Shown: positions 1 through 64,000 of the stretch, one piece after another | How the letters are laid out: each line of letters starts with the position of its first letter | Numbering within the stretch: position 1 is the first letter of the stretch | NCBI GenBank assembly: GCA_035084275.1 | Contig: CM068761.1 | Span: 8,370,001-8,434,000, forward strand | Reading direction: 5' to 3' | From: Hydrolagus colliei | Lineage: Eukaryota | Length of the DNA: 64,000 nt | Notes under the pieces: generated by a model | Seen by the model: only the letters and a program-made list of their open reading frames with translations | Told to the model about the DNA's origin: nothing | Database searches by the model: none | Program-made: the position numbers and the translations under genes

Positions 1-2442
1 TTACACTGGCTTGTATTTTGCACAAATAGAACAGAAGCAACTTGAGTACCTTTCACCAAGCTATCTGTAGAGGGCGCTGTCACACTTGAAATGTACAGTA
101 ATTGACTTCTGGCTGTTCCAAAGCAGCATTTATGAATTAATCAAACTTGCATTTTATAACAATGGCAATTAGAGTCCTGTAGCATAATGGTTAGTGTGTC
201 AGTGCCTTGGGATGTCCTCCCGATGTGAAAGACGCCAGACAAATGTAATTTTGTTGCTGCTGTTTGCTTCACACATTGAGAGGACCCAGGTTCGATTCCC
301 GAGCAGGGCGAAACAGACAAGTTTCCTTATTCCACATATTTCTGTTTGCCTAGCAGTAATTAGGAACCTGGATGTTAGTTGATTGGCAGATTGCTTTCCA
401 GGGGGTAATAATTATTTTCCCCTAAAATAAATATTAAGAATAATTTGGTCACTCTATCCATGATTATTTTTGGGGTACTGCTGTGCACAGTTGGCTGCCA
501 TGTTTTGCCACCAAAACACAGTAAATCAACTTTGCAGTATATTGTGTACTGTAAAGTGTACCATATACCTAACTGTTACTTGACATATATCTGACAATCC
601 CTGACTGTTCAGGGCCTTGTGCTTTTCCAATATAGTTTTGTATATCCTGTGAAGCGCTTTGAGATGGGTCAGTGATGTGATAAGGCTTTATATAAAATGC
701 AACGTTTATTATTATCTTAAGTGAAAAGGATGGCACTTGTGACAATAATACCTCTGGATCAGTTGGTAGGAATTTTATCTGTATCAGAATGCCAAGATAG
801 AGTAACTGTTAACTTTGTGCTCACTCTCAAGTTAGGTGCTGAGAACAATAAGAACAACAAAATGACATTTATGGGAAGATATTACAAGGCACTGAACAAT
901 CAGGGTTCAGGACCCGAGCATGGTGGTGAGGGGGCTTGGGGTGGGGGTGGAGGTGTGTGGAGGGGCTGTGTTGGGATGAGGGAGGACAGAGAGTTAGGAT
1001 GGCGGCTTAAGGCATGGTTGAAGAGTGAGGGCTGCAGAAGCCTGAGGATTGAGGCAGTGGGGGAGGGGGGGAGGGGCGATGTTGCAGAGGTAGTGGATGG
1101 CGGTGCCTTCAGATAACAGTTGCATTGTCACAGCTGCCATTTTACAAATGAGCTGTAAAGACCACTGCTTAATTTTCCTATTCTTGTGGATGTTAAAGGA
1201 CTATAAAAAAAATGGTAAATCTAGATCAGCCAGAGATAAATTCAAATTAATGGGCAATATAGGCAGGTGGAGCAAAATAGCACAAGTACGATAACCAGCA
1301 AGAACGATTAAAGAGTTTAAACTGAAACAAAATGAAGCCATTTCCTGGAAATTAAAAGTTAGATGCAGTGAAGGGAACTTTTCAGATATTGAATGCATAC
1401 GTTGGATGGACCAATGATCTACTTCTGTCTAAAACTGTTACTATTTTTACTGCAGCTGAGAAGGTTAAAGTTTCACTTCCTCAAAACCATAGGATTGCAT
1501 AGCAGAAGGAGGCAAATGACTCCTTTGTATTTAGTGTGCATGTTTTCTCTTCCAATAAAGCTACAGCTTGTATATCGTGGTCCCAATTCATGATTATGAA
1601 AATTTATGATTAGAAATTAATAATAGATTGTTCATGCTACTCGCTCAGCGCTTATTTGTGTGACTATGTATCATAGTCACACAAATAATTCCAAGTGAGA
1701 TCGGAAAATGAACACAGAGTACTTGTGATTCACTATATTGTCTATTCACAGTGCAGCTGACCAGTTTCAGCTTTCTGAAACTCGCAGCGACTGTGTCAGA
1801 CGGACTGTCCCGCCTGAAATCTGGGCGGAAACAGCTTGATTTGGACAGATAATGTATTGCAAATGGGTAACTGTAATAGCTTCTTGTAGCACCCATTTAG
1901 CAAAGGTTTCCTGTTGGCAAGACACAGATTTGAATAACAACGTGGCCCAAAGAGATCTTCATTCAACCTGCAATACATGCAAGCGCTCAGCCAAGGCTCT
2001 GAGACAGCTGTACTCACTCACACACAGACCGTGACGGAAATTGCTGACAAAGAAATCAGACAGGTTGATTTGTTACCATCTCACTGGTAATAAATATTAT
2101 TCTCCCAAATGTTTTGCTTTTAGTAAATATTTATTGGCAAAAATACAGTCAATTCACTTTTCAGTATATTCTGTGAAGCGCTTTGAGAAGTCTCAAAGAC
2201 GTGATAAGGCTCATTTGATCTCACCCTTCCAGAATATCAGATGATTATTATTATTATATTACCGTCCTTCTGTTAAGGTATCAAGCTGTGTCATTTCATG
2301 TGAATGACCGTCTCTGTAAAGAAATACCCCTTGTCCCCTGTTCTGAAATTTCCCTTCACACCTCTGAATCACGGCCCTCTTGTTCTGCTGTCTTGTGTAT
2401 TCAAAAGTACGGTTTTAGCAGCAATATAGAATTGCGTATGTC

Positions 2443-2530
2443 GGCTTGGCTCAGTTGGGAGCATTCCTGCTTTTGATTCAGAAGGCTGTGGGTTCAAACC
2501 CAAATCAGGACTTGATCTGACATAATCTAA
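2443..2530 (+). mobile_element. tRNA-derived SINE head (SacSINE1/DeuSINE-like)
   Basis: A-box-like TGGCTCAGTTGG and B-box-like GGTTCAAACCC; resembles shark tRNA-SINE heads from recall. Confidence 0.45.
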
Positions 2531-2802
2531 GTAGTTCAACCTTGTGGCTTCTATGGGCCAGTTGCCAGATTTGCCAATTGAAAAATGTCTGCAGAGTTCA
2601 TCAACAATATTTTTGTTTACATTCCAGAAACACAAACTGTAAGAATCATGTAGAAATCTTGTGTTTTAAATTGTGGGACTGTATTTCTCAGTTTCACACT
2701 ATTTGAGTTACAATGCAAATTTGAAATAGGCAATGCAAAAATTCATATGAATTTAAAAACAATAATACAGTAAATCCAAAGAAGCCAGTAAAGCCACAAA
2801 GT

Positions 2803-3290
2803 ATCTGTCTCTGTGTGTCTCTCTCTCTCTATCTGTATGTGTCTCTCTCTGTCTGCATGTGTCTCTGCATCTGTCTGCATGTCTCCCTCTGTCTGCGTGT
2901 GTCTTTGTATTTGTCTATATGTCTCCCTCTTTCTCCCTCTGTCTCTGAGTGTCTCTATATCTGTCTCTCTCTCTCTCTCTGTCTCGCTCTGTCTGTGTGC
3001 TGTCTCTGTCTGTGTGTGAGCCTCTGTATCACTCTCCGTGTGTCTGTTCATGTCTCTGTATCTCTCACTATCTGTGTTGCTTTAGGGACATGGGAAAAGA
3101 GGAACAGGAGTAGGCCACAGTTCTTTGAGCCTGTTCCACCATTTAATTAGATCTGTCTCTGTAACTCCCTATGTGCCTGTGTGTATTTCTCTTTCTGTCT
3201 GCAGGTATCCCTGTTTCTGTGTGATTTTCTCTCTGTGTGCATCTTTTTCTCTGTGTGTATTTCTCTCTCTATCTCTGTGTATCTCTCTTT
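2803..3290. repeat. (CT)n/(GT)n low-complexity microsatellite region
   Basis: Degenerate ctct/tgtc/gtgt runs seen directly. Confidence 0.85.
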
Positions 3291-3624
3291 CACTGAGTAT
3301 ATCCCTGTGGCTGCTGTTACGTTGATCATAAAACTGATCATTTATTTCTTGTCCGTTTGTGAGAAATTGCTGAGTGCAATTTGGGCTGTCGCGTTCATCT
3401 ACAAATAGACTCACAGTAAATCCTGTGAAGCGGTTTGGGATATCTTTCCGAAATGAAAGGCACTATACAAAGTCCAAGAATTATTATTATTACATAGAAC
3501 ATTAAAGCGTGGAGACATGCCTTTCAGCCCAACTAACCTGTTTATACTGCACCAGAACACTCACCCCTCCAAATATCCTTTGCCATACCCCTCTATTACT
3601 TTCTACCTCAGGTGTGTATCACAT

Positions 3625-3850
3625 TTTGAACAGCAACAACTTTAATTTATATAGCACCCTCCACGCTGGACGGCGTCTCAGAGCGCTTCACAACAACGGA
3701 TCCTGGAACTGAGCCAGGGGCAGAGATAGAAAGGTGACCAAAGGCGCAGTCGAAGAGAAAGGTCTTTAGCTGGGACTTGAAACTAGGAAGAGAGGGGGCG
3801 AGGCGAAGGGATTGAGGAAGGCAGTTCCAGAGCATAGGGGCGCAGTGGCT
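3625..3850 (-). mobile_element. L2 LINE 3' fragment
   Basis: Minus-strand translation APMLWNCLPQSLRLAPSLPSFKSQLKTFLF (L2/CR1-clade ORF2 C-terminus) followed by the (TTG)n-type tail shared by many copies here. Confidence 0.75.
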
Positions 3851-4006
3851 GCAGGCACGGCACAAAGGAAAATATATTTTCCTTAAATATATTGATGCAT
3901 TCTGCGTCAACCACCACTGCTAGCAATGTGTTCCCCATTCTCACTACCCACTGCATAATGACGTTCCTCCTACAATATATTCTGTGAAAGCTTTGAGATG
4001 TCTTAA

Positions 4007-4712
4007 TAGGACCCGTCGATATGGGAAATTTCCAATGTGGATATATCGGTTGGCTTACTTGGCTCATATCGATATATACCGATATATTGATATTTTCGGG
4101 TTTTTCATACTGCGCATGCATTGGGAGGTGCACGCGCAATCGGAGGTGTGCGTGCATTCGGGACCTATCTCCTCAGGAGGTAAATATCTCTCTCTCTCTG
4201 TGTCTCTGACACTCACTCTCTCCATCTCTCTCTCTTTCTCTGTGTCTCTCTGTCTGGTCTCTTCCTCCCTCTCCCCCGCCCCCTACCCGTCTCTCCCTCC
4301 CTCTCTCCCCCCTGTCTTTCCCTCCCTCCCTCTCTCCCCCCTGTCTTTCTCTCCCTCCCCCCCCACCCCGTCTCGCCCTCCCTCTCCCCCCACCCCTTGT
4401 ATACCTGTATATTATATTCAACGACTACGAATACAATATGGCGGCTTGCACCTCAGTCTGTGCATTGTGTAGAAATGAGCATTCTGGGTCTTGTAGTTCA
4501 CTGCGCGCGCATTCTGGGTGCGCACACATTCGAATGTGCACGCGCATCCCATGCTCTAGGCCCAGGAGGTTGCAATGCCGGCGACAAGGTACCGATATTT
4601 TTTTTATATAGAATTTTTTGATATATCGATATATTTTAAATTCCGATATCGGCATATCGATATGAAAATTATATAGGAAATAACCGATATATCGATATAT
4701 CAACGGGCCCTA
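4007..4712 (+). mobile_element. hAT-type MITE (non-autonomous DNA transposon), copy 1
   Basis: TIRs TAGGACCCGTCGATAT / TAGGGCCCGTTGATAT; perfect 8-bp TSD TGTCTTAA at 3999-4006 and 4713-4720; internal CT-rich tract. Confidence 0.9.
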
Positions 4713-6449
4713 TGTCTTAACAACATGATAAAGCGCTGTATCAAATCCAAGAATTGTATTATTATTTTATTGTATAAAATAACAATCCTTGCATTTGGTA
4801 TAATGCCTTTCAGGAGGATGTCCTAAAGAACTTCAAAAAATATAGATTATATTTTAAAACATATGCATTTGGGGTGAATGTAGCAGCCAAATATTTGAGC
4901 ACAGGAATGTTTGGAAAAAACATCTATGGAGTGAGTGACCAATTTTATTTTGAGGGATTGTTGTCCGGGAGTCCGGGAAAAGCTCCCTTCTTTTTTTGAA
5001 TAGTGCCATGGGATCTTTAATGTCCATCTGAATGGGCAGAAGAGTCTCAGTTTAAAGTCTTATCCGACAATGCAGCATCCTCCTATTATAGAAGTTCTAT
5101 ATGCTTTGGAATGTCATCTTCGATTGTATGAGTGGGGCTTGAAACCCACAATCTTCTGACTCAGAGGTGAGAGTAATCCAAACTGAGACAGACTGACATG
5201 TATTTGATTTGTTCCAAGGGTATGAGCCCCAAACTTATATTTCTTGCTGTTTATTTCCTATTTGATCTTTCCTAAATATCGATATTGTAGGTAGATCAAT
5301 TACATTTTGCATTTATATTATTGAATAAGATCACTCCTTATTTTTTGTAGGAGAAATAATTGTATTTCACTTTTGTTTTCTCAGCAAACAGTAGGCCAGA
5401 AATGCCACCTAGACTAAGCCGCTTGATATTTAAGGTTTGGAATTTTGGAAAATGTATTAATTCAATCCTTATTTAGACATTAGCTTCCAACAGTTCTTAA
5501 AAAGGATAGGACTAGGTGAAATTTGGGCCTTGAAAATGTACTTAAAGATATTCCATTAGGATTGCAGATATACGTTTTGCCCACAAAATATTCAGTCAAT
5601 TCATTTTACAATATATTCTGTGAAGCACTTTGAGATGTCTCAAAGAAATGATAAGGCGCTGTATCCAATGGAAGGATTACTAATATTATTATTACTGCAT
5701 GTCAGCAACTTAGAGTTAGAATGAGGAACTTACATTATAATATCGATAGAGGGCAATGTCTACCAGCAAATGAAACAAGTGTTTCTTGACTGGTAAAAAG
5801 GGAAGTTACAAATGAATCAAACCTCCCTCACACCAGGTTCTGTAACTCTAACATTCCACCCTTGTTCAGCTCCACAGACTGCCCATTCCCCATGTGCCTT
5901 TGTATTCAAATCCCTGCATGGTCTGACATGATCCTATTCTATCTCTGCAAACTGTAACTCAACTGTTTGGGATATTGAAATGAGGTGTGAATCATCTGAC
6001 GGGACAGGACAGGATCACAATATAGAAACAGGGCCACTGAATGAAATTAGGAATGTTAGCGGGAGACAAATTGTAGAAGTCTAGTTGGAGTGATATTAAA
6101 TTGAACAACTTGGAATACATCAGCAGAGAATTTTTCACTTGGAAATAATACCTTATTTCCGAATTGAATCATAATTTCTACCATCCCAGCCACTCCCTAC
6201 ATTTCACAAAGATTAGTTTGCTTCATATCAACCAAACTCCTGGGGTCCTTCCTGCTCTTCGCCTCGATTCCCACTTTTAAAGTCTGGCTTAAGACCTTTA
6301 TATTCAACTGTTCTTTTCGTGACCTACCTCCTATACCTCCTCAGCTCCCCATCATGCCTCTTTTTTTAGTGCAGACATCCTAGGTTGGGGTTGGGCTCCC
6401 AATGGGCTCTGTGAATTGCTTTGAGATATCCTACTAACATGATATGCGC

Positions 6450-7060
6450 TTAATAAATGTTTTTGTTTAAATGTTTCAAAAGCTTGACAAGATAATATGT
6501 CAGTTGTAGAGCACCTTTCATGTCAGGATGATATCCCATGGTGCTGAATAGTGCTGAATAGTCAGGAGTCAGGACCCGACCATGGGTGGGGAGGGGGTGC
6601 AGGGTTGGGATGAGGGAGGGCAGAGATATAGGAGAGTGGCTGAAGGCACGGTTGAACAGGAGGATCTTGAGGTGAACCTTGAAGGAGGCAAAGGAGGGAG
6701 CAAGCCAAAGGGATTGTGGGTGAAGTGCCAAAGGGTGGGAGCAGAGAGACTGAATGTCCGGCTGCCGATGGTACGGTGGGTCGGGCCAGAGTAAAAAACA
6801 GGCTGGAGCCCACTGAATAGAGGGAGGGGACAGGTTGATAGGGATAAGCAGGTCAGAGAGGTAGGAGAGGGCAAGGCCCTGAAGATGAGGATGAGGATTT
6901 TGAAACCTATCCTCTGATGGATGGGGGAGCCAATGGAGACAGGTGAGGGTAGGGGTGATGGGATCAAGGAGCCTACTGCGAGAGCAGAAGCGTTTTTAAT
7001 GTTGGTGCAATCAGTGCAATGCATTGTCAGGCCCCTCATATTGCTGACCCCCAAAGTAAT
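6450..7060 (-). mobile_element. L2 LINE 3' fragment
   Basis: ORF 6569-7054 contains IHQRIGFKILILIFRAL...FSLSAPTLW; typical 3' tail near 6450-6540. Confidence 0.75.
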
Positions 7061-8929
7061 GCAAAAATCATCTAAATTGGAGGATTTGCGTGTGCTGTGC
7101 TCTTGTCTTTTGTTAAATACCTGTATAGCGAAAACCAGAGCTCTCCCCAGCCTGGCGGACCAGGCGGTCCACCTAAAGAGGCATCACACCGGACGTCAGT
7201 GACGGGACCCCTAAGAAAATTGACCAAGTAGTTTGAAGTGTTAAAAATGCCTCTGAGCGGGAGTGGACATGTGCTGCATAGTTTTGATGATCTACAGCTT
7301 GTGAGGGAAGATTTGGTGGGGGTGCGTAACAAGGAGGGAGTTTCTGTATTCGAAGCTTGAGGTGACAAATGCTTATATGAGGGTTTCGGCAGCTTGAGGC
7401 AGTGGTGGAGTCAGGCAATGTTGTGGAGGTGGTGGAAGACAGTGCTACTCATGAAGATGGATATAATAATAATAAAATAATAATAATTGCATTTGATATA
7501 GCACTTTTCTCATTTACTAGACATCTTAAAGCACTTCACAGAATATACTGTATACTGCACTGTACTGTACTGTAAAGTGAATTGATTTTTTTGAGGATTT
7601 ATTATTAAATGGAGTAAGGAAACTTGCCCAAGGTTTCACCCTGCCTAGAATCGAACCGAGGCTTGTAAGGTGAGTACTCTAATCCAATGGGGGGGAGAAG
7701 GATGGTTGAGGGTCAAACCAGATGCTTAGGTTCCTGACTGGCTGGGTTATGTAGGGTGTGCATCCATGGATGCTGATGCTGCCAATGCCTAAGGTGCAGA
7801 AGCACTAGCGCAAGCCAATAAGGGAGCAGGGAGGTTGTTACTGGGTTAGATGGTCACAGAGGTAGGGAGGGAGCAAGGTCATGGAGAGTTTGGAAGTTGA
7901 GGACCAGGTTATTGCACTGAATCCTCTGTATGATGGGAAGCCATTGTTGATGGGCGAGGATGGGGTGTGTTAGGTTTATAGAGCCTGATGCAGGGAGAGG
8001 ATATGGGCTGCAGAGTTCTGGATGATCTGCAGCCTATAGAGGAAGTAGTTTGGGAGGCCAGCAAGCAGTGAGTTTGCATTGTCAAACCTGTATGTTATAA
8101 ATGCGTGTATGAGTATCTCAGCGGCCTATAGTGTGTGACAATGCCAATGTTGCTCAGGTTGGGAAGGCTGGATAGGTCATGCCATAGATGTGGGATAGAA
8201 AGGCTAGTTGAGGGTCAAACAAGACACCTAGGTTTCAGTGTGGCTCAGTGGCATAGAGTTGGCATCCTTGGATGTTGATGCTGTCTGCACCTGATGTGTG
8301 AAAGCATTGATAGGAGCAAACTCAGAGAGCCTCAGTCTTATTGAGAAGAGAGGCAAAGAGAACATAGTAAGGAGGAGGTGCCACAGAGGAAGGTTGGGGA
8401 AGGTTGGGGTAGGGGTGATAAATGAGGAGAATTCTAAGGGGAAGATTGATGACAAAGATGTGGGAATGAGGGGAACGGTCCATAGTACTATGCAATAACA
8501 ACAACAAAATTACATTTGTAGAATGCCTTGCACATTGGGAGGACATCCCGAAGTGCTGAACAGTCTGGGTTCAGCATGGTGGGGGTGGGAGGTAAGGGGA
8601 GGTGGCAGAGTTGGGATGGGGAGGGCAAAGAGTTTGAATGGCAGCTGAAGGCATGGTTGAAAAAGAGACTGGACTTGAAGGAGGCAAGGTGAAGGGATTG
8701 TGGGATGGAGTGTAGTGAGGAGATAGACCAAGTGGGGAGATGAGAGCCACACCATCACCATGGTGATTAGTTTCTTGGTGTGGTGGAAGGTACAGCTGGT
8801 TGAGGTGCCTCAATCAGAGGAAACAACAATAACAAAAAAATTAAGCTTGCATAGTGCCCTTCATGTCAGAAAAACATCCCAATGTTGAAGGTGTCACCTT
8901 GGATTTCACTGAGGCCAAGAATGCCCCCC

Positions 8930-9565
8930 CCCATGCTACCGTGACACTTGTCCACGCATCCATCACATCTAGGCTTGACTACGGGAACCCTCTCCCTGTT
9001 GGTCTTCCCAGCTCCTCCCTTTACAAGCTGCAGATTATTCAGAACTCTGCAGCTTGTGTGCTCTCCCACTAGGCTCCGCGACCACATCACTCCCACCCTC
9101 GCCCATCTCCACTGGCTCCCCGTCCCCCAGAGGATCGAATTCATGGTTCCTCATTCTCACCTTGAAGGCAATTCACGGCCTTGCCCCCGCCTATCTCTCT
9201 GACCTGCTGTCTCCCTATCAGCTTGCCTGTCCCCTCCGTTCAGCAGGCTCTGGAGTGCTGCAAGTCCCCCACCCGAACCGCTCCACCATCGGTTTTCAGC
9301 CTCTCTGCCCCAACACTCTGCTACATCACGCAATCCCTTCACCTTGCTTCCTCCCTTTCCTCCTTCAAGGCTGGTCTCAAGACCTTCCTCTTCAACCGTG
9401 CCTTCTGCTCCCCTCCTAACTCTCCCCCCTTTCCTACTCTCCTTCTCCCTGTCCCTACCCCAACCCATTCCTCCCTGCTCGGGTTCCAACCTAGCTGTTC
9501 AGCACCTTGGGACATCCTCCCGATGTGAAAGGTGCTCCATAAATATAATTTTGTTGTTGTTGTTA
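8930..9565 (+). mobile_element. L2 LINE 3' fragment
   Basis: [15 protein letters not shown]...[10 protein letters not shown]...HITPTLAHLHWLPVPQRIEF, ending in ATGTGAAAGGTGCTCCATAAATATAATTTTGTTGTTG tail. Confidence 0.85.
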
Positions 9566-10104
9566 TTTCTGTCAACAATGAAGTAAGAGACAGTGAGGGC
9601 TTTGTCGGAGAGAGCAGATATTTCATTGGGTGATGCACAGTTGGCAGAGGAATGTGTAAGATGAGAGGGGAGGGAATAGGTGGATTGACAGGGACGTTGG
9701 GTATATAGATGTTGGGTATATAGACGAAGGAGAAGAGGTTTGCCCCTGTAATCTGGGGAATGGGGCACTCAAGATGGATGCTGCTGATGGATGCCAATGA
9801 TAAATACCATAGTGAGCCTGATGCTGGATTCCTAGATTGGAACAGAAGGAGGTTATGGGAATGGTCAAGTGGAAAATGGTGGCAGCGGAGGACCAAGCGA
9901 GAATAATGGAGGGTAGTGATCTGGGATTGTGAGAATGGGGGCATTTTGGGGGAAGGCATCTTAGGGGTGGCAGCCATAGAGCATAGACCTAGACTGAGAA
10001 CAGGTGAAGACAGGGTGGATACTAAAACTGGGGACAGTGCAAAGGGGAAATAAGGTGAACAAAGGCACAGTTGAAAAGGAAGATTTGGAGGAGATACTTG
10101 AATA

Positions 10105-10645
10105 CAATAACCTAACAGACCTGCTCTTCCTAAATAAAGATCTAGTTCCCTTTTAAAAGCTATTATGGAATCTGCCTCCACCAGCTTTTCAGGCAATACA
10201 TTCCAGATTTGAACAATCCGCTGAGTGAAAAAAATTATCCTCAGCTCCCCTTTGCTTTGTTTTGAAACTATTTTAAATCTGTGACCACGAGTCACTGATT
10301 GCCCTACCAGTGGAAACAGTCTTTCCCTATTCACCCTGTTGAAACCTCTCATAATCTTATAAATCTCTATTAGGTCTCCTCTCAATCTTCTTTGTTCTAG
10401 AGAGAAGCCTAGTCTATCTAGCCTTTCCTCGTAGCTGAAGTCCCTCATTCCTGGTGCCATCCTGGTAAATCTCCTCTGCACACTTTCCAATGCTTTAATG
10501 TCCTTCCTAAAGTGTGGTGACCAGAATTGTAAACAGTACTCCAGCTGAGGCCTAACCAAAGTCTTATAGAGGTTAATCAGCACTTCCTGACATTTGTATT
10601 CTATACCCCTATTTATAAAGCCTAGTATCCCATATGACTTCTTAA
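10105..10645 (-). mobile_element. CR1 LINE 3' fragment
   Basis: LYKTLVRPQLEYCLQFWSPHFRKDIKALESVQRRFTRM...DLIEIYKIM (CR1 ORF2 C-terminus). Confidence 0.9.
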
Positions 10646-10649
10646 CAAC

Positions 10650-12120
10650 AACAACAACAACAACTTTGATTTATATAGCACCCTCCATGCCGGATGGCGT
10701 CTCACAGCGCTTTGCAATAGCGGATCCCGGGACCGAGCCAGGAGCAGGAGCAGAAAGGTGACCAAAAGCACGGTAGAAGAGAAAGGTCTTCAGCTGTGAC
10801 CTGAAACTGGGAAGAGAGGGGGCGAGGCAAAGGGAGTGAGGAAGGGAGTTCCAAAGCCTCGGGGCATAGTGGCTGAAGACACAGCCACCGAGGGTGGAGC
10901 GGAGGATTCGGGGGACATCTAGGAGGTCAGACCCAGAGGAGCGAAGGCAGCGGGTGCTGGTTTGGGGAGAGAGGAGATCAGAGAGATAGGGGGGTGTTTT
11001 GAAAACAAGGGTGAGGATCTTGAAGTCGATCCTCTCTGGGATAGGGAGCTAGTGAAGTCTGGCAAGGACTGGGGTAATGGGGGAGTGAAGCTTGGAGCGG
11101 GTGAGTATGCGGGCGGCAGAGTTTTGGATTACCGGTAGCTAGATTTTGTGGATTGCGGTGGAGGGGAGACCGGAGAGGATGGAGTTGCAATAGTCCAGCC
11201 GAGAGGTGACAAAGGCATGGACCAAGTAGGGAACGGCGATATATCGGTGTATCGGTAAAACCCGATATGATTTTCATATCGATATGCCAATATAGACATT
11301 TTACAAATACCGATATATCGGCATGCGAGCACAATCAACTACAAGACCCAGAATGCTCATCTCTATACACAATGCACAGACCGAGGTGCAAAGCCGCCAT
11401 CTTGTATTCATAGTCCTCGAATACAATATACAGGTATGCAAGGGGTGGGGGGAGAGAGACGGCTGTGGGTGGGGGGGGTGAGGGGGAGAGACACTGCTGG
11501 GGGGGGAGGGGTGAGGGGGAGAGAGACGGCTGGGGGGGCGTGAGGGAGAGAGAGATGGCTGGGGGGAGGGGGAGATACACGGCTGGGGGGGGGGGAGAGG
11601 GGGAGAGAGACGGCTTGTGGGGGAGAGGGGGAGAGAGACGGGGGCGGGGGTGCGAGAGAGGGACGGCGGGGGGGTGGGGGGGGGGAGAGACGGGGTGGAT
11701 GTGATAATATACAGATAGATAGAGATGGGGGGGTATGTGAGAGAGGAGAGAGGGAGAGAGACATAGAGAGACACAGACAGAAAAACACAGAGATGGAGAG
11801 AGTGAGAGACACAGAGAGAGGAAAAGATATTTACCTCCTGAGAAGATAGGCTCCGAATGCGCGCGCACCCGGAACGCGCGCGCACTGGGATGCGCGCGCA
11901 CGAGCAGTACGAAAAACTGAAAATATCGGTATTTCGGTATATCTCGATATGAGCCAACCGATATATCCATATCCGGAAAATTCCCATATCGCAGTTCCCT
12001 AGGACCAAGGTTTCAGTGGCTTTTGTGGTGAGGTATTGCCGGAGACGGGCGATCCATCGGAGTGGTAGAAGGCAATGCTGGTAACGGCCAGATGTGGGGG
12101 AGGAAGGGCTGTTGGGGTCG
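10650..12120 (-). mobile_element. L2 LINE 3' fragment interrupted by hAT MITE copy 2
   Basis: L2 sequence (ATETLV|[10 protein letters not shown]) is continuous across the MITE; tail at 10650-10690. Confidence 0.75.
11227..12001 (-). mobile_element. hAT-type MITE, copy 2 (same family as 4007-4712, opposite orientation)
   Basis: TIRs TAGGGAACGGCGATAT / TAGGGAACTGCGATAT; perfect 8-bp TSD GGACCAAG at 11219-11226 and 12002-12009; internal sequence alignable to copy 1. Confidence 0.9.
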
Positions 12121-12193
12121 AACTCTGCTTTCTGTCTCGCAGCCAGTTGTGGATCCACACTACCACTGTCCCTTTAACGCTGTGGGCCTCTGT

Positions 12194-12363
12194 TGTTATA
12201 TTAGAGATATAAAAGAGAGACCGTGGAGAGATCGCCTTTCATGTAAAGCGGCTTTATTAAGAATGACCAAAAGCATGCAATTCCGTGTGCTACCACAGTG
12301 GTCACGAGAGGGCGCTATAACCGTTACATTTACATAGGGCACAGTGATAAGCATAATTCTACA
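12194..12363 (-). repeat. 3' LTR (170 bp) of the Gypsy element
   Basis: TGTAG...ATAACA on minus strand directly after PPT GGGGGGGAGA; contains AATAAA; its last ~29 bp recur at 14305-14333 next to the PBS. Confidence 0.8.
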
Positions 12364-14333
12364 TCTCCCCCCCAAGTACAGACAGGTGTACTTTAAGATC
12401 ACTTAAAAATTAAGACGATCAGGAGGTTTCACTGCACGTCCAGAACAGCTGGTGGCCTTCTAATACTCGGTGTTTGTGACAATGATGGAGACGGTGAAAA
12501 CTTCTGAGGTGAAGTTGCGGTCTGTTCTGTTACATCAGTAGGTGTAGTTGGTGCAGGTTCCAGTAGTGGTTTTTTAGGTGGTGTTTTAACCAGGACTGAT
12601 CGGTTTCGTCAAACTGTACCGGGACTGGTTTGTATGATGTAGGATCGTGGGTTGGAAGTTTGTTTGAGGACAGTTCCGTGGCGGTCCTGGTCTCGGATCC
12701 AAACAGAGTCGCCGGGATGAAGTTCTGGCAAATCTCTACCGCGGTGACGAAGGTTGAAGTTTTGTTGCTGGTTTGTGCAATATACCTCTTCTTTCTGTCA
12801 GATCTTCTGTTCGGATTGAACCTTTGGTTGAAGGCTTGATGGAAGAATAGGCAATGTTGTTTTAAATTTCCTGCTCACTTGGTGACAGCCCATTCTGGAG
12901 AGGAGACGCTCTGTATGTCAGGAGGGCAAGATAGGGATCTTCATTCTTTTTGAGTAGCCCTTTCATTGTACGAACTGTTCTCTCAGCTTCGCCGTTTGCC
13001 TGTGGGTACCTTGGCAAACTGGTGTTGTGTACGAATCCGTACTTCTCAGCGAACTGGAGGAATGAGGCTGAATTAAATTGCGGCCCATTGTCAGAGACCA
13101 CCAAGTCTGGGATCCCGTGGACGGCAAAGATTTCTTTCAGTGCTCTGATAACGGTTGCTGAGGTTTGGGATTTTATTTCTATCCAGCGGGAGTAGTAGTC
13201 GACGACGATGAGAAAAATCTTCCCTTAATATTCAAATAAATCCAACCCCAGCCTTTCCCACAGATGTGATGGGAATGATGCTGGCAAGAGAGGCTCGCGT
13301 TGTTCTGGTTGGTGTTTGGCACAAGTCAAACATTTAGAAATAATTTATTCTTAAGTCTTGGAGAGACCTGGCCACCAAACAGGTGTACGTGCTCTGGCTT
13401 GGCATTTGGTGATTCCCTGATGGCCTTGATGGATGCAGTCAAGCATTTCTAATCTCATGGTTCTGGGAATGACAATGCGGTCGTCATAAAGAAGAAGATT
13501 GTTGAGGACAGAGAGATGACTTTTACTTTCCCAGTACTGGTGAAGTAGTGGTGTGTGTGGTATGTAAGCAGGACATTGTTGACTTGAATGGCGTTGTCTC
13601 CCACACCATTGACAATAATCGGCCTTGGAATCTCGCGTTTGCTGCACTAGTTTGCTCGACTTTAAGCTGTTGTTGTTGGATGGAGTTTTGCGTTTAGTGA
13701 CATGATGGATGCTAGTGGATCTGATGTCACCACGGACTATGTCATGGCTGTCATATCTTGCCTCAGACTGTCGGCATATATGGACCGCTTTGTCAAGCGT
13801 GAGGTCCGCTTGGGTCTGACAATTTTTCATCCAGCACTCCAACAACATTTCTGTCACTGATCAAGCTGTCCTTGAGCTCGCCATATTGACAGTTATCCGC
13901 TAGTCAAAACAAATCTTGTATAAAACATCAATGGATTCGCCTGGCACTTGTTTTTGCCTGTTAAACCGAGCCCTCTCCACGATCACATTTCATTTGCCTT
14001 CATAATGTTCAGCTAGTGCTTCTATAACTTCATCATATGTTGCAGTTTTCTCATCTATTCTGAGAGTGATTATAATATTATCAGCGCAATCTCCCATGGA
14101 AAATAGAAGTGTGCTCACCTGTTTTATATCTTCTTTTTCATTGAGACCTGAGGCAATGTGATAGCATTCAAAATGATTGATCCATTTAAGCTACAATTCA
14201 CATTGGTCTGGTCCATTTCCACCCTCAAACTTGCCTGTCAAATTAATCTGGGTTGACAGATGTGTAGCCATGTTGTGGGTTTAACATTTGGAGCACTGCC
14301 ACCATATTATATTCGAGATATAAAAGAGAGACC
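12194..14333 (-). mobile_element. Internally deleted, degenerate Gypsy-type LTR retrotransposon
   Basis: PBS TGGTGGCAGTG (14294-14304), gag start at 14271 (KWINHFECYHIASGL..QVSTLL), zinc knuckle [14 protein letters not shown], integrase [21 protein letters not shown] and VSDNGPQF..PRYPQANGEAERTV, PPT 12364-12373. Confidence 0.85.
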
Positions 14334-14659
14334 ATTGGTGTCAGAAGTGGAATTTTTCAGTGGTGTAACAGAATGGGTGGACAAGGGCAGCGCAGTTGAT
14401 ATAGTTTACATGGACTTTCAAAAGGCATTTGACAAAGTGCCGCATGAGAAGCTTATTAGGAAGCCTCCAATACTGTGACATTGGCTGCATTTTCTTCTCT
14501 TGTGAAGACAGAGGCAAAGTACTCATTCAGTACATCAGCCATGCTCTCTGCCTCCGCAATAAAATTTCCTCCTTGGTCCCTTATTGGCGGCACCCTACCC
14601 TTGACCAATCTTTTACCCTTGGGTAGGAGGACATAATAGATAGGAATATATTAAGGCAT

Positions 14660-16371
14660 TAATATCTGTCTTTGCACCTGTCTTCGCAACGGAAATGGAT
14701 GCCCCAAATACCACAGTATTGGATGAGAGGGTACAGGAAATAGATCAGATTACTATAGGCAGAGAGGAAGTTCTGAAAAGATTGACTGGCTCAAAATTGA
14801 TAAGTCACCAGGACCAGAGGTTGCTGTGGGAGATACGGGTTCAAATAGCTGAGGCTCTGGCCATTATATTTCAATCTTCATTGGACACAGGAATGATGCC
14901 AAGAGACTGGAGAGTGGCTAATGTTACCCCCTCTACAAAAAGGGGCAGTAAAACAAACCCGGAAATTGCAGGCCAGTCAGCCTTACTTCGGTAATAGGAA
15001 AACTACTGGAGACCATAATCTGGTAAAGAATAAATCTCTACTTAGAGGAACACAAAGTAATTAGAGACAGCCAACATGGATTTGTTAAAGGCAAATCTTG
15101 GCTAACAAATCTAAAATAATTTTTTGAAGAGGTGACTGCGAGGGTTGATGAGGGAAATGCGGTGGAAGTTATTTACATGGATTTCAAAAAGGCTTTGGCA
15201 CTGTACCACATAAGAGATTAATAAAAAACATTAGAGACCCATGGTATTAAGATCCAGTTTGGATTAAGAATTGGCTGAGTGACAGAAAGCAGAGGATGGT
15301 GGTTAATGGGTGTTTCTCGAAATGGAAGGAGGTGTGCAGCGGTGTCCCCCAAAGATTGGTATTGGGACCACTGCTCTTTCTAATATATACTAATGATCTG
15401 GACTTGGGCATAGAGAGCACTATTTCGAAGTTTGCAGATGTTACGTAGTTAAGCAAGGTAATAAATAATGAGGAGGACTGTAACCAACTGCAAGCAGACA
15501 TACACAGAATGGTGGAATGGGCTGACATGTGGCAGATGGATTTCAATGTGGATAAGTGTGAAGTGATACACTTAGGTAGGAAAAATGATAGGAGGCAATA
15601 TAGACTTGGTAGCTCAATCATAAGGGCGTGAACGTACAGAGAGATCTGGGAGTTCAAGTAAGTGAATTATTAAAGGTAGCAGGGCAGGTAGATAAGGCAG
15701 CAAAAAAAGGCATTTGGTGTACTGAGCCTTATTGGTAGGGGCATAGAGTATAAAAGTAGGGAGGTTATGGTTAATCTATACAAAACACTGGTTAGGCCTC
15801 AGCTGGAGTACTGTGTTCAGTTCTGGGCACCTTACTTCAGGAAGGACATTAAGGCACTGGAAAGGGTGCAGAGGAGATTCATGGGAATGATACCAGGAAT
15901 GGGGAACCTTAGCTATGAGGACAGGCTGGAGAAGTTAGGACTTTTCCCATTAGAGCAGAGAAGGTTACCCGGGGACCTGATAGAGGTCTTCATGATCATG
16001 AAAGGTTTTTACAGGCTAGATAGAAAAAAGCTGTTCCGCTGGTAGGTGTGTCTGTGACCTATGGTCACAGTCTTAAGATATCTACCAAAAGAAGCAGAGG
16101 GGAGGTTAGAAGAAATTATTTACTCAGCGAGTTGCTCGAATTTGAATGATCTGCCTGAAAGGGTAGTGAGGTCTGATTCGATAGCAGCTTTTAAGAGAGA
16201 ACTAGATAGGTATCTGGGGAAGACGGGTTTGTAGGTGATTGGGGTTAAAGCTGGTGATTGGGGTTATTGAAAGTGACTTGCTCGGTCAAAGAGCCGGCAC
16301 AGACTCAATGGGCTGAATGGCCTCCTTCTGTGCTTTAACATTCTACGATTCTATAATTCTATGATTCTATG
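14660..16371 (+). mobile_element. Older CR1 LINE, 5'-truncated and degenerate
   Basis: RT-region fragments (ORFs 14695-14994, 15767-16045); (ATTCTATG)n-type tail at 16341-16371. Confidence 0.9.
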
Positions 16372-17744
16372 AATATATTTGTGGGTGACTAAGTACCTTG
16401 AATTTGATTCACTGGAGCCTGGCGAGGACCGGTTGATGGAAATATGGAGTTTAGTGCAGAAGAGTTGAAGTTTATGGATGGTGGGTTTTGCGAGACCAGT
16501 GAGGAGTATGTTAAAAAAAACAATCTAGCTTGGTGGGGATGGCTAAGAGGTTCTGGAACAGTTACAGTTGAGCTAAGTAATGTGATGATAATAATAATAA
16601 TCCTTGCATTTGGTATAGTGCTTTTCACGTCTTCTAGACATCTCAAAGTGCTTCACAGAATGTACCATAAAGTGAATTAACTGTATATTTGTGGGTGGTA
16701 AAGAATATTTGATGGAGGTAAAGAACAGTAGTCTTAGTCTTGGATTTAGTCAGAGTCTGGATGTGAGGGAGTAAAGAGAACTGAGGATCGAGCCAGACTT
16801 CAAGATTTTGCATGAGTTTGATGAGTTTGAAAGTGTGGCCAGGGAGTTTGAAGAAGTCAGGGCTAGAGGAAAGATAGCACTGGCATGAACCAAGGAAGCT
16901 GGTTTCTGTCTGAGTAAATATCATCTAACTAAACATAATTTCATTTTAGCTCATTGATGGATGTCCAAGTCTTGATGGATGTCAAGGATGTGGACAGTAG
17001 ATCTGGAATCAAGAATGGAAGTGGAGAAATAGATTTTGATTTTTAGATTTAGTTTCCATCTCTAACAGAGAACATATAGATGAGGAAGAGGATAGGGCTA
17101 AGTCGAACCACAAAGCTTATTGAGTGAGAATGGAGGGAGAAACCATTGGAGGAAATAAAGTGGAAGCAATAGGTCAGGTACTACAAGAACCAGTAAGACA
17201 CATTTCCATAGAGGTCGATAGAGAGATGATCAAGAAGGTACAGCAGACAGAAGGGAGAGAGTCCTGTTTGCAGAGAGATTATATCATTGATGGCCTTGAC
17301 AAAAGCTGAATCACTGCTGTCGGTATAGTGGAGGTAGGAAGTGCAGGGAAGGGTGGAAGCTGAGTTGAATGCAACAATGCTTTCCAAGACTTTGGACAAG
17401 GAGGGTAGATTGCAGATGGGCTGCTATTTGGAGTGTATGAAAGGATAAAGGAATGTTTTTGTTTAGATGGCCAGGTTGATGATAGGTTTTTGAAGGGCAG
17501 GGGGAGAGCATCAGAAACTAGAGAACTTGTGAAATGTCCTAATTTTCAAATTTATCTAGTCTGCCTAGCCCTGTATTCTCACCTGCACCAAATTCTGCAC
17601 ATCCATGGTTCCATTCCTCCCAATAAACTGACCGACCGACCGACCGACCGATCAAGGCACTGGACAGTTAGGTAGGAACAAGAGCAGGCGGCGAAGGGGT
17701 TGGGGCAGGATGAAGAAGAGTAGGAAAATTGACTGTATGTTTGT

Positions 17745-19085
17745 GGGCAAAATACAGCAGCAAGATTATGATGCTATTGCGAGTTCCACACTCTGGAACT
17801 CCATCCCACAGTCGATTCGCCTCGCTCCCTCCCTCGCCTCCTTCAAGGCCAGTCTCAAGACCCTCCTCTTCGTCCATGCTTTCTGCTGCCCTCCCAATTT
17901 TCTCACTCCCCTCATAACTCTCTCCTGCCCCTTCCCCCTATCCTGCCTCACCCCCTTGCGCGGGTTCCGACCTGATTGTTCAGCACTTTGGGACATCCTC
18001 CTGATGTGAAAGGCGCTTTATAAATGTAATTTTGTTGGTGTGTTGTTGGCACCATTCCCAACTATGTAAAAACACCCATCCTCAACCCCCAAAAACCTAC
18101 CCTAGACCCATCCATGCTCTCCATCTACTGTCCCATCCACAATCTGCCTTTCCATTCCAAGGTCCTGGAATGAGTTGCTGCTTCCCAGCTTCACCCCGTC
18201 TTCTCCTGCGACTCCCTGTATGATCCCCTTCAATTGGGTTTATGTGCTGCCCACAGTAGCAAAACAGCCTTGGTCAAAGTGAAAATTACATTTTGTCCAT
18301 CTGTGACCACAATTCCCTCTGTTTTCTTGTCTTTCTTGATGCTGCCTTCAAAACTATCCACTACCTCTTCTTTCAGCTCAACCTTCCTGGCCCTATCCTT
18401 ATCTGGTTCAAATCTTACCTCTTGTACTGTTTCCTCTTTGTTTCCATAAATGGCTGGCTTCTCCTCCAGCCTCTGCAACATCTCATGTGGTATTCCTTGG
18501 GGCTCAATCTTTAGTCCTCTCAGTTTCAGTATCTACATATGTCATCCCGACCTCAAAGGTGCTCTGTAAATGTTATTTTGTTGTGTTGTTGTACATGCTC
18601 TATCTTGGTAATTTCATCTGTAGATATGTGGACAACTTCCATATATATGTGGATGAAACCCAATTACCCCTAACCTCACTTGGCTATGTTGGCTCCCCAT
18701 CCTCCAGAGTATCAAAGTCTTCAAAGCCTACCCAGCCTTGCTCCATCCTACCTCTCTGAACTGCTAACTCCACATTGACTTGCGCACTCTGTTCAGTAAA
18801 GGCTTTGGCCTGCTCCATATCCCCGCCTGGCTGACCCCACCATCAGAATCAGGCCTTCAGCCTCTCTGCCCCAACCTTCATAATTCCATCCTACACTCCA
18901 TTTGCATTGCTCCCTCCACTGCCTTCATCAAGGCTCATTTCAAGAACCTCCTCATGACTGTGTCTTTTGCTTCCCTCATTTTGCTATCCTCCATGCCCTC
19001 CATCCCAGCTGTGTTCCAAATCTCTAGCTGTCCAATGCTGGATGTCCTGTCAACATGGAAATATAAATATAATTTGTTGTTGTTG
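17745..19085 (+). mobile_element. L2 LINE fragments (two or more pieces)
   Basis: TLWNSIPQSIRLAPSLASFKASLKT; HSSKTALVKV..VFL; two L2-type tails at ~18000-18040 and ~19050-19085. Confidence 0.65.
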
Positions 19086-19274
19086 TTTTCATTGTAAACC
19101 ACTTCAAGACACCATTGTACATGAAGTCCGCTCTACAACAACAACAACTTTGATTTATATAGCGCCCTGTATCCCGGACGGCATCTCAGAGTGTAAAAAT
19201 TGGATAAATCAGCATGATCTTCAATGCCCTGTTCAGAGCAAGGATTCCTTTTGGACAGTGGAACTCGGACGACG

Positions 19275-19282
19275 ATTTGCAT
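19275..19282 (+). promoter_or_regulatory. Ig octamer ATTTGCAT, cluster 1 promoter
   Basis: Exact octamer in light-chain orientation, 126 bp before leader ATG; present in all three V promoters. Confidence 0.9.
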
Positions 19283-19407
19283 AATTCATGAATTCAACTG
19301 GACTTGCATTACCTGATGGTTCATAAGGGGAAGTTTACAATCGAGCAGTAAAGTGGCTTTTGTCTGGAAAATCCCTCATCTCTCACATCTTCATCAAATT
19401 GTTCACA

Positions 19408-19456
19408 ATGGGCGATTGGCTCCGATTTCTGGCCGCTTTGCTCCTGTGTCTACATG
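19408..19456 (+). CDS. IGL: Ig lambda/type II light chain cluster 1, leader exon (MGDWLRFLAALLLCLH)
   Basis: ATG, hydrophobic signal peptide, phase-1 donor G|GTAAG; acceptor CTCCAG at 19577-19582. Confidence 0.93.
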
Positions 19457-19582
19457 GTAAGCGCTGCGGAATCCGCACTGATCTCAATTAGCTTCACTTT
19501 GTACAGTTAGTTCTACAGTGTGACCTCTCTACAGTGTGACCTATCTACAGTGTGACTTATCTGTGACTTGTTATTTCTCCAG

Positions 19583-19912
19583 GAACAACCGCAGCTGTTA
19601 CCCTGACTCAGCCACCGTCCATCTCAACCTCCCCGGGAAACACCGTCAAGATCACCTGTACCATGTCCGGAGGCAGCATCGGCGGCTACGGCACGAGCTG
19701 GTACCAGCAGAAGCCTGGCAGCGCCCCTGTGTTTGTTTGGTATGGGAGCTCCACCAGAGGTCAGGGGATTCCTGATCGATTCACTGGTTCTGTGGACTCA
19801 ACGAGCAGCTCCATGCATTTAACCATCAGCGGTGTGCAGCCGGAGGACGTCGCCGATTACTACTGTTATGTGAATCGTGTCTTCGGTAAAGGGACCAAGC
19901 TGAGTTTGGGAA
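19583..19912 (+). CDS. IGL: Cluster 1 germline-joined VJ exon (CDR3 YVNRV)
   Basis: VTLTQPPS..KITC..WYQQKPG..GIPDRFTGS..EDVADYYC-YVNRV-FGKGTKL in one open frame, donor A|GTAAGT; no RSS between V and J. Confidence 0.95.
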
Positions 19913-20459
19913 GTAAGTGATGTTTCACATAGTACACTTTAAGTTTTAGTGGATCGATTTTTTAACGTTCAGTGTTTGTCTTCTTTTTTTTAGGTTTGTT
20001 TGAGTTTAAAGTTGCTTTGTGTTAGGTTTCGAAGTATTTTCAAAAATCAGATCATCTCTAAGTGAAATTGTAAATTTTTTTCAATGTTAAGTATTGCAAA
20101 GTTCACAAAACCAACGAACAATGAAGAAGAATTGATTTTATCCAAATATGGTTCCGGTGATAAGCTTTTATATTAAACTTTGTCGATTGAAAGCCTTAGA
20201 ATGCATGTCTACAGTGCAGAGACTCCAGTAAACAATGAGCTATAACAGGGAAAAGAAGAAAATATTTCATAGTTGCGATCCAAGATCTTCCTGATTAATT
20301 CGTTAATTTTTTTTGCATTCAAATTTTATTTGAGGTTTGTAAGTTTGCATTTGGTGATATTTTAAGAAACTTCAGCACAAGAAGATAAACAGCAGCCTTC
20401 ACTTGCTGGATCTCCTTGAGCTCTCAAGGGCAGTGCTGTTGACCAACTGGTGAATCGTC

Positions 20460-20800
20460 CGACTCTAAAAGGGAACAGAATAATAATTCTTGTATTTGAT
20501 GTACTGCCTTAGCGCATGGAAGTAAATTAGCTCTATATTCTGTGGATGAAATGTGGCAATCAATTGCGCACAGCAGTTTCCCACAAATAGTCATGGATTG
20601 AGTGACCAAATTATTATTTTTTGAATGGACTATTACTACCAAAAAGCGATCTGCCAATCGACCATGAACTAGGTTCCTGCTGCTAGGTAAATAAAGGCGT
20701 ATGGAATAAGGAAACTTTCCCAACATTTCAGCCTGTAAGGAATCGAATCCACGTCTCTCCCTTGCGAGACGAGTGCTCTAAGCACTGAGCTAAAGGACCC
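20460..20800 (-). mobile_element. tRNA-derived SINE in cluster 1 J-C intron
   Basis: Minus-strand tRNA-like head (GCTCAGTGCTTAGAGCAC..GATTCGATTCC) plus the body shared with other SINE copies in the window. Confidence 0.7.
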
Positions 20801-21082
20801 CATCATAATGTAATAACGTGGAAATGTTTCCTGTGGGTGATTGAATATGGTGAGGATTGAAACGTTCTAGAGACACTTTTCGACTGGCAATGAGAGCGAG
20901 TCACTGGCAACAACTGAGGGATGAGTTTCTCTTACCAACAATTCACGTTAGATTCTGATCTTTAAAGTAATTGAAGTGCTATGATCGGCTCACTGAGCAT
21001 CGCTGTTAACGCGGTTTGATACAGTGCAACAAACCCCAGTTTTGCCATTTCCATCTTTAAATATTAAATATTTTACTTCCAG

Positions 21083-21126
21083 ACCCTCGCGGCCCTTCGG
21101 TGACTGTCCTTCAGCCGTCACGAGAT
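21083..21126 (+). pseudogene. Truncated C-exon 5' fragment with intact splice acceptor inside cluster 1 J-C intron
   Basis: TTTTACTTCCAG|AC CCT CGC GGC CCT TCG GTG ACT GTC CTT CAG CCG TCA CGA GAT = PRGPSVTVLQPSRD; compare C exons PRAPSVTVLPPSPD / PRGPSVTVLPPSPD. Confidence 0.9.
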
Positions 21127-22259
21127 GTACGCACCTTTTATTGCCAGCATTTATCTTCCGATTTCTAATTTTACAAACTTATTTGGTTCTCCCAATTCCG
21201 TGGTTGATGTCGCTAAGGGCAGCACCACTGGAGAGACTCAACAATATCATGGTTGGTCAGATGGGAATCATCGCTCATTAAAGACAAAGGTTGAGCGCCG
21301 GCTCAATCTGGTCAAAATACATTTTCTCCTTTGAAAATTAATTTGATTATTTCCCTCAGGCATCATATTAAAGGGATTCCGATTTGTGTGTTGTGTATTG
21401 TGATTTTGTATTGTGCGCTATTAGTTATGAATTAAAATCAGCAAATACGGTGCCAAATAAATTATTGTGAAATCGGAAGCTCCTCTCGGTAACAAATCAA
21501 AGATTGGATTCTGATTGTGCTCCTGAATTGTTTTTCAGTGCAGAGTGTTTGGTCAAAAGGAAAACATTTATTTTCTTCCCATTTTCAGGTTGTTACTCTC
21601 TATACAAACTCTATATAATTAATAATAATGTTTCATGAGCTTTCGATCAGCAGCTCCCGCCACATACTTCTTGTGACGCGATATTTAGTGTCTGGTGTTA
21701 TTTCTTATGATTGTAGTTATTAATTACATCAACACAGGAAAATTCGAACGCGTCTTCAGCACTGCAAAAAAACAGCATAACACCGTAATAAATGGTTCAT
21801 TTCAATACAGAACTGTTAGTGGGATACTGCTGTGCGCAATTGGCTGCCACGATCCACCCGAATATATACAGACAATTCACTTTACAGTATATTTGGGGAG
21901 CTTAGAGACGACTAGAAGACGTCAAGGGCACAAGACCAAATGGAACGATTCTTAATATTATTATTATTGTTGAGCTCTCAGCAGCAAAGTATTGATAGTA
22001 TAATAATGAACGGTGTGTGATGGTGTATGATGACCCCAACAGTCATTGTTCCCTTACAATGTTACACTTTGTCACCGTTGAAAAGTACCGTCTACAACTC
22101 TGTACAAGAAAATGTTTTAGCATTTACAGGAATGCGAAATACTGTATAGGATTATTTATTGGTCATCCTGGAGTTTTGTCCTGCTATTCAACAGACCGAT
22201 TGTATCTTAAAATGTTAAAAAACTGAATTTCAACTTTTTTATCCATATTTTTCTTCCAG

Positions 22260-22582
22260 ACGCACGGGCCCCTTCCGTGACTGTCCTGCGGCCGTCACCA
22301 GATCAAATCACAGCAAAGAGCAAGGCGACCCTGGTGTGTCTGGTGAATGATTTTATCCCGGGAGCTGTGGAGGTCAAGTGGACTGTGGATGGCAGTGCCA
22401 GAAATGAAGGTGTTGAAACGAGTGCGATCAAGCAGGAGGTGGACAACACGTACCGTGTGAGCAGTTATCTGACTCTGCCAGCCTCCGAGTGGGAGTCACA
22501 CGAGCTGTATTCCTGTCTGGTCACACACGAGACTCGGGAGACTCCGCTGGAAAAAACCATCGCCAGATCCAGTTGTATCTAA
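22260..22582 (+). CDS. IGL: Cluster 1 constant exon (C-lambda/type II)
   Basis: Acceptor TTCCAG, phase 1 in frame with VJ1; ATLVCLV..VEVKW..YRVSSYLTL..EW..YSCLVTH..SSCI*; AATAAA at 22638-22643. Confidence 0.95.
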
Positions 22583-25254
22583 ATCTGCAATTTGCAGTGC
22601 TGGCCGAATATATCTTTGGCAATCTGACTTCAATTATAATAAATGTGTTTGTGATCGTTTGGAAATCATGATCATTTTGTCAGGAATGCCCAACTTGGGA
22701 AACAAATTCGCTTTGTAAACACTTTCGGTAGATATCCCGACAGGAGTAAAGAAGCTCTTAGATGTTTTAAGTATTGTACTGAAACCCCAGCAATAAAAAA
22801 TCTCAGTTTGCCTGAATCGAATGCTTGCATTTTACAGTGTATTCATGCTGCAACGATGAAGCCCCTTGTACAACATTAGAGAAATAACAAATACCGCATC
22901 TTAGTAAAATGACTCTTTCATGGTTCTCTGTTCCGTGGCTCTTTTACTTCCATTCCTTCTCTTGATTTTATTCATTTTGTTTCGCGTATCTCAAGATTTA
23001 GTTTTATATGAATGTTTAGATTTTTTTTAGGTAAACACACACCAGCGTTTGTAGACTGTCATCCAATGGGAAAATACATATTTCGTCTAGAAATTGTAGA
23101 CGCAAGGGAACGTAAATACCTTGATGCCTCATGCTTCCCCAGCGGCCGGGCAGCAAGCCCGTAGTTAGTTTAGATACTCAAACGGTTGTATTTTAAAATG
23201 AAAAATTTATCGTGGAGAATTTTGAGCTAAAATAACTTCGGTCGTTATCCGGGAGCCGTTTCATGTCGTGTTTTGAAAGGGAAACAGGTTTCAAATTCAA
23301 CTGAAAATAAAGTGAATTTACTTTTAAGCATTTTAAGTAAATATTAAATGTTAAGCCATGAACCGTTAACACGCTAAGCAAAAGTGAAATGTCTGCCCCA
23401 ATAATGGTATACATCGACACTGGATTTGGGATCTATTTCACTGAGATGCTTTTGACACTAGCCCCTACTCCCTCACCTCTCAAGCTAACCAATGTCTACA
23501 GAACTACATAAATATATATATGACCATACACATAAGGCAATCATTATGCCAAGCTTTCATATTGCTTAAAGACGTGAAAAGATATTGAAAAGATATATGT
23601 CCATCAGCCAACCAAGTACACATGAAACGAGTTAATGTGCCATTCCCCCAGTTACTGCACCAACCCCCCATCCACCCACCCCCAGTATATCCCAAGCCGC
23701 CAAACCTGCTGTTGAGAAACCAGCTTCCTCTTCGCAGGATTTTATGGAGTTTTTAAACAACTGCGGGTGTCATTGCAGTTTGTTTCAATCGTTTGTTGCA
23801 ACCTTTAAATCGATGGGCATTACACCATGTATTGTTGTTGTATATTTTCAGATCAAAATTGAAACAAATAATACTAATAATAATCATTGCATTTGGTATA
23901 AAACAATATATTATTGAAATTGAACTATGATGAAAGATAACTTTTAACATAGTTCAATTTCAATAATATATTGTTTTATACCAAATGCAGACAATAACAT
24001 ATCGGCCATGTCCCAGTGGCAGTAGGTAATGACGTAATAGAATAGTTTATTTTAAAAACTTTAATAAACTTCTAAAATCGTGAGCGTACGAATCTGGTAT
24101 ACAATTCAACCATTGAATAATACAATATTGAAGTATGAGTTGGGAGAAATTACCAGTAAGAATAGTACAATTGAATGTGTCAATAAGACCAATGACTGTC
24201 GAAACATTCAATACAATCGACAGAAAGCGGAGTGTTTTCTACATTCACAAGATATAGTCTGCTGTTCACTCAATCTGAGAATTTGCATCTATTCGTGGTT
24301 ATGAATGGTTATCAGAACCAACCAGGTCGGACATCCACGTTGACGCATTCTGAATCATGCCCTAATTTGTGAGTCAAAACTGCAAGTGTTGATGGTTCTT
24401 TATTTGGGAGGGAGATTCAAAAAAGTTACTTTGGCTGTTCTTCAGCAACGTTTTATATTTTAGTTTAATGGCCACCATGCCCGTAGTCCACTGAGAATAC
24501 ATTTTCATACGGCATGAAGTGTTGGTTTTGGATAACGATATTTAGAAATTCGCTTTAACGATCAAAACCAACCAACATAATACGTTTATGTATTTATCAA
24601 ATTTCTTGCTTGAACATCATTGCAAAGACTTCAGCTGATGGCAGCCATGTGAACTAAGACTGCCTCATCGTCCAACAAAGTCTGCAATCGCAGAGAAGAT
24701 TTGTTCTGGTCAGTCGGGATTTATAACCATTACAGTAACCCATCAATATATTTATAATGATCAATATAATAGGGAGAATTCACCAGTACAGACCGCCAGA
24801 ATGGTGATCTGTTACACACCATCTATTATCATAAAGATACCAAACTGGAATGTACAAGTAGTAGAATTCATGTGGCTATCCAAAGTGATTACAAGAAAGA
24901 AATTATGAACTCAGGTAGATCAGCAAATATATCGATCTGCAAATTTAATGCGGGTAATATGTAGCAGCAATTACTCTATGTAAAGTCATGTTGATGCAAG
25001 TTGTTGTTGTTGCTTTTCATCAATGTGACGACCAAATTTTGCAGTTTTATGATTCATAGTATTGTCGCTCTTCTTGTTTATACGAGAAATAAAAGAACCG
25101 CTTCCGTTATCTTCCTGAATATTTGAGTAGAAATTCCACGTGCATCTATTGAACTACAGAAAGTGGTTCTCGAAGTTAAATATGAATTGATCAGGTTGAC
25201 AATTTATGCAAACTTTAGAATGCTACATTAATAGAGTATATTTCGTATCTTATA

Positions 25255-25599
25255 ATAATGATATTAATCCTTGTTTTTAATATAGCGCTTTTCACATCTC
25301 ATCGACGTCCCAAAGTGCGTCACAGAATATACTGTAAAGTGAATTGACTGTATATTTGTGGGCGAAACGCGGCAGCCAATTGCGCACAGCAGCATCCCAC
25401 AAACAGTCGTGGATTGAAATGACCAATTTTATTATTGTGTTTTTTTTTAGGGATTATTATTAGGCGTGTGGACTCTGTGGAGTAAGGAAACTTGCCCAAG
25501 GTTTCGCCCTGACCTTCCTAGGTTCGACCATAGGTCTCCCCAGCATGGTCTCCTCAGCTTGCAAGATAAATGCTCTAACCACTGAGCCACAGGAGCTCC
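25255..25599 (-). mobile_element. Near-complete tRNA-derived SINE with conserved core and L2-type 3' tail (DeuSINE-like)
   Basis: tRNA head GGAGCTCCTGTGGCTCAGTGGTTAGAGC, core GCTGTGCGCAATTGGCTGCCGCGTTTC, tail GTGAAAAGCGCTATA; the same core recurs many times in the window. Confidence 0.7.
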
Positions 25600-26907
25600 A
25601 CATCTAGTATTTCTTGTACCCACCTTGTATTTCGATCCAAATCTTCTCACATTTTGACAGATGAGATATAGACAGAATCAGGGCTAGGAGCTGAAGAATC
25701 GTATTAAATACACAGCTTTTAATGTTTCATCAGAAAAAGCAGCCGCTGCAATTCATTGTAGCACTGATCTGGCTGTGATTCACACAGGGGCGACTCCCGA
25801 CTGTTTTAAAGGGAACAAACTCGAAAAAATGTGTGGACAACCAGTGTGCAGATTTTATTTTGTATTTTGTTTTGAATTGGTATCATAACAAATATATTTA
25901 TCAATATATACGTTTTCAAAAATCTTACACGTATCTTATTTCCTACCACGACTGTCTCCAGGTAAATCCTTTCGATCGAATAAGAAATAACTACCAAAAA
26001 GTCAAAACAAACCCAAATATGTCTATCTGTGTGTGCGGGGGATAGGTAATAGCAAATGACAATCGCTCTTAAAAATATCAGATGTAATAACATGAAGTAA
26101 CCATCTTGTATTTGTGCCAGGTTGAATGGTAATTTCCCTGGGACTGGAATGGAATCCTGAGGCTCCTCACTCTCCCCCTCTTTCCATTTCCCTCACACCA
26201 CTTACCTTATTGTGGAAAGTATTAGCTCCACGTGGGCGACAGTCAAGGCATGGCCACGGGATTTGCCATTTGTGGCGTTGCGGTGGCGATGCCTTGACTG
26301 TAGAGGCCAAACACTGTATGTGATAACCCCCTGTCTGTTGCTGTTCCCCAGGCTGGCTGATCAAGAGAGAGGTCGCTGTATTCATTGTTTATAACTTTGC
26401 CTGAAAGAAATGTTCGTTCATCATCGGGGAATGTCAATCGCGCTATTATTCTGCTGTTAAACATATCACATCTGCAGTGAGGCATGGTGCAGTAAAGGGA
26501 ACCCTAACGTGAGGGCAGGGCTGGTATCTGCCGCAAGGTGATTTGGAGAATTTATTTCAGAAATCGAGAAACCGTATAAACAATGTGGGGAACCCTGTCA
26601 CCGGCTGTGAAGTGTGACTTGCACGGCAGGGTTTGTATCAGTTCAGGTGTGGCTTGTCAGTGTGTAAACTGTAACTGAATGAAAAGATGAAACTTTCCCA
26701 ACTACAAATTATCTTTCAACGGAACAAGCTTCACCAGCGCATGATCCTCTTTGAACCTGGGCAAGCGAATCTTGCAGGAATCATACTCTGTAAAACCGTG
26801 AACTATATGAATATTTAAAAGAATAAGGCTTATCCACGATATTGTAAATAATTGAAGTTTGTGCAATGTAAACAAAATGCTCTTTTTTTATACTGGCATC
26901 ATTTTCT

Positions 26908-27185
26908 GATATCCTGTAGCTCAGTGTTTAGAATTACAAGCGAGGGACCTGGATTCGATTCCAGGCAGGGTGAAACTTTGGGCAAGTTTCCTTACTCCAC
27001 ACGCCTGATAAAAATCGCTAAAAAAAATTCATGACTGTTTGCTGGACACTGCTTTGCGCAATTGGCTGCAGCGTTTTGTCCACATATATACAGTCAATTA
27101 ACTTTACAGGATAATCCGTGAAGCGCTATGAGACGCCGAGAAGACGTTAATCGCCATATCAAATAGAGGATTATTATTTATTATT
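26908..27185 (+). mobile_element. tRNA-derived SINE upstream of cluster 2 promoter (paralogue at ~42696-42975)
   Basis: Head CCTGTAGCTCAG..GGATTCGATTCC, same core and tail; same position upstream of cluster 3. Confidence 0.7.
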
Positions 27186-27344
27186 TTTATCATTATTTAA
27201 TCAAACTCTCTAGGGTGAAACATTATGCAGTATTATCATGAAATACCTTTTGAAATCCGGGCGGTAAAATGGTTTAAATCTGCATGATGTTCCATCTGCT
27301 GTTCAGAACAAGGATTCCAATTGAACGATGGGAGCCGGAGGACA

Positions 27345-27352
27345 ATTTGCAT
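27345..27352 (+). promoter_or_regulatory. Ig octamer ATTTGCAT, cluster 2 promoter
   Basis: Exact octamer; E-box CACCTG at 27380-27385. Confidence 0.9.
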
Positions 27353-27476
27353 AATTTATGAATTCAACTGGACTTGCATCACCTGATGGTTCTTAAGGAG
27401 AAGTTTACAATCGAGCAGTAAAGTGGCTTTTGTCTGTGAATCGCTAATTTCTCTGATGTTCATCAAACTGTTCACA

Positions 27477-27525
27477 ATGGGCGATTGGCTCCGAGTTCTG
27501 GCCGCTTTGCTCCTGTGTCTGCATG
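27477..27525 (+). CDS. IGL: Cluster 2 leader exon (MGDWLRVLAALLLCLH)
   Basis: ATG, signal peptide, G|GTAAG donor, 98-bp intron. Confidence 0.93.
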
Positions 27526-27623
27526 GTAAGCGCTGCGGAATCCGCCCTGATCTCAATTACCTTCACTCTGTACAGTGTGACCTGTCTACAGTGTGACTTA
27601 TCTGTGACTTGTTATTTCTCCAG

Positions 27624-27953
27624 GAACAACCGCAGCTGTTACCCTGACTCAGCCACCGTCCATCTCAACCTCCCCGGGAAACACCGTCAAGATCACCTGT
27701 ACCATGTCCGGAGGCAGATTCAATACCTACACGAGCTGGTACCAGCAGAAGCCTGGCAGCGCCCCTGTGCTGCTTATCTATCAGGGCTCAAAACGATTTC
27801 AGGGGATTCCTGATCGATTCACTGGTTCTGTGGACTTATCGAACATGCATTTAACCATCAGCGGTGTGCAGCCGGAGGACGCCGCGGATTATTACTGTTT
27901 TTCCGGGTATGACACTTTCATCTTTGGTAAAGGGACCAATCTGAGTTTGAAAA
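27624..27953 (+). CDS. IGL: Cluster 2 germline-joined VJ exon (CDR3 FSGYDTFI)
   Basis: Open frame with both Cys, WYQQ, YYC, FGKG; donor A|GTAAGT; no RSS. Confidence 0.95.
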
Positions 27954-29673
27954 GTAAGTGATCTAGTTTCGACTTTCGATGATTATTGTGATCTAATTCT
28001 CCTACAGTTTCAACAATAATAAAAACAACAAAAAGCGAACAACATTGCTCTTGTATAGAGCCTTTCACGTGAGGAGGACGTCCAAATATAATTGCATGTT
28101 TGTCTGTATTCGATATTGTTTCACACGCTTTCTGTGATAGTCGCATCTGGTTTCCTAATGATAAACTTTTTATGTGGAAATCAGAAATTTTAAAGAATCA
28201 AACACGCGAAACCTGATCTGAACTGAAATTCTATGAAAAATTTCGACGAATATTACAGCCAACTAACAATGGTAAAAAGGTGGAGAAATGAATTAAATTA
28301 GCCAAGCGGAGTTAACCGTGGTGATATTTATATTTAACAGTCTGAAGGACTGAAGATCTCAGATTCACTGAAGCACCGCTTAGAGATCCTGGTAAAGAAT
28401 GAGCTACACCAGGGAAATGAGTTAACACTTCACACCTGAGATTGAAGTTAAATCTCTTTGCGCCAGATTATTTAATTTCTATGTTTACTTGTTAACCTCT
28501 TTCCCCAGTTTGTCAGCACGAAGTGATATTTAAAAGAATCTCCATCATAAGGAGATCAACAGCATCTTTCCATCTGGTGACTGTCGCTGGGGTCTAATGG
28601 ACCGATTGGTGAGCGGTTCTATCTCAGAGGGAACCGGATTCCATGAAAATAGTGTTCGTCCGTGACTAACTGATCATTTTGAAAATTTAAACTTCTTTGA
28701 GAGTGAGGGGATTGTGTAATTGATGATAGAGAAGAACTGTAGGGGAGTTTGTTCGCAACATCATTATGGTTACAAATCGAATCCATTATTTTCAGAATAA
28801 TTCAAATGTTACAGTCTGCTCCGTGTAATTGCCAACAATCTTTGCATTTTAACATTTTTCGATTCCAGAGTTCTATTCGGATTTCCTCAAACGTTTTATT
28901 TTCTCCCCCTCTATCCCCATTAGAATACATTTGTATTTTTACCATGTATTACGCGCATTTATCTTCAGATTTCTAATTTTATAAACGTACTTTACAATCT
29001 CCCAGTTCCGTGTTTTATGTCACTAAGGGCAGCACCACTGGAGATACTCAATAATATCATGGTTTTCACCACAGGTTGGTGCTGTTGGTCAGATGGGAAT
29101 CATCGATCATTAAAGACAGAGGCTGAGCGCCGGCTCAATCTGGTCAAAATACATTTTCTCTCTTGAAAATTAACTTTATCACTTCCCTCAGGCATCATAT
29201 TAAAGGGATTCCGATTTGTGTGTTGTGTATTGTGATTTGTGTATTGTGCGCTATTAATTATGAATTAAAATCAGCAAATGCGGTGCCAAATAAATTATCG
29301 TGAAATCGGAAGCCCCTCTCTATAACAAATCAAACATTGGGTTCTGATTTTGCTCCTGAATTGTTTTTCAGTGCAGAGTGTTTGGTCAAAAGGAAAACAT
29401 TTATTTTCTTCCTATTTTCAGGTTGTTACTCTCTATACAAACTCTATATTTGAGACGCCTAGAAAACGTCAAGAGCACTATATCAAATGCAAGGATTATT
29501 ATCATTATTATTGTTGAGCTCTCAGCATCAAACTATTGATAGTATAAAATGAATGGTGTGTGATGGTGTACGATGACCCCAACACTCATTGTTCCCTTTA
29601 CATTGCTGCACTTCGATTGTAACTTAAGATGTTAAAAATGAATTTCAACTTTTTTTCCATAATTTTCTAACAG

Positions 29674-29996
29674 AGCCGCGAGGTCCTTCAGTGACTGTCC
29701 TTCCGCCGTCACCAGATCAAATCACAGCAAAGAGCAAGGCGACCCTGGTGTGTCTGGTGAATGATTTTACCCCGGGAGCTGTGGAGGTCAAGTGGACTGT
29801 GGATGGCAGCGCCAGAAGTGAAGGTGTTGAAACGAGTGCGATCAAGCAGGAGGTGGACAACACGTACAGTGTGAGCAGTTATCTGACTCTGCCAGCCTCC
29901 GAGTGGGAGTCACACGAGCTGTATTCCTGTCTGGTCACACACGAGACTCGGGGGACTCAGCTCGAAAGAACCATCGCCAGATCTAGTTGTATCTAA
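29674..29996 (+). CDS. IGL: Cluster 2 constant exon
   Basis: Acceptor AACAG, phase 1; intact C1-set domain ending SSCI*; AATAAA at 30114-30119 and 30311-30316. Confidence 0.95.
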
Positions 29997-31952
29997 ATTA
30001 GGAACATACAGAGCTCGTTGAATGTAAGTTTGGCAATCTACATTAATAATAAGAATTGTGTTAATACTTGTTTGGAATTTAAAGTAGTTTTGCCAGGAAT
30101 GCCCAAATTGAGAAATAAATTCGCTTAAATACCTCCGGTAAATTTGTAACAGAAGGAAAGAAGCTCTTAGATTTTTAAGTAGAGTGTTACAATACGGCAA
30201 CAATAATTTGTCTGTTTGCTGGAATTGAATGGTTGTACTTTACAGTGTGTTCACGCTGCAATAATGAAGCCACCCGTGTAACATTACAGATATAACAAAT
30301 ACTACAGTTTAATAAAATGACTCTTTCATTGCCCTTTGTGCCGTGGCTATTTTTCTTCCATTTCTTCTCTTGGTTTCAGTATTCTTTTGTCTAAACCACG
30401 GAGTTGATTTTATTCATTAAACATACACGCAATACTTATGTGTGTTTGAAATTGATCGCGCAGCATTTTGGAAACATTTTAATCTTGGTGGTTAATTGGG
30501 AACTTTTTCATGTGGTTGTTAAAAACAGCCAACTTTCAAAGTAAATTCAACGTCAATTAAAATTAAAGTGAATTTAAAATATCGCACAATATTCAGTGTT
30601 AAGTCATGATTGTTGTTACAGGCTGAGCACGTGTGAAATGCTCTCCCTCTGTACATCCACCTTGGGTTTGGAAGATAATTCATTGAGATACTTTTGCCCC
30701 CTGCCTCTCCAGCCCGCCAATCTCTATAGAACTAAATCAAAGTATTACTCAAGTACTTCACTAATCATTATGCTGAGGTTTTGTGTTGCCAAAAGGAGTG
30801 ACAACCTATTGAAAGGTTATATGACCATCAGATGCAAATGAAACATCAAAATGTACCCGCTCCGAAGAGCTCATTGTGGAGTTACTCCCCTCCCCACCCC
30901 ATGGCCAAGCCTGCGGTTGAGTAACGTACCAACTTCCGCATTGCAGCCTTTTAACACCTGCAAGTGTCTCTGCAGTTTCCTTCAGTCGTTTAAGCTGCTG
31001 TCAATTCTATTCAATATTTTCATTTTATTGCAAAACATTAAATCGGTACGATATAACCATTAAATAGAACTGTTCCTTGTTGGTAGATATCAAAACAAGT
31101 TTAATCATTGAAATTGAACTATGGTCAGACGAAGCTGGACAACGACTTGTTTGGAATAGACCAATCGCAGCTGGTGCTGATGTCATCGAGATGTTCACAT
31201 AACTCAACTGGAATGAATCCCAAGCTCTGACTAATGTAATAATATAATAGCATATATTTATGGTTGAATTGGGTGAATTGATAGTTTGGAAGAGAATAGT
31301 ATAATTGATTGAACCAATAAAAACAATAAAATGAATGATACACTGAGCAGTGTATCATTCATTTTAGTGAGCGGACCATGTTCTCCATTCACATAATATA
31401 GTTTGCTGCTCTCCTAATCTAAGAATTTGCATTTTTTTATGTTTGCGTTTATGTTTGTGAATGGTTATCACAACCATCCAGGTCCGAGATCCACGTTTAC
31501 ACATTCTGACTCATGCGCTAATTTGTGAGTAAAAACTGTAAGTGTTGATTGTAGTTCATGGAGGAGGAGGATTCAAAAATGTTATCTTGGTCGTCGTTCA
31601 CCACCACTTTATATTCTATTGGTGGGCCTGAAAACACATATTGATACGGCATAAACTTGTGTTTAAATATAACGATACTTAGGAAATCGCTTTAACATAG
31701 TGGATGTAAATCCCTTTAAGTAATTATCAGTACTGGATCTGCCCACGTAACGTTGGGGATGTGATCTTAAAAAAGAACAAAACCTAAATTACCATAGGCC
31801 CCCATACTATCAACAGGTGTTACGTTCCTTCACTACATTTCTGGTTTAAATTTTCTTACACTAACCTTAACTAAAGACCAAAAACAACACCATTAGTATT
31901 GAAAATATAAATGCAATAAAAGTTTAAAGTTTAATAAATGTATAAAGAAGAT

Positions 31953-34900
31953 AACAACAACAAAATTACATTGATAGAGCGCCTGTCATGTCAGGAGGAT
32001 GTCCCAAGGCACTGAACAGTCAGGTCAGGTCCTGATCGGTTATAGGGGGCGTCGGGGGAAGGAGAATAGGAAAGGGGGGAGAGTTAGAAGATGAGGAGAA
32101 GGCACGGTTAAAGAGGAAGGTCTTGAGATCGGCCTTCAAGGAGGAAAGGGAGGAAGAGAGGTGAACTGGTTGTGGGATGGAGTTGCAGAGTGTGAGACAG
32201 AGTGGCTGGGTGGGAGTGATGTGATCGCGGAGCCTAGTGCAGGAGAGTCCACCAGCTCCAGAGTTCTGAATAATCTGCCATAGTCGAGCCTAGATGTGGT
32301 GAAAGTGTGGATGAGTGTTTCAGCAGCATGGGGGATGAGGTAGTGCCGGAGGAGGTGGAAGGCTGTACCGGTCATAGTGCGGATTTGGGGGAGGAAGGAT
32401 AGTTTGGGGTTGAACAAGATGCCCAGATTGCTGACTGGCTTCAAGAGGTGGAGAGTGAAGCCTTGAATGCCTATGTTAGCAGAGGCGCCGACGTGAGCGA
32501 ATCAGGACGGCCTCTGTCTTGTTGATGTTTAGTTGGAGAAAGTTGTCCGTTGTCTAGGACTAAATGATAGACAGACATGCAGTCAGAATGCCATTAGTCC
32601 TGGAGTTGAGGGTGGAAGCGGAAAGGTAGAGTTGGGTGTCATCCCCATATGTAGAAGGTGACACAGAATATACCACCAATTCACCCAGGTCACATGCCCC
32701 TGGCATGCCAGAACAATGATGGCAAGACATGTATTATTCCTAGTTTTGTATTTATATTATAGTTAGTTCCAATCAGGCACCAATTAAAGTAATCTGTCCA
32801 CAACACAGGCATAGTCAGCATCCTTGAGCAAAACGAGAGAAACAACTTATCTACACAACACACAAGGTGCAAATTCCCTTTCGCTGAGACAACCTTGGCT
32901 ACTGCTCCATGCCAATTATCCAAGAAGCGCAATAATAAAGGCGCAAAGGATTGTACTAATTGACAAGTGAATAGTAGGAGAGCCCTCTCAAGGTCTGGGA
33001 AAAGAAGGGAGGCGAACAACGTCCTATAACTCTGGCCATTAGATAGTCTGGTTTTGACATCGCTTCTGGACAATGTACTGGCCAGTAATCAACTGGCCAG
33101 TTGACCAAAAGTTAGTTAATGTTTTACACCAAGTTTTCAGGATCAGGCAGGAACACATAGTCAAGATATGAAACTTGTATTATTTTGATTGGTTGTAAAA
33201 TGCTGCAGTATTGTTACGGGTCATAATAAGAAAAAATAATATAAACCCTTGTAAGTATAGTCTCAGTGGAAGTGCCATTTCGGGCAACATTAGCCTGATT
33301 GGGTGCTTCCCCGTTCAGCTGTAAGTGGTATTCAACTTGTTCTCATATGTGCTACTTGAGTTCCAGTGCTGTGTGAATTAATTCCACAACACATACATGT
33401 GGAAATTTACCACATGTCAGCAGATGATGTCACCGAGGGGAAACATGTAGAGGGTGAGGAGCAGGGGTCCAAGAGCAGAGCCCTGGAGGACGCCACATGT
33501 GACTGTGCGAAGGCTGGAGGAAAAGCCATTAGGGGAGACAAAGTGAAAGCTGCGTGACACATATGGCTGGAACTAATCAAGGACAGAGCCTTGAAGGTTG
33601 AGGAGGGAGGAGAGGCGGGGGAGGAGAAATGAATGGTCAATGGTGTCAAAGGCATTGAGGAGGATGAGGAGGCAGAGGGAGCCCTGGTCGCAGATGGTCA
33701 TGATGTCATTTGTGTCCTTAATCAGAGCAGTTTCCCACTCTGACTGGAGGGGTTCGAAAGGGAGTGGGTTGAGAGGAAAGAGCGGAACTGGGAGCTAACC
33801 ACTGTTTCGCAGAATATAGACAGGAAATGGAAGTTGGAGATGGGATGGTAACTTGAGAGCTGCGACACATCGAGGGAAGGTGTCTTTAGGATCGGGGTGC
33901 TGGTGGCAGTTGTGAGGGGAGTAAGAATGGTGCCAGATGAAAGGGACAGGTTAATGGTGTCTCCCCCAGATGCAAGGGACAGGTTAATTAGTGGGGCTAG
34001 AAGCTGGGTGGTAAGGGGAGGGGTGGGGATCGGGTCAAGGGAGCAGGTGGTGGGCTTAGTGGAGATGGTTTTTGTGATGGAGGATGGGGAGATGCGATGG
34101 AAGGTGTGGAAGGAGGGATGGATAGGAGATAGGGTTTGGGCGGAGGTGGCGAGTGGGTGGAAGTTGGAGGGATGATGAACGCTGAGCGGATTTCCTCAAT
34201 TTTGGACTCAATGAAATCCAGCATCTCCTCACAGTGGGATTTAGAGGAAAGGACCTGCGAGGCAAGGCAAGGTGGTGGGTGGGGGGACGGGGACGACAAT
34301 GGGGGTTTGGAGGATCTGGTTGGTGGTGGAGAAAAGAAGTCGGGGGTTGTACTTCACCTCCAGGATTATCCTAGAGAAGAAGGACGATTTGGTGGAGGCT
34401 AGAGTGGAGCCTAGAATGGAGCGGTAGGACAAAGTGAGGTCCAGCCACATATGCCAGTGGACCGTTAAGCGGGATTTGAAACAGGTGCTTTCAATGGCCC
34501 GCACCTGGCCCTTGAGGAAACGGAGGTGCGTGGTGAACCAGGGTGAGGTTCGGGAGCAGGAGGCAGTTCAGGAGGTGAGGGGGACAAGCACGTCATGTGG
34601 TGGAGGAGAGGGAGTGCAGAGTATAGGTCAGTGCTGAGGGTGGCCAGAGGGAGAGGTGTTTGGAGGACTCCAAGGCAGCAGAGAAAGTTTATGGGGGGAT
34701 CTTCTGCCATGGCCGGTAGAAGATGGTGATTTATTGGGGTGGGGGGGAGAGTGATTGGAGATGGCCTTGTTGGTGACAGTGAGATCAGAGACACTGAAGC
34801 TCAGTGTGATCACCAAGTTAAACGGGTGGCCGTGGACGTGTGTGGCGGAGTGTATGTGGAGGGAGAGGTTGAGAGAGGAGAGGAGGGAGGAGAATTCTGA

Positions 34901-35050
34901 GGAGGTGGAACAAGTGAGGGTGAAGTGGAGGTTGATGTCGTTGAGGATGATGAGATGAAACGTGACATCCGATCGGAGGAGGCGCAGAGGTAAGCTAGGA
35001 GTTGGAGAAGTCAGAGATGAAGGTTTGGGAGAGTCAGTGCTGGAGGTGAT
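31953..35050 (-). mobile_element. Long degenerate L2 LINE (endonuclease to 3' tail) interrupted by a solo LTR
   Basis: EN-like LIILNDINLHF..THVHGHPFNLVIT near 34750-34950, RT fragments, tail at ~31953-32010; paralogous copies at 48113-49040 and 59652-62230. Confidence 0.8.
32650..33391. mobile_element. Solo LTR (742 bp)
   Basis: Begins TGTAG, ends CACAACA; 4-bp TSD CATA (32646-32649, 33392-33395); absent from the paralogous L2 at ~60575. Confidence 0.75.
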
Positions 35051-35890
35051 TAAATGTAGAAATAAGATAAAAAGGCAATTAAGAGAACACTGACAGGAGA
35101 TGGTTGATGTGGTCATTGCAAACACACTCTGGGGATCCGCACAAGAGGTAGGTAGGTAATCCCGCCTCTTTATCCGCCCCCTCCCACTCACTGATCACAT
35201 CCACCATCCCTAGTATGTGTTCCCTTAATAGTATTTATTATCTTATTGATATATTTACTAAACAACTAATATAAAATTTAGTCAGCTAATATCACTTCGA
35301 TTAATCCAATTGCTAATTATTGTTTCTAACTATTTATTAATTCGTCAATGACAAATAATTGAAACGACGAATATTGAGACATATAGCGAGGAGTGCCAGT
35401 ATATACGTGAGGAAAACAAGGTAGCACATTACTCACAGGTGTACTCCACAAACCGCTGGATTTAAATGACCAATATATTATTGTTTTTTTGAGGGATTGT
35501 TAGGTATGTGGTGTCAGGAAATTTGCCCAATGTTTCACCCTTCGTGGAATTGAGCCCAATTCTCTCTCTTTTAAGGCACTTGCTGTATCCACTGAGCTCC
35601 TGGACTGCTCACTTGAAGGGTTTATTATAATGATGACAATAGGAGGCGGCACCATTTCATGCAGATAGATGGATAATCTGTCTGTTATAAACCACATATT
35701 AGAATAAAAAACCCCAAAATACATAGTAAATGTAGCAAATTTTCATACACAATATGCCTAATCCATCAAAAGAGGTAATCATAAATTGGTAACTTCAATG
35801 TGCGACTGTTTGTAGGTCACTGCTGATATGTTTCGCCCACATTTATTCACTTTTTGTTTGAGGGACCTTGTGTAAAGCGCTTTGAGACGT

Positions 35891-37982
35891 CTAGAATCAT
35901 AGAATCATAGAATCATAGAATTTTACGGCACAAAAGGAGGCCATTCGGCCCATCTAGTCTGTGCCGGCTCTTTGAAAAGAGCGATTCAATCCCATTGCCC
36001 TGCCCGCTCCCCATAGCCTAATAGACCCGTTTTTCCTAAATAAAGATCTAATTCCCTTTTAAAAGTTGTTATCGAATCAGCCTCCACCACCTTTTCAGGC
36101 AATGCATTCCAGATTCGAACAACTCGCTGAGTGAAAAAATTTCTCCTCAGCTCCCCTCTACTGCGCCTTGAAACTATTTTAAATCTGTGACCACGAGTCA
36201 CAGATTCACCCACGAGTGGAAATAGTTTTTCTCTATTTGCCCTGTCGAAACCCCTCATGATCTTATAAACCTCTATTAGGTCTCCCCTCAATCTTCTCTG
36301 CTCCAGAGATAATAACCCTAGCCTATCTAGCCTCTCCTCATAGCTGAAGTCCCTTAATCCTGGCACCATCCTAGTAAATCTTCGTTGTACCCTTTCCAAT
36401 GCCTTCACATCCTTTCTGTAGTGTGGTGACCAGAATTGAACACAGTATTCCAGCTGAGGCTCACCAAAGTCCTATAGAGGTTAGTCAGCACTTCCTGACT
36501 TTTGTACTCTATACCCCTATTTATAAAGCCTAGTATCCCATATGCCTTCTTAACAGCCTTGTCTACCTGTCCTGCCACCTTCAACGAGTCACTAACACAA
36601 ATCCCCAGGTCTCTCTGTTCCTTCACACCATTTAAAATTGTACTATCTAGCCTATATTGCCTCCCTTCATTTCTTCTCCCAAAATGCATCACCTCACACT
36701 TCTCTGCATTAAACTTCATCTGCCATGTGTCTGCCCACTTTACCAATTTGTCTATATCCTCTTGCAGATGGCTACTATCCTCCTCACTGTTTACTATTCT
36801 CCCTAACTTAGTGTCATCTGCAAACTTGGAAACTGTACTCCGTACACCCAAGTCCAGATCATTGATGTAGATTACAAACAGCAATGGTCCCAAAACCGAT
36901 CCCTGTGGCACACCACTGCTCACTTCCCTCCAATCTGAAAAACAGCCGCTCACTACAACTCTCTGCTTTCTGTCTCGCAGCCAGTTGTGGATCCACGCTG
37001 CCACTGTCCCTTTTACGCCATGGGCCTTTAATTTCATAATAAGTCTCTCATGTGGCACTTTGTCAAATGCCTTTTGAAAGTCCATGTAAACTACATCAAC
37101 TGCGCTACCATTATCCACCCATTCCGTTACCTCATCAAAAAATTCTATCAGATTTGTAAGGCAAGATTTGCCTTTAACAAATCCATGTTGACTGTCCTTT
37201 ATTAGCCTATATCTTTCTAATTGAAGATCTACCTTGTCCCTGATTATGGACTCTAGAAGTTTGCCCACTACCGACGTTAGACTGACTGGTCTGTAGTTAC
37301 CAGGCTTGTCCTTCTGCCCCTTTTTATACAAGGGAGTAACATTAGCTATCCTCCAGTCCTCTGGCACGACCCCTGTGTCCAAGGAAGATTGAAAGATCGT
37401 GGCCAGAGTCCCTGCTATTTGCTCCCGTGCCTCACTTAGTAACCTAGGGTGCATCCCATCCGGACCAGGTGACTTATCCACCTTGAGCGACGTCAACCTT
37501 TTTAGCACTTCCTCTCTGGTTATAATTATTCTATCCATTTCTCCTACCCTCTCCTCTAATACCATGGCATTGGCTGTATCATTTTCTTTTGTGAAGACAG
37601 AGGCGAAGTACTCATTCAGTACATCAGCCATGCCCTCTGCCTCCACAATGAGATTTCCTCCTAGGTCCCTAATTGGCCCCACCCTCTCCTTGACCAACCT
37701 TTTACTCTTAATATGTTGGTAAAAAAACCTTAGGGTTCCCCTTAATCTTACTCGCTAATTGTTTTTCATGCAGTCTCTTTGCCCCTCTAACTTCCTTTTT
37801 TAGTTCTATCCTACACTTCCTATATTCTGCTTGGTTCCCTTCTGAATTTTGAGCCTGACACTTATCATAAGCCTCTTTTTTTTGTTTGATTTTGGCCCCG
37901 ATTTCCTTAGTCATCCAGGGAGGTTTGGATGCCTTACATTTCACCTTTGTGGGGATGCTTTTGACCTGTGCCTGAACTAGAA
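35891..37982 (-). mobile_element. Young CR1 LINE, 5'-truncated (RT domain)
   Basis: 430-aa ORF 36405-37697 with GVPQGSVLGP and KFADD; (TAGAATCA)n tail 35891-35920; CTAGAA duplicated at both ends; empty site at 63282-63287. Confidence 0.97.
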
Positions 37983-39935
37983 GATGAAAGGATTGGTATT
38001 ATAACTTAGGATTTGTTTTAGTCATCCATACATATTTCTAAAGGAATAGAAACACGTTCTTGTGTTTTGTTTTGGCTTGATGCGTCTTGTGTGCAATCAT
38101 CTGCAATTATCTGGAAGTATTTGCATTGACAGCAATATTCTAAGAGAAATAAAATAATCCATGTTTGTGACATACGTGAATGTTTGAATGGAAATGATAC
38201 CTGTGCCTACTGAAATACAGACAGAGGTTCTCATAGTTCAGTATGAATTTAACAGGGTGACAATTTCTTCAAACTTTAAAATACAACATTAATCGGGTAT
38301 TTTTAGTCACACCTTGGATTTCTACCCAAGCTTCTGATACATCAGATGTGGGCAGATTCAGGTGAGGAACACTCAATCTGTCGAGGGCGCTATCTCACAA
38401 TAAATAAAAACGGTACCTCACTCTCACTGAGGCAACAATTTAGAATGAGTGTCCGTTTGAATTTCACAGCTTATATGAAATCTACTCAGCTACTTGTAGT
38501 GTGTGTTTTTGAAGCCAAACACATTGGTTGTTTTGCAGCAGCAATATCACTCAACAAATGAACAACAAAAATTGTAAATAATCTTAGGTATAGACAAATG
38601 CAAGAACACATTGCATTTATGCAGCATGTTGCCAAAACTCGTCATCCGTGGTATGATTCGATTGTGAAACGACTTTAGATGCGATTTCGAAGAGGGAAGG
38701 CAGTACAAGGCAACGTTTTTTCAAGACAGTTCTCCCAAGGAATATGGCCAAAACATGTTGAAGGCCTTTTGCGATGAATGCAAGAATGATTGTCTCTGCA
38801 GCGTGAGTGGAGAGACAGTGGCAGTGTTGGTCAATGCAGTGGAAGTGCAGGAATACAGAACTGTGGGTGGCATCCATATCGGGATAAGGAAAGATGAGCA
38901 TCCACGAGAATACTGACGCTTTGTGGAAGTTGTGGCCGGTGAAAAGCGAATATGTTAATAGTGTCGTTGTCAGTTCTTTGGGTTAGGAACTGCAGACAGG
39001 AGCCAAATAAGGCGGCCTTCACTTTGTCAACTTGAAACTGGAAAAAATTAGCCATTATTCAGGGCTTGATCCGTGAAAATGGCAGGAAACAAATTGAGAA
39101 ATATGGAGGAACAGCTTGAATACAGGTTTATTTGTAAACAACAACAAAATTACATTTCTATAGCGCCTTTCACACTGGCAGGACGTCCCAAGCCGCTGAA
39201 CTATCAGGTGTGTACCTGAGCAGGGGAGCAGGGGTCGGTGTAGGGGGAAGGAGAGTAAGAGAATTGACGGTATATTTGTGGGTGAAACACGGCAACCAAA
39301 CTGCGCGCAGCAGTGTCCCACAAATAGTCGTGGGAGTGGGGTTAGGGGAGAAAGGGGGACAAGAGCATAAGGGGGAAAGGGAGGAAAAGTTGAGGTGAGA
39401 TACAGTCGGGAGGAAAAGTGAAGGAGAAAGGGGGTAAGGTGGAGAGGGAGGTAAAGTGGAGGGGTTAAAATCTGGGAGAAATGGGAGAAAGGTGGTTAAA
39501 GGGAAACAGGGAAGGAAGGGAGAAAAGGGGGAGAGTGAAAGCATGGGGGAAAACGGAGCAGAAGGAAGAAAGAGGGAGAAGAGGGGGGAGGGAAAAGAGG
39601 GAAGAAAGGAGGGAAGATAGGGAGGGGAATGAAAGGGAAGATAGGGAGGGGAATGAAAGGGAAGTGGACAGAGATGGTAGGGGTGAAAGAGCGAGAGGAA
39701 GGACAGGGTGGGGGGGGGGGGGGTGTGGGGGGTGGAAGGTGGAGTGAAGAGAGAAGAGGAATGAGAAGCAATGAAAGAGTGAAGTAAATAGGGGATTCGA
39801 GATAGGCAAAGAAGGGAGGTAAAAAGGGAGGAGAGAAAGGGGGAAAGGGAGCGAGGGAAGAAAATGGGGGAAAGGTTAAGGTGCAAAAGGGGGGTATTAA
39901 TCAATGCCAACAAACATAATAACAATAACAATATT

Positions 39936-40082
39936 GAAGTCCTTGAGCTCAGCACTCCTTGTCCTCACTGTCTGCCTGGACGAACTGTTGGAGCTGGAAC
40001 TGGGTGAAGTGGGAGATGAGATCCAACAGTGATGAGTTGAACACTCCTGCTCGGCCTCCAGCCGCTGCTGTTCTTCGGCCAT
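39936..40082 (-). pseudogene. RUNDC1-like coding fragment, copy 1
   Basis: QRLEAEQ (frameshift) FNSSLLDLISHFTQFQLQQFVQADSEDKE..ELKDF; resembles recalled RUNDC1 N-terminal LLALSSHFAQVQFRL..ELEDF. Confidence 0.55.
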
Positions 40083-40149
40083 GATGGTCATGGTCAGAGA
40101 TTGGGCCTAGTGTGGTGACACTAGTGTGGCCACAAAACTGACCGGCTCT

Positions 40150-40480
40150 TCAGCTGGTGTACTTGGTGATGGCCTTGATGCTCTCGGACATGGCATGTTT
40201 GGCAGCTCACCCAGCAGCAGCAGCCTGACCGCCATCTGGATCTACCACCATGTGATAGTCTGCCACGTGCTGTACTGGATCAGGTAATAGGCCTCGCAGG
40301 CGATCCACTCAACGATGTCGTTGACGAACGAGTTCACCACATTCATGGCCGACGATGAGATGCCCGTGTTCTTGTGGACCTGCTTCAGCACCTTGTACAT
40401 GTATGAGGTGTAACTCTGTGTCCTGCGCGTGCGGCATCTAACCCAGCTGCTCGTCCGCCACCGTCGCATTTTTCAGGGAT
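40150..40480 (-). pseudogene. H2B: Histone H2B pseudogene, copy 1
   Basis: [42 protein letters not shown].., then IQMAVRLLLLGEL..AITKYTS* after frameshift. Confidence 0.9.
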
Positions 40481-43122
40481 CACCTGAAAGTATTCAGTGG
40501 CTTGTGATGTCTTTCCAATGTGAAAGGTGCTCCATAAATGTAATTTTGTTGTTGTTGTTCAGTCCCATATTTCTATGTTCTGCTAATAAGTTTGATCAGT
40601 TTAATTAAAATAATCATAACTATGATAATGATAACTGGATACCTGGGATAAATCATCTGCTCCAATGACTTTAAACAAAATTCAATTATGACCACATGTC
40701 ACAATCCACATGAAGAAGAAAACACTTTGTATCCTATCCAGCGATGACACAATTAAAATGAGCATTGACTTCAATAACCATTATGGCTGAGAAACTGTAA
40801 GATATTAAGATGCACAAATTGGCTTACACATTTACCTAAATAATATACGCCAGTGAATCATCACTTGAAACGAAAAGTCATCATTTAATGAAAGGTACTT
40901 TCTCAAAGGTATTAATATATATTTCATTGTTAACACACTACAAGTGTGAGTTTTTTTATTGAAGGTCATTTGGGATTTCTATGCATGAGCAAATCATTTG
41001 ATCTTGACCTCTCAAAAATGTGCATTGAATCATTGCATGGTTCCATACACGCGAGTTTACAAATTTGAAGACTTGAGTAGAACACTTTCTGAAATGCACT
41101 GGTGTGTATGTCCTACACTGGTGGAGGTGCCATCCCTTGGATTACACTTGAAACCGAATACCATTTTCTTGTTAATTTGGAAGTTAAGGATCCCATGTCA
41201 CAATGCAAATGGGGAACAAAGCATTTGGTGTCCTGGCCAACAATTGCCCCAAATAAAACTATCATTCATTTCAAGGCTGTTTGTGAAACATCACCATACA
41301 CTGATTTGCTTCTACATTTTTCCAAACAGCATGCACAGTGTATTCTGCGAAGCATCGTGATAGTTCCTCTTGGTATGAAACGTGGTTTGTCAAAAGTGTT
41401 ATCTATTTATTTCATTTAACAGTATATGTATTATGGAAGTGTTGAGTTTAAAAATGAATGCAGTGTTGGGTTTTCTACGCATGTGCAAGTTACTTTGACA
41501 TATCCTAAATGTGCATGGGATCAGCGCATGGACAGAATTGAATACACGTGAGTGGGAACTCTGAGGGAAATCTTCACTTGAGGACTGTTCGTTTAGTGGG
41601 TTGTGTAACAGTAATCTGCTTTTACGCTTCCCGTTCCAGTCTATATCACAATTTCTATGTCAATGACATGTCCAGAAGATGGGCCGTATGTGTTTGTGTA
41701 TTGATGCCATTACATCTCTGTTCCCTGGAAGGAAACGTAGATTAACAGCCGTTAATGTTTTTATCAGAAAAAGCAATGGCTGTAAATTAATTCACTGTGG
41801 CACTGATCTGGCTGTGATTCACACAGGATGACTCCAGTCTCTGTTAAAGGGAACGTAACCGAAAAAATGTGTGGACAACCTGTGTGTGGATTTTATTTGG
41901 TATTTTGTTTTGAATTGGTGTCATAACAAATATATTAAAAAATATATACATGTTTTCAAAAATCTTAAACCCATCTTTTTTCGTACAACGACTGTCTACA
42001 GGTAAATCACTTCGATCGAATAAGAAATAACTATGAAAAAGTTAAAACAAACCCAAATATGTCTATATGTGTGTGCGAGGGACGGGTAATAGCAAATGAC
42101 AGTCGCCTCTATCGATGAATGTGTTGCTGTTCCCCAGGCTGTCTGATCAAGAGAGCCGGTACTGTATTCATTGTATATAACTTTGCCTGAAAGAAACGTT
42201 CCTTTATCATCGGGGAACGTGAATCGCGCTATCATTCTGCTGTTAAATATATTACATCTGCAGTGAGGCACAGTGCAGTAAAGGGAATCCTAGCGTGAGG
42301 GCAGGGCTGGTACCTGCCAGAAGGTGAATGGGAAAAAAGTATTTCAGAAATAGAAAAATCGTATTTGTGAGGTTCCCTGTCACCGGCTGTGAAGTGTGAC
42401 TTGCACGGCAGGGTCTGTATCAGTTCAAGTGTGGCTTGTCAGTGTGTAAACTGTAACTGAATGAAAAGATGAAACTTTCCCAACTACAAATTATCTTTCA
42501 TCGGAACAAGCTTCACAAGCGAATAAATCTCTTTGTACCTGGGCAAGCGAATCTTGCAGGATTCACACACTGCAAAGCGGTGAACTACATGAATATTTAA
42601 TAGAATAAGACCACGACACTGTCAATAATTGAAGTTTGTGCTGTTTAAAAAAACTCTGTTTCACACTGCAATTGAAAACTAGCTTCATTTTCTGATGTCT
42701 TGTAGGTCAGTTTAGAGCACTTGCCTTACAATCGAGTGACCTGGGTTTGATTCGTCAGGGCGAAACCTTGGGTAAGTTTCCTTACCCCACACGCACGATA
42801 ATAATCCCTAAAACACCCCAATAATAAATTGGTCATTTCACGACTGTTTGTTGGAAACAACTTTGCGTAATTGGCTGCCCCTTTCGCTCACATATACACA
42901 GTATATTCTGTGATGCGCTATCGGACGTCTAGAAGACGTGGAAAGCACCATTTTAAATGAAGGATTATTATTACTTTATCAAGGTCTTCAGGTTGACACA
43001 TTAGTCAATGTTACCATGAACCAAATTTTGAAATCCGGGCTGTAAATTGGTTCAAATTTGCAAGATGCTACATCTGCTGTTCAGAACAAGGATTCCTATT
43101 GGACGATGGGAGCCGGAGGAGA

Positions 43123-43130
43123 ATTTGCAT
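43123..43130 (+). promoter_or_regulatory. Ig octamer ATTTGCAT, cluster 3 promoter
   Basis: Exact octamer; E-box CACCTG at 43158-43163. Confidence 0.9.
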
Positions 43131-43254
43131 AAATTGTGAATTCAACTGGACTTGCATCACCTGATGGTTCTTAAGGAGAAGTTTACAATCGAGCAGTAAA
43201 GTGGCTTTTGTCTGTGAATCACTAATTTCTCTGATGTTCATCAATCTGTTCACA

Positions 43255-43303
43255 ATGGGCGATTGGCTCCGAATTCTGGCCGGTTTGCTCCTGTGTCTGC
43301 ATG
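43255..43303 (+). CDS. IGL: Cluster 3 leader exon (MGDWLRILAGLLLCLH)
   Basis: ATG, signal peptide, G|GTAAG donor, 126-bp intron ending CTCTAG. Confidence 0.93.
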
Positions 43304-43429
43304 GTAAGCGCAGCGGAATCCGCCCTGATCTCAATTACCTTCACTTTGTACAGTTAGTTCTACAGTGTGACCTATCTACAGTGTGACCTATCTACAGTGT
43401 GACTTATCTGTGACTTGTTATTTCTCTAG

Positions 43430-43786
43430 GAACAACCGCAGCTGTTACTCTGTCTCAGCCACCGTCCATCTCAAACTCTCCGGGAAACACCGTCAAGATC
43501 ACCTGTACCATGTCCGGAGGCAGCATCGGCAGCTACTACACGAGCTGGTACCAGCAGAAGCCTGGCAGCGCCCCTGTGTTTGTTTGGTATGAGTACAGGA
43601 GTAGCTCCTTCAGAGGTCATGGGATTCCTGGTCGATTCACTGGTTCTGTGGACTCATCGAGCAGCGCCATGCATTTAACCATCAGCGGTGTGCAGCCGGA
43701 GGACGCCGCCGATTACTACTGTGGTGTAATCGGCGGCACCAGCTATCCCTTCATCTTTGGTAAAGGGACCAAGCTGATTTTGAAAA
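43430..43786 (+). CDS. IGL: Cluster 3 germline-joined VJ exon (CDR3 GVIGGTSYPFI)
   Basis: Open frame, conserved Cys/Trp/Cys and FGKG; donor A|GTAAGT; no RSS. Confidence 0.95.
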
Positions 43787-45815
43787 GTAAGTGATCTTGT
43801 TTCGACTTTAGATGATTATTGTGATCACGTCAGGAGGACGTCCAAATCTAATTGTATGTTTGTCTGTATTCGATATTGTTTCACACGCTTTCTGTGATAG
43901 TCGCATCTGGTTTCCTAATGATAAACCTTTTATGTGGAAATCGGAAATTTTAAAGTATCAAACACGCGATACCTGATGTTAATTGAAATTCTGTGAAGAA
44001 TTTGGACGGATATTACAGCCAACTAACAATGGTAAAAAAGTGGAGAAGGAATGACATAAGCGAAGATGAGATAATCGTGGTGATATTTAACAGTCTGAAG
44101 GACTGCAGATGTCAGATTCACTGAAGCACCGCTTAGAGATCCTGGTAAAGAATGCGCTACACCAGGGAAATGAGTTCACACTTCACACCTGAGATTGAAG
44201 TTAAATCTCTTTGTGCCAGGTTATTTAATTTCTATGTTTACTTGTTAACCTCTTTCCCCAGTTTGTCAGCACGAAGTGATATTTAAAAGAATCTCCATCA
44301 TAAGGAGATCAACAGCATATTTCCATCTGGTGACTGTCGCTGGGGTCTAATGGACCGATTGGTGAGCGGTTCAATCTCAGAGGGAACCGGATACCCTGAA
44401 AATAGTGTTCGTCCGTGACTAACTGATCATTTTGAATATTTAAACTTCTTTGAGACTGAGTAACATTATGCGTAACTGATATATGGATGATATAGAATAA
44501 CTGTAGCGGAGTTTGTTCTCAGCATCACTACGCATTCAAATCTAATCTATTCGTTTTAGAATAATTCAAATGTTATAATCTGCTCCGTGTTATTGCCATA
44601 AACAGTCTTTGCATTTTAACATTTTTCTATTCCAGAGTTCTATTCTGATTACTTCAAATATTTTAATTTCTCCCCATTACCCCGATTAAAATACATTTCT
44701 ATTTTACCATTAATTGAACGCATTTATCTTCAGATTTCTAATTTTACAAACGTATTTTATTCTCCCAATTTCGTGGTTGATGTCGCTAAGGGCAGCACCA
44801 TTGTAGATACTCAATAATATCATGGTTTTCACCACCCGTTGCTGCAGTTGGTCAGATGGGAATCATCGCTCATTAAAGACAGAGGCTGAGCGCCGGCTCA
44901 ATCTGGTCAAAATACATTTTCTTCCTTGAAAATTAACTTTATTATTGCCCTCGGGCATCATATTAAAGGGATTCCGATTTGTGTATTGTGATTTGTGTAT
45001 TGTTTATTGTGATTTGTGTATTTTGCGCTGTTAATTATGAATTAAAATCAGCAAATACGGTGCCAAATAAATTATTGTGAAATCGGAAGCCCCTCTCTGT
45101 AACCAATCAAACATTGGATTCTGATTGTGATCTTTAATTGTGTTTCAGTGCAGAGTGTTTGGTCAAAAGGAAAACGTTTATTTTCTTCCTATTTTCAGTT
45201 TGGTACTGTCTATGCAAACTCTATAGAATTAGTAATGATGTTTCACTGCGCTTTCACTCAGCCGCTCCCGCCACATACTCCTTGTGACGCGACATATAGT
45301 GTCTAGTGTTATTTCTTATGATTATGTTTACTAATTATTTGAATTGAGGAAACGTTGAACGTTTGCCCACCACTGCAAAAATAACCCTATAATAAATTGG
45401 TCGTTTCAATCCACGACAGTTGGTGAGACACTGCTGTGCGCAATTGGCTGCCTACAGTATATTTTGAGAAATTTGAGACATCAAGAGCACTATATCAAAT
45501 GCGAGGATTATTATGATTATTGTTGAGCTCTCAGTAGCAAACTATTGATAGTGTAATAATGAACGGTGTGTGATGGTGTATGATGACCCCCAACACTCAT
45601 TGTTCCCTTTACATTGTTACACTTTGTCACAGTTGAAAAGTACCGTCTAAAACTCTACACAAGAAAATGTTTTACCATTTGCAGGAATATGAAATACTGT
45701 ATGGGATTATTTATTGGTGATCCTGAAGTTTTGTCCTGCTATTCAACAGGTCGATTGTAACTTAAAATGTTAAAAAACTGAATTTTAATTTTTTTTATCC
45801 ACATTTGTGTTCCAG

Positions 45816-46138
45816 ACCCACGGGCCCCCTCGGTGACTGTCCTTCCGCCGTCACCAGATCAAATCACAGGAAAGTGCAAGGCGACCCTGGTGTGTCTGGT
45901 GAATGATTTTAACCCGGGAGCTGTGGAGGTCAAGTGGACTGTGGATGGCAGTGCCAGAAGTGAAGGTGTTGAAACGAGTGCGATCAAGCAGGAGGTGGAC
46001 AACACGTACAGTGTGAGCAGTTATCTGACTCTGCCAGCCTCCGAGTGGGAGACACACGAGCTGTATTCCTGTCTGGTCACACACGAGACTCGAGGGACTC
46101 CGCTGGAAAAAACCATCGCCAGATCCAGTTGTATCTAA
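45816..46138 (+). CDS. IGL: Cluster 3 constant exon (extra Cys in GKCKATL)
   Basis: Acceptor TTCCAG, phase 1; intact domain ending SSCI*; AATAAA at 46256-46261 and 46452-46457. Confidence 0.95.
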
Positions 46139-48112
46139 ATTAGGAACATACAGAGCTCGTCGAATTTGTCTTTGGCAATCTACATTAATAATAAGAACTG
46201 TGTTAATAAGTGTTTGGAAATTAAAGTAATTCTGTCAGGAATGCCCAAATTGAAAAATAAATTTGCTTAAATACCTCCGATAAATTTCCAACTAAAGGAA
46301 ATAAGCTGTTAGATTTTTAAGTAGAGTGTTACAATACGGCAATAATAACTTTTCTGTTTCCTGGAATTAAATTGTTGTATTTTATAGTTGTTCACGATGT
46401 AAGAATCAAACGCCCTGTGCAACATTACAGAAATAAGAAATACTACAGTTTAATAAAATAACTCTTTCATTTCCATCTGCGCCATGGCTATTTTTCTTCC
46501 ATTTCTGCTCTTAATTGCATTATTATTTTGTCTAAAACACGAAGTTGATCTGATCAATTAAACATACATGCAGTATTTATATGCCTTTGAAATTTATCGA
46601 GCAGAATTTTGGAAACATCTTAATCTTGATCGCTAATTGGGATCCTTTTCATGTTGTTGTTAAAAAGAACCATCCTTCAAAGTAAACTCAACATCAATTA
46701 AAATTGAAGTGAATTCAAATTATCGCACAATATTCAGTGTTAAGTCAAGATTGTTGTTACAGGCTGAGCACGTGTGAAATGCTCTCCCCAACAATACTAA
46801 TTGAGATACTTTTGCCCCCGGCCTCCCCAGCCCGCCAATCTCTATAGAACTAAATCAAAGTATTACTCAAGTGCTTCACTCGATCATGATGCTGAGCTTT
46901 TGTGTCGTCAGAAGGAGTCACAACCTATTGAAAGGTTATATGACCATCAGATACAAATGAAGTATCAAAATGTACCCACTCCGAAGAGCTCATTGTAGAG
47001 TTCCTCCCCTCCCCACCCCGTGGCCAGTGAGCTCCAAACCTGCCTTAAAGATACCAACTTCCGCATTGCAGCATTGCACAGACCTTTTAACACACGCAGG
47101 TGTCCCTAGAGTTTCTTTAAATACTTTAATCTGCTGTCCATTCTTGTCAATGTTTTCACTTTGTTGCAATCCATTAAATCAGTACATTTTAACCACTAAA
47201 TAGATCTGTTCTTTGTGGGTCGATATCAAAACAAGTATAAAACATTGAAATGGAACTATGGTAATAGGAAGCTGGACAACTACGTGTCTGAAATATTCGA
47301 ATTGCAGCTGGTACTTATGTAATCGAGATGTTCACATAACTCATATGGAATGAATCCCAAGCTCTGGCTAATGTAACAATATAATAGCATATAGTTATGA
47401 TTGAATTGAGAGAATTGATTATTTGGAAGCGAACAGTATAATTGATTGAACCAATAAAAACAATGAAATAGTAAAATGAATGAAACACTCAACACAACCG
47501 GCAGTGTGCGGGCCATGTTCGGCATTCACATAATATAGTTTACTGGTCTCCTAGTCTAAGAATTTGCATTTGTTAATGTTTATGAATGCTTATCACAACC
47601 AACCAGGTCCGAGATCCACGTTGACGTATTCTGACTCATGCGCCAATTTGTGAGTAAAAATTGTAAGTGTTGATTGTACTTCATGGGGGAGGAGGATTCA
47701 AAAATGTTATTTTGGTCATCGTTCACCACCATGTTATATTCTATTTTGGTGGGCCTAATGCCGGAAAACACATATTGATACGGCATAAAATTGTGCTTAA
47801 TGACAACGATACTTAAGAAATCTTTTTAACATAGTGGATATATAATCTCTTTAAGTAATTATCAATACTGGATCTGCTCAAGTAAAGTTTGGGATTTGTT
47901 GTTAAAAATGTTATTTTAAGTGAAATACCGTATAGGGAAACCTAAATTACCATAGCCCCTAATGCAATCAACAGAGATTATGTGTCTTGAGTACATTACT
48001 GGTTCAAATTTTCTGACACTAATATTGAATAAAGTTCAAAAAGAACACCACTAGTATTGAAAATAAAAATTAAATAAAAGTTTAAATTTTAACAAACACA
48101 TAAGTTGGATAA

Positions 48113-49040
48113 TAACAACAAAATTACATTGATAGAGCCCCTTTCATGTCAGGAGGATATCCCAAGTCGTTGAACAGACAGATAAGGTCTCGATCAGTTA
48201 AATGGGGGGTGGGGGGAAGGCGAATAGGAAAGGGGGGAGTGTTAGGCAGTGAGGAGAAGGCACGGTCAAAGAGCAAGATGTTGAGACCGACCTAAAAGGA
48301 GGAAAGGGAGGAAGAGAGGTGAACGGGTTGTAGAATGGAGTTCCAGAGTGTGGGTTAGAGTGGCTGAAAGCCGGGTCACTATGATAGGTCAGTTTCGGAT
48401 GGGGAACATGGAGCAGGAAAGAGCCCGCTGAACAGTGGGGATGGGCACGCTGATAGGGAGTCAGTAGGTTGGAAAGATAGGCCGAGAGAAGGCAATGAAT
48501 GGCCTTGAAAGTGAGGATGAGGATCTGGAATTTAACCATGTGGATGATGGGGAGCCAGTGGAGATGTGCGAGGTTGGGAGTGATGTGGTCGCGGAGCCTA
48601 ATGCAGGAGAGTCCATGAGCTGCAGAGTTCTGAATAGTCTTCTGTAGTTGAGCCTAGATGTGATGAACGCGTGGATGAGTGTTTCAGCAGCATGGGGGAT
48701 GAGGTAGTGGCGGAGTCTATCAATGCTGCAGAGTTGTTGGAAGGCTGTACTGGTCATGGAGCGGATATATGGGTGGAAGGATACTTTGGGGTTGAACAAG
48801 ACACCCAGATTCCTGACTGGCTTCAAGAGGTGGAGAGTGCACCCTTGAATGCCGATGTTGCCAGCACCTGAGCTGTGGAGTCTCTGACGTGAGTGAATCA
48901 GGACGGCCTCTGTCTTGTTGATGTTTAGTTGGAGAATGTTGTCCATTGTCGAGGATTAAATGATGGACAGACATGCAGTCAGAATTGCATTAGTCCTGGA
49001 GTTGAGGGTGGAAGCGGAAAGGTAGAGTTGGGTGTCTTCC
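48113..49040 (-). mobile_element. L2 LINE 3' part (paralogue of 31953-32650)
   Basis: ORFs 48198-48539 and 48461-48946 with LQLNINKTE..LIPHAAETLIHAFITSRL. Confidence 0.8.
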
Positions 49041-49743
49041 GCATAAATATCGGGAGTATGCACCAAAACTCATCACCCGTGCTGTGATTGGTTTGAAAGT
49101 GTGATGGGTGGAAGCACGACCAATGTACGATGAACGAGAAAGGACTTGAGATGAGATTTCAATGAGTGAAGGCAGTACAAGGCAAAGTGTTTCCAAGACA
49201 ATTTCCCCAAGGAGTATGGCCAAAACATGATGAAGGCCTTTCGTGATGAATGCAAGAATGATTGTCTCTGCTGCAGAAGTGGATAGGCCGTGGCAGTGTT
49301 GTTCAATATAGTGGAAGTGCAGGAATACAGAACTGTGGGTGACATCCAAATTGGGAAAAGGAAAGATCAGCATCCAAGAGAATAGTGATGCTTTGTAGAA
49401 GCTCTGGACGGTGATAAATGAAATTGTGAATAGTGCTGTTGTCAGTTCTTTGGGTGAGGAATTGCAAACAGGAGCCAAATGAGATGGCCTTCACCTTGTC
49501 AACTTTAAACTGGAGAAAATTATCCATTATTCAGGGCTTGTTGCCTGAAAATGGAAGGAAACCCAGTGAGAAATATGGAGGAACAGCTTGAACACATGTT
49601 TGTTTGTAAACAACAAGAACAAAATACCATTGCTATAGCACCTTTCAAATTAGGAGGACGTCCCAACGCACTGACCAGTCAGTTAGGGACCAGAGCGGGG
49701 GGCAGGGGTCAGTGTAGGAGGAAGTAGAGTAAGAGAAGTGACG

Positions 49744-52690
49744 GGGGGGGGGGGCTTTAAACTAATCCCGGGGGGTGAGGGTGGGAAACTGATCAGTAGT
49801 TCAGATACGGGAGGGGTAACAAAGAGGACAGGGGTAAGGGTAAGATGGGAGAAAAGTGCAGAGGAAGTAATTTGTGCCTTAGAGTTTATGTATGTAAATG
49901 CACGAAGTTTGAGAAATACAATTGGTGAGCTGCAGGCTGAGGTTGCTGCGAGGCGATATGATGTTATAGCAGTAACAGAGACTTGGCTCCAGCATGGGCA
50001 GGAATTTGAACATTCCTGGTTATAATGTATTCAGGAGGGATAGAGAAGGGAGAAAAGGGGGCGGGGTGGCAATTTTAGTTAAGGACTCAGTGACTGCCTT
50101 AGAAAGGAACGAGGTGGAAGAAGGACTAAAAACCGAATCTATCTGGTTAGAAATGAGGAATAAAAAAGGTGCAGTTACACTGTTAGGGGTATACTATAGA
50201 CCACCAAATAGTGGGGAGGAGATAGACAAGCAGATCTGCAAGCGTATCACGGAGAAATGCAGAGCTATAGAGAGTGATAATGGGTGACTTCAACTATCCC
50301 AACATAGACTGGCAGAATAGTAGAGTAAAGGGCAAGGAGGGAGAAGAATTCCTGAAGTGTGTGCAGGACAACTTTCTTGATCAGTATGTTTCCAGTCGAA
50401 AGAGGAAAGAAGCATTGCTGGATCTAGTTTTGGGAAATGAGGTAGGGCAAGTTCAACAGGTTTCTGTAGGTGAGCATCTAGGGAATAGTGACCACAATAT
50501 CGTTAGATTCAGAATAATTATGGAAAGGGATAAGGAACGATCACAGGTGAGGACACTCAACTGGAAAAGGGCTAATTTCAATGAGTTGAGGTGGGACCTA
50601 GCCAAGGTGGATTGGAAAGAAAAATTGGCAGGTAAGACAACTAACGAGCAGTGGGCAGCGTTCAAAGAGGAGATAGTTCAGGCACAGGTCAAAAGAATCC
50701 CCACAAAGGTGAAATGTAAGGTATCCAAACCTCCCTGGATGACTAAGGAAATCGGGGCCAAAATAAAACAAAAAAAAGAGGCTTCTGATAAGTGTCAGGC
50801 TCAAACTTCAGAAGGGAACCAAGCAGAATATAGGAAGTGTAGGATAGAACTAAAAAAGGAAGTTAGAGGGGCAAAGAGACTGCATGAAAAACAATTAGCG
50901 AGTAAGATTAAGGGGAACCCTAAGGTGTTTTTACCAACATATTAAGAGTAAAATGTTGGTCAAGGATAGGGTGGGGCCAATTAGGGACCTAGGAGGAATG
51001 CCCTCTGCCTCATTGTGGAGGCAGAGGGCATGGCTGATGTACTGAATGAGTACTTCGCCTCTGTCTTCACAAAAGAAAAGGATACAGCCAATGCCATGGT
51101 ATTAGAGGAGAGGGTAGGAGAAATGGATAGAATAATTATAACCAGAGAGGAAGTTCTAAAAAGGTTGACGTTGCTCAAGGTGGATAAGTCACCTGGTCCG
51201 GATGGGATGCACCCTAGGTTACGAAGTGAGGCACGGGAGCAAATAGCAGGGACTCTGGCCACGATCTTTCAATCTTCCTTGGACACAGGGGTCGTGCCAG
51301 AGGAATGGAGGATAGCTAATGTTACTCCCTTGTATAACAAGGGGCAGAAGGACAAGCCTGGTAACTACAGACCAGTCAGACTAACGTCGGTAGTGGGCAA
51401 ACTTCTAGAGTCCATAATCAGGGACAAGGTAGATCTTCACTTAGAAGGATGTAGGCTAATACAGGACAGTCAACATGGATTTGTTAAAGGCAAATCTTGC
51501 CTTACAAATCTGATAGAATTTTTTGATGAGGTAACGGAATGAGTGGATAATGGTAGCGCAGTTGACGTAGTTTACATGGACTTTCAAAAGGCTTTTGACA
51601 AAGTGCCACATGAGAGACTTATTATGAAATTAAAGGCCCATGGCGTAAAAGGGACAGTGACAGCGTGGATCCACAACTCGCTGTGAGACACAAAGCAGAG
51701 AGTTGCTGTTTGTAATCTACATCAATGATCTGGACTTGAGTGTACGGAGTACAGTTTCCAAGTTTGCAGATGACACTAAGTTAGGGAGAATAGTAAATAG
51801 TGAGGAGGATAGTAGCCATCTGCAAGAGGATATAGACAAATTGGTAAAGTGGGCAGACACATGGCAGATGAAGTTTAATGCAGAGAAGTGTGAGGTGATG
51901 CATATTGGGAGAAGAAATGAAGGGAGGCAATATAGGCTAGATAGTACAATTTTAAATGGTGTGAAGGAACAGAGAGACCTGGGGATTTGTGTTAGTGACT
52001 CGTTGAAGGTGGCAGGACAGGTTGACAAGGCTGTTAAGAAGGCATATGGGATACTAGGCTTTATAAATAGGGGTATAGAGTACAAAAGTCAGGAAGTGCT
52101 GACTAACCTCTATAGGACTTTGGTGAGGCCTCAGCTGGAATACTGTGTTCAATTCTGGTCACCACACTACAGAAAGGATGCGAAGGCATTGGAAAGGGTG
52201 CAGCGAAGATTTACTAGGATGGTGCCAGGATTAAGGGACTTCAGCTATGAGGAGAGGCTAGATAGGCTAGGGTTATTCTCTCTGGAGCAGAGAAGATTGA
52301 GGGGAGACCTAATAGAGGTTTATAAGATCATGAGGGGTTTCGACAGGGCAAATAGAGAAAAACTATTTCCACTCGTGGGTGAATCTGTGACTCGTGGTCA
52401 CAGATTTAAAATAGTTTCAAGGCGAAGTAGAGGGGAGCTGAGGAGAAATTTTTTCACTCAGCGAGTTGTTCGAATCTGAAATGCATTGCCTGAAAAGGTG
52501 GTGGAGGCTGATTCGATAACAACTTTTAAAAGGGAATTAGATCTTTATTTAGGGAGAACAGGTCTATTAGGCTATGGGGAGCGGGAAGGGCAGTGGGATT
52601 GAATCGCTCTTTTCAAAGAGCCGGCACAGACTAGATGGGCCGAATGGCCTCCTTTTGTGCCGTAAAATTCTATGAATCTATGAATCTATG
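49744..52690 (+). mobile_element. Young CR1 LINE with APE endonuclease + RT, disrupted by frameshifts, stops and deletions
   Basis: YVNARSL..IAVTETWL..GGGVA..YYRPP..GDFNYP..SDH, RT fragments near-identical to 35891-37982; tail TTCTATGAATCTATGAATCTATG; empty site at ~39265-39275. Confidence 0.97.
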
Positions 52691-53318
52691 TATATTTGTG
52701 AGCAAAACACGGCAGCCAAAATTTGAGCACAGCAGTGTCCCACGAATAATCGTGGGAGTGGGTCTAGGGGAGAAAGGTGGAAAAGAGCATAAGTGGGGAG
52801 GGGGAGGGAAAGATGAGGTGAGGTGACGTCGGGGAGGAAAAGGGTAGGAGATAGGGGGTTAAGGTGTCTAGGGAGGGAAAGGTGGTGGTGGGGCTAAAAT
52901 CAGGGAGAAATGGGGGGAGTAAGGGGGTTAAGGGGGAACAGGGAGGGAAAGGATGACAGGGGGAAAGGGAAAGAATGGGGGGAAAGGGAGCAGTTTGATG
53001 GAAGAGGGAGAAGAGGGGGGGTGGAAAAAAAGGGAAGAAAGGTGGGAAGAGCGGGAGGGGAAAGAAAGAGAGGGTGGAGTTGAAAGAGCGAGAGGAAGGA
53101 AAGGGGTAGTAGGTGGTGGGGGGAAGAGAGAGGATGAAAGAGAGGCAATGAAAGAAGGAAGTGAAGAGGAGTGGGGCGAAGAGATAGGCAAAGAATAGAG
53201 GTAAAAGGGGTGGAGAGCAAGGAGGAATGGTAGCGAGGGAAGTAATGGGGGGAAAGGTTAGAGGGCAAAAGTGGGGTGATTAATTAACGGCAACAAAAAA
53301 CAGAACAATAACAATAAT

Positions 53319-53472
53319 GAAGTCCTTGAGCTCGCCATTACTTGTCCTTACCATCTACCTGGACGATCTACTTAAGATGGAACTGGACGTAGGTGAAGTG
53401 GGAGGAGAGGGCCAACAGTGATGAGTTGAACACCACCTGCTCGGCCTCCAGCCGCTGCAGTTTCTCATGGAT
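53319..53472 (-). pseudogene. RUNDC1-like coding fragment, copy 2
   Basis: IHEKLQRLEAEQVVFNSSLLALSSHFTYVQFHLK*IVQVDGKDK*..ELKDF. Confidence 0.6.
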
Positions 53473-53512
53473 TTGGCCTAGTATGGTGACATGCCCCAAA
53501 CCAACCAGCACC

Positions 53513-53850
53513 TCAGCCGGTGTACTTGGTGATGGTCATGATGCCCTCGGACACGGCGTGTTTGTCCAGCTCACCCAGCAGCAGAAGCATGACCGCCATC
53601 TAGATCTCCCGCGATAAGATGGTCTGCCACGTGCTATACTGGATCAGGTAATATGCCTCGCAGGCGATCCATGTCTTTGACGAATGAGTTTACACATTCA
53701 TGGCTGATGATGGGATGCCCGTGTTTTGGTGGACCTGCTTCAGCACCTTGTATATGTATGAGGTGTAACTCTGTGTCCTGCGCTTGCGGTAGTGGCATCT
53801 AACCCTGCTGTTTGTCCACTGCCAGCGCCTTTTTCAGGGACCACCGAAGT
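53513..53850 (-). pseudogene. H2B: Histone H2B pseudogene, copy 2
   Basis: [30 protein letters not shown]..; ..ELDKHAVSEG..TKYTG*; paralogue of 40150-40480. Confidence 0.88.
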
Positions 53851-54769
53851 GGTCAGCGGCTTGGGATGTCTTTCTGACGTGAAATTTGCTCTATAAATGA
53901 AACTTTTTTTGCTGTTGTTCAGTCCCATATTTCTATATTCTGTTGATAAGCTTGATCAGTTGAATCAAAATAATGCTAACGATGATAATGATAACTGGAT
54001 ACCTGGGCTAAATCATTTCCTGACTTTAAACAAAATCTGATTATGACCACATGTCGTAAAGCACATGAAGAAGCAAACGCCTCGTATCCTGTCCAGCAAT
54101 GACACAAGTAAAATTAGCATTGATTTCAATGACCATCATGGCCGAGAAACTGTAAGATATAAAAATGCACAAAGGCTTCCATGTTTACCTAAATAATATA
54201 CGCAATATATCCAGTGAAACATCACTTGAAACGAAAAGTCACCATTAAATGAAAGGTTCTTTCTCAAAGGTATTATTATTTATTTCATTTTTAATACGCT
54301 ACAACTGTGAGTTTTTTTTATGGATGGTCACTTTGGATTTCTATGCATGAGCAAATCACTTGAGCTTGACCTGTCTAAAACATGCATTGGATCATCGCAT
54401 GTGAAGACTTCCAAACAAGTGAGTTTTCAAATTTGAAGAATTGAATGTATCACCTTCTGAAATGCACTGGTGTGTATATCCTACACTGTTGGAGGTGCCA
54501 TCCTTTGGATTACACTTTAAACCAAATACCGTTTTCTTGTTAATATGGACGCTAAGTTTCCCATGTCACAATGCAAATGGGGAACAAAGCGTTTGGTGTC
54601 CTGGCCAACAATTGCCCCAATCAAATTATCATTAATTTTAAGGCCGTTTGTGATACAACACCATACACAAGTTGGCTGCTACATTTTTCTCAACAGCATG
54701 TACAGTATATTCTGTGAAGCATCGTGTCTGGTCCTCTTGATATGAAAGGTGGTTTGTGATTTATATTTA

Positions 54770-55080
54770 TATATGGCGCCCGTCACGATGGAGGGCATCT
54801 CAGAGCTCTGCACGATAGCGGATCGCGGGACCGAGCCAAGGGCAGGGGTAGAAAGGCGACCAAAGGCGTGGTCGAAGAGAAAGGTATTGAACTGTGACCT
54901 GAAACTGGGAAGAGAGGGAACGAGGTGCAGGGAGTGAAGAAGGGAGTTCCAGAGGCTTGGGGCATAGTGGCTTAAGGCACAGCCACTGAGGGTCGAGCGG
55001 AGGATTCGGGAACACGGAGGAGGCCAGACCCGGTGGAGCGTCATCGGGAGCTGGTTTGGGGAGATCGGACAGATAGGGAT
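54770..55080 (-). mobile_element. L2 LINE 3' fragment, absent from the paralogous site at ~41390
   Basis: APSLWNSLLHSLHLVPSLPSFRSQFNTFLF plus tail. Confidence 0.7.
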
Positions 55081-57391
55081 TTGCAGAGGAGTGCAGGGTC
55101 AAAAGTATTATCTATCTGTTCATTTAATTTAACAGTCAATGTATTATAGAAGTATTCAGTTTAAAAATGAATGCACCGCTGGGTTTTCCACGCATGTGCA
55201 AGTTATTTGACTTTGACTTGCCCTAAACGTGCATGGATCAGCTCATGGACAGAATTGAATACACGTGAGTGGGAAAATCTTCAGTTGAGGACTGTTCTTC
55301 TTTTAGCGTGTTGTGTAACATAACTCTATTCTTACACTACCCGTTCCAATCTATATCACAATTTAGATGTCAGAGACATGTCCAGAAGATGGGACTTGTG
55401 TGTTCTTTTTTCATAAGAAGGAAAAGTAGATTCACAGCTGTTAATGTTTTATCAGAAAAAGCAGTCGCTGTAATTCACTGTGGCACTGATCTGGCTGTGA
55501 TTCATACAGGGGCGACTTTCCGATTGTTTTAAAGGGAATGTAACCGAAAAAAATGGGAAACCTGATCTTAGCTGAAAATCTGTGAAGAATTTGGACAGAT
55601 ATTACTGCCAACTAACAATGGTAAAAAGGTGGAGGAAGGAATGACATGAGCGAAGAAGAGATAATCATGATGATATTTATATGTAACAGTCTGAAGGACT
55701 GAAGATGTCAGATTCACTGAAGCACCGCTTAGACATCCTGGTAAAGAATGAGCTACACCAGGGAAATGAGTTAACACTTCACACCTGAGATTGAAGTTTA
55801 GTCTCTTTGTGGCAGATTATTTGATTTCTATGTTTACTTGTTAACCTCTTTCCCCAGTTTGTCAGCTCGAAGTGATTTTTAAAAGAATCTCCATAATAAG
55901 GAGATCAACACCATCTTTCCATCTGGTGACTGTCGCTGGAGTCTAATGGACCGATTGGTGAACGGTTCAATCTCATAGGGAACCGGATACCCTGAAAATA
56001 GTGTTCGTCTGTGACTAACTGATCATTGTGAAAATTTAAACTTCTTTGAGACTGAGTAACATTATGTGTAACTGATATATGGATGATAGAGCATAACTGT
56101 AGGGGAGTTTGTTCTCAACATCATTATGCTTTCGAAACGAATCCATTAATTTAAAAATAACTCAAATGTTATAATCTGCTCCGTGTTGTTGCCATAAACA
56201 GTTTTCGCATTTTAGTATTTTTCTATTCCAGATATCTATTCGGATTTCTTCAAATGTTTTATTTTCTCCCCACTCCCCCCATTAAAATGCGTTTCTACCT
56301 TACAATATAATGCGCACATTTATCTTCAGATTTCTAATTTTAGAAACGTATTATTTTCTCCCAATGCCATGGTTGATGTCACTAAGGGCAGCACCCTTGG
56401 AGAGACTCAATAATATCATGTTTTTTCACCATAAGTTACTGCAGTTGGTCAGATGGGAATCATCGCTCATTAAAGAGAGAGGCTGAGCGCCGGCTCAATC
56501 TGGTCAAAATACATTTTCTCCCTTGCAAGTTAACTTTATTACTTCCCTCAGGCATCATATTAAAGGGATTCCGATTTATGTATTATGTATTGTGAGTTGT
56601 GTATTGTACGCAATTAATTAGGAACTGAAATCAGCAAATACGGTGCCAAATAAATTATTGTGAAATCGGAAGCTCCTCTCTGCAACAAATCAAAGGTTGC
56701 ATTCTGATTGTGCTCATGAACTGTTTTTCAGTGCAGAGTGTTTGGTCAAATGGAAAACATTTGTTTTCCTCCTAGTTTCAGGTTCTTACTCTCTATACAA
56801 ACTCTATACAATTAATAATGATGTTTCACTGAGCTTTCAATCAGCAGCTCGCGCCACATACTCCCTGTGACGCGATATTTAGTGTCTGGTGTTATTTCTT
56901 CTGATAGTGGTATTCATTACTTCAACACAGGACAATTTGAACAAGTGTTCCCTACTGCCAAAAACACTATCATAAATTGGTCATTTCAATCCACGACTGA
57001 TAGTGAGACACCGCTGTGCTCAATTGGCTGCCTATGGTATATTTTGAGAAATTTGAGAGGTCAAGAGCACTATATCAAAAGCGACGATTATTATCCTTAT
57101 TATTGTTGAGTTCTCAGCAGCAAACTATTGATAGTGTAGTAATGAACGGTGTGTGGTGGTGTTTGATGACCCCAACACTCATTGTTCCCTTTACATTGTT
57201 ACACTTTGGCACAGTTGAAAAGTACCGTCTAAAACTCTACCCAAGATTTTTTTTTACCATTTACAGGAATATGAATTACTATAGGATTATTTATTGGTGA
57301 TCCTGAAGTTTTGTCCTGTTATTCAACAGTCGATTGTAACTTAACATGAAAAAAAACAATTAAAACTTTTTTATCCACATTTTTGTTCCAG

Positions 57392-57714
57392 ACCCACGGG
57401 CCCCTTCGGTGACTGTCCTTCCGCCGTCACCAGATCAAATCACAGCAAAGAGCAAGGCGACCCTGGTGTGTCTGGTGAATGATTTTACCCCGGGAGCTGT
57501 GGAGGTCAAGTGGACTGTGGATGGCAGTGCCAGAAGTGAAGGTGTTGAAACGAGTGCGATCAAGCAGGAGGTGGACAACACGTACAGTGTGAGCAGTTAT
57601 CTGACTCTGCCAGCCTCCGAGTGGGAGTCACACGAGCTGTATTCCTGTCTGGTCACACACGAGACTCGGGGGACTCCGCTGGAAAAAACCATCGCCAGAT
57701 CAAGTTGTATCTAA
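57392..57714 (+). CDS. IGL: Orphan constant exon (cluster 4; promoter, leader and VJ deleted)
   Basis: Intact acceptor TTCCAG and full open C domain ending SSCI*; no V, leader or octamer between C3 and this exon; AATAAA at 57809-57814. Confidence 0.9.
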
Positions 57715-59651
57715 ATTAGGAACATAATGGTGGTACTTTACGGTGTGGTCACGCTGCAATAATGAAGCCCACTGTGTAACATTACATGTATAAGAAATAC
57801 TATAGTTTAATAAAATGATTCTTTCATTGCCCTCTATGCCGTGGCTATTTTTCTTCATTTCTTCTTTTCATTTCATTATTATTTTATTTGAAACACGAAC
57901 TTGATCTGATTAATTAAACTTGCAAGCAGTACTTATATACATTTGAAATTTATGCAGGAGAATTTTGGAAAGATCTTAAACTTGGTCGCTACTTTGGATC
58001 CTTTTCATCTTGTTGTTAAAAAGAACCATCCGACAAAGTAAACTCAACATCAATTAAAGTTAAAGTGAATTCAAGATATCGCACAATATTCAGTGTTAAG
58101 TCATGATTGTTGTTACAGGCTGAGCACGTGTGAAATGCTCTCCCCAACAATGCATTATGTTTGGAAGATAATTCATTGAGATACTTTTGCCTCCTGCCTC
58201 TCCAGCCCGCCAATCTCTACAGAACTAAATCAAAGTATTACTCAAGTGCTTCATTCGATCATTATGCTGAGCTGTTGTGTTGTCAAAAGGAGTGACAACC
58301 TATTGAAAGGTTATATGACATCAGATGCTAATGAAACATCACAATGTACCCACTCCGAAGAGCTCATTGTAGAGTTACTCCCGTCCACACCACGTGGCCA
58401 GTGAGCGCCAAGCCTGCGGCTGAGTAACGTACCAACTTTCGCATTGCAGCCTTTTAACACCCGCATGTGTCTCTGCAGTTTCTTTCAGTCGTTTAAGCTG
58501 CTGTCAATTCTAGTCAATATTTTCACTTTATTGCAAACCATTAAATCGGTACGATATAATCATTAAATAGAATTGTTCTTTGTTGGTCGATATCAAAACA
58601 AGTTTAATGATTGAAATGGAACTATGGTAAGAGGAAGCTGGACAACGACTTGTCTGCAATATACCAATCGCAGCTGGTACTGATGTCATCGAAGCACAAA
58701 ATACTACAGAAGCTGGGAATCTGAAACAAAAACAAAAGTTGCTGGGGAAGCTCAGCAGGTCAAACAGCATCCAAAATGTGGCTGTGGATACGGGTTTCGG
58801 TGAACACACAATCAAACACATTCAAGCAAATTTCTTTTGGATGCTGTTTGACCTGCTGAGTTTCGGCAGCATTTTTACTGATGTAATCGAGATGTTTATG
58901 TAACTCAGATGGAATGAATCTCAAGCTCTGGCTAATGTAATAATATAATAGCCTATAGTTATGTTTGAATTGGGAGAATTCATTAGTTGGAAGAGAATAG
59001 TATAATTGATTGAACCAATAAAAACAATAAAATGAATGATACACTGAGCACAACCGGCAGTGAGCGGACCATGTTCTCCATTCACATAATATAGTTTGCT
59101 GCTCTCCTAGTCTAAGAATTCGCATTTGATAGTGTTTATGAATGGTTATCTCAACCGACCAGGTCCGAGATAGACGTTTACACATTCTGACTCATGCGCT
59201 AATTTGTGAGTAAAAACTGCAAGTGTTGATTGTACTTCAAGGGGGAGGAGGATTCAAAAATGTTATTTTGGTCATCGTTCACCACCAGTTTATATTCTAT
59301 TTGGGTGGGCCTAATGGCGGTAAACACATATTGATACGGCATAAACTTATGTTTAAATATAACGATACTTGGGAAATCGCTTTGACATAGTGGAGGTATA
59401 TCTCTTTAAGTACTTATCAGTACTGGATCTTCCCAAGTCACCTCGGGGATGTGTTCTTAAAAAATGTGATTTTACAAGAAATACCATACAGTGAAACCTA
59501 AATTACCATAGGCCCCCATACTATCCACAGGAGTTAGGTTCCTTCAGTACATTTCTGGTTTAAATTTTCTTACGCAAATATTAACTAAAGACCAAAAGCA
59601 ACACCGCTAGTATTGAAAATAAAATAAACGTTTAATGAATATATACATAAG

Positions 59652-62230
59652 ATAACAACAGCAAAATTATATTGATAGAGCGCCTTGCATGTCAGGAGGA
59701 TGTCGCAAGGCGCTGAACAATTAGATCATGTCCGATCGGGTAAAGGGCTGGGGGGTGGGGGGTGTCGTGCAAGAGCGTAGGAAAGGTGGGAGAGTTTGGA
59801 GGGGTGGAGAAGGCACGATCGAAGAGGAAGCTGTTGAGACTGGTGTTAAGGAGGAAAGGGAGGAAGAGAGGCGAACGGGTTGCAGGATGGAGTTCCAGAG
59901 TGTGGGACAGAGTGGCTGAAAGCCCGTCCACCGATGGTAGGTCAGTTTTGGGCGGGGGACATGGAGCAGAAAAGAGTCCGCTAAATGGTGTGGATGGGCA
60001 GGCTGATAGGGAAGCAGTAGTTTGGAAAGATAGGTGGGGGCAAGGCCATGAATGGCCTTGAAAGTGAGGACGAGGATCTGTAATTTAACCCTATTGAAGA
60101 TGAGGAGCCAGTGGAGTTGGGCGAGGGTGTGAGTGATGTGGTCACAGAGCCTTGTGCAGGAGAGTCCACGAGCTGCAGATTTCTGAATAATCTGCCGTAG
60201 GGGAGCCTAGATGTGATGAAAGCGTGGATGAGTGTTTCAGCAGCATGGGGGGTGAGGTAGTGGCGGAGGAGGTGGAAGTCTGTACTTGTCATGGCGCGGA
60301 TTTGGGGGAGGAAGGATAGTTTGCAGTGGAACAAGCTACCCAGATTGCTGACTGGTTTCAAGAGGTGGAGAGTGCAGCCTTGAATGCCGATGTTGCCAGC
60401 ACCTGAGGTGCTGAGGCGCAGACGCCAGTGAATCAGGATGGCCTCTGTTTGTTGATATTTAGTTGGAGGAATTTGTCCCTTGTCCGGGAATAAATGTTGG
60501 ATAGACATGCAGTCACAATGCTATTAATCCGGGAGTTGATGGTGGAAGCGGAAAGGTAGAGTCGGGTGTCATCCGCGCACATGTGGAAATTTACCACGTA
60601 TGATGTCACCGAGGGTGAAGGAAGCATGTAGATGGTGAGGAGCAGGGGGCCAAGAACAGAGGATGCCACATGTGACTGTACAAGGGCTGGAGGAAAAGCC
60701 GTTAGGGGAGAAAAACTGAAAGCTGTGTGAGACATATTGCTGGAACTAATCAAGAACAAACCCTTGAAAATTGAGGAGGGAAAAGAGGCGGGAGAGGAGA
60801 ATTGCATGGTCAAAGGCAGTGGATAAATTGAGGAGGACGAGGAGGCAGAGGGAGGCCTGGCACAGATGGTCAGGTTGTCATTTGTGCCCTTGACCAGAGC
60901 AGTTTCCCACCCCGATTGGAGGTGTACGAAAAGTGATTGGGTTGAGTGGAAAGAGTGGAACTGTGAAGCAACACCTCTTCCGCTGACCTTAGACCGGAAA
61001 GGGAGAATGGAGATGGGCAGGTAACTCGAGAGCTGCAACATATTGAGAGACGTTTTCTTTAGGATGGGGGTGATAGTGGCAGATTTGACGTGAGTAGGAA
61101 TGGTGCCAGATGAAAGGTGGCAGGTTAATGGTGTCGGCAATTCGTGGGGCTAGAAGGTGGAGCTGAGTGGTAAGAAGAGGGGTTTGGATGGGGGTGAAGG
61201 GAGCAGGTGATGTGCTTGATGGAGTCGATGGTTTTTGTGATGGAGGATGGGGAGATGGTATGGAATGCGTGGAAGGAGGGATGGTTAGGAGACAGGATTT
61301 GGGGGGAGGTGACAATGGGGTGGAAGTTGGAGGGACGGTGAATCGCAGAGCAGATTTCCTCGATTTTGGACTCAAGGAAATCCAGCATCTCCTCGCAGCG
61401 GGAGTTCGAGGAAAGGATATGTGAGGCAACGTGAGGCAGTGGGCGGGACTACAGGAAAACAATGAGTGGATGGAAGACCTGGTTGGTGTTGGAGAAAAGC
61501 ATTCAGGGTTTGTACTTCGCCTCCACGATTATTCTGGAGGAGAAGGACTATTTGGTGGAGGCTACAGTGGAGTGGCACGATGAAGTGAGGTCCAGCCAGA
61601 TGTGCCATTGGTCAGTTAGGCGGGATTTGAGCCAGGTGCGTCAGTGGCCCGAATCTGGCCCTTGAGGAAATGGAGGTGAGTGGTGAACCAGATTGATGTT
61701 TGGAAGTAGGAGGCAGTTTGATAGGTGAGGGGGGCAAGTGCTTTGAATGTGGTGGAGGGGGTTTTGTGGAGGAGAGTAAGTGCAGAGAATGCGTCAGTGC
61801 TGAAGGTGTGCCAGAGGGAGCGAAATGTGGAGGACTCTAAGGTCGCAGAGAAAGTTTGTGGGGAATCTTCTTCCATGGGCGGTATAAGATGGCGGTAGGC
61901 TTGGGGGTGGAGGGGAGAGTGTTCGGAGATGGCCTTGTTGGTGATCGTGAAATCAGAGACACTGAAGCTCAGGGTGATCACCAAGTTAAACCGGTGGTCG
62001 TGAATGTGTGTGGCGGAGTGGATGTAGAGGGAGGGGTTGAGAGAGGAGAGGAGGGAGGAGAATTCTGAGGAGGTGGAGCAAGTGAGAGTGAAGTGGAGGT
62101 TGATGTCGCCGAGGATGATGAGATGAAACGTGACATCCGATCGGAGGAGGATCAGCGGTAAGCTAGGAGTGTGGAGAAGTCAGAGGTGAAGGTTTGGGAG
62201 AGTCAGTGCTGGAGGTGACTAAATATAAAA
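59652..62230 (-). mobile_element. Long degenerate L2 LINE (paralogue of 31953-35050, without the solo LTR)
   Basis: ORFs 59981-60508 and 60433-61140 with L2 RT remnants (NFHMCADDTRLYLS). Confidence 0.8.
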
Positions 62231-64000
62231 ATAAGATAAAAAGGCCATTAAGAAAACACTGACTGGAGATGGTTGATGTGGTCATTGCAAACACACTCTG
62301 GGGATCCGCACAAGAGGCAGGTAATCCCGCCTCTTCATCTGAATGACTCCGCCCCCTCCCACTCACTGATCACATCCACCATCTCCAGTAAGTATTCCCT
62401 TAATAGTATTTAGTATCTTATTTATATATTTACCAAATAACTAATATAAAATTTAGTCAGCTAATATCGCTTCGATTAATCCAATTGCTAATTATTTTTT
62501 CTAGCTATTTATTAATTCGTCAATGACGAATAATCGAAACAACCTATATTGAGACATATAGCGAGGAGTGCCCCTATATACGTGAGTAAAACAAGGCAGC
62601 ACATTACACACAGGTGTAGCCCACAAACCGCTGGATTTAAATGACTACTTTATTGTTTTTTTAAGGGATTGTTAGGTATGTGATGTAAGTAAACTTGCCC
62701 AATGTTTCGCGCTTCCTGGAATTGAGTCCAATTCTCTCACTTTTAAGGCATGCGCTCTATCCACTGAGTTACTAGACTCCTCAGTTGAAGGGTCCTCAGG
62801 CATCCATCAGTATATATATTATAATGATGATAATAGGAGGCGGCGCCAATTCATGCAGATAGATGGGTAATCTGTAATAAACCAGACATTAGAATAAAAA
62901 ATAGATAGTAAATGTAGCAGAACACGTGTGGCTTTAATATGTGCTGACAACATAAGAAATAAGGAACTAGGGAAGATGAGGAACCATATCGATCTGGAAA
63001 TGGAATGTGGAAGACATGTTGCAGTATAAATCATACATAAATCCTATAGTTGAATGTTTAGAGCACTCGCCATACAAGCAAGTGATCCGGTTTCAATTCC
63101 AGATAGGGCGCAATCTTGAGCAAGTTTCCATACACCATATGGCTCATCCCTCAAAAGAGGGAATCATAAATTGCTCACTTCAATCTGCAACTGTTTGTGG
63201 GACACTGCTGATATGTTCCGCTGATATATATTCACTATTTTTTGATAGATATCGGTCATTGTGTAAAGCGCTTTGAGACGTCTAGAAGATGAAAGGATTG
63301 GTATTATTACTTAGGATTTGTTTTAGTCGTCCATAAATATTTCCAAAGGAATAGTAACAATTTGTTGCGTTTTGTTTTGGTTTGATGCATCTGCAATCAT
63401 CTGGAAATCTTTGCATTGACAGCAATATTCTTAGACAATCAAAATAATCCATGTTTGTGATATTCGTGAATGTTTGAGTGGAAATGATACCTGTGCCTTT
63501 TGAAGTAAAGACAGAGGATCTCATAATTCAGTATGAATTTAACAGGGTGAAAATTTCGTCAAATTTTAAAATACCACAATAATCGGGTACATTTTGCCAC
63601 ATGTTGGATTTCTACCCAAGCTTCTGATAGATCAGATGTGGGAAGATTCAGGCGACGAACACTCAATCTGTGGAGGGCGCTGCCTCACAATAAATAAAAA
63701 CATTGCTTCACTCTCACCGAGGCAACAATTTTAAATGACTGTCAGTTTGAATTCTATAGCTTAAATGAAATCTATTCAGGTTGTTGCTACTTGTAGTGTC
63801 TGTTTTTGTAGCCAAACACAGTGCTTGTTTTGCAGCAGCAATATCACTCAACAAATGAAAAACAAAAATGGTAAATAATCTTATGCACAGTTATTCCTGG
63901 CTCCAAGACAAACTTTCTTTCACTTTCCATTAATTAATTCCATGGAAACTCTGATATCCACCTGAGCCATCAACAACTTCAATTAGCATCATATTGTAAA

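Follow-up and report, generated by a model that had tools for sequence, protein, structure and literature searches.

Light-chain gene of cluster 1

The window, by which we mean the whole analysed stretch of 64,000 nucleotides from Hydrolagus colliei, contains neither a single N nor a gap and harbours four lambda-type clusters in tandem. The light-chain gene of cluster 1 in this holocephalan is of the germline-joined lambda type (type II) and intact; its parts are located as follows:

19275..19282, forward strand: octamer ATTTGCAT of the cluster 1 promoter (direct reading), likewise present at the equivalent position of clusters 2 and 3
19408..19456, forward strand: leader exon MGDWLRFLAALLLCLH, phase 1, donor ATG/GTAAGC
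19583..19912, forward strand: germline-joined VJ exon, V-set domain (translation, Pfam)
22260..22582, forward strand: full C exon, C1-set, acceptor TTTTTCTTCCAG, stop codon TAA at 22580-22582
22638..22643, forward strand: AATAAA, poly(A) signal of the cluster 1 gene (direct reading)

V and J are contiguous within the single exon 19583-19912, with neither a spacer nor a recombination signal between them, and its translation contains the canonical Cys, Trp and YYC residues, followed by the CDR3 YVNRV and by FGKGTKLSLG. The J donor is GGAA/GTAAGT (19912/19913), and Pfam recognises the V-set domain with 55 bits against a cut-off of 26. The C domain (C1-set, 92 bits) is encoded by a single exon which joins in phase 1 and ends in a C-terminal Cys (...ARSSCI). 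Translation of leader and VJ exon joined to the acceptor at 22260 yields a normal light chain of 233 amino acids, which, like the AATAAA at 22638, is in agreement with the original prediction. With this distal acceptor cluster 1 reads as an intact and typical light-chain gene with a V-set and a C1-set domain.

The best match of the encoded protein is a Hydrolagus colliei cDNA (84% identity), while a Callorhinchus milii sequence reaches 81%; beyond these two species shark and ray lambda-like chains follow. The V region on its own is 90% identical to the Hydrolagus colliei cDNA P0002. Within the window it is close to that of cluster 3, the L-V introns of the two clusters likewise sharing 96% identity. 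The CDR3 of cluster 1 had been singled out as the shortest and indeed comprises five residues compared to 8 in cluster 2 and 11 in cluster 3. A CDR3 of this length is a recurrent form among lambda chains with a normal C domain: sharks, a sawfish and Callorhinchus account for the 9 homologues, out of 104, in which it is present. The idea that short-CDR3 chains form an old lineage matching the diverged intron described below (lineage X) was dropped since the V tree groups the sequences by species and not by CDR3 length class.

A C-exon stub within a mosaic J-C intron

The J-C intron of cluster 1 is a mosaic of two sequence lineages which meet directly behind a short piece of C exon:

19913..21082, forward strand: proximal intron of separate ancestry (lineage X)
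20520..20825, reverse strand: tRNA-derived SINE copy, tRNA-like head at 20729-20799 (Rfam tRNA, 31 bits, E 0.001)
21071..21082, forward strand: C-type acceptor TTTTACTTCCAG, a probable relic (direct reading, approximate PWM)
21083..21126, forward strand: first 44 bp of a C exon, a probable relic, encoding NPRGPSVTVLQPSRD in a J-compatible frame (identity, BLAST)
21127..21132, forward strand: junction GTACGC, non-homologous, doubling as a weak cryptic donor
21127..21168, forward strand: read-through tail codons VRTFYCQHLSSDF followed by TAA at 21166-21168 (translation)
21133..22259, forward strand: distal intron, lineage Y, of the type present in clusters 2, 3 and 4 (82-88% identity)
21252..21590, forward strand: block conserved in all four clusters, mostly 88-100% identity, two windows between clusters 1 and 3 at 76-82%
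21780..21895, forward strand: SINE fragment in opposite orientation to 20515-20625, the stub being enclosed by these two arms

The original prediction of a second C-type acceptor 1170 bp past the J donor, followed by 44 bp of C-exon sequence, proved correct. The 44 nucleotides match the beginning of the C exons of clusters 1, 2, 3 and 4 at 36, 37, 38 and 39 positions, respectively, and that of a Callorhinchus milii C exon at 38 positions. Since BLAST E-values inside the window range from 1e-13 to 2.5e-9, this match does not result from chance. The 14 residues retained in the stub lie inside the natural variation of lambda C N-termini. The 20 nucleotides 3' of the stub agree with the C exons at 8-9 positions, which corresponds to the random level. 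No comparable stub was found in either of two Callorhinchus milii J-C introns.

Exon homology ends at 21126, and the switch to an intron of the cluster 2/3/4 type, also part of the original prediction, takes place between about 21133 and 21148, homology being clear from the latter position. From 21133 onwards cluster 1 is co-linear with the middle of the J-C introns of cluster 2 (28941), cluster 3 (44706) and cluster 4 (56317), through the C exon and beyond, individual windows of this lineage Y part reaching 88-100% identity. To the same paralogues, identity is at most about 60% upstream of the junction versus 82-88% downstream of it.

The first ~55 bp of the lineage X intron are of an ancestral type and contain a 26-bp stretch which is common to both Callorhinchus milii clusters and lost in clusters 2 and 3. 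Apart from the segment 20156-20482, no match to 19925-21067 was found in the rest of the window. This segment shows ~60% identity to, and is co-linear with, 28320-28600 of cluster 2, 44135-44393 of cluster 3 and 55741-55989 of cluster 4, and is taken here as probable old intron paralogy. It was also considered as a dispersed repeat, but no further copies were found in the window or in the Callorhinchus milii locus; it may still be a low-copy repeat. Nor does an intact cluster with a lineage X intron occur in the window or in that locus. A second breakpoint at 19924 could be ruled out, as the BLAST edge observed there reflects the 26-bp deletion in clusters 2 and 3 while cluster 1 still matches Callorhinchus milii. 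Hence, with the proximal intron being the natural continuation of VJ1, there is only one true breakpoint. A tandem duplication inside cluster 1, reaching from the middle of the intron to base 44 of the C exon, was ruled out as well: the 250 bp upstream of the stub match the corresponding 250 bp before the real C exons at random level (62-63%), and the SINE copies lie in inverted rather than direct orientation. Stub and distal exon do not form a split C exon either, since every join attempted duplicates or shifts bases. Elsewhere in the locus, cluster 4 has lost its leader, its VJ exon and the first ~175 bp of the intron, an instance, in the same array, of a large deletion with one of its ends inside the J-C intron.

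Copies of the SINE are numerous in the window and in the Callorhinchus milii locus. ARAGORN reports no tRNA in the cluster 1 intron; Rfam did detect the tRNA-like SINE head. The duplex formed by the inverted SINE arms is calculated at -97 kcal/mol compared to -33 ± 5 for shuffled sequences and could loop the stub out. The conserved block contains an E-box (CAGATG), is partly conserved in Callorhinchus milii, and is a candidate intronic regulatory element which the fused gene would have retained.

Splice signals of the stub and its predicted product

The splice matrices used are approximate and suited for ranking only. On this scale the stub acceptor obtains 3.7 bits in contrast to 7.1-10.2 bits for the working C acceptors; it ranks outside the top 10 of the 128 AGs in the cluster 1 intron, several of which outscore it. 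Its longest pyrimidine run comprises 5 bases, whereas the working acceptors have runs of 7-10, except for that of cluster 3 with 4-8, an A/T-rich insertion of ~11 bp standing in place of the T-run. A yTnAy motif is absent between -9 and -60 of the stub acceptor, the sole one being located at -8, while three of the four working C acceptors carry it at -19, cluster 2 being without it and having only CTAAC at -4. The core (-12..+2), in contrast, differs by a single base from the working acceptor of cluster 1. As far as these signals tell, most of the pyrimidine tract is gone and the acceptor is degraded outside -12..+2. The stub most likely represents a relic or decoy splice site. At 21127 the junction offers the weak cryptic donor GAT/GTACGC (4.3 bits on the approximate matrix), and splicing the stub as a 44-nt cassette by means of this donor would lead to a frameshift ending in ...SRDTHGPLP*.

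As originally predicted, leader and VJ joined to 21083 remain in frame and continue from ...KLSLG into NPRGPSVTVLQPSRDVRTFYCQHLSSDF*, a tail of 28 residues terminated by the TAA at 21166-21168. The predicted V-J product would keep the J strand FGKGTKLSLG and a complete V-set domain, its tail having a calculated pI of 8.2 and a net charge of +0.8. The codons at 21127-21168, however, consist entirely of junction or intron sequence, and the TAA is conserved in the introns of clusters 2-4. The 13 codons past the junction compare with a median random open stretch of 16 in the cluster 1 intron, and there appears to be no sign of selection on the reading frame of the tail. Conserved intron sequence of clusters 2-4 likewise accounts for the ATTAAA/AATAAA hexamers (21277 and 21456). 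The argument that a stop codon in a would-be last exon evades NMD is formally correct provided that no further splicing takes place after the stub. A search with the tail in 5.8 billion proteins returned a single candidate, a normal horn-shark lambda chain. Since the locus's own lambda proteins are absent from that database, the missing match says nothing on expression. A chain without C domain lacks the C-terminal disulfide to the heavy chain and does not release CH1 from BiP, a step which depends on CH1/CL-assisted folding.

Origin of the mosaic structure and known systems compared

We consider it probable (roughly 70%) that cluster 1 is a hybrid gene which originated from a deletion fusing two clusters, that the stub is its relic and that an ordinary light chain is to be expected. 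A germline deletion would have joined a more diverged cluster lying upstream to a copy of the cluster 2/3/4 type, the join falling midway in the J-C intron of that copy. From the upstream cluster would come everything as far as base 44 of its C exon, namely promoter, leader, joined VJ and a J-C intron of 1170 bp, while the conserved intronic block, an intact C exon and the poly(A) site would come from the downstream copy. The resulting gene would produce the ordinary light chain by splicing from 19912 to 22260, the stub being no more than a weak decoy acceptor and any V-J chain with the 28-residue tail constituting a by-product which is not selected. Because cluster 3 has a closely similar V region and L-V intron, this scenario requires gene conversion or homogenisation in the V part as well. 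The sequence itself shows the mosaic structure, the junction, the reading frames and the weakened acceptor context, and it is from these that we infer both the deletion mechanism and the choice of acceptor. Lambda loci evolve via unequal crossing-over and gene conversion, leaving pseudogenes behind (PMC2188323).

The stub acceptor is transcribed 1.2 kb ahead of the real one, and appreciable use of it may occur, its core being nearly intact and 44 nt of real exon, along with possible enhancer motifs, being kept. Clearly less probable than the fusion is a situation in which the stub, as a terminal exon or as the frameshifting cassette, captures a substantial share of the transcripts, leaving cluster 1 crippled, with low output or effectively dead, and its truncated products degraded. 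The weak donor at 21127 would suit such a cassette, and pN/pS of the C exon is slightly raised in pairs involving cluster 1 (0.37-0.74 versus 0.14-0.44 in other pairs), though these counts are tiny (6-9 changes); moreover, the cluster 1 C exon has Ala at a position where 96 of 103 homologues have Pro. Against it, the stub acceptor scores far below the real one, the inverted SINE arms could remove the stub from competition, and there is no damage to the C exon, the VJ exon, the promoter octamer or the conserved intron block. Such intactness is weak evidence either way, since the unused C exon of cluster 4 stays intact as well. That the apparent stub stems from a false join of two similar clusters during assembly is very improbable. 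Tandem arrays with units of 82-97% identity are prone to such failures, but assembly misjoins normally fall in shared sequence, whereas here non-homologous points (base 44 of a C exon and the middle of an intron) are linked with no shared repeat at the junction; besides, the proximal 1.2 kb are unique in the window, not another cluster's copy, and the window is free of gaps.

The original prediction had gone further and suggested that one gene could make both a full light chain and a V-J chain with a Cys-containing tail, loosely like a V-only or surrogate light chain. In the full form of this reading both acceptors are used and the V-J chain is a functional, selected product. An open frame through the stub with the stop in a would-be last exon, the preserved acceptor core, the 14 residues compatible with a lambda C N-terminus and the complete V-set domain would all fit, and no surrogate chain is known in cartilaginous fish (PMC9614664). 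We nevertheless regard this reading as unsupported and its likelihood as very low, and the same low odds apply to one promoter giving rise, by choice between two C-type acceptors, to an ordinary light chain as well as to a V-J domain, secreted or retained in the ER, whose short tail bears a Cys. Junction and intron sequence makes up the tail, which is of chance length, the stub forms one edge of a rearrangement scar whose flanks differ in ancestry and is missing from both Callorhinchus milii clusters examined, the acceptor context is weakened, and the five-residue CDR3 is common in normal lambda chains. In addition, a product without C domain would achieve neither the heavy-chain disulfide nor the release of CH1 from BiP, and with its J strand kept and its tail nearly neutral it does not resemble VpreB (PMC9614664).

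If the fusion reading is true, cluster 1 illustrates, on a small scale but clearly, the reshuffling of tandem antibody clusters in cartilaginous fish: the VJ of one cluster was placed before the regulatory block and C exon of another, and a neighbouring cluster lost its V. It aids thinking about the exchange of V and C modules while existing knowledge remains unchanged, and as the stub could mislead gene predictors the case is useful for annotating such loci. If, on the other hand, both acceptors were used, cartilaginous fish would possess a C-less light-chain variant with its own role, for example in pairing with or testing heavy chains, and only a regulated use of the proximal acceptor would bear on heavy-chain testing in fishes without surrogate light chains.

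VpreB, as part of the VpreB/lambda5 pair, shares with the predicted product a V-type domain with a non-Ig tail and no C domain. VpreB, however, is a dedicated gene which needs lambda5, whereas the predicted product would come from an ordinary light-chain gene with a full C exon at 22260 in the same transcription unit, and the window contains no candidate for a lambda5-type partner, which would be a J-C gene whose N-terminal region is unique. VpreB furthermore is without a J-encoded strand, has an acidic unique region and is reported to originate in eutherian mammals (PMC9614664). The terminal-exon choice between secreted and membrane mu would be comparable only if distal splicing had to compete with the proximal acceptor together with a poly(A) site in the intron; compared to mu, the stub is without conserved, dedicated signals, its hexamers being common to the introns of all clusters. 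The Callorhinchus milii model P0015 was considered as a parallel case and set aside, as its extra peptide maps to an intron piece in which no obvious splice sites are seen on reading; it looks like a doubtful gene model.

The stub resembles intronic pseudoexons and decoy 3' splice sites, which are numerous in vertebrate introns and mostly ignored, as it combines an AG, a pyrimidine tract and an exon-like start without a matching downstream donor. Unlike typical decoys it goes back to a genuine exon of this gene family and is therefore frame-compatible with J. With the type II (lambda) clusters of Hydrolagus colliei and Callorhinchus milii, cluster 1 shares the split leader, the germline VJ, the single C1-set exon and the tandem arrangement, differing from them by the additional acceptor with its 44-bp C stub and by the J-C intron of two lineages. 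Germline joining of lambda genes holds for every species studied (PMC5192425). The human IGLC J-C array, too, is a tandem lambda family in which recombination between copies yields hybrid and defective units; this array, which includes pseudogenes, evolved through gene conversion as well as unequal crossing-over (Vasicek and Leder 1990, PMC2188323). In cluster 1, by contrast, the remnant resides inside the intron of an otherwise intact gene and not in a separate pseudogene, and the join is non-homologous, as would be expected of a deletion, rather than an unequal crossover within homology.

Light-chain clusters of the window

The 64-kb window contains 0 gaps. Its plus strand bears four C exons, three of them in complete light-chain clusters and the fourth on its own.

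Light-chain exons of the window and the SINE within the J-C intron of cluster 1
Cluster 1: L 19408-19456, VJ 19583-19912, C 22260-22582; plus strand
Cluster 2: L 27477-27525, VJ 27624-27953, C 29674-29996; plus strand
Cluster 3: L 43255-43303, VJ 43430-43786, C 45816-46138; plus strand
Cluster 4: C 57392-57714 only; plus strand
tRNA-derived SINE: 20520-20825; minus strand; Rfam tRNA model 31 bits at 20729-20799

In all complete clusters V and J are pre-joined in a single exon. The spliced product of cluster 1 comprises 233 aa and has two domains, V-set and C1-set. In the database it comes closest to a Hydrolagus colliei light-chain cDNA (84%) and to lambda-like chains of Callorhinchus milii (81%); lambda chains of sharks and rays come next. 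The germline-joined V and J together with these relatives therefore identify the window, as judged from its sequence, as part of a lambda/type II locus of a chimaera (holocephalan). In every cartilaginous fish studied, V and J of this isotype are joined in the germline (PMC5192425). In every respect tested, cluster 1 has the features of a germline-joined lambda cluster.

In the L-V introns (19500-19570, 27560-27610 and 43350-43420) the short unit CTACAGTGTGACCT(N)T is repeated in tandem: clusters 1 and 3 each have three copies, cluster 2 has two. This difference in copy number accounts for L-V intron identities of 96% versus 75%. The intercluster spacers are filled by LINE reverse-transcriptase fragments and tRNA-derived SINEs. 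LINE-type reverse transcriptase/endonuclease ORF fragments are located at 36408-37697 (minus strand) and 50274-52476 (plus strand), with Pfam matches to RVT_1 (2e-35) and Exo_endo_phos_2 (9e-9). An 84-bp G/A-rich tandem repeat is present at 11475-11690, and strong positive GC skew with G-rich tracts is observed at 6000-18000, 32000-36000, 48000-54000 and 60000-62000.

The truncated C exon and the mosaic J-C intron of cluster 1

The J donor of cluster 1 reads GGAA/GTAAGT (19912/19913). Located 1170 bp inside the J-C intron is TTTTACTTCCAG (21071-21082), and the 44 bp which follow it (21083-21126, the stub) match the opening 44 bp of the window's four C exons at 36-39 positions (BLAST E as low as 1e-13) and those of one C. 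milii C exon at 38. Past base 21126 the match to the C exons drops at once to 8-9/20. The second C-type acceptor with a truncated C exon claimed by the original prediction is thus present. Translation likewise bears out both predicted outcomes of splicing: joining VJ1, the VJ exon of cluster 1, to 21083 preserves the reading frame and gives NPRGPSVTVLQPSRDVRTFYCQHLSSDF, which ends at the TAA at 21166-21168, while joining it to 22260 yields a normal light chain. The 14 C-derived residues retained in the stub fall inside the usual variation of lambda C N-termini; as coding sequence the stub appears free of decay, a judgement to which 44 bp lend little power. The working C region of cluster 1 (22262-22267) starts with NARAPS; its Ala takes the place of a Pro present in 96 of 103 lambda homologues, and this Pro is kept in the stub.

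Cluster 1 has a mosaic J-C intron, the distal part of which (21133-22259) is of the cluster 2/3/4 type, as had been predicted: from 21133-21148 onwards it is co-linear with the J-C intron middles of clusters 2, 3 and 4 at 82-88% identity, and the co-linearity extends across the C exon to about 400 bp past it. Within the distal part, the block 21252-21590 (paralogues at about 29084-29433, 44847-45210 and 56444-56793) is mostly 88-100% identical in all four clusters, apart from two windows of 76-82% between clusters 1 and 3, while the adjoining intron ranges from unaligned to about 90%. The block carries an E-box (CAGATG) and an octamer-like GCAAAT and is in part conserved, at 66%, in the fetched C. 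milii locus (L001 23237-23671). By its sequence it is a candidate J-C intronic enhancer.

For the proximal part (19925-21067), comparison at normal sensitivity reveals no counterpart in the other clusters. Permissive scoring brings out one stretch alone, 20156-20482, which is about 60% identical to, and co-linear with, 28320-28600, 44135-44393 and 55741-55989 of clusters 2, 3 and 4; further copies of it were found neither in the window nor in the C. milii locus. The family of the SINE at 20520-20825 has other copies, e.g. at 26912-27006, 42697-42794 and 63042-63139, and many in the C. milii locus. A left breakpoint at 19924 was discarded: when 27954-27970 and 43787-43803 are compared with 19913-19965, clusters 2 and 3 share a 26-bp deletion directly 3' of the J donor, of a stretch that cluster 1 keeps, as do the two C. 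milii clusters. The proximal intron therefore goes with VJ1.

The tail residues beyond the 14 C-derived ones are encoded by the junction and by intron sequence. They span 13 codons, compared to a median open run of 16 in the cluster 1 intron, where 58% of random starts reach at least 13 codons, and the terminating TAA is intron sequence conserved in clusters 2-4. ATTAAA (21277) and AATAAA (21456) could end a short transcript. Both hexamers belong to the conserved block, and the other clusters have them unchanged; they did not arise for that purpose.

Origin of the stub

Cluster 1 contains one true discontinuity, the junction 21126/21127-21133, at which base 44 of a C exon is joined to mid-intron sequence without a shared repeat. 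A misassembly is most improbable as its source, because false assembly joins arise within shared sequence and this one connects non-homologous points. A tandem duplication inside cluster 1 was rejected, as, over the 250 bp that precede the stub, identity to the real intron ends is at random level only. The structure is best explained as the scar of a cluster fusion. In the simplest history, a deletion would have fused two clusters into one gene, removing the remainder of the C exon and then the spacer from the upstream cluster, and the leader, VJ and the first ~900 bp of the intron from the next.

A comparable second deletion is found in cluster 4. Its region (55098-57714) holds an intact C exon with the majority sequence of clusters 2-4 and the distal J-C intron, joined near 55549-55552, and lacks the equivalent of 41868-43959 of cluster 3, which covers promoter, leader, VJ and the first ~175 bp of the intron. 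Lambda loci are known to evolve by unequal exchange and to leave defective copies behind (PMC2188323).

Splice signals and likely use of the stub

The AG of the stub acceptor and the twelve bases preceding it match the working acceptor of cluster 1 except for a single base. Upstream of this core an A/T-rich insertion of ~11 bp replaces the T-run. The longest pyrimidine run is 5; among the four working C acceptors it is 7-10, except in cluster 3 (4-8). The sole yTnAy of the stub acceptor, at -8, is too near the AG. Of the working acceptors, those of clusters 1, 3 and 4 have one at -19, and that of cluster 2 has only CTAAC at -4. An approximate position matrix, used for ranking only, assigns 3.7 bits to the stub acceptor versus 7.1-10.2 to the four C acceptors, and places it outside the ten best of the 128 AGs in the cluster 1 J-C intron. 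The cluster 2 C acceptor (29660-29690) reads TTTTCTAACAG/AG, with a weaker tract and CTAAC right at the AG, and 6 of the 11 differences of its C exon from the majority lie in the first 17 nt. No good donor was found 3' of the stub. The junction reads GAT/GTACGC (4.3 bits), use of which would create a 44-nt cassette shifting the C frame to ...SRDTHGPLP followed by a stop. Inverted SINE fragments (20515-20625 and 21780-21895, 1.16 kb apart) bracket the stub, with a predicted duplex of about 100 nt at -97 kcal/mol versus -33 +/- 5 for shuffles. In the pre-mRNA this duplex could place the stub together with the conserved block in a loop and might, we infer, favour skipping of the stub.

We regard the stub as a relic with, at most, minor use as a decoy (probability about 0.7). 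Its near-intact acceptor core might suggest a decoy which takes a substantial share of transcripts and cripples cluster 1; with the short pyrimidine run and low score at the same site, we deem this unlikely. The original prediction of a dual-output gene, making a full light chain and a V-J-only, surrogate-like chain, is unsupported as far as the sequence can tell, and we give hardly any credence to the V-only chain as a selected product, in-frame splicing notwithstanding. A chain devoid of CL forms no C-terminal disulfide to the heavy chain and does not help in CH1 folding; the V-J-tail chain could therefore not replace a light chain. The 5-aa CDR3 of VJ1, which had been linked to a V-only chain, is a recurrent lambda form: of 104 homologues, 9 share it, and these come from sharks, from a sawfish and from C. 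milii. All but one are normal 233-aa chains, the exception being an odd 227-aa C. milii model (P0015); the V tree groups by species, not by CDR3 length. In P0015, a UniProt model, the J end and C start are replaced by a peptide encoded in the J-C intron (L001 12770-12820), around which no obvious splice sites were found on reading; it looks like a doubtful gene model.

A search with the J-plus-tail segment against 5.8 billion proteins returned one candidate only, a normal horn-shark lambda chain sharing NPRGPSV. As even the normal cluster 1 protein finds no match better than 84%, the species is not represented in this protein set, and the missing tail match therefore says nothing about tail transcripts. 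The two J-C introns of the C. milii locus, fetched via the lambda protein P0003, contain no stub.

While the sequence-level structure is entirely as originally described, the likeness to a surrogate light chain does not hold. VpreB, whose reported origin is in eutherian mammals, has no J strand, and its unique region is acidic; it is encoded by a dedicated gene and partnered by lambda5 (PMC9614664). The predicted V-J-tail product of cluster 1, in contrast, retains J, has a near-neutral tail (pI 8.2) and would stem from a standard gene. As a class, exon relics and decoy acceptors are what the stub fits.

Follow-up and report, generated by a model that had tools for sequence, protein, structure and literature searches.

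The window, by which is meant the whole 64 kb stretch of DNA that was analysed, contains three intact leader-VJ-C light-chain clusters (c1, c2 and c3) arranged head-to-tail on the + strand, together with a fourth unit in the same orientation that is reduced to its C exon (Table 1); only three copies of V are present. When exons are modelled on canonical GT/AG splice sites, the proteins of c1, c2 and c3 are intact, with lengths of 233, 233 and 242 aa. In each cluster V and J lie within one exon and V runs in frame into J, with CDR3s (from the Cys to FGKG) of 5 aa (YVNRV), 8 aa (FSGYDTFI) and 11 aa (GVIGGTSYPFI), the same three that had been noted in an earlier reading made from the letters of the DNA (the sequence-only reading). 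The tight tandem spacing of 8-16 kb described there is borne out by ATG-to-ATG distances of 8.1 kb between c1 and c2 and 15.8 kb between c2 and c3, the latter being longer in part because a LINE fragment has been inserted. The octamer ATTTGCAT is found 132-133 bp 5' of the ATG in each of c1-c3, and there are exactly two copies of the J start TTCATCTTTGGTAAAGGGACC that c2 and c3 share (27917 and 43750), where chance would give 0.01. Length changes within V comprise a deletion of two codons from the FR3 DE loop of c2, common to the Callorhinchus clusters Cm2917 and Cm2897, and an insertion of three codons in the CDR2 of c3.

Table 1. Features of the light-chain array, with positions counted from the first base of the window
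Feature	Position	Strand	Evidence or remark
c1 promoter octamer ATTTGCAT	19275..19282	+	133 bp 5' of ATG; conserved in three-way alignment
c1 leader exon	19408..19456	+	exon model, GT donor; three-way alignment
c1 fused VJ exon	19583..19912	+	open exon, splice sites
c1 CDR3	19867-19881	+	TAT GTG AAT CGT GTC = YVNRV
c1 C-lambda exon, C1-set	22260..22582	+	exon model, domain match
Conserved element 3' of C1, candidate enhancer	24160..24567	+	octamer at 24281
c2 promoter octamer	27345..27352	+	132 bp 5' of ATG
c2 leader exon	27477..27525	+	exon model
c2 fused VJ exon	27624..27953	+	CDR3 at 27899-27922, FSGYDTFI
c2 C-lambda exon	29674..29996	+	exon model
Conserved element 3' of C2	31300..31700	+	octamer at 31425
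Young LINE fragment (reverse transcriptase), between c2 and c3	35898..37979	-	
c3 promoter octamer	43123..43130	+	132 bp 5' of ATG
c3 leader exon	43255..43303	+	exon model
c3 fused VJ exon	43430..43786	+	CDR3 at 43723-43755, GVIGGTSYPFI
c3 C-lambda exon	45816..46138	+	additional Cys codon TGC at 45875-45877
Conserved element 3' of C3	47440..47835	+	octamer at 47562
Unit 4 deletion junction	55549..55552	+	~2.1 kb absent, equivalent to c3 41868-43959 (promoter, leader, VJ)
Unit 4 orphan C-lambda exon	57392..57714	+	intact ORF; 96.6-97.8% identity to C1-C3
Conserved element 3' of C4	58995..59390	+	octamer degenerate: ATTCGCAT

The top protein matches of the clusters are light chains of Hydrolagus (83%) and Callorhinchus (79%), with E values of 1e-125 to 1e-110, and further matches are made to sandbar shark lambda and to dozens of shark and ray proteins annotated as 'lambda-1 light chain-like'; Pfam V-set and C1-set domains are found in the cluster proteins. 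As the best matches are holocephalan and 'lambda-1-like', the window is therefore holocephalan lambda (type II), an ordinary stretch of the multi-cluster Ig lambda (type II/NS3) locus. Its C regions share more identity with Hydrolagus than with Callorhinchus, while matching neither the H. colliei nor the C. milii sequences, and its C-terminal residues are unlike those of both the Hydrolagus colliei cDNAs and Callorhinchus milii. Lambda/type II genes are germline-joined in every cartilaginous fish species studied, and no split lambda has been reported in any of them (PMC5192425, PMC4279169), such that protein matches, domains and reviews all agree with the earlier identification of the clusters as pre-joined chondrichthyan type II/lambda genes.

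The closest known systems are the Callorhinchus milii array (MU249839.1) and the Hydrolagus colliei cDNAs, at 79-83% protein identity to the window. The former has the same leader-VJ-C order with fused V-J, a head-to-tail spacing of 8-12 kb, the promoter region, the conserved 3' element, orphan C relics and CDR3 classes of the 5 aa and 12/13 aa kinds, and the layout of three complete units with a C-only unit matches its loci L001, L002 and L005-L008. Relative to these holocephalan clusters, c3 differs by the CDR2 insertion and the additional Cys in C, and the 8-aa CDR3 of c2 has no exact counterpart among those sampled. The elasmobranch 'lambda-1-like' genes, including that of the sandbar shark, are more distant (55-70% protein identity) and also have a fused VJ, with diversity between clusters mostly in the CDRs; a genomic clone of sandbar shark lambda is described as germline-fused in the account of Hohman et al. 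1993 given by PMC5192425. The sandbar protein P0056 has a 5-aa CDR3 in the context YAART-FGKGTKLNLG, compared with YVNRV-FGKGTKLSLG in c1.

A split lambda-type V exon would end in CACAGTG-23-ACAAAAACC (a 23-RSS), and a split J would be preceded by a 12-RSS. The window and eight related loci were scanned for a heptamer with at most one mismatch, a spacer of 12 or 23 ± 1 and a nonamer with at most two mismatches. Across the 64 kb of the window this returned one weak match, at 25027 on the minus strand and adjoining no V or J, where shuffled sequences lead to an expectation of ~0.9; the related loci gave chance-level matches only, within repeats. Hence no RSS lies beside any V or J, and no split lambda paralogue with RSS was found, in the window, the 123 kb Callorhinchus array or the Pristis and Heterodontus loci, so that the description of V running straight into J without RSS stands, and unjoined paralogues, a search for which the sequence-only reading had suggested, are not seen in these sequences. 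Two candidates were discarded: a heptamer-like TACAGTG in a 16-bp leader-intron repeat is no RSS relic, being without a nonamer and in the wrong position, and a divergent V-like match in Callorhinchus (L008 3452-3688) is not a split V but a pseudogene, decayed and likewise joined. All 11 of the lambda V copies in the Callorhinchus 123 kb are joined, including this pseudogene and one gene interrupted by an insertion, as are the short-CDR3 clusters of Pristis and Heterodontus.

Comparison of c2 with c3 reveals which parts of the unit have diverged. The flanks are 81-89% identical over kilobases, and identity rises to 94% both across the 420 nt upstream of V and at the start of the J-C intron (700 nt); FR1 and FR4 are 94.7% and 93.3% identical; between c1 and c3, FR2 and FR3 reach 100% and 96%. 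Aligned directly, the CDR3 DNA of c2 and c3 is only 42% identical with a gap of three codons, in keeping with the earlier remark that these junctions cannot be aligned. However, the junction is not uniquely divergent: CDR2 (43% identity, three-codon indel) and the FR3 DE loop (33%, two-codon indel) are equally unalignable between c2 and c3, and because V-J joining is unable to alter either, the CDR3 is not special as a mark of joining. The codons directly after the Cys already differ (TAT, TTT and GGT in c1, c2 and c3), and within the window the CDRs greatly exceed the frameworks in pN. The differences thus affect CDR1, CDR2 and the DE loop as much as the joint, rather than being confined to it.

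The relationships between the three clusters also change along the unit. In the 5' flank, 30 sites unite c2 with c3, 10 unite c1 with c2 and 2 unite c1 with c3, and from the leader to FR1 the corresponding numbers are 3, 7 and 2, with all four informative sites of FR1 pairing c1 with c2. From CDR1 through the 5' portion of CDR3, c1 agrees with c3 at 26 of 34 sites, and in J and the intron c2 agrees with c3 at 25 of 35. This heterogeneity is pronounced (chi-square 67.4, p ~1e-12; permutation p ≤ 2e-4) for segments that were picked after inspection of the data. The pattern switches at FR1/CDR1 and again at CDR3/J, and c1 equals c2 over 133 nt (19544-19676), ending at the first base of CDR1. Such a mosaic V exon, the segments of which have different histories, points to gene conversion. 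The view of c2 and c3 as whole-unit duplicates therefore holds as regards their shared flanks and J start, but they are not simple copies of one another.

Non-coding DNA has diverged by 6-19% among the copies in the window and by 22-35% from Callorhinchus. In the tree of the 3' element, the path from unit 1 to Callorhinchus (0.22-0.29) is shorter than that to units 2-4 (0.35-0.39), the split having a support of 100/100. The trees of the 3' element, the 5' flank and the J-C intron are at odds with the framework similarities. By these distances, the duplicates in the window are old. A comparison of flanks with V, J and junction, envisaged in the sequence-only reading for every lambda cluster of the genome, covers here three clusters from this genome and 11 from Callorhinchus, the segments of which disagree in how they group.

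Some of the junctions can be recognised in another genus, each CDR3 comparison spanning 15-39 nt. The c3 sequence GGC ACC AGC TAT CCC TTC matches AGC ACC AGT (CCG) TAT CCC TTC of Cm2897 at 16 of 18 nt, and both 3' junction variants, TAT CCC TTC and YAT GAC AYY TTC, are present in both genera. The tree of the J-C intron places c2 and c3 nearest to the Cm2917/Cm2897 pair (0.42-0.43, compared with at least 0.54 for others). Because the one-codon difference of c3 from Callorhinchus sits at the expected V-J boundary, it might also have arisen had similar V and J ends been joined twice independently. A link between the CDR3s of c2 and Cm2917 (10 of 15 nt and a common additional codon) is only suggestive, as is that between c1 and the elasmobranch 5-aa CDR3, a pattern match with 7 of 15 nt shared with Pristis and 9 of 15 with Heterodontus. 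Direct alignment of c1 with the Callorhinchus 5-aa CDR3 gives an uninformative 6 of 15 nt.

On a tree of 104 chondrichthyan lambda V regions constructed without the CDR3, CDR3 length class changes 34 times, compared with 56.6 when classes are shuffled, and none of 200 shuffles was as low. A clade of 11-aa CDR3s has a support of 99, and five of the elasmobranch 5-aa sequences form one shark and ray clade (SH-aLRT 91), whereas the V region of c1 groups with those of other holocephalans. All holocephalan sequences form a single clade regardless of CDR3 class, which is here read as concerted evolution, although duplications that postdate speciation, together with convergence in CDR3 length, would account for it just as well. 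As the protein database was clustered at 90% identity, few same-species pairs with near-identical V and different CDR3 remain in it, and genomic Callorhinchus loci were used instead. Among these, Cm3057 and Cm2991 differ by 2.2% in their frameworks, yet their CDR3s are 9 and 12 aa long, while Cm3070 and Cm2962 differ by 13.8% and are both of the 12-aa class, their CDR3s being 19% different without a gap. Framework similarity and CDR3 class are thus decoupled in Callorhinchus. Over ~800 bp, Cm2917 and Cm2897 are identical but for 10 positions, all of which are in the CDR3; its central 15 nt are common to both, and the differences fall in two separate patches, with one contiguous change of 4 nt. 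Similarly, the VJ exons of Cm2978 and Cm2962 differ at six positions, all in CDR1, CDR2 or CDR3, with none in 225 framework nt and ~1% difference in the adjacent non-coding DNA.

These patterns are probably best explained by ancient joined CDR3-J modules, the frameworks and flanks around which have been homogenised by gene conversion, without joining having been renewed after the local duplications. Each cluster comprises a self-contained transcription unit, in which an octamer promoter, leader, fused VJ and intron of ~2.3 kb are followed by a single C exon and then the conserved 3' element, and which could produce a light chain independently of RAG. The fused state would be inherited and older than the local duplications. 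The 11-aa junction of c3 would be the Callorhinchus 12-aa junction (...AGC ACC AGT CCG TAT CCC TTC...) less one codon, and the 8-aa junction of c2 would most simply be the same c3/Callorhinchus 12-aa class after an internal deletion, having kept a TAT GAC ACT TTC ATC that resembles CAT GAC ATC TTC CTG in Callorhinchus. That of c1 may be of a short kind, [YF][AV]x[RK][TI]-FGKG, of which further instances occur in sharks and rays. Gene conversion or unequal exchange would time and again have made the clusters alike in leader, frameworks, J, C and adjacent non-coding sequence. The loops that contact antigen (CDR1, CDR2, the DE loop and CDR3) would remain distinct, either as selection retains their differences or as conversion tracts stop at the most divergent patches. 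Old paralogues would in this way come to resemble recent whole-unit duplicates with a foreign-looking junction. The anatomy, the lack of RSS, the mosaic, the junction matches between genera and the decoupled framework and CDR3 patterns are direct observations; conversion as the homogenising process, the direction of its single events and a role of selection in the persistence of the CDRs are inferred. The Cm2917/Cm2897 pair, in which conversion would have left the CDR3 alone untouched, is counted against this reading.

That pair would be the clearest case for a stronger version, tentative and on balance doubtful, namely that very old, trans-specific pre-joined CDR3-J modules have been shuffled onto homogenised V bodies while germline conversion systematically spares the CDR3. 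One 5-aa module would then extend from chimaeras to sharks and rays, and two 12/13-aa variants across two holocephalan genera; conversion would halt at the CDR3 or be repaired away from it, possibly helped by a mutational or micro-conversion process targeted to the CDR3. If true, such modules would be a germline counterpart, on an evolutionary timescale, of combinatorial and junctional diversity.

The sequence-only reading had offered a choice between independent joining after duplication and very fast divergence of joined CDR3s, neither of which fits well with the mosaic, the old duplicates and the cross-genus junctions. Rapid germline change of the CDRs following recent duplication of one joined gene (c2, c3 and possibly c1), under diversifying selection and perhaps through multi-nucleotide or hypermutation-like events, dispenses with both ancient modules and gene conversion. 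The confinement of differences to CDRs in Cm2978/Cm2962 and to the CDR3 in Cm2917/Cm2897, together with the excess of pN in the CDRs of the window, speaks for it. It is nevertheless rather unlikely, as it leaves unexplained why c1 goes with c2 in FR1, with c3 from CDR1 to FR3 and with neither in the flanks, and why the 3' element of unit 1 is as distant from those of units 2-4 as from another genus; nor does it account for the occurrence of the TAT CCC TTC and YAT GAC AYY TTC variants in both genera, and in the framework-divergent Callorhinchus clusters the CDR3 is no more diverged than the framework (19% vs 13.8%). The other half of the choice, a split ancestor each copy of which was joined by RAG in germ cells after duplication, with varied trimming and N/P additions, has a precedent in nurse shark NS4/kappa, where there were at least five germline joinings, the youngest 0-7 Myr ago (PMC2193156). 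Differences of CDR3 length (5, 8 and 11 aa here; 12 and 13 aa in Callorhinchus) do fall near the expected V-J boundary. Yet this is improbable given that no split lambda or RSS was found in the window, the Callorhinchus 123 kb or the Pristis and Heterodontus loci, and none is reported in the reviews; that divergence begins at the first codon after the Cys and is as great in CDR1, CDR2 and the DE loop, beyond the reach of joining; that near-identical Callorhinchus pairs share a 15-nt CDR3 core flanked by two patches of difference, which a single V-J joint is incapable of generating; and that the c3 junction is common to another genus.

The NS4 study posed the same question of one or several joinings, in a multi-cluster family with germline-joined VJ genes, and settled it by phylogeny (Lee et al. 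2000, PMC2193156). There, unlike in the window, closely related split paralogues with RSS made the independent joinings demonstrable, and the defining comparison is impossible here because the isotype is lambda and no split paralogue is found in the data. Skate type I (sigma-2) clusters are all germline-joined (Anderson et al. 1995, PMC2192082), and resemble lambda as a whole isotype of many pre-joined clusters without combinatorial or junctional diversity; they belong to another isotype in which the joined state is lineage-specific, the horned shark homologue being split. That lambda was never split, having descended from a primordial undivided V exon uninterrupted by the RAG transposon, would agree with the lack of any known split lambda in cartilaginous fish (PMC5192425, PMC4279169). 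The clusters nevertheless have an ordinary J/FR4 (FGKGTKL) and a C region of lambda isotype. In bony vertebrates lambda is split, with RSS, which makes a split common ancestor more parsimonious. Moreover, the direction from split to joined has been demonstrated for NS4 (PMC2193156), and a primordial origin is accordingly very improbable. Least credible of all is a somatic artefact, in which rearrangements of lymphocytes entered the assembly from lymphoid-rich tissue: three consecutive joined clusters lie on one contig, whereas a somatic clone would contribute a small minority of reads, the layout is alike in the Callorhinchus, Pristis and Heterodontus assemblies, Callorhinchus cDNAs encode exactly the genome-annotated proteins (e.g. 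AFK10868.1 with XP_042193496), and even the decayed Callorhinchus pseudogene is joined.

Germline-joined lambda is already textbook knowledge for cartilaginous fish, to which this locus adds one species and a clean tandem map. Differences in the junctions of neighbouring joined clusters can be explained without repeated RAG activity in germ cells. If confirmed genome-wide, the favoured history of ancient junctions amid homogenised frameworks would caution against the use of flank similarity to date germline joinings, and would indicate how an isotype without somatic V-J joining preserves variety in its binding sites across hundreds of millions of years.

Each of the three clusters is a complete transcription unit in which a single exon holds both V and J. 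The encoded proteins, of 233, 233 and 242 aa, are intact and comprise a V-set and a C1-set domain. The octamer ATTTGCAT lies 132-133 bp 5' of every ATG. With one unit as query, BLAST of the window matched three V copies and no more, and a scan of the whole window for heptamer, spacer and nonamer gave one weak match against 0.9 expected, with none near a V or J. Exon models, V copy count and scan thus bear out the description of three joined VJ genes without RSS, and reading of the exons confirms the CDR3s as YVNRV, FSGYDTFI and GVIGGTSYPFI in clusters 1 to 3 (c1, c2, c3). The 21-nt J start occurs exactly twice. A 16-bp tandem repeat in the leader intron, TCTACAGTGTGACCTA, contains the heptamer-like TACAGTG; it is probably not RSS-related, the nonamer being absent. 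In the C exon of c3, a TGC (Cys) codon replaces the AGC (Ser) of C1, C2 and C4, so that the C domain has an additional cysteine close to its start, one that is probably unpaired.

Positions of features in the window, and members of the 5-aa CDR3 class
Feature	Unit	Position or member	Strand	Remark
Cluster 1	1	leader 19408-19456; VJ 19583-19912; C 22260-22582	+	canonical GT/AG sites
Cluster 2	2	leader 27477-27525; VJ 27624-27953; C 29674-29996	+	canonical GT/AG sites
Cluster 3	3	leader 43255-43303; VJ 43430-43786; C 45816-46138	+	canonical GT/AG sites
C-only relic, C exon	4	57392-57714		intact
Deletion joint	4	55549-55552		microhomology ATGTGGA
21-nt J start	2, 3	27917; 43750
Leader-intron repeat	1, 3	19512-19562; 43359-43409		3.2 copies each
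Leader-intron repeat	2	about 27571-27600		~2 copies
TGC codon	3	45875-45877
Conserved 3' element	1, 2, 3, 4	24160-24567; 31300-31700; 47440-47835; 58995-59390
Octamer of 3' element	1, 2, 3	24281; 31425; 47562		degenerate in unit 4
LTR-element integrase relic		12865-13860	-	5' of cluster 1
LINE fragment		35898-37979	-
LINE fragment		50674-52690	+
5-aa CDR3 class		P0034, P0056, P0058, P0061, P0066, P0069, P0089, P0101; L003 10419-10466; L004 10477-10524		P, proteins; L, genomic loci

Self-comparison of the window shows that the fourth unit keeps the J-C intron, the C exon (96.6-97.8% identical to C1-C3) and the 3' flank, having lost about 2.1 kb comprising promoter, leader and VJ at a joint with short microhomology; a similar orphan partial C exists in Callorhinchus milii (locus L005, 14866-15117). 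A conserved element some 400 bp long, 1.4-1.7 kb 3' of every C exon in units 1-4, is a candidate 3' lambda enhancer: it carries the octamer and a TGA(A/C)TCA motif, and its identity to the Callorhinchus copies, 72-82%, exceeds that of the surrounding non-coding DNA. Relics of LINE and LTR elements lie between the clusters. Two LINE fragments in opposite orientation, with reverse transcriptase and endonuclease domains, are 96-98% identical to each other, and therefore indicate recent LINE activity; the young LINE between c2 and c3 explains part of their longer, 15.8-kb spacing.

The best protein matches are a light chain of Hydrolagus colliei (83%) and those of Callorhinchus (about 79%), from both of which the C-terminal residues differ, followed by dozens of shark and ray 'immunoglobulin lambda-1 light chain-like' proteins and a sandbar shark lambda chain. 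Since two reviews (PMC5192425, PMC4279169) describe germline joining of lambda (type II/NS3) for all cartilaginous fish examined so far, the locus is one more example of a well-known kind. The Callorhinchus genomic loci have the same cluster layout at 8-12 kb spacing, and over 123 kb of this array V and J are joined in all 11 lambda V genes, among them a gene broken by an insertion and a decayed pseudogene. This pseudogene (L008, 3452-3760) has stop codons, no Cys and a 5' end cut by a repeat; its V and J are still joined, with a CDR3 of the 12-aa type. Joined V and J are also seen in short-CDR3 clusters of two elasmobranchs, Pristis and Heterodontus.

V-J joining cannot reach CDR2 or the DE loop of FR3. 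In a codon alignment of c2 and c3, CDR3 is 42% identical with a 3-codon indel, CDR2 43% with a 3-codon indel and the DE loop 33% with a 2-codon indel, against 94.7% in FR1 and 93.3% in FR4, both free of indels. The junction DNA is divergent, as the sequence-only reading had it, but on this alignment CDR3 is not specially so. The first codon past the Cys is already distinct in the three clusters (TAT, TTT, GGT). Framework distance is decoupled from CDR3 class in Callorhinchus, more sharply than in the window: clusters Cm3057 and Cm2991 differ by 2.2% in framework, yet the CDR3 is 9 aa long in one and 12 aa in the other, while Cm3070 and Cm2962 differ by 13.8% and are both of the 12-aa class. 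All six exon differences between Cm2978 and Cm2962 fall within CDRs. Cm2917 and Cm2897, 20 kb apart (L002, 1500-2300 and 22050-22850; MU249839.1, about 2.917 and 2.897 Mb), differ at just 10 positions, all in CDR3, within some 800 bp that run from the promoter through leader, intron, V and J to 100 bp of intron and are otherwise identical; their outer flanks differ by 5-20%. As the CDR3 differences form two patches around a common central 15 nt, a single V-J joint cannot have produced them.

Allegiance among the window clusters changes along the unit. With segment bounds picked after inspection, informative sites uniting c1=c2, c1=c3 and c2=c3 number 10, 2 and 30 in the 5' flank, 7, 2 and 3 from leader to FR1 (4/4 for c1=c2 in FR1 proper), 4, 26 and 4 from CDR1 to the 5' part of CDR3, and 5, 5 and 25 in J plus intron (chi-square 67.4, permutation p <= 2e-4 for these post hoc segments). 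Clusters 1 and 2 are identical over 133 nt, ending at the first base of CDR1. The c1 J-C intron is mostly unalignable to the other two, and in the tree of the 3' element, unit 1 is nearer to Callorhinchus, at a path of 0.22-0.29, than to units 2-4, at 0.35-0.39 (split 100/100); by these comparisons cluster 1 is an old paralogue. Frameworks 96-100% identical between such old paralogues point to gene conversion. Clusters 2 and 3 share flanks, 94% identical adjoining the V exon and 81-89% farther out; as mosaics they are not plain copies of one whole unit. They too are old rather than recent duplicates: non-coding DNA is 65-78% identical to Callorhinchus where aligned, and the c2-c3 distance in the 3' element (0.16) exceeds half of that between unit 1 and Callorhinchus. 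The proposed comparison of flank, V, J and junction, run here on the three window clusters and the Callorhinchus loci, yields discordant segments.

Relatives of the junctions themselves are found in other species. The CDR3 of c3 (GGT GTA ATC GGC GGC ACC AGC TAT CCC TTC ATC) matches that of Cm2897 (GGT GCG GAA TTA AGC ACC AGT CCG TAT CCC TTC CTG) at 16/18 nt over its 3' two-thirds, with one codon missing in c3, and the 3' half of c2 (TAT GAC ACT TTC ATC) resembles Cm2917 (CAT GAC ATC TTC CTG), the two having an extra codon in common. A 2-codon DE-loop deletion is common to c2, Cm2917 and Cm2897, and this pair is the nearest Callorhinchus pair to c2 and c3 in the J-C intron tree; on these grounds both junction variants seem older than the split of the two genera. 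Among 104 chondrichthyan lambdas, CDR3s fall into classes of 5, 8, 9, 11 and 12 aa. The 5-aa pattern, [YF][AV]x[RK][TI]-FGKG, which YVNRV of c1 fits, recurs in eight shark and ray sequences, spread over seven genera (Heterodontus, Carcharhinus, Cetorhinus, Pristiophorus, Heptranchias, Pristis and Narcine). Length class clusters strongly on a V tree built with CDR3 left out (34 changes versus 56.6 in shuffles), and five elasmobranch 5-aa sequences form a clade across sharks and rays (SH-aLRT 91). Between c1 and a Hydrolagus colliei cDNA (protein P0001), the V regions show 91% identity and CDR2 (GSSTRGQ) is the same, whereas the cDNA has a CDR3 of 12 aa and c1 one of 5 aa; one V body thus carries different CDR3-J modules in related species.

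The sequence-only reading offered two explanations, separate joining in each copy after duplication or very fast divergence of CDR3s already joined. The former is highly improbable, given that CDR2 and the DE loop, beyond the reach of joining, have diverged as far as CDR3 between c2 and c3, that the junctions have relatives in Callorhinchus, and that the two-patch pair could not arise from one joint. Rapid divergence by itself is unlikely, and is retained as a partial alternative; the junction matches between genera and the mosaic structure favour old modules. The three CDR3s are best read as old CDR3-J modules; leader, frameworks, J, C and nearby non-coding DNA would have been homogenised among the clusters while the antigen-contact loops remained different. 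Weak spots of this reading are the short CDR3 comparisons, the small sample of clusters (3 in the window, 11 in Callorhinchus) and the sparing of CDR3 by homogenisation, as in Cm2917 and Cm2897, which it does not explain. The fused V-J state is very probably inherited, and independent joinings in deep time, before the holocephalan/elasmobranch split, could ultimately have given rise to the length classes.
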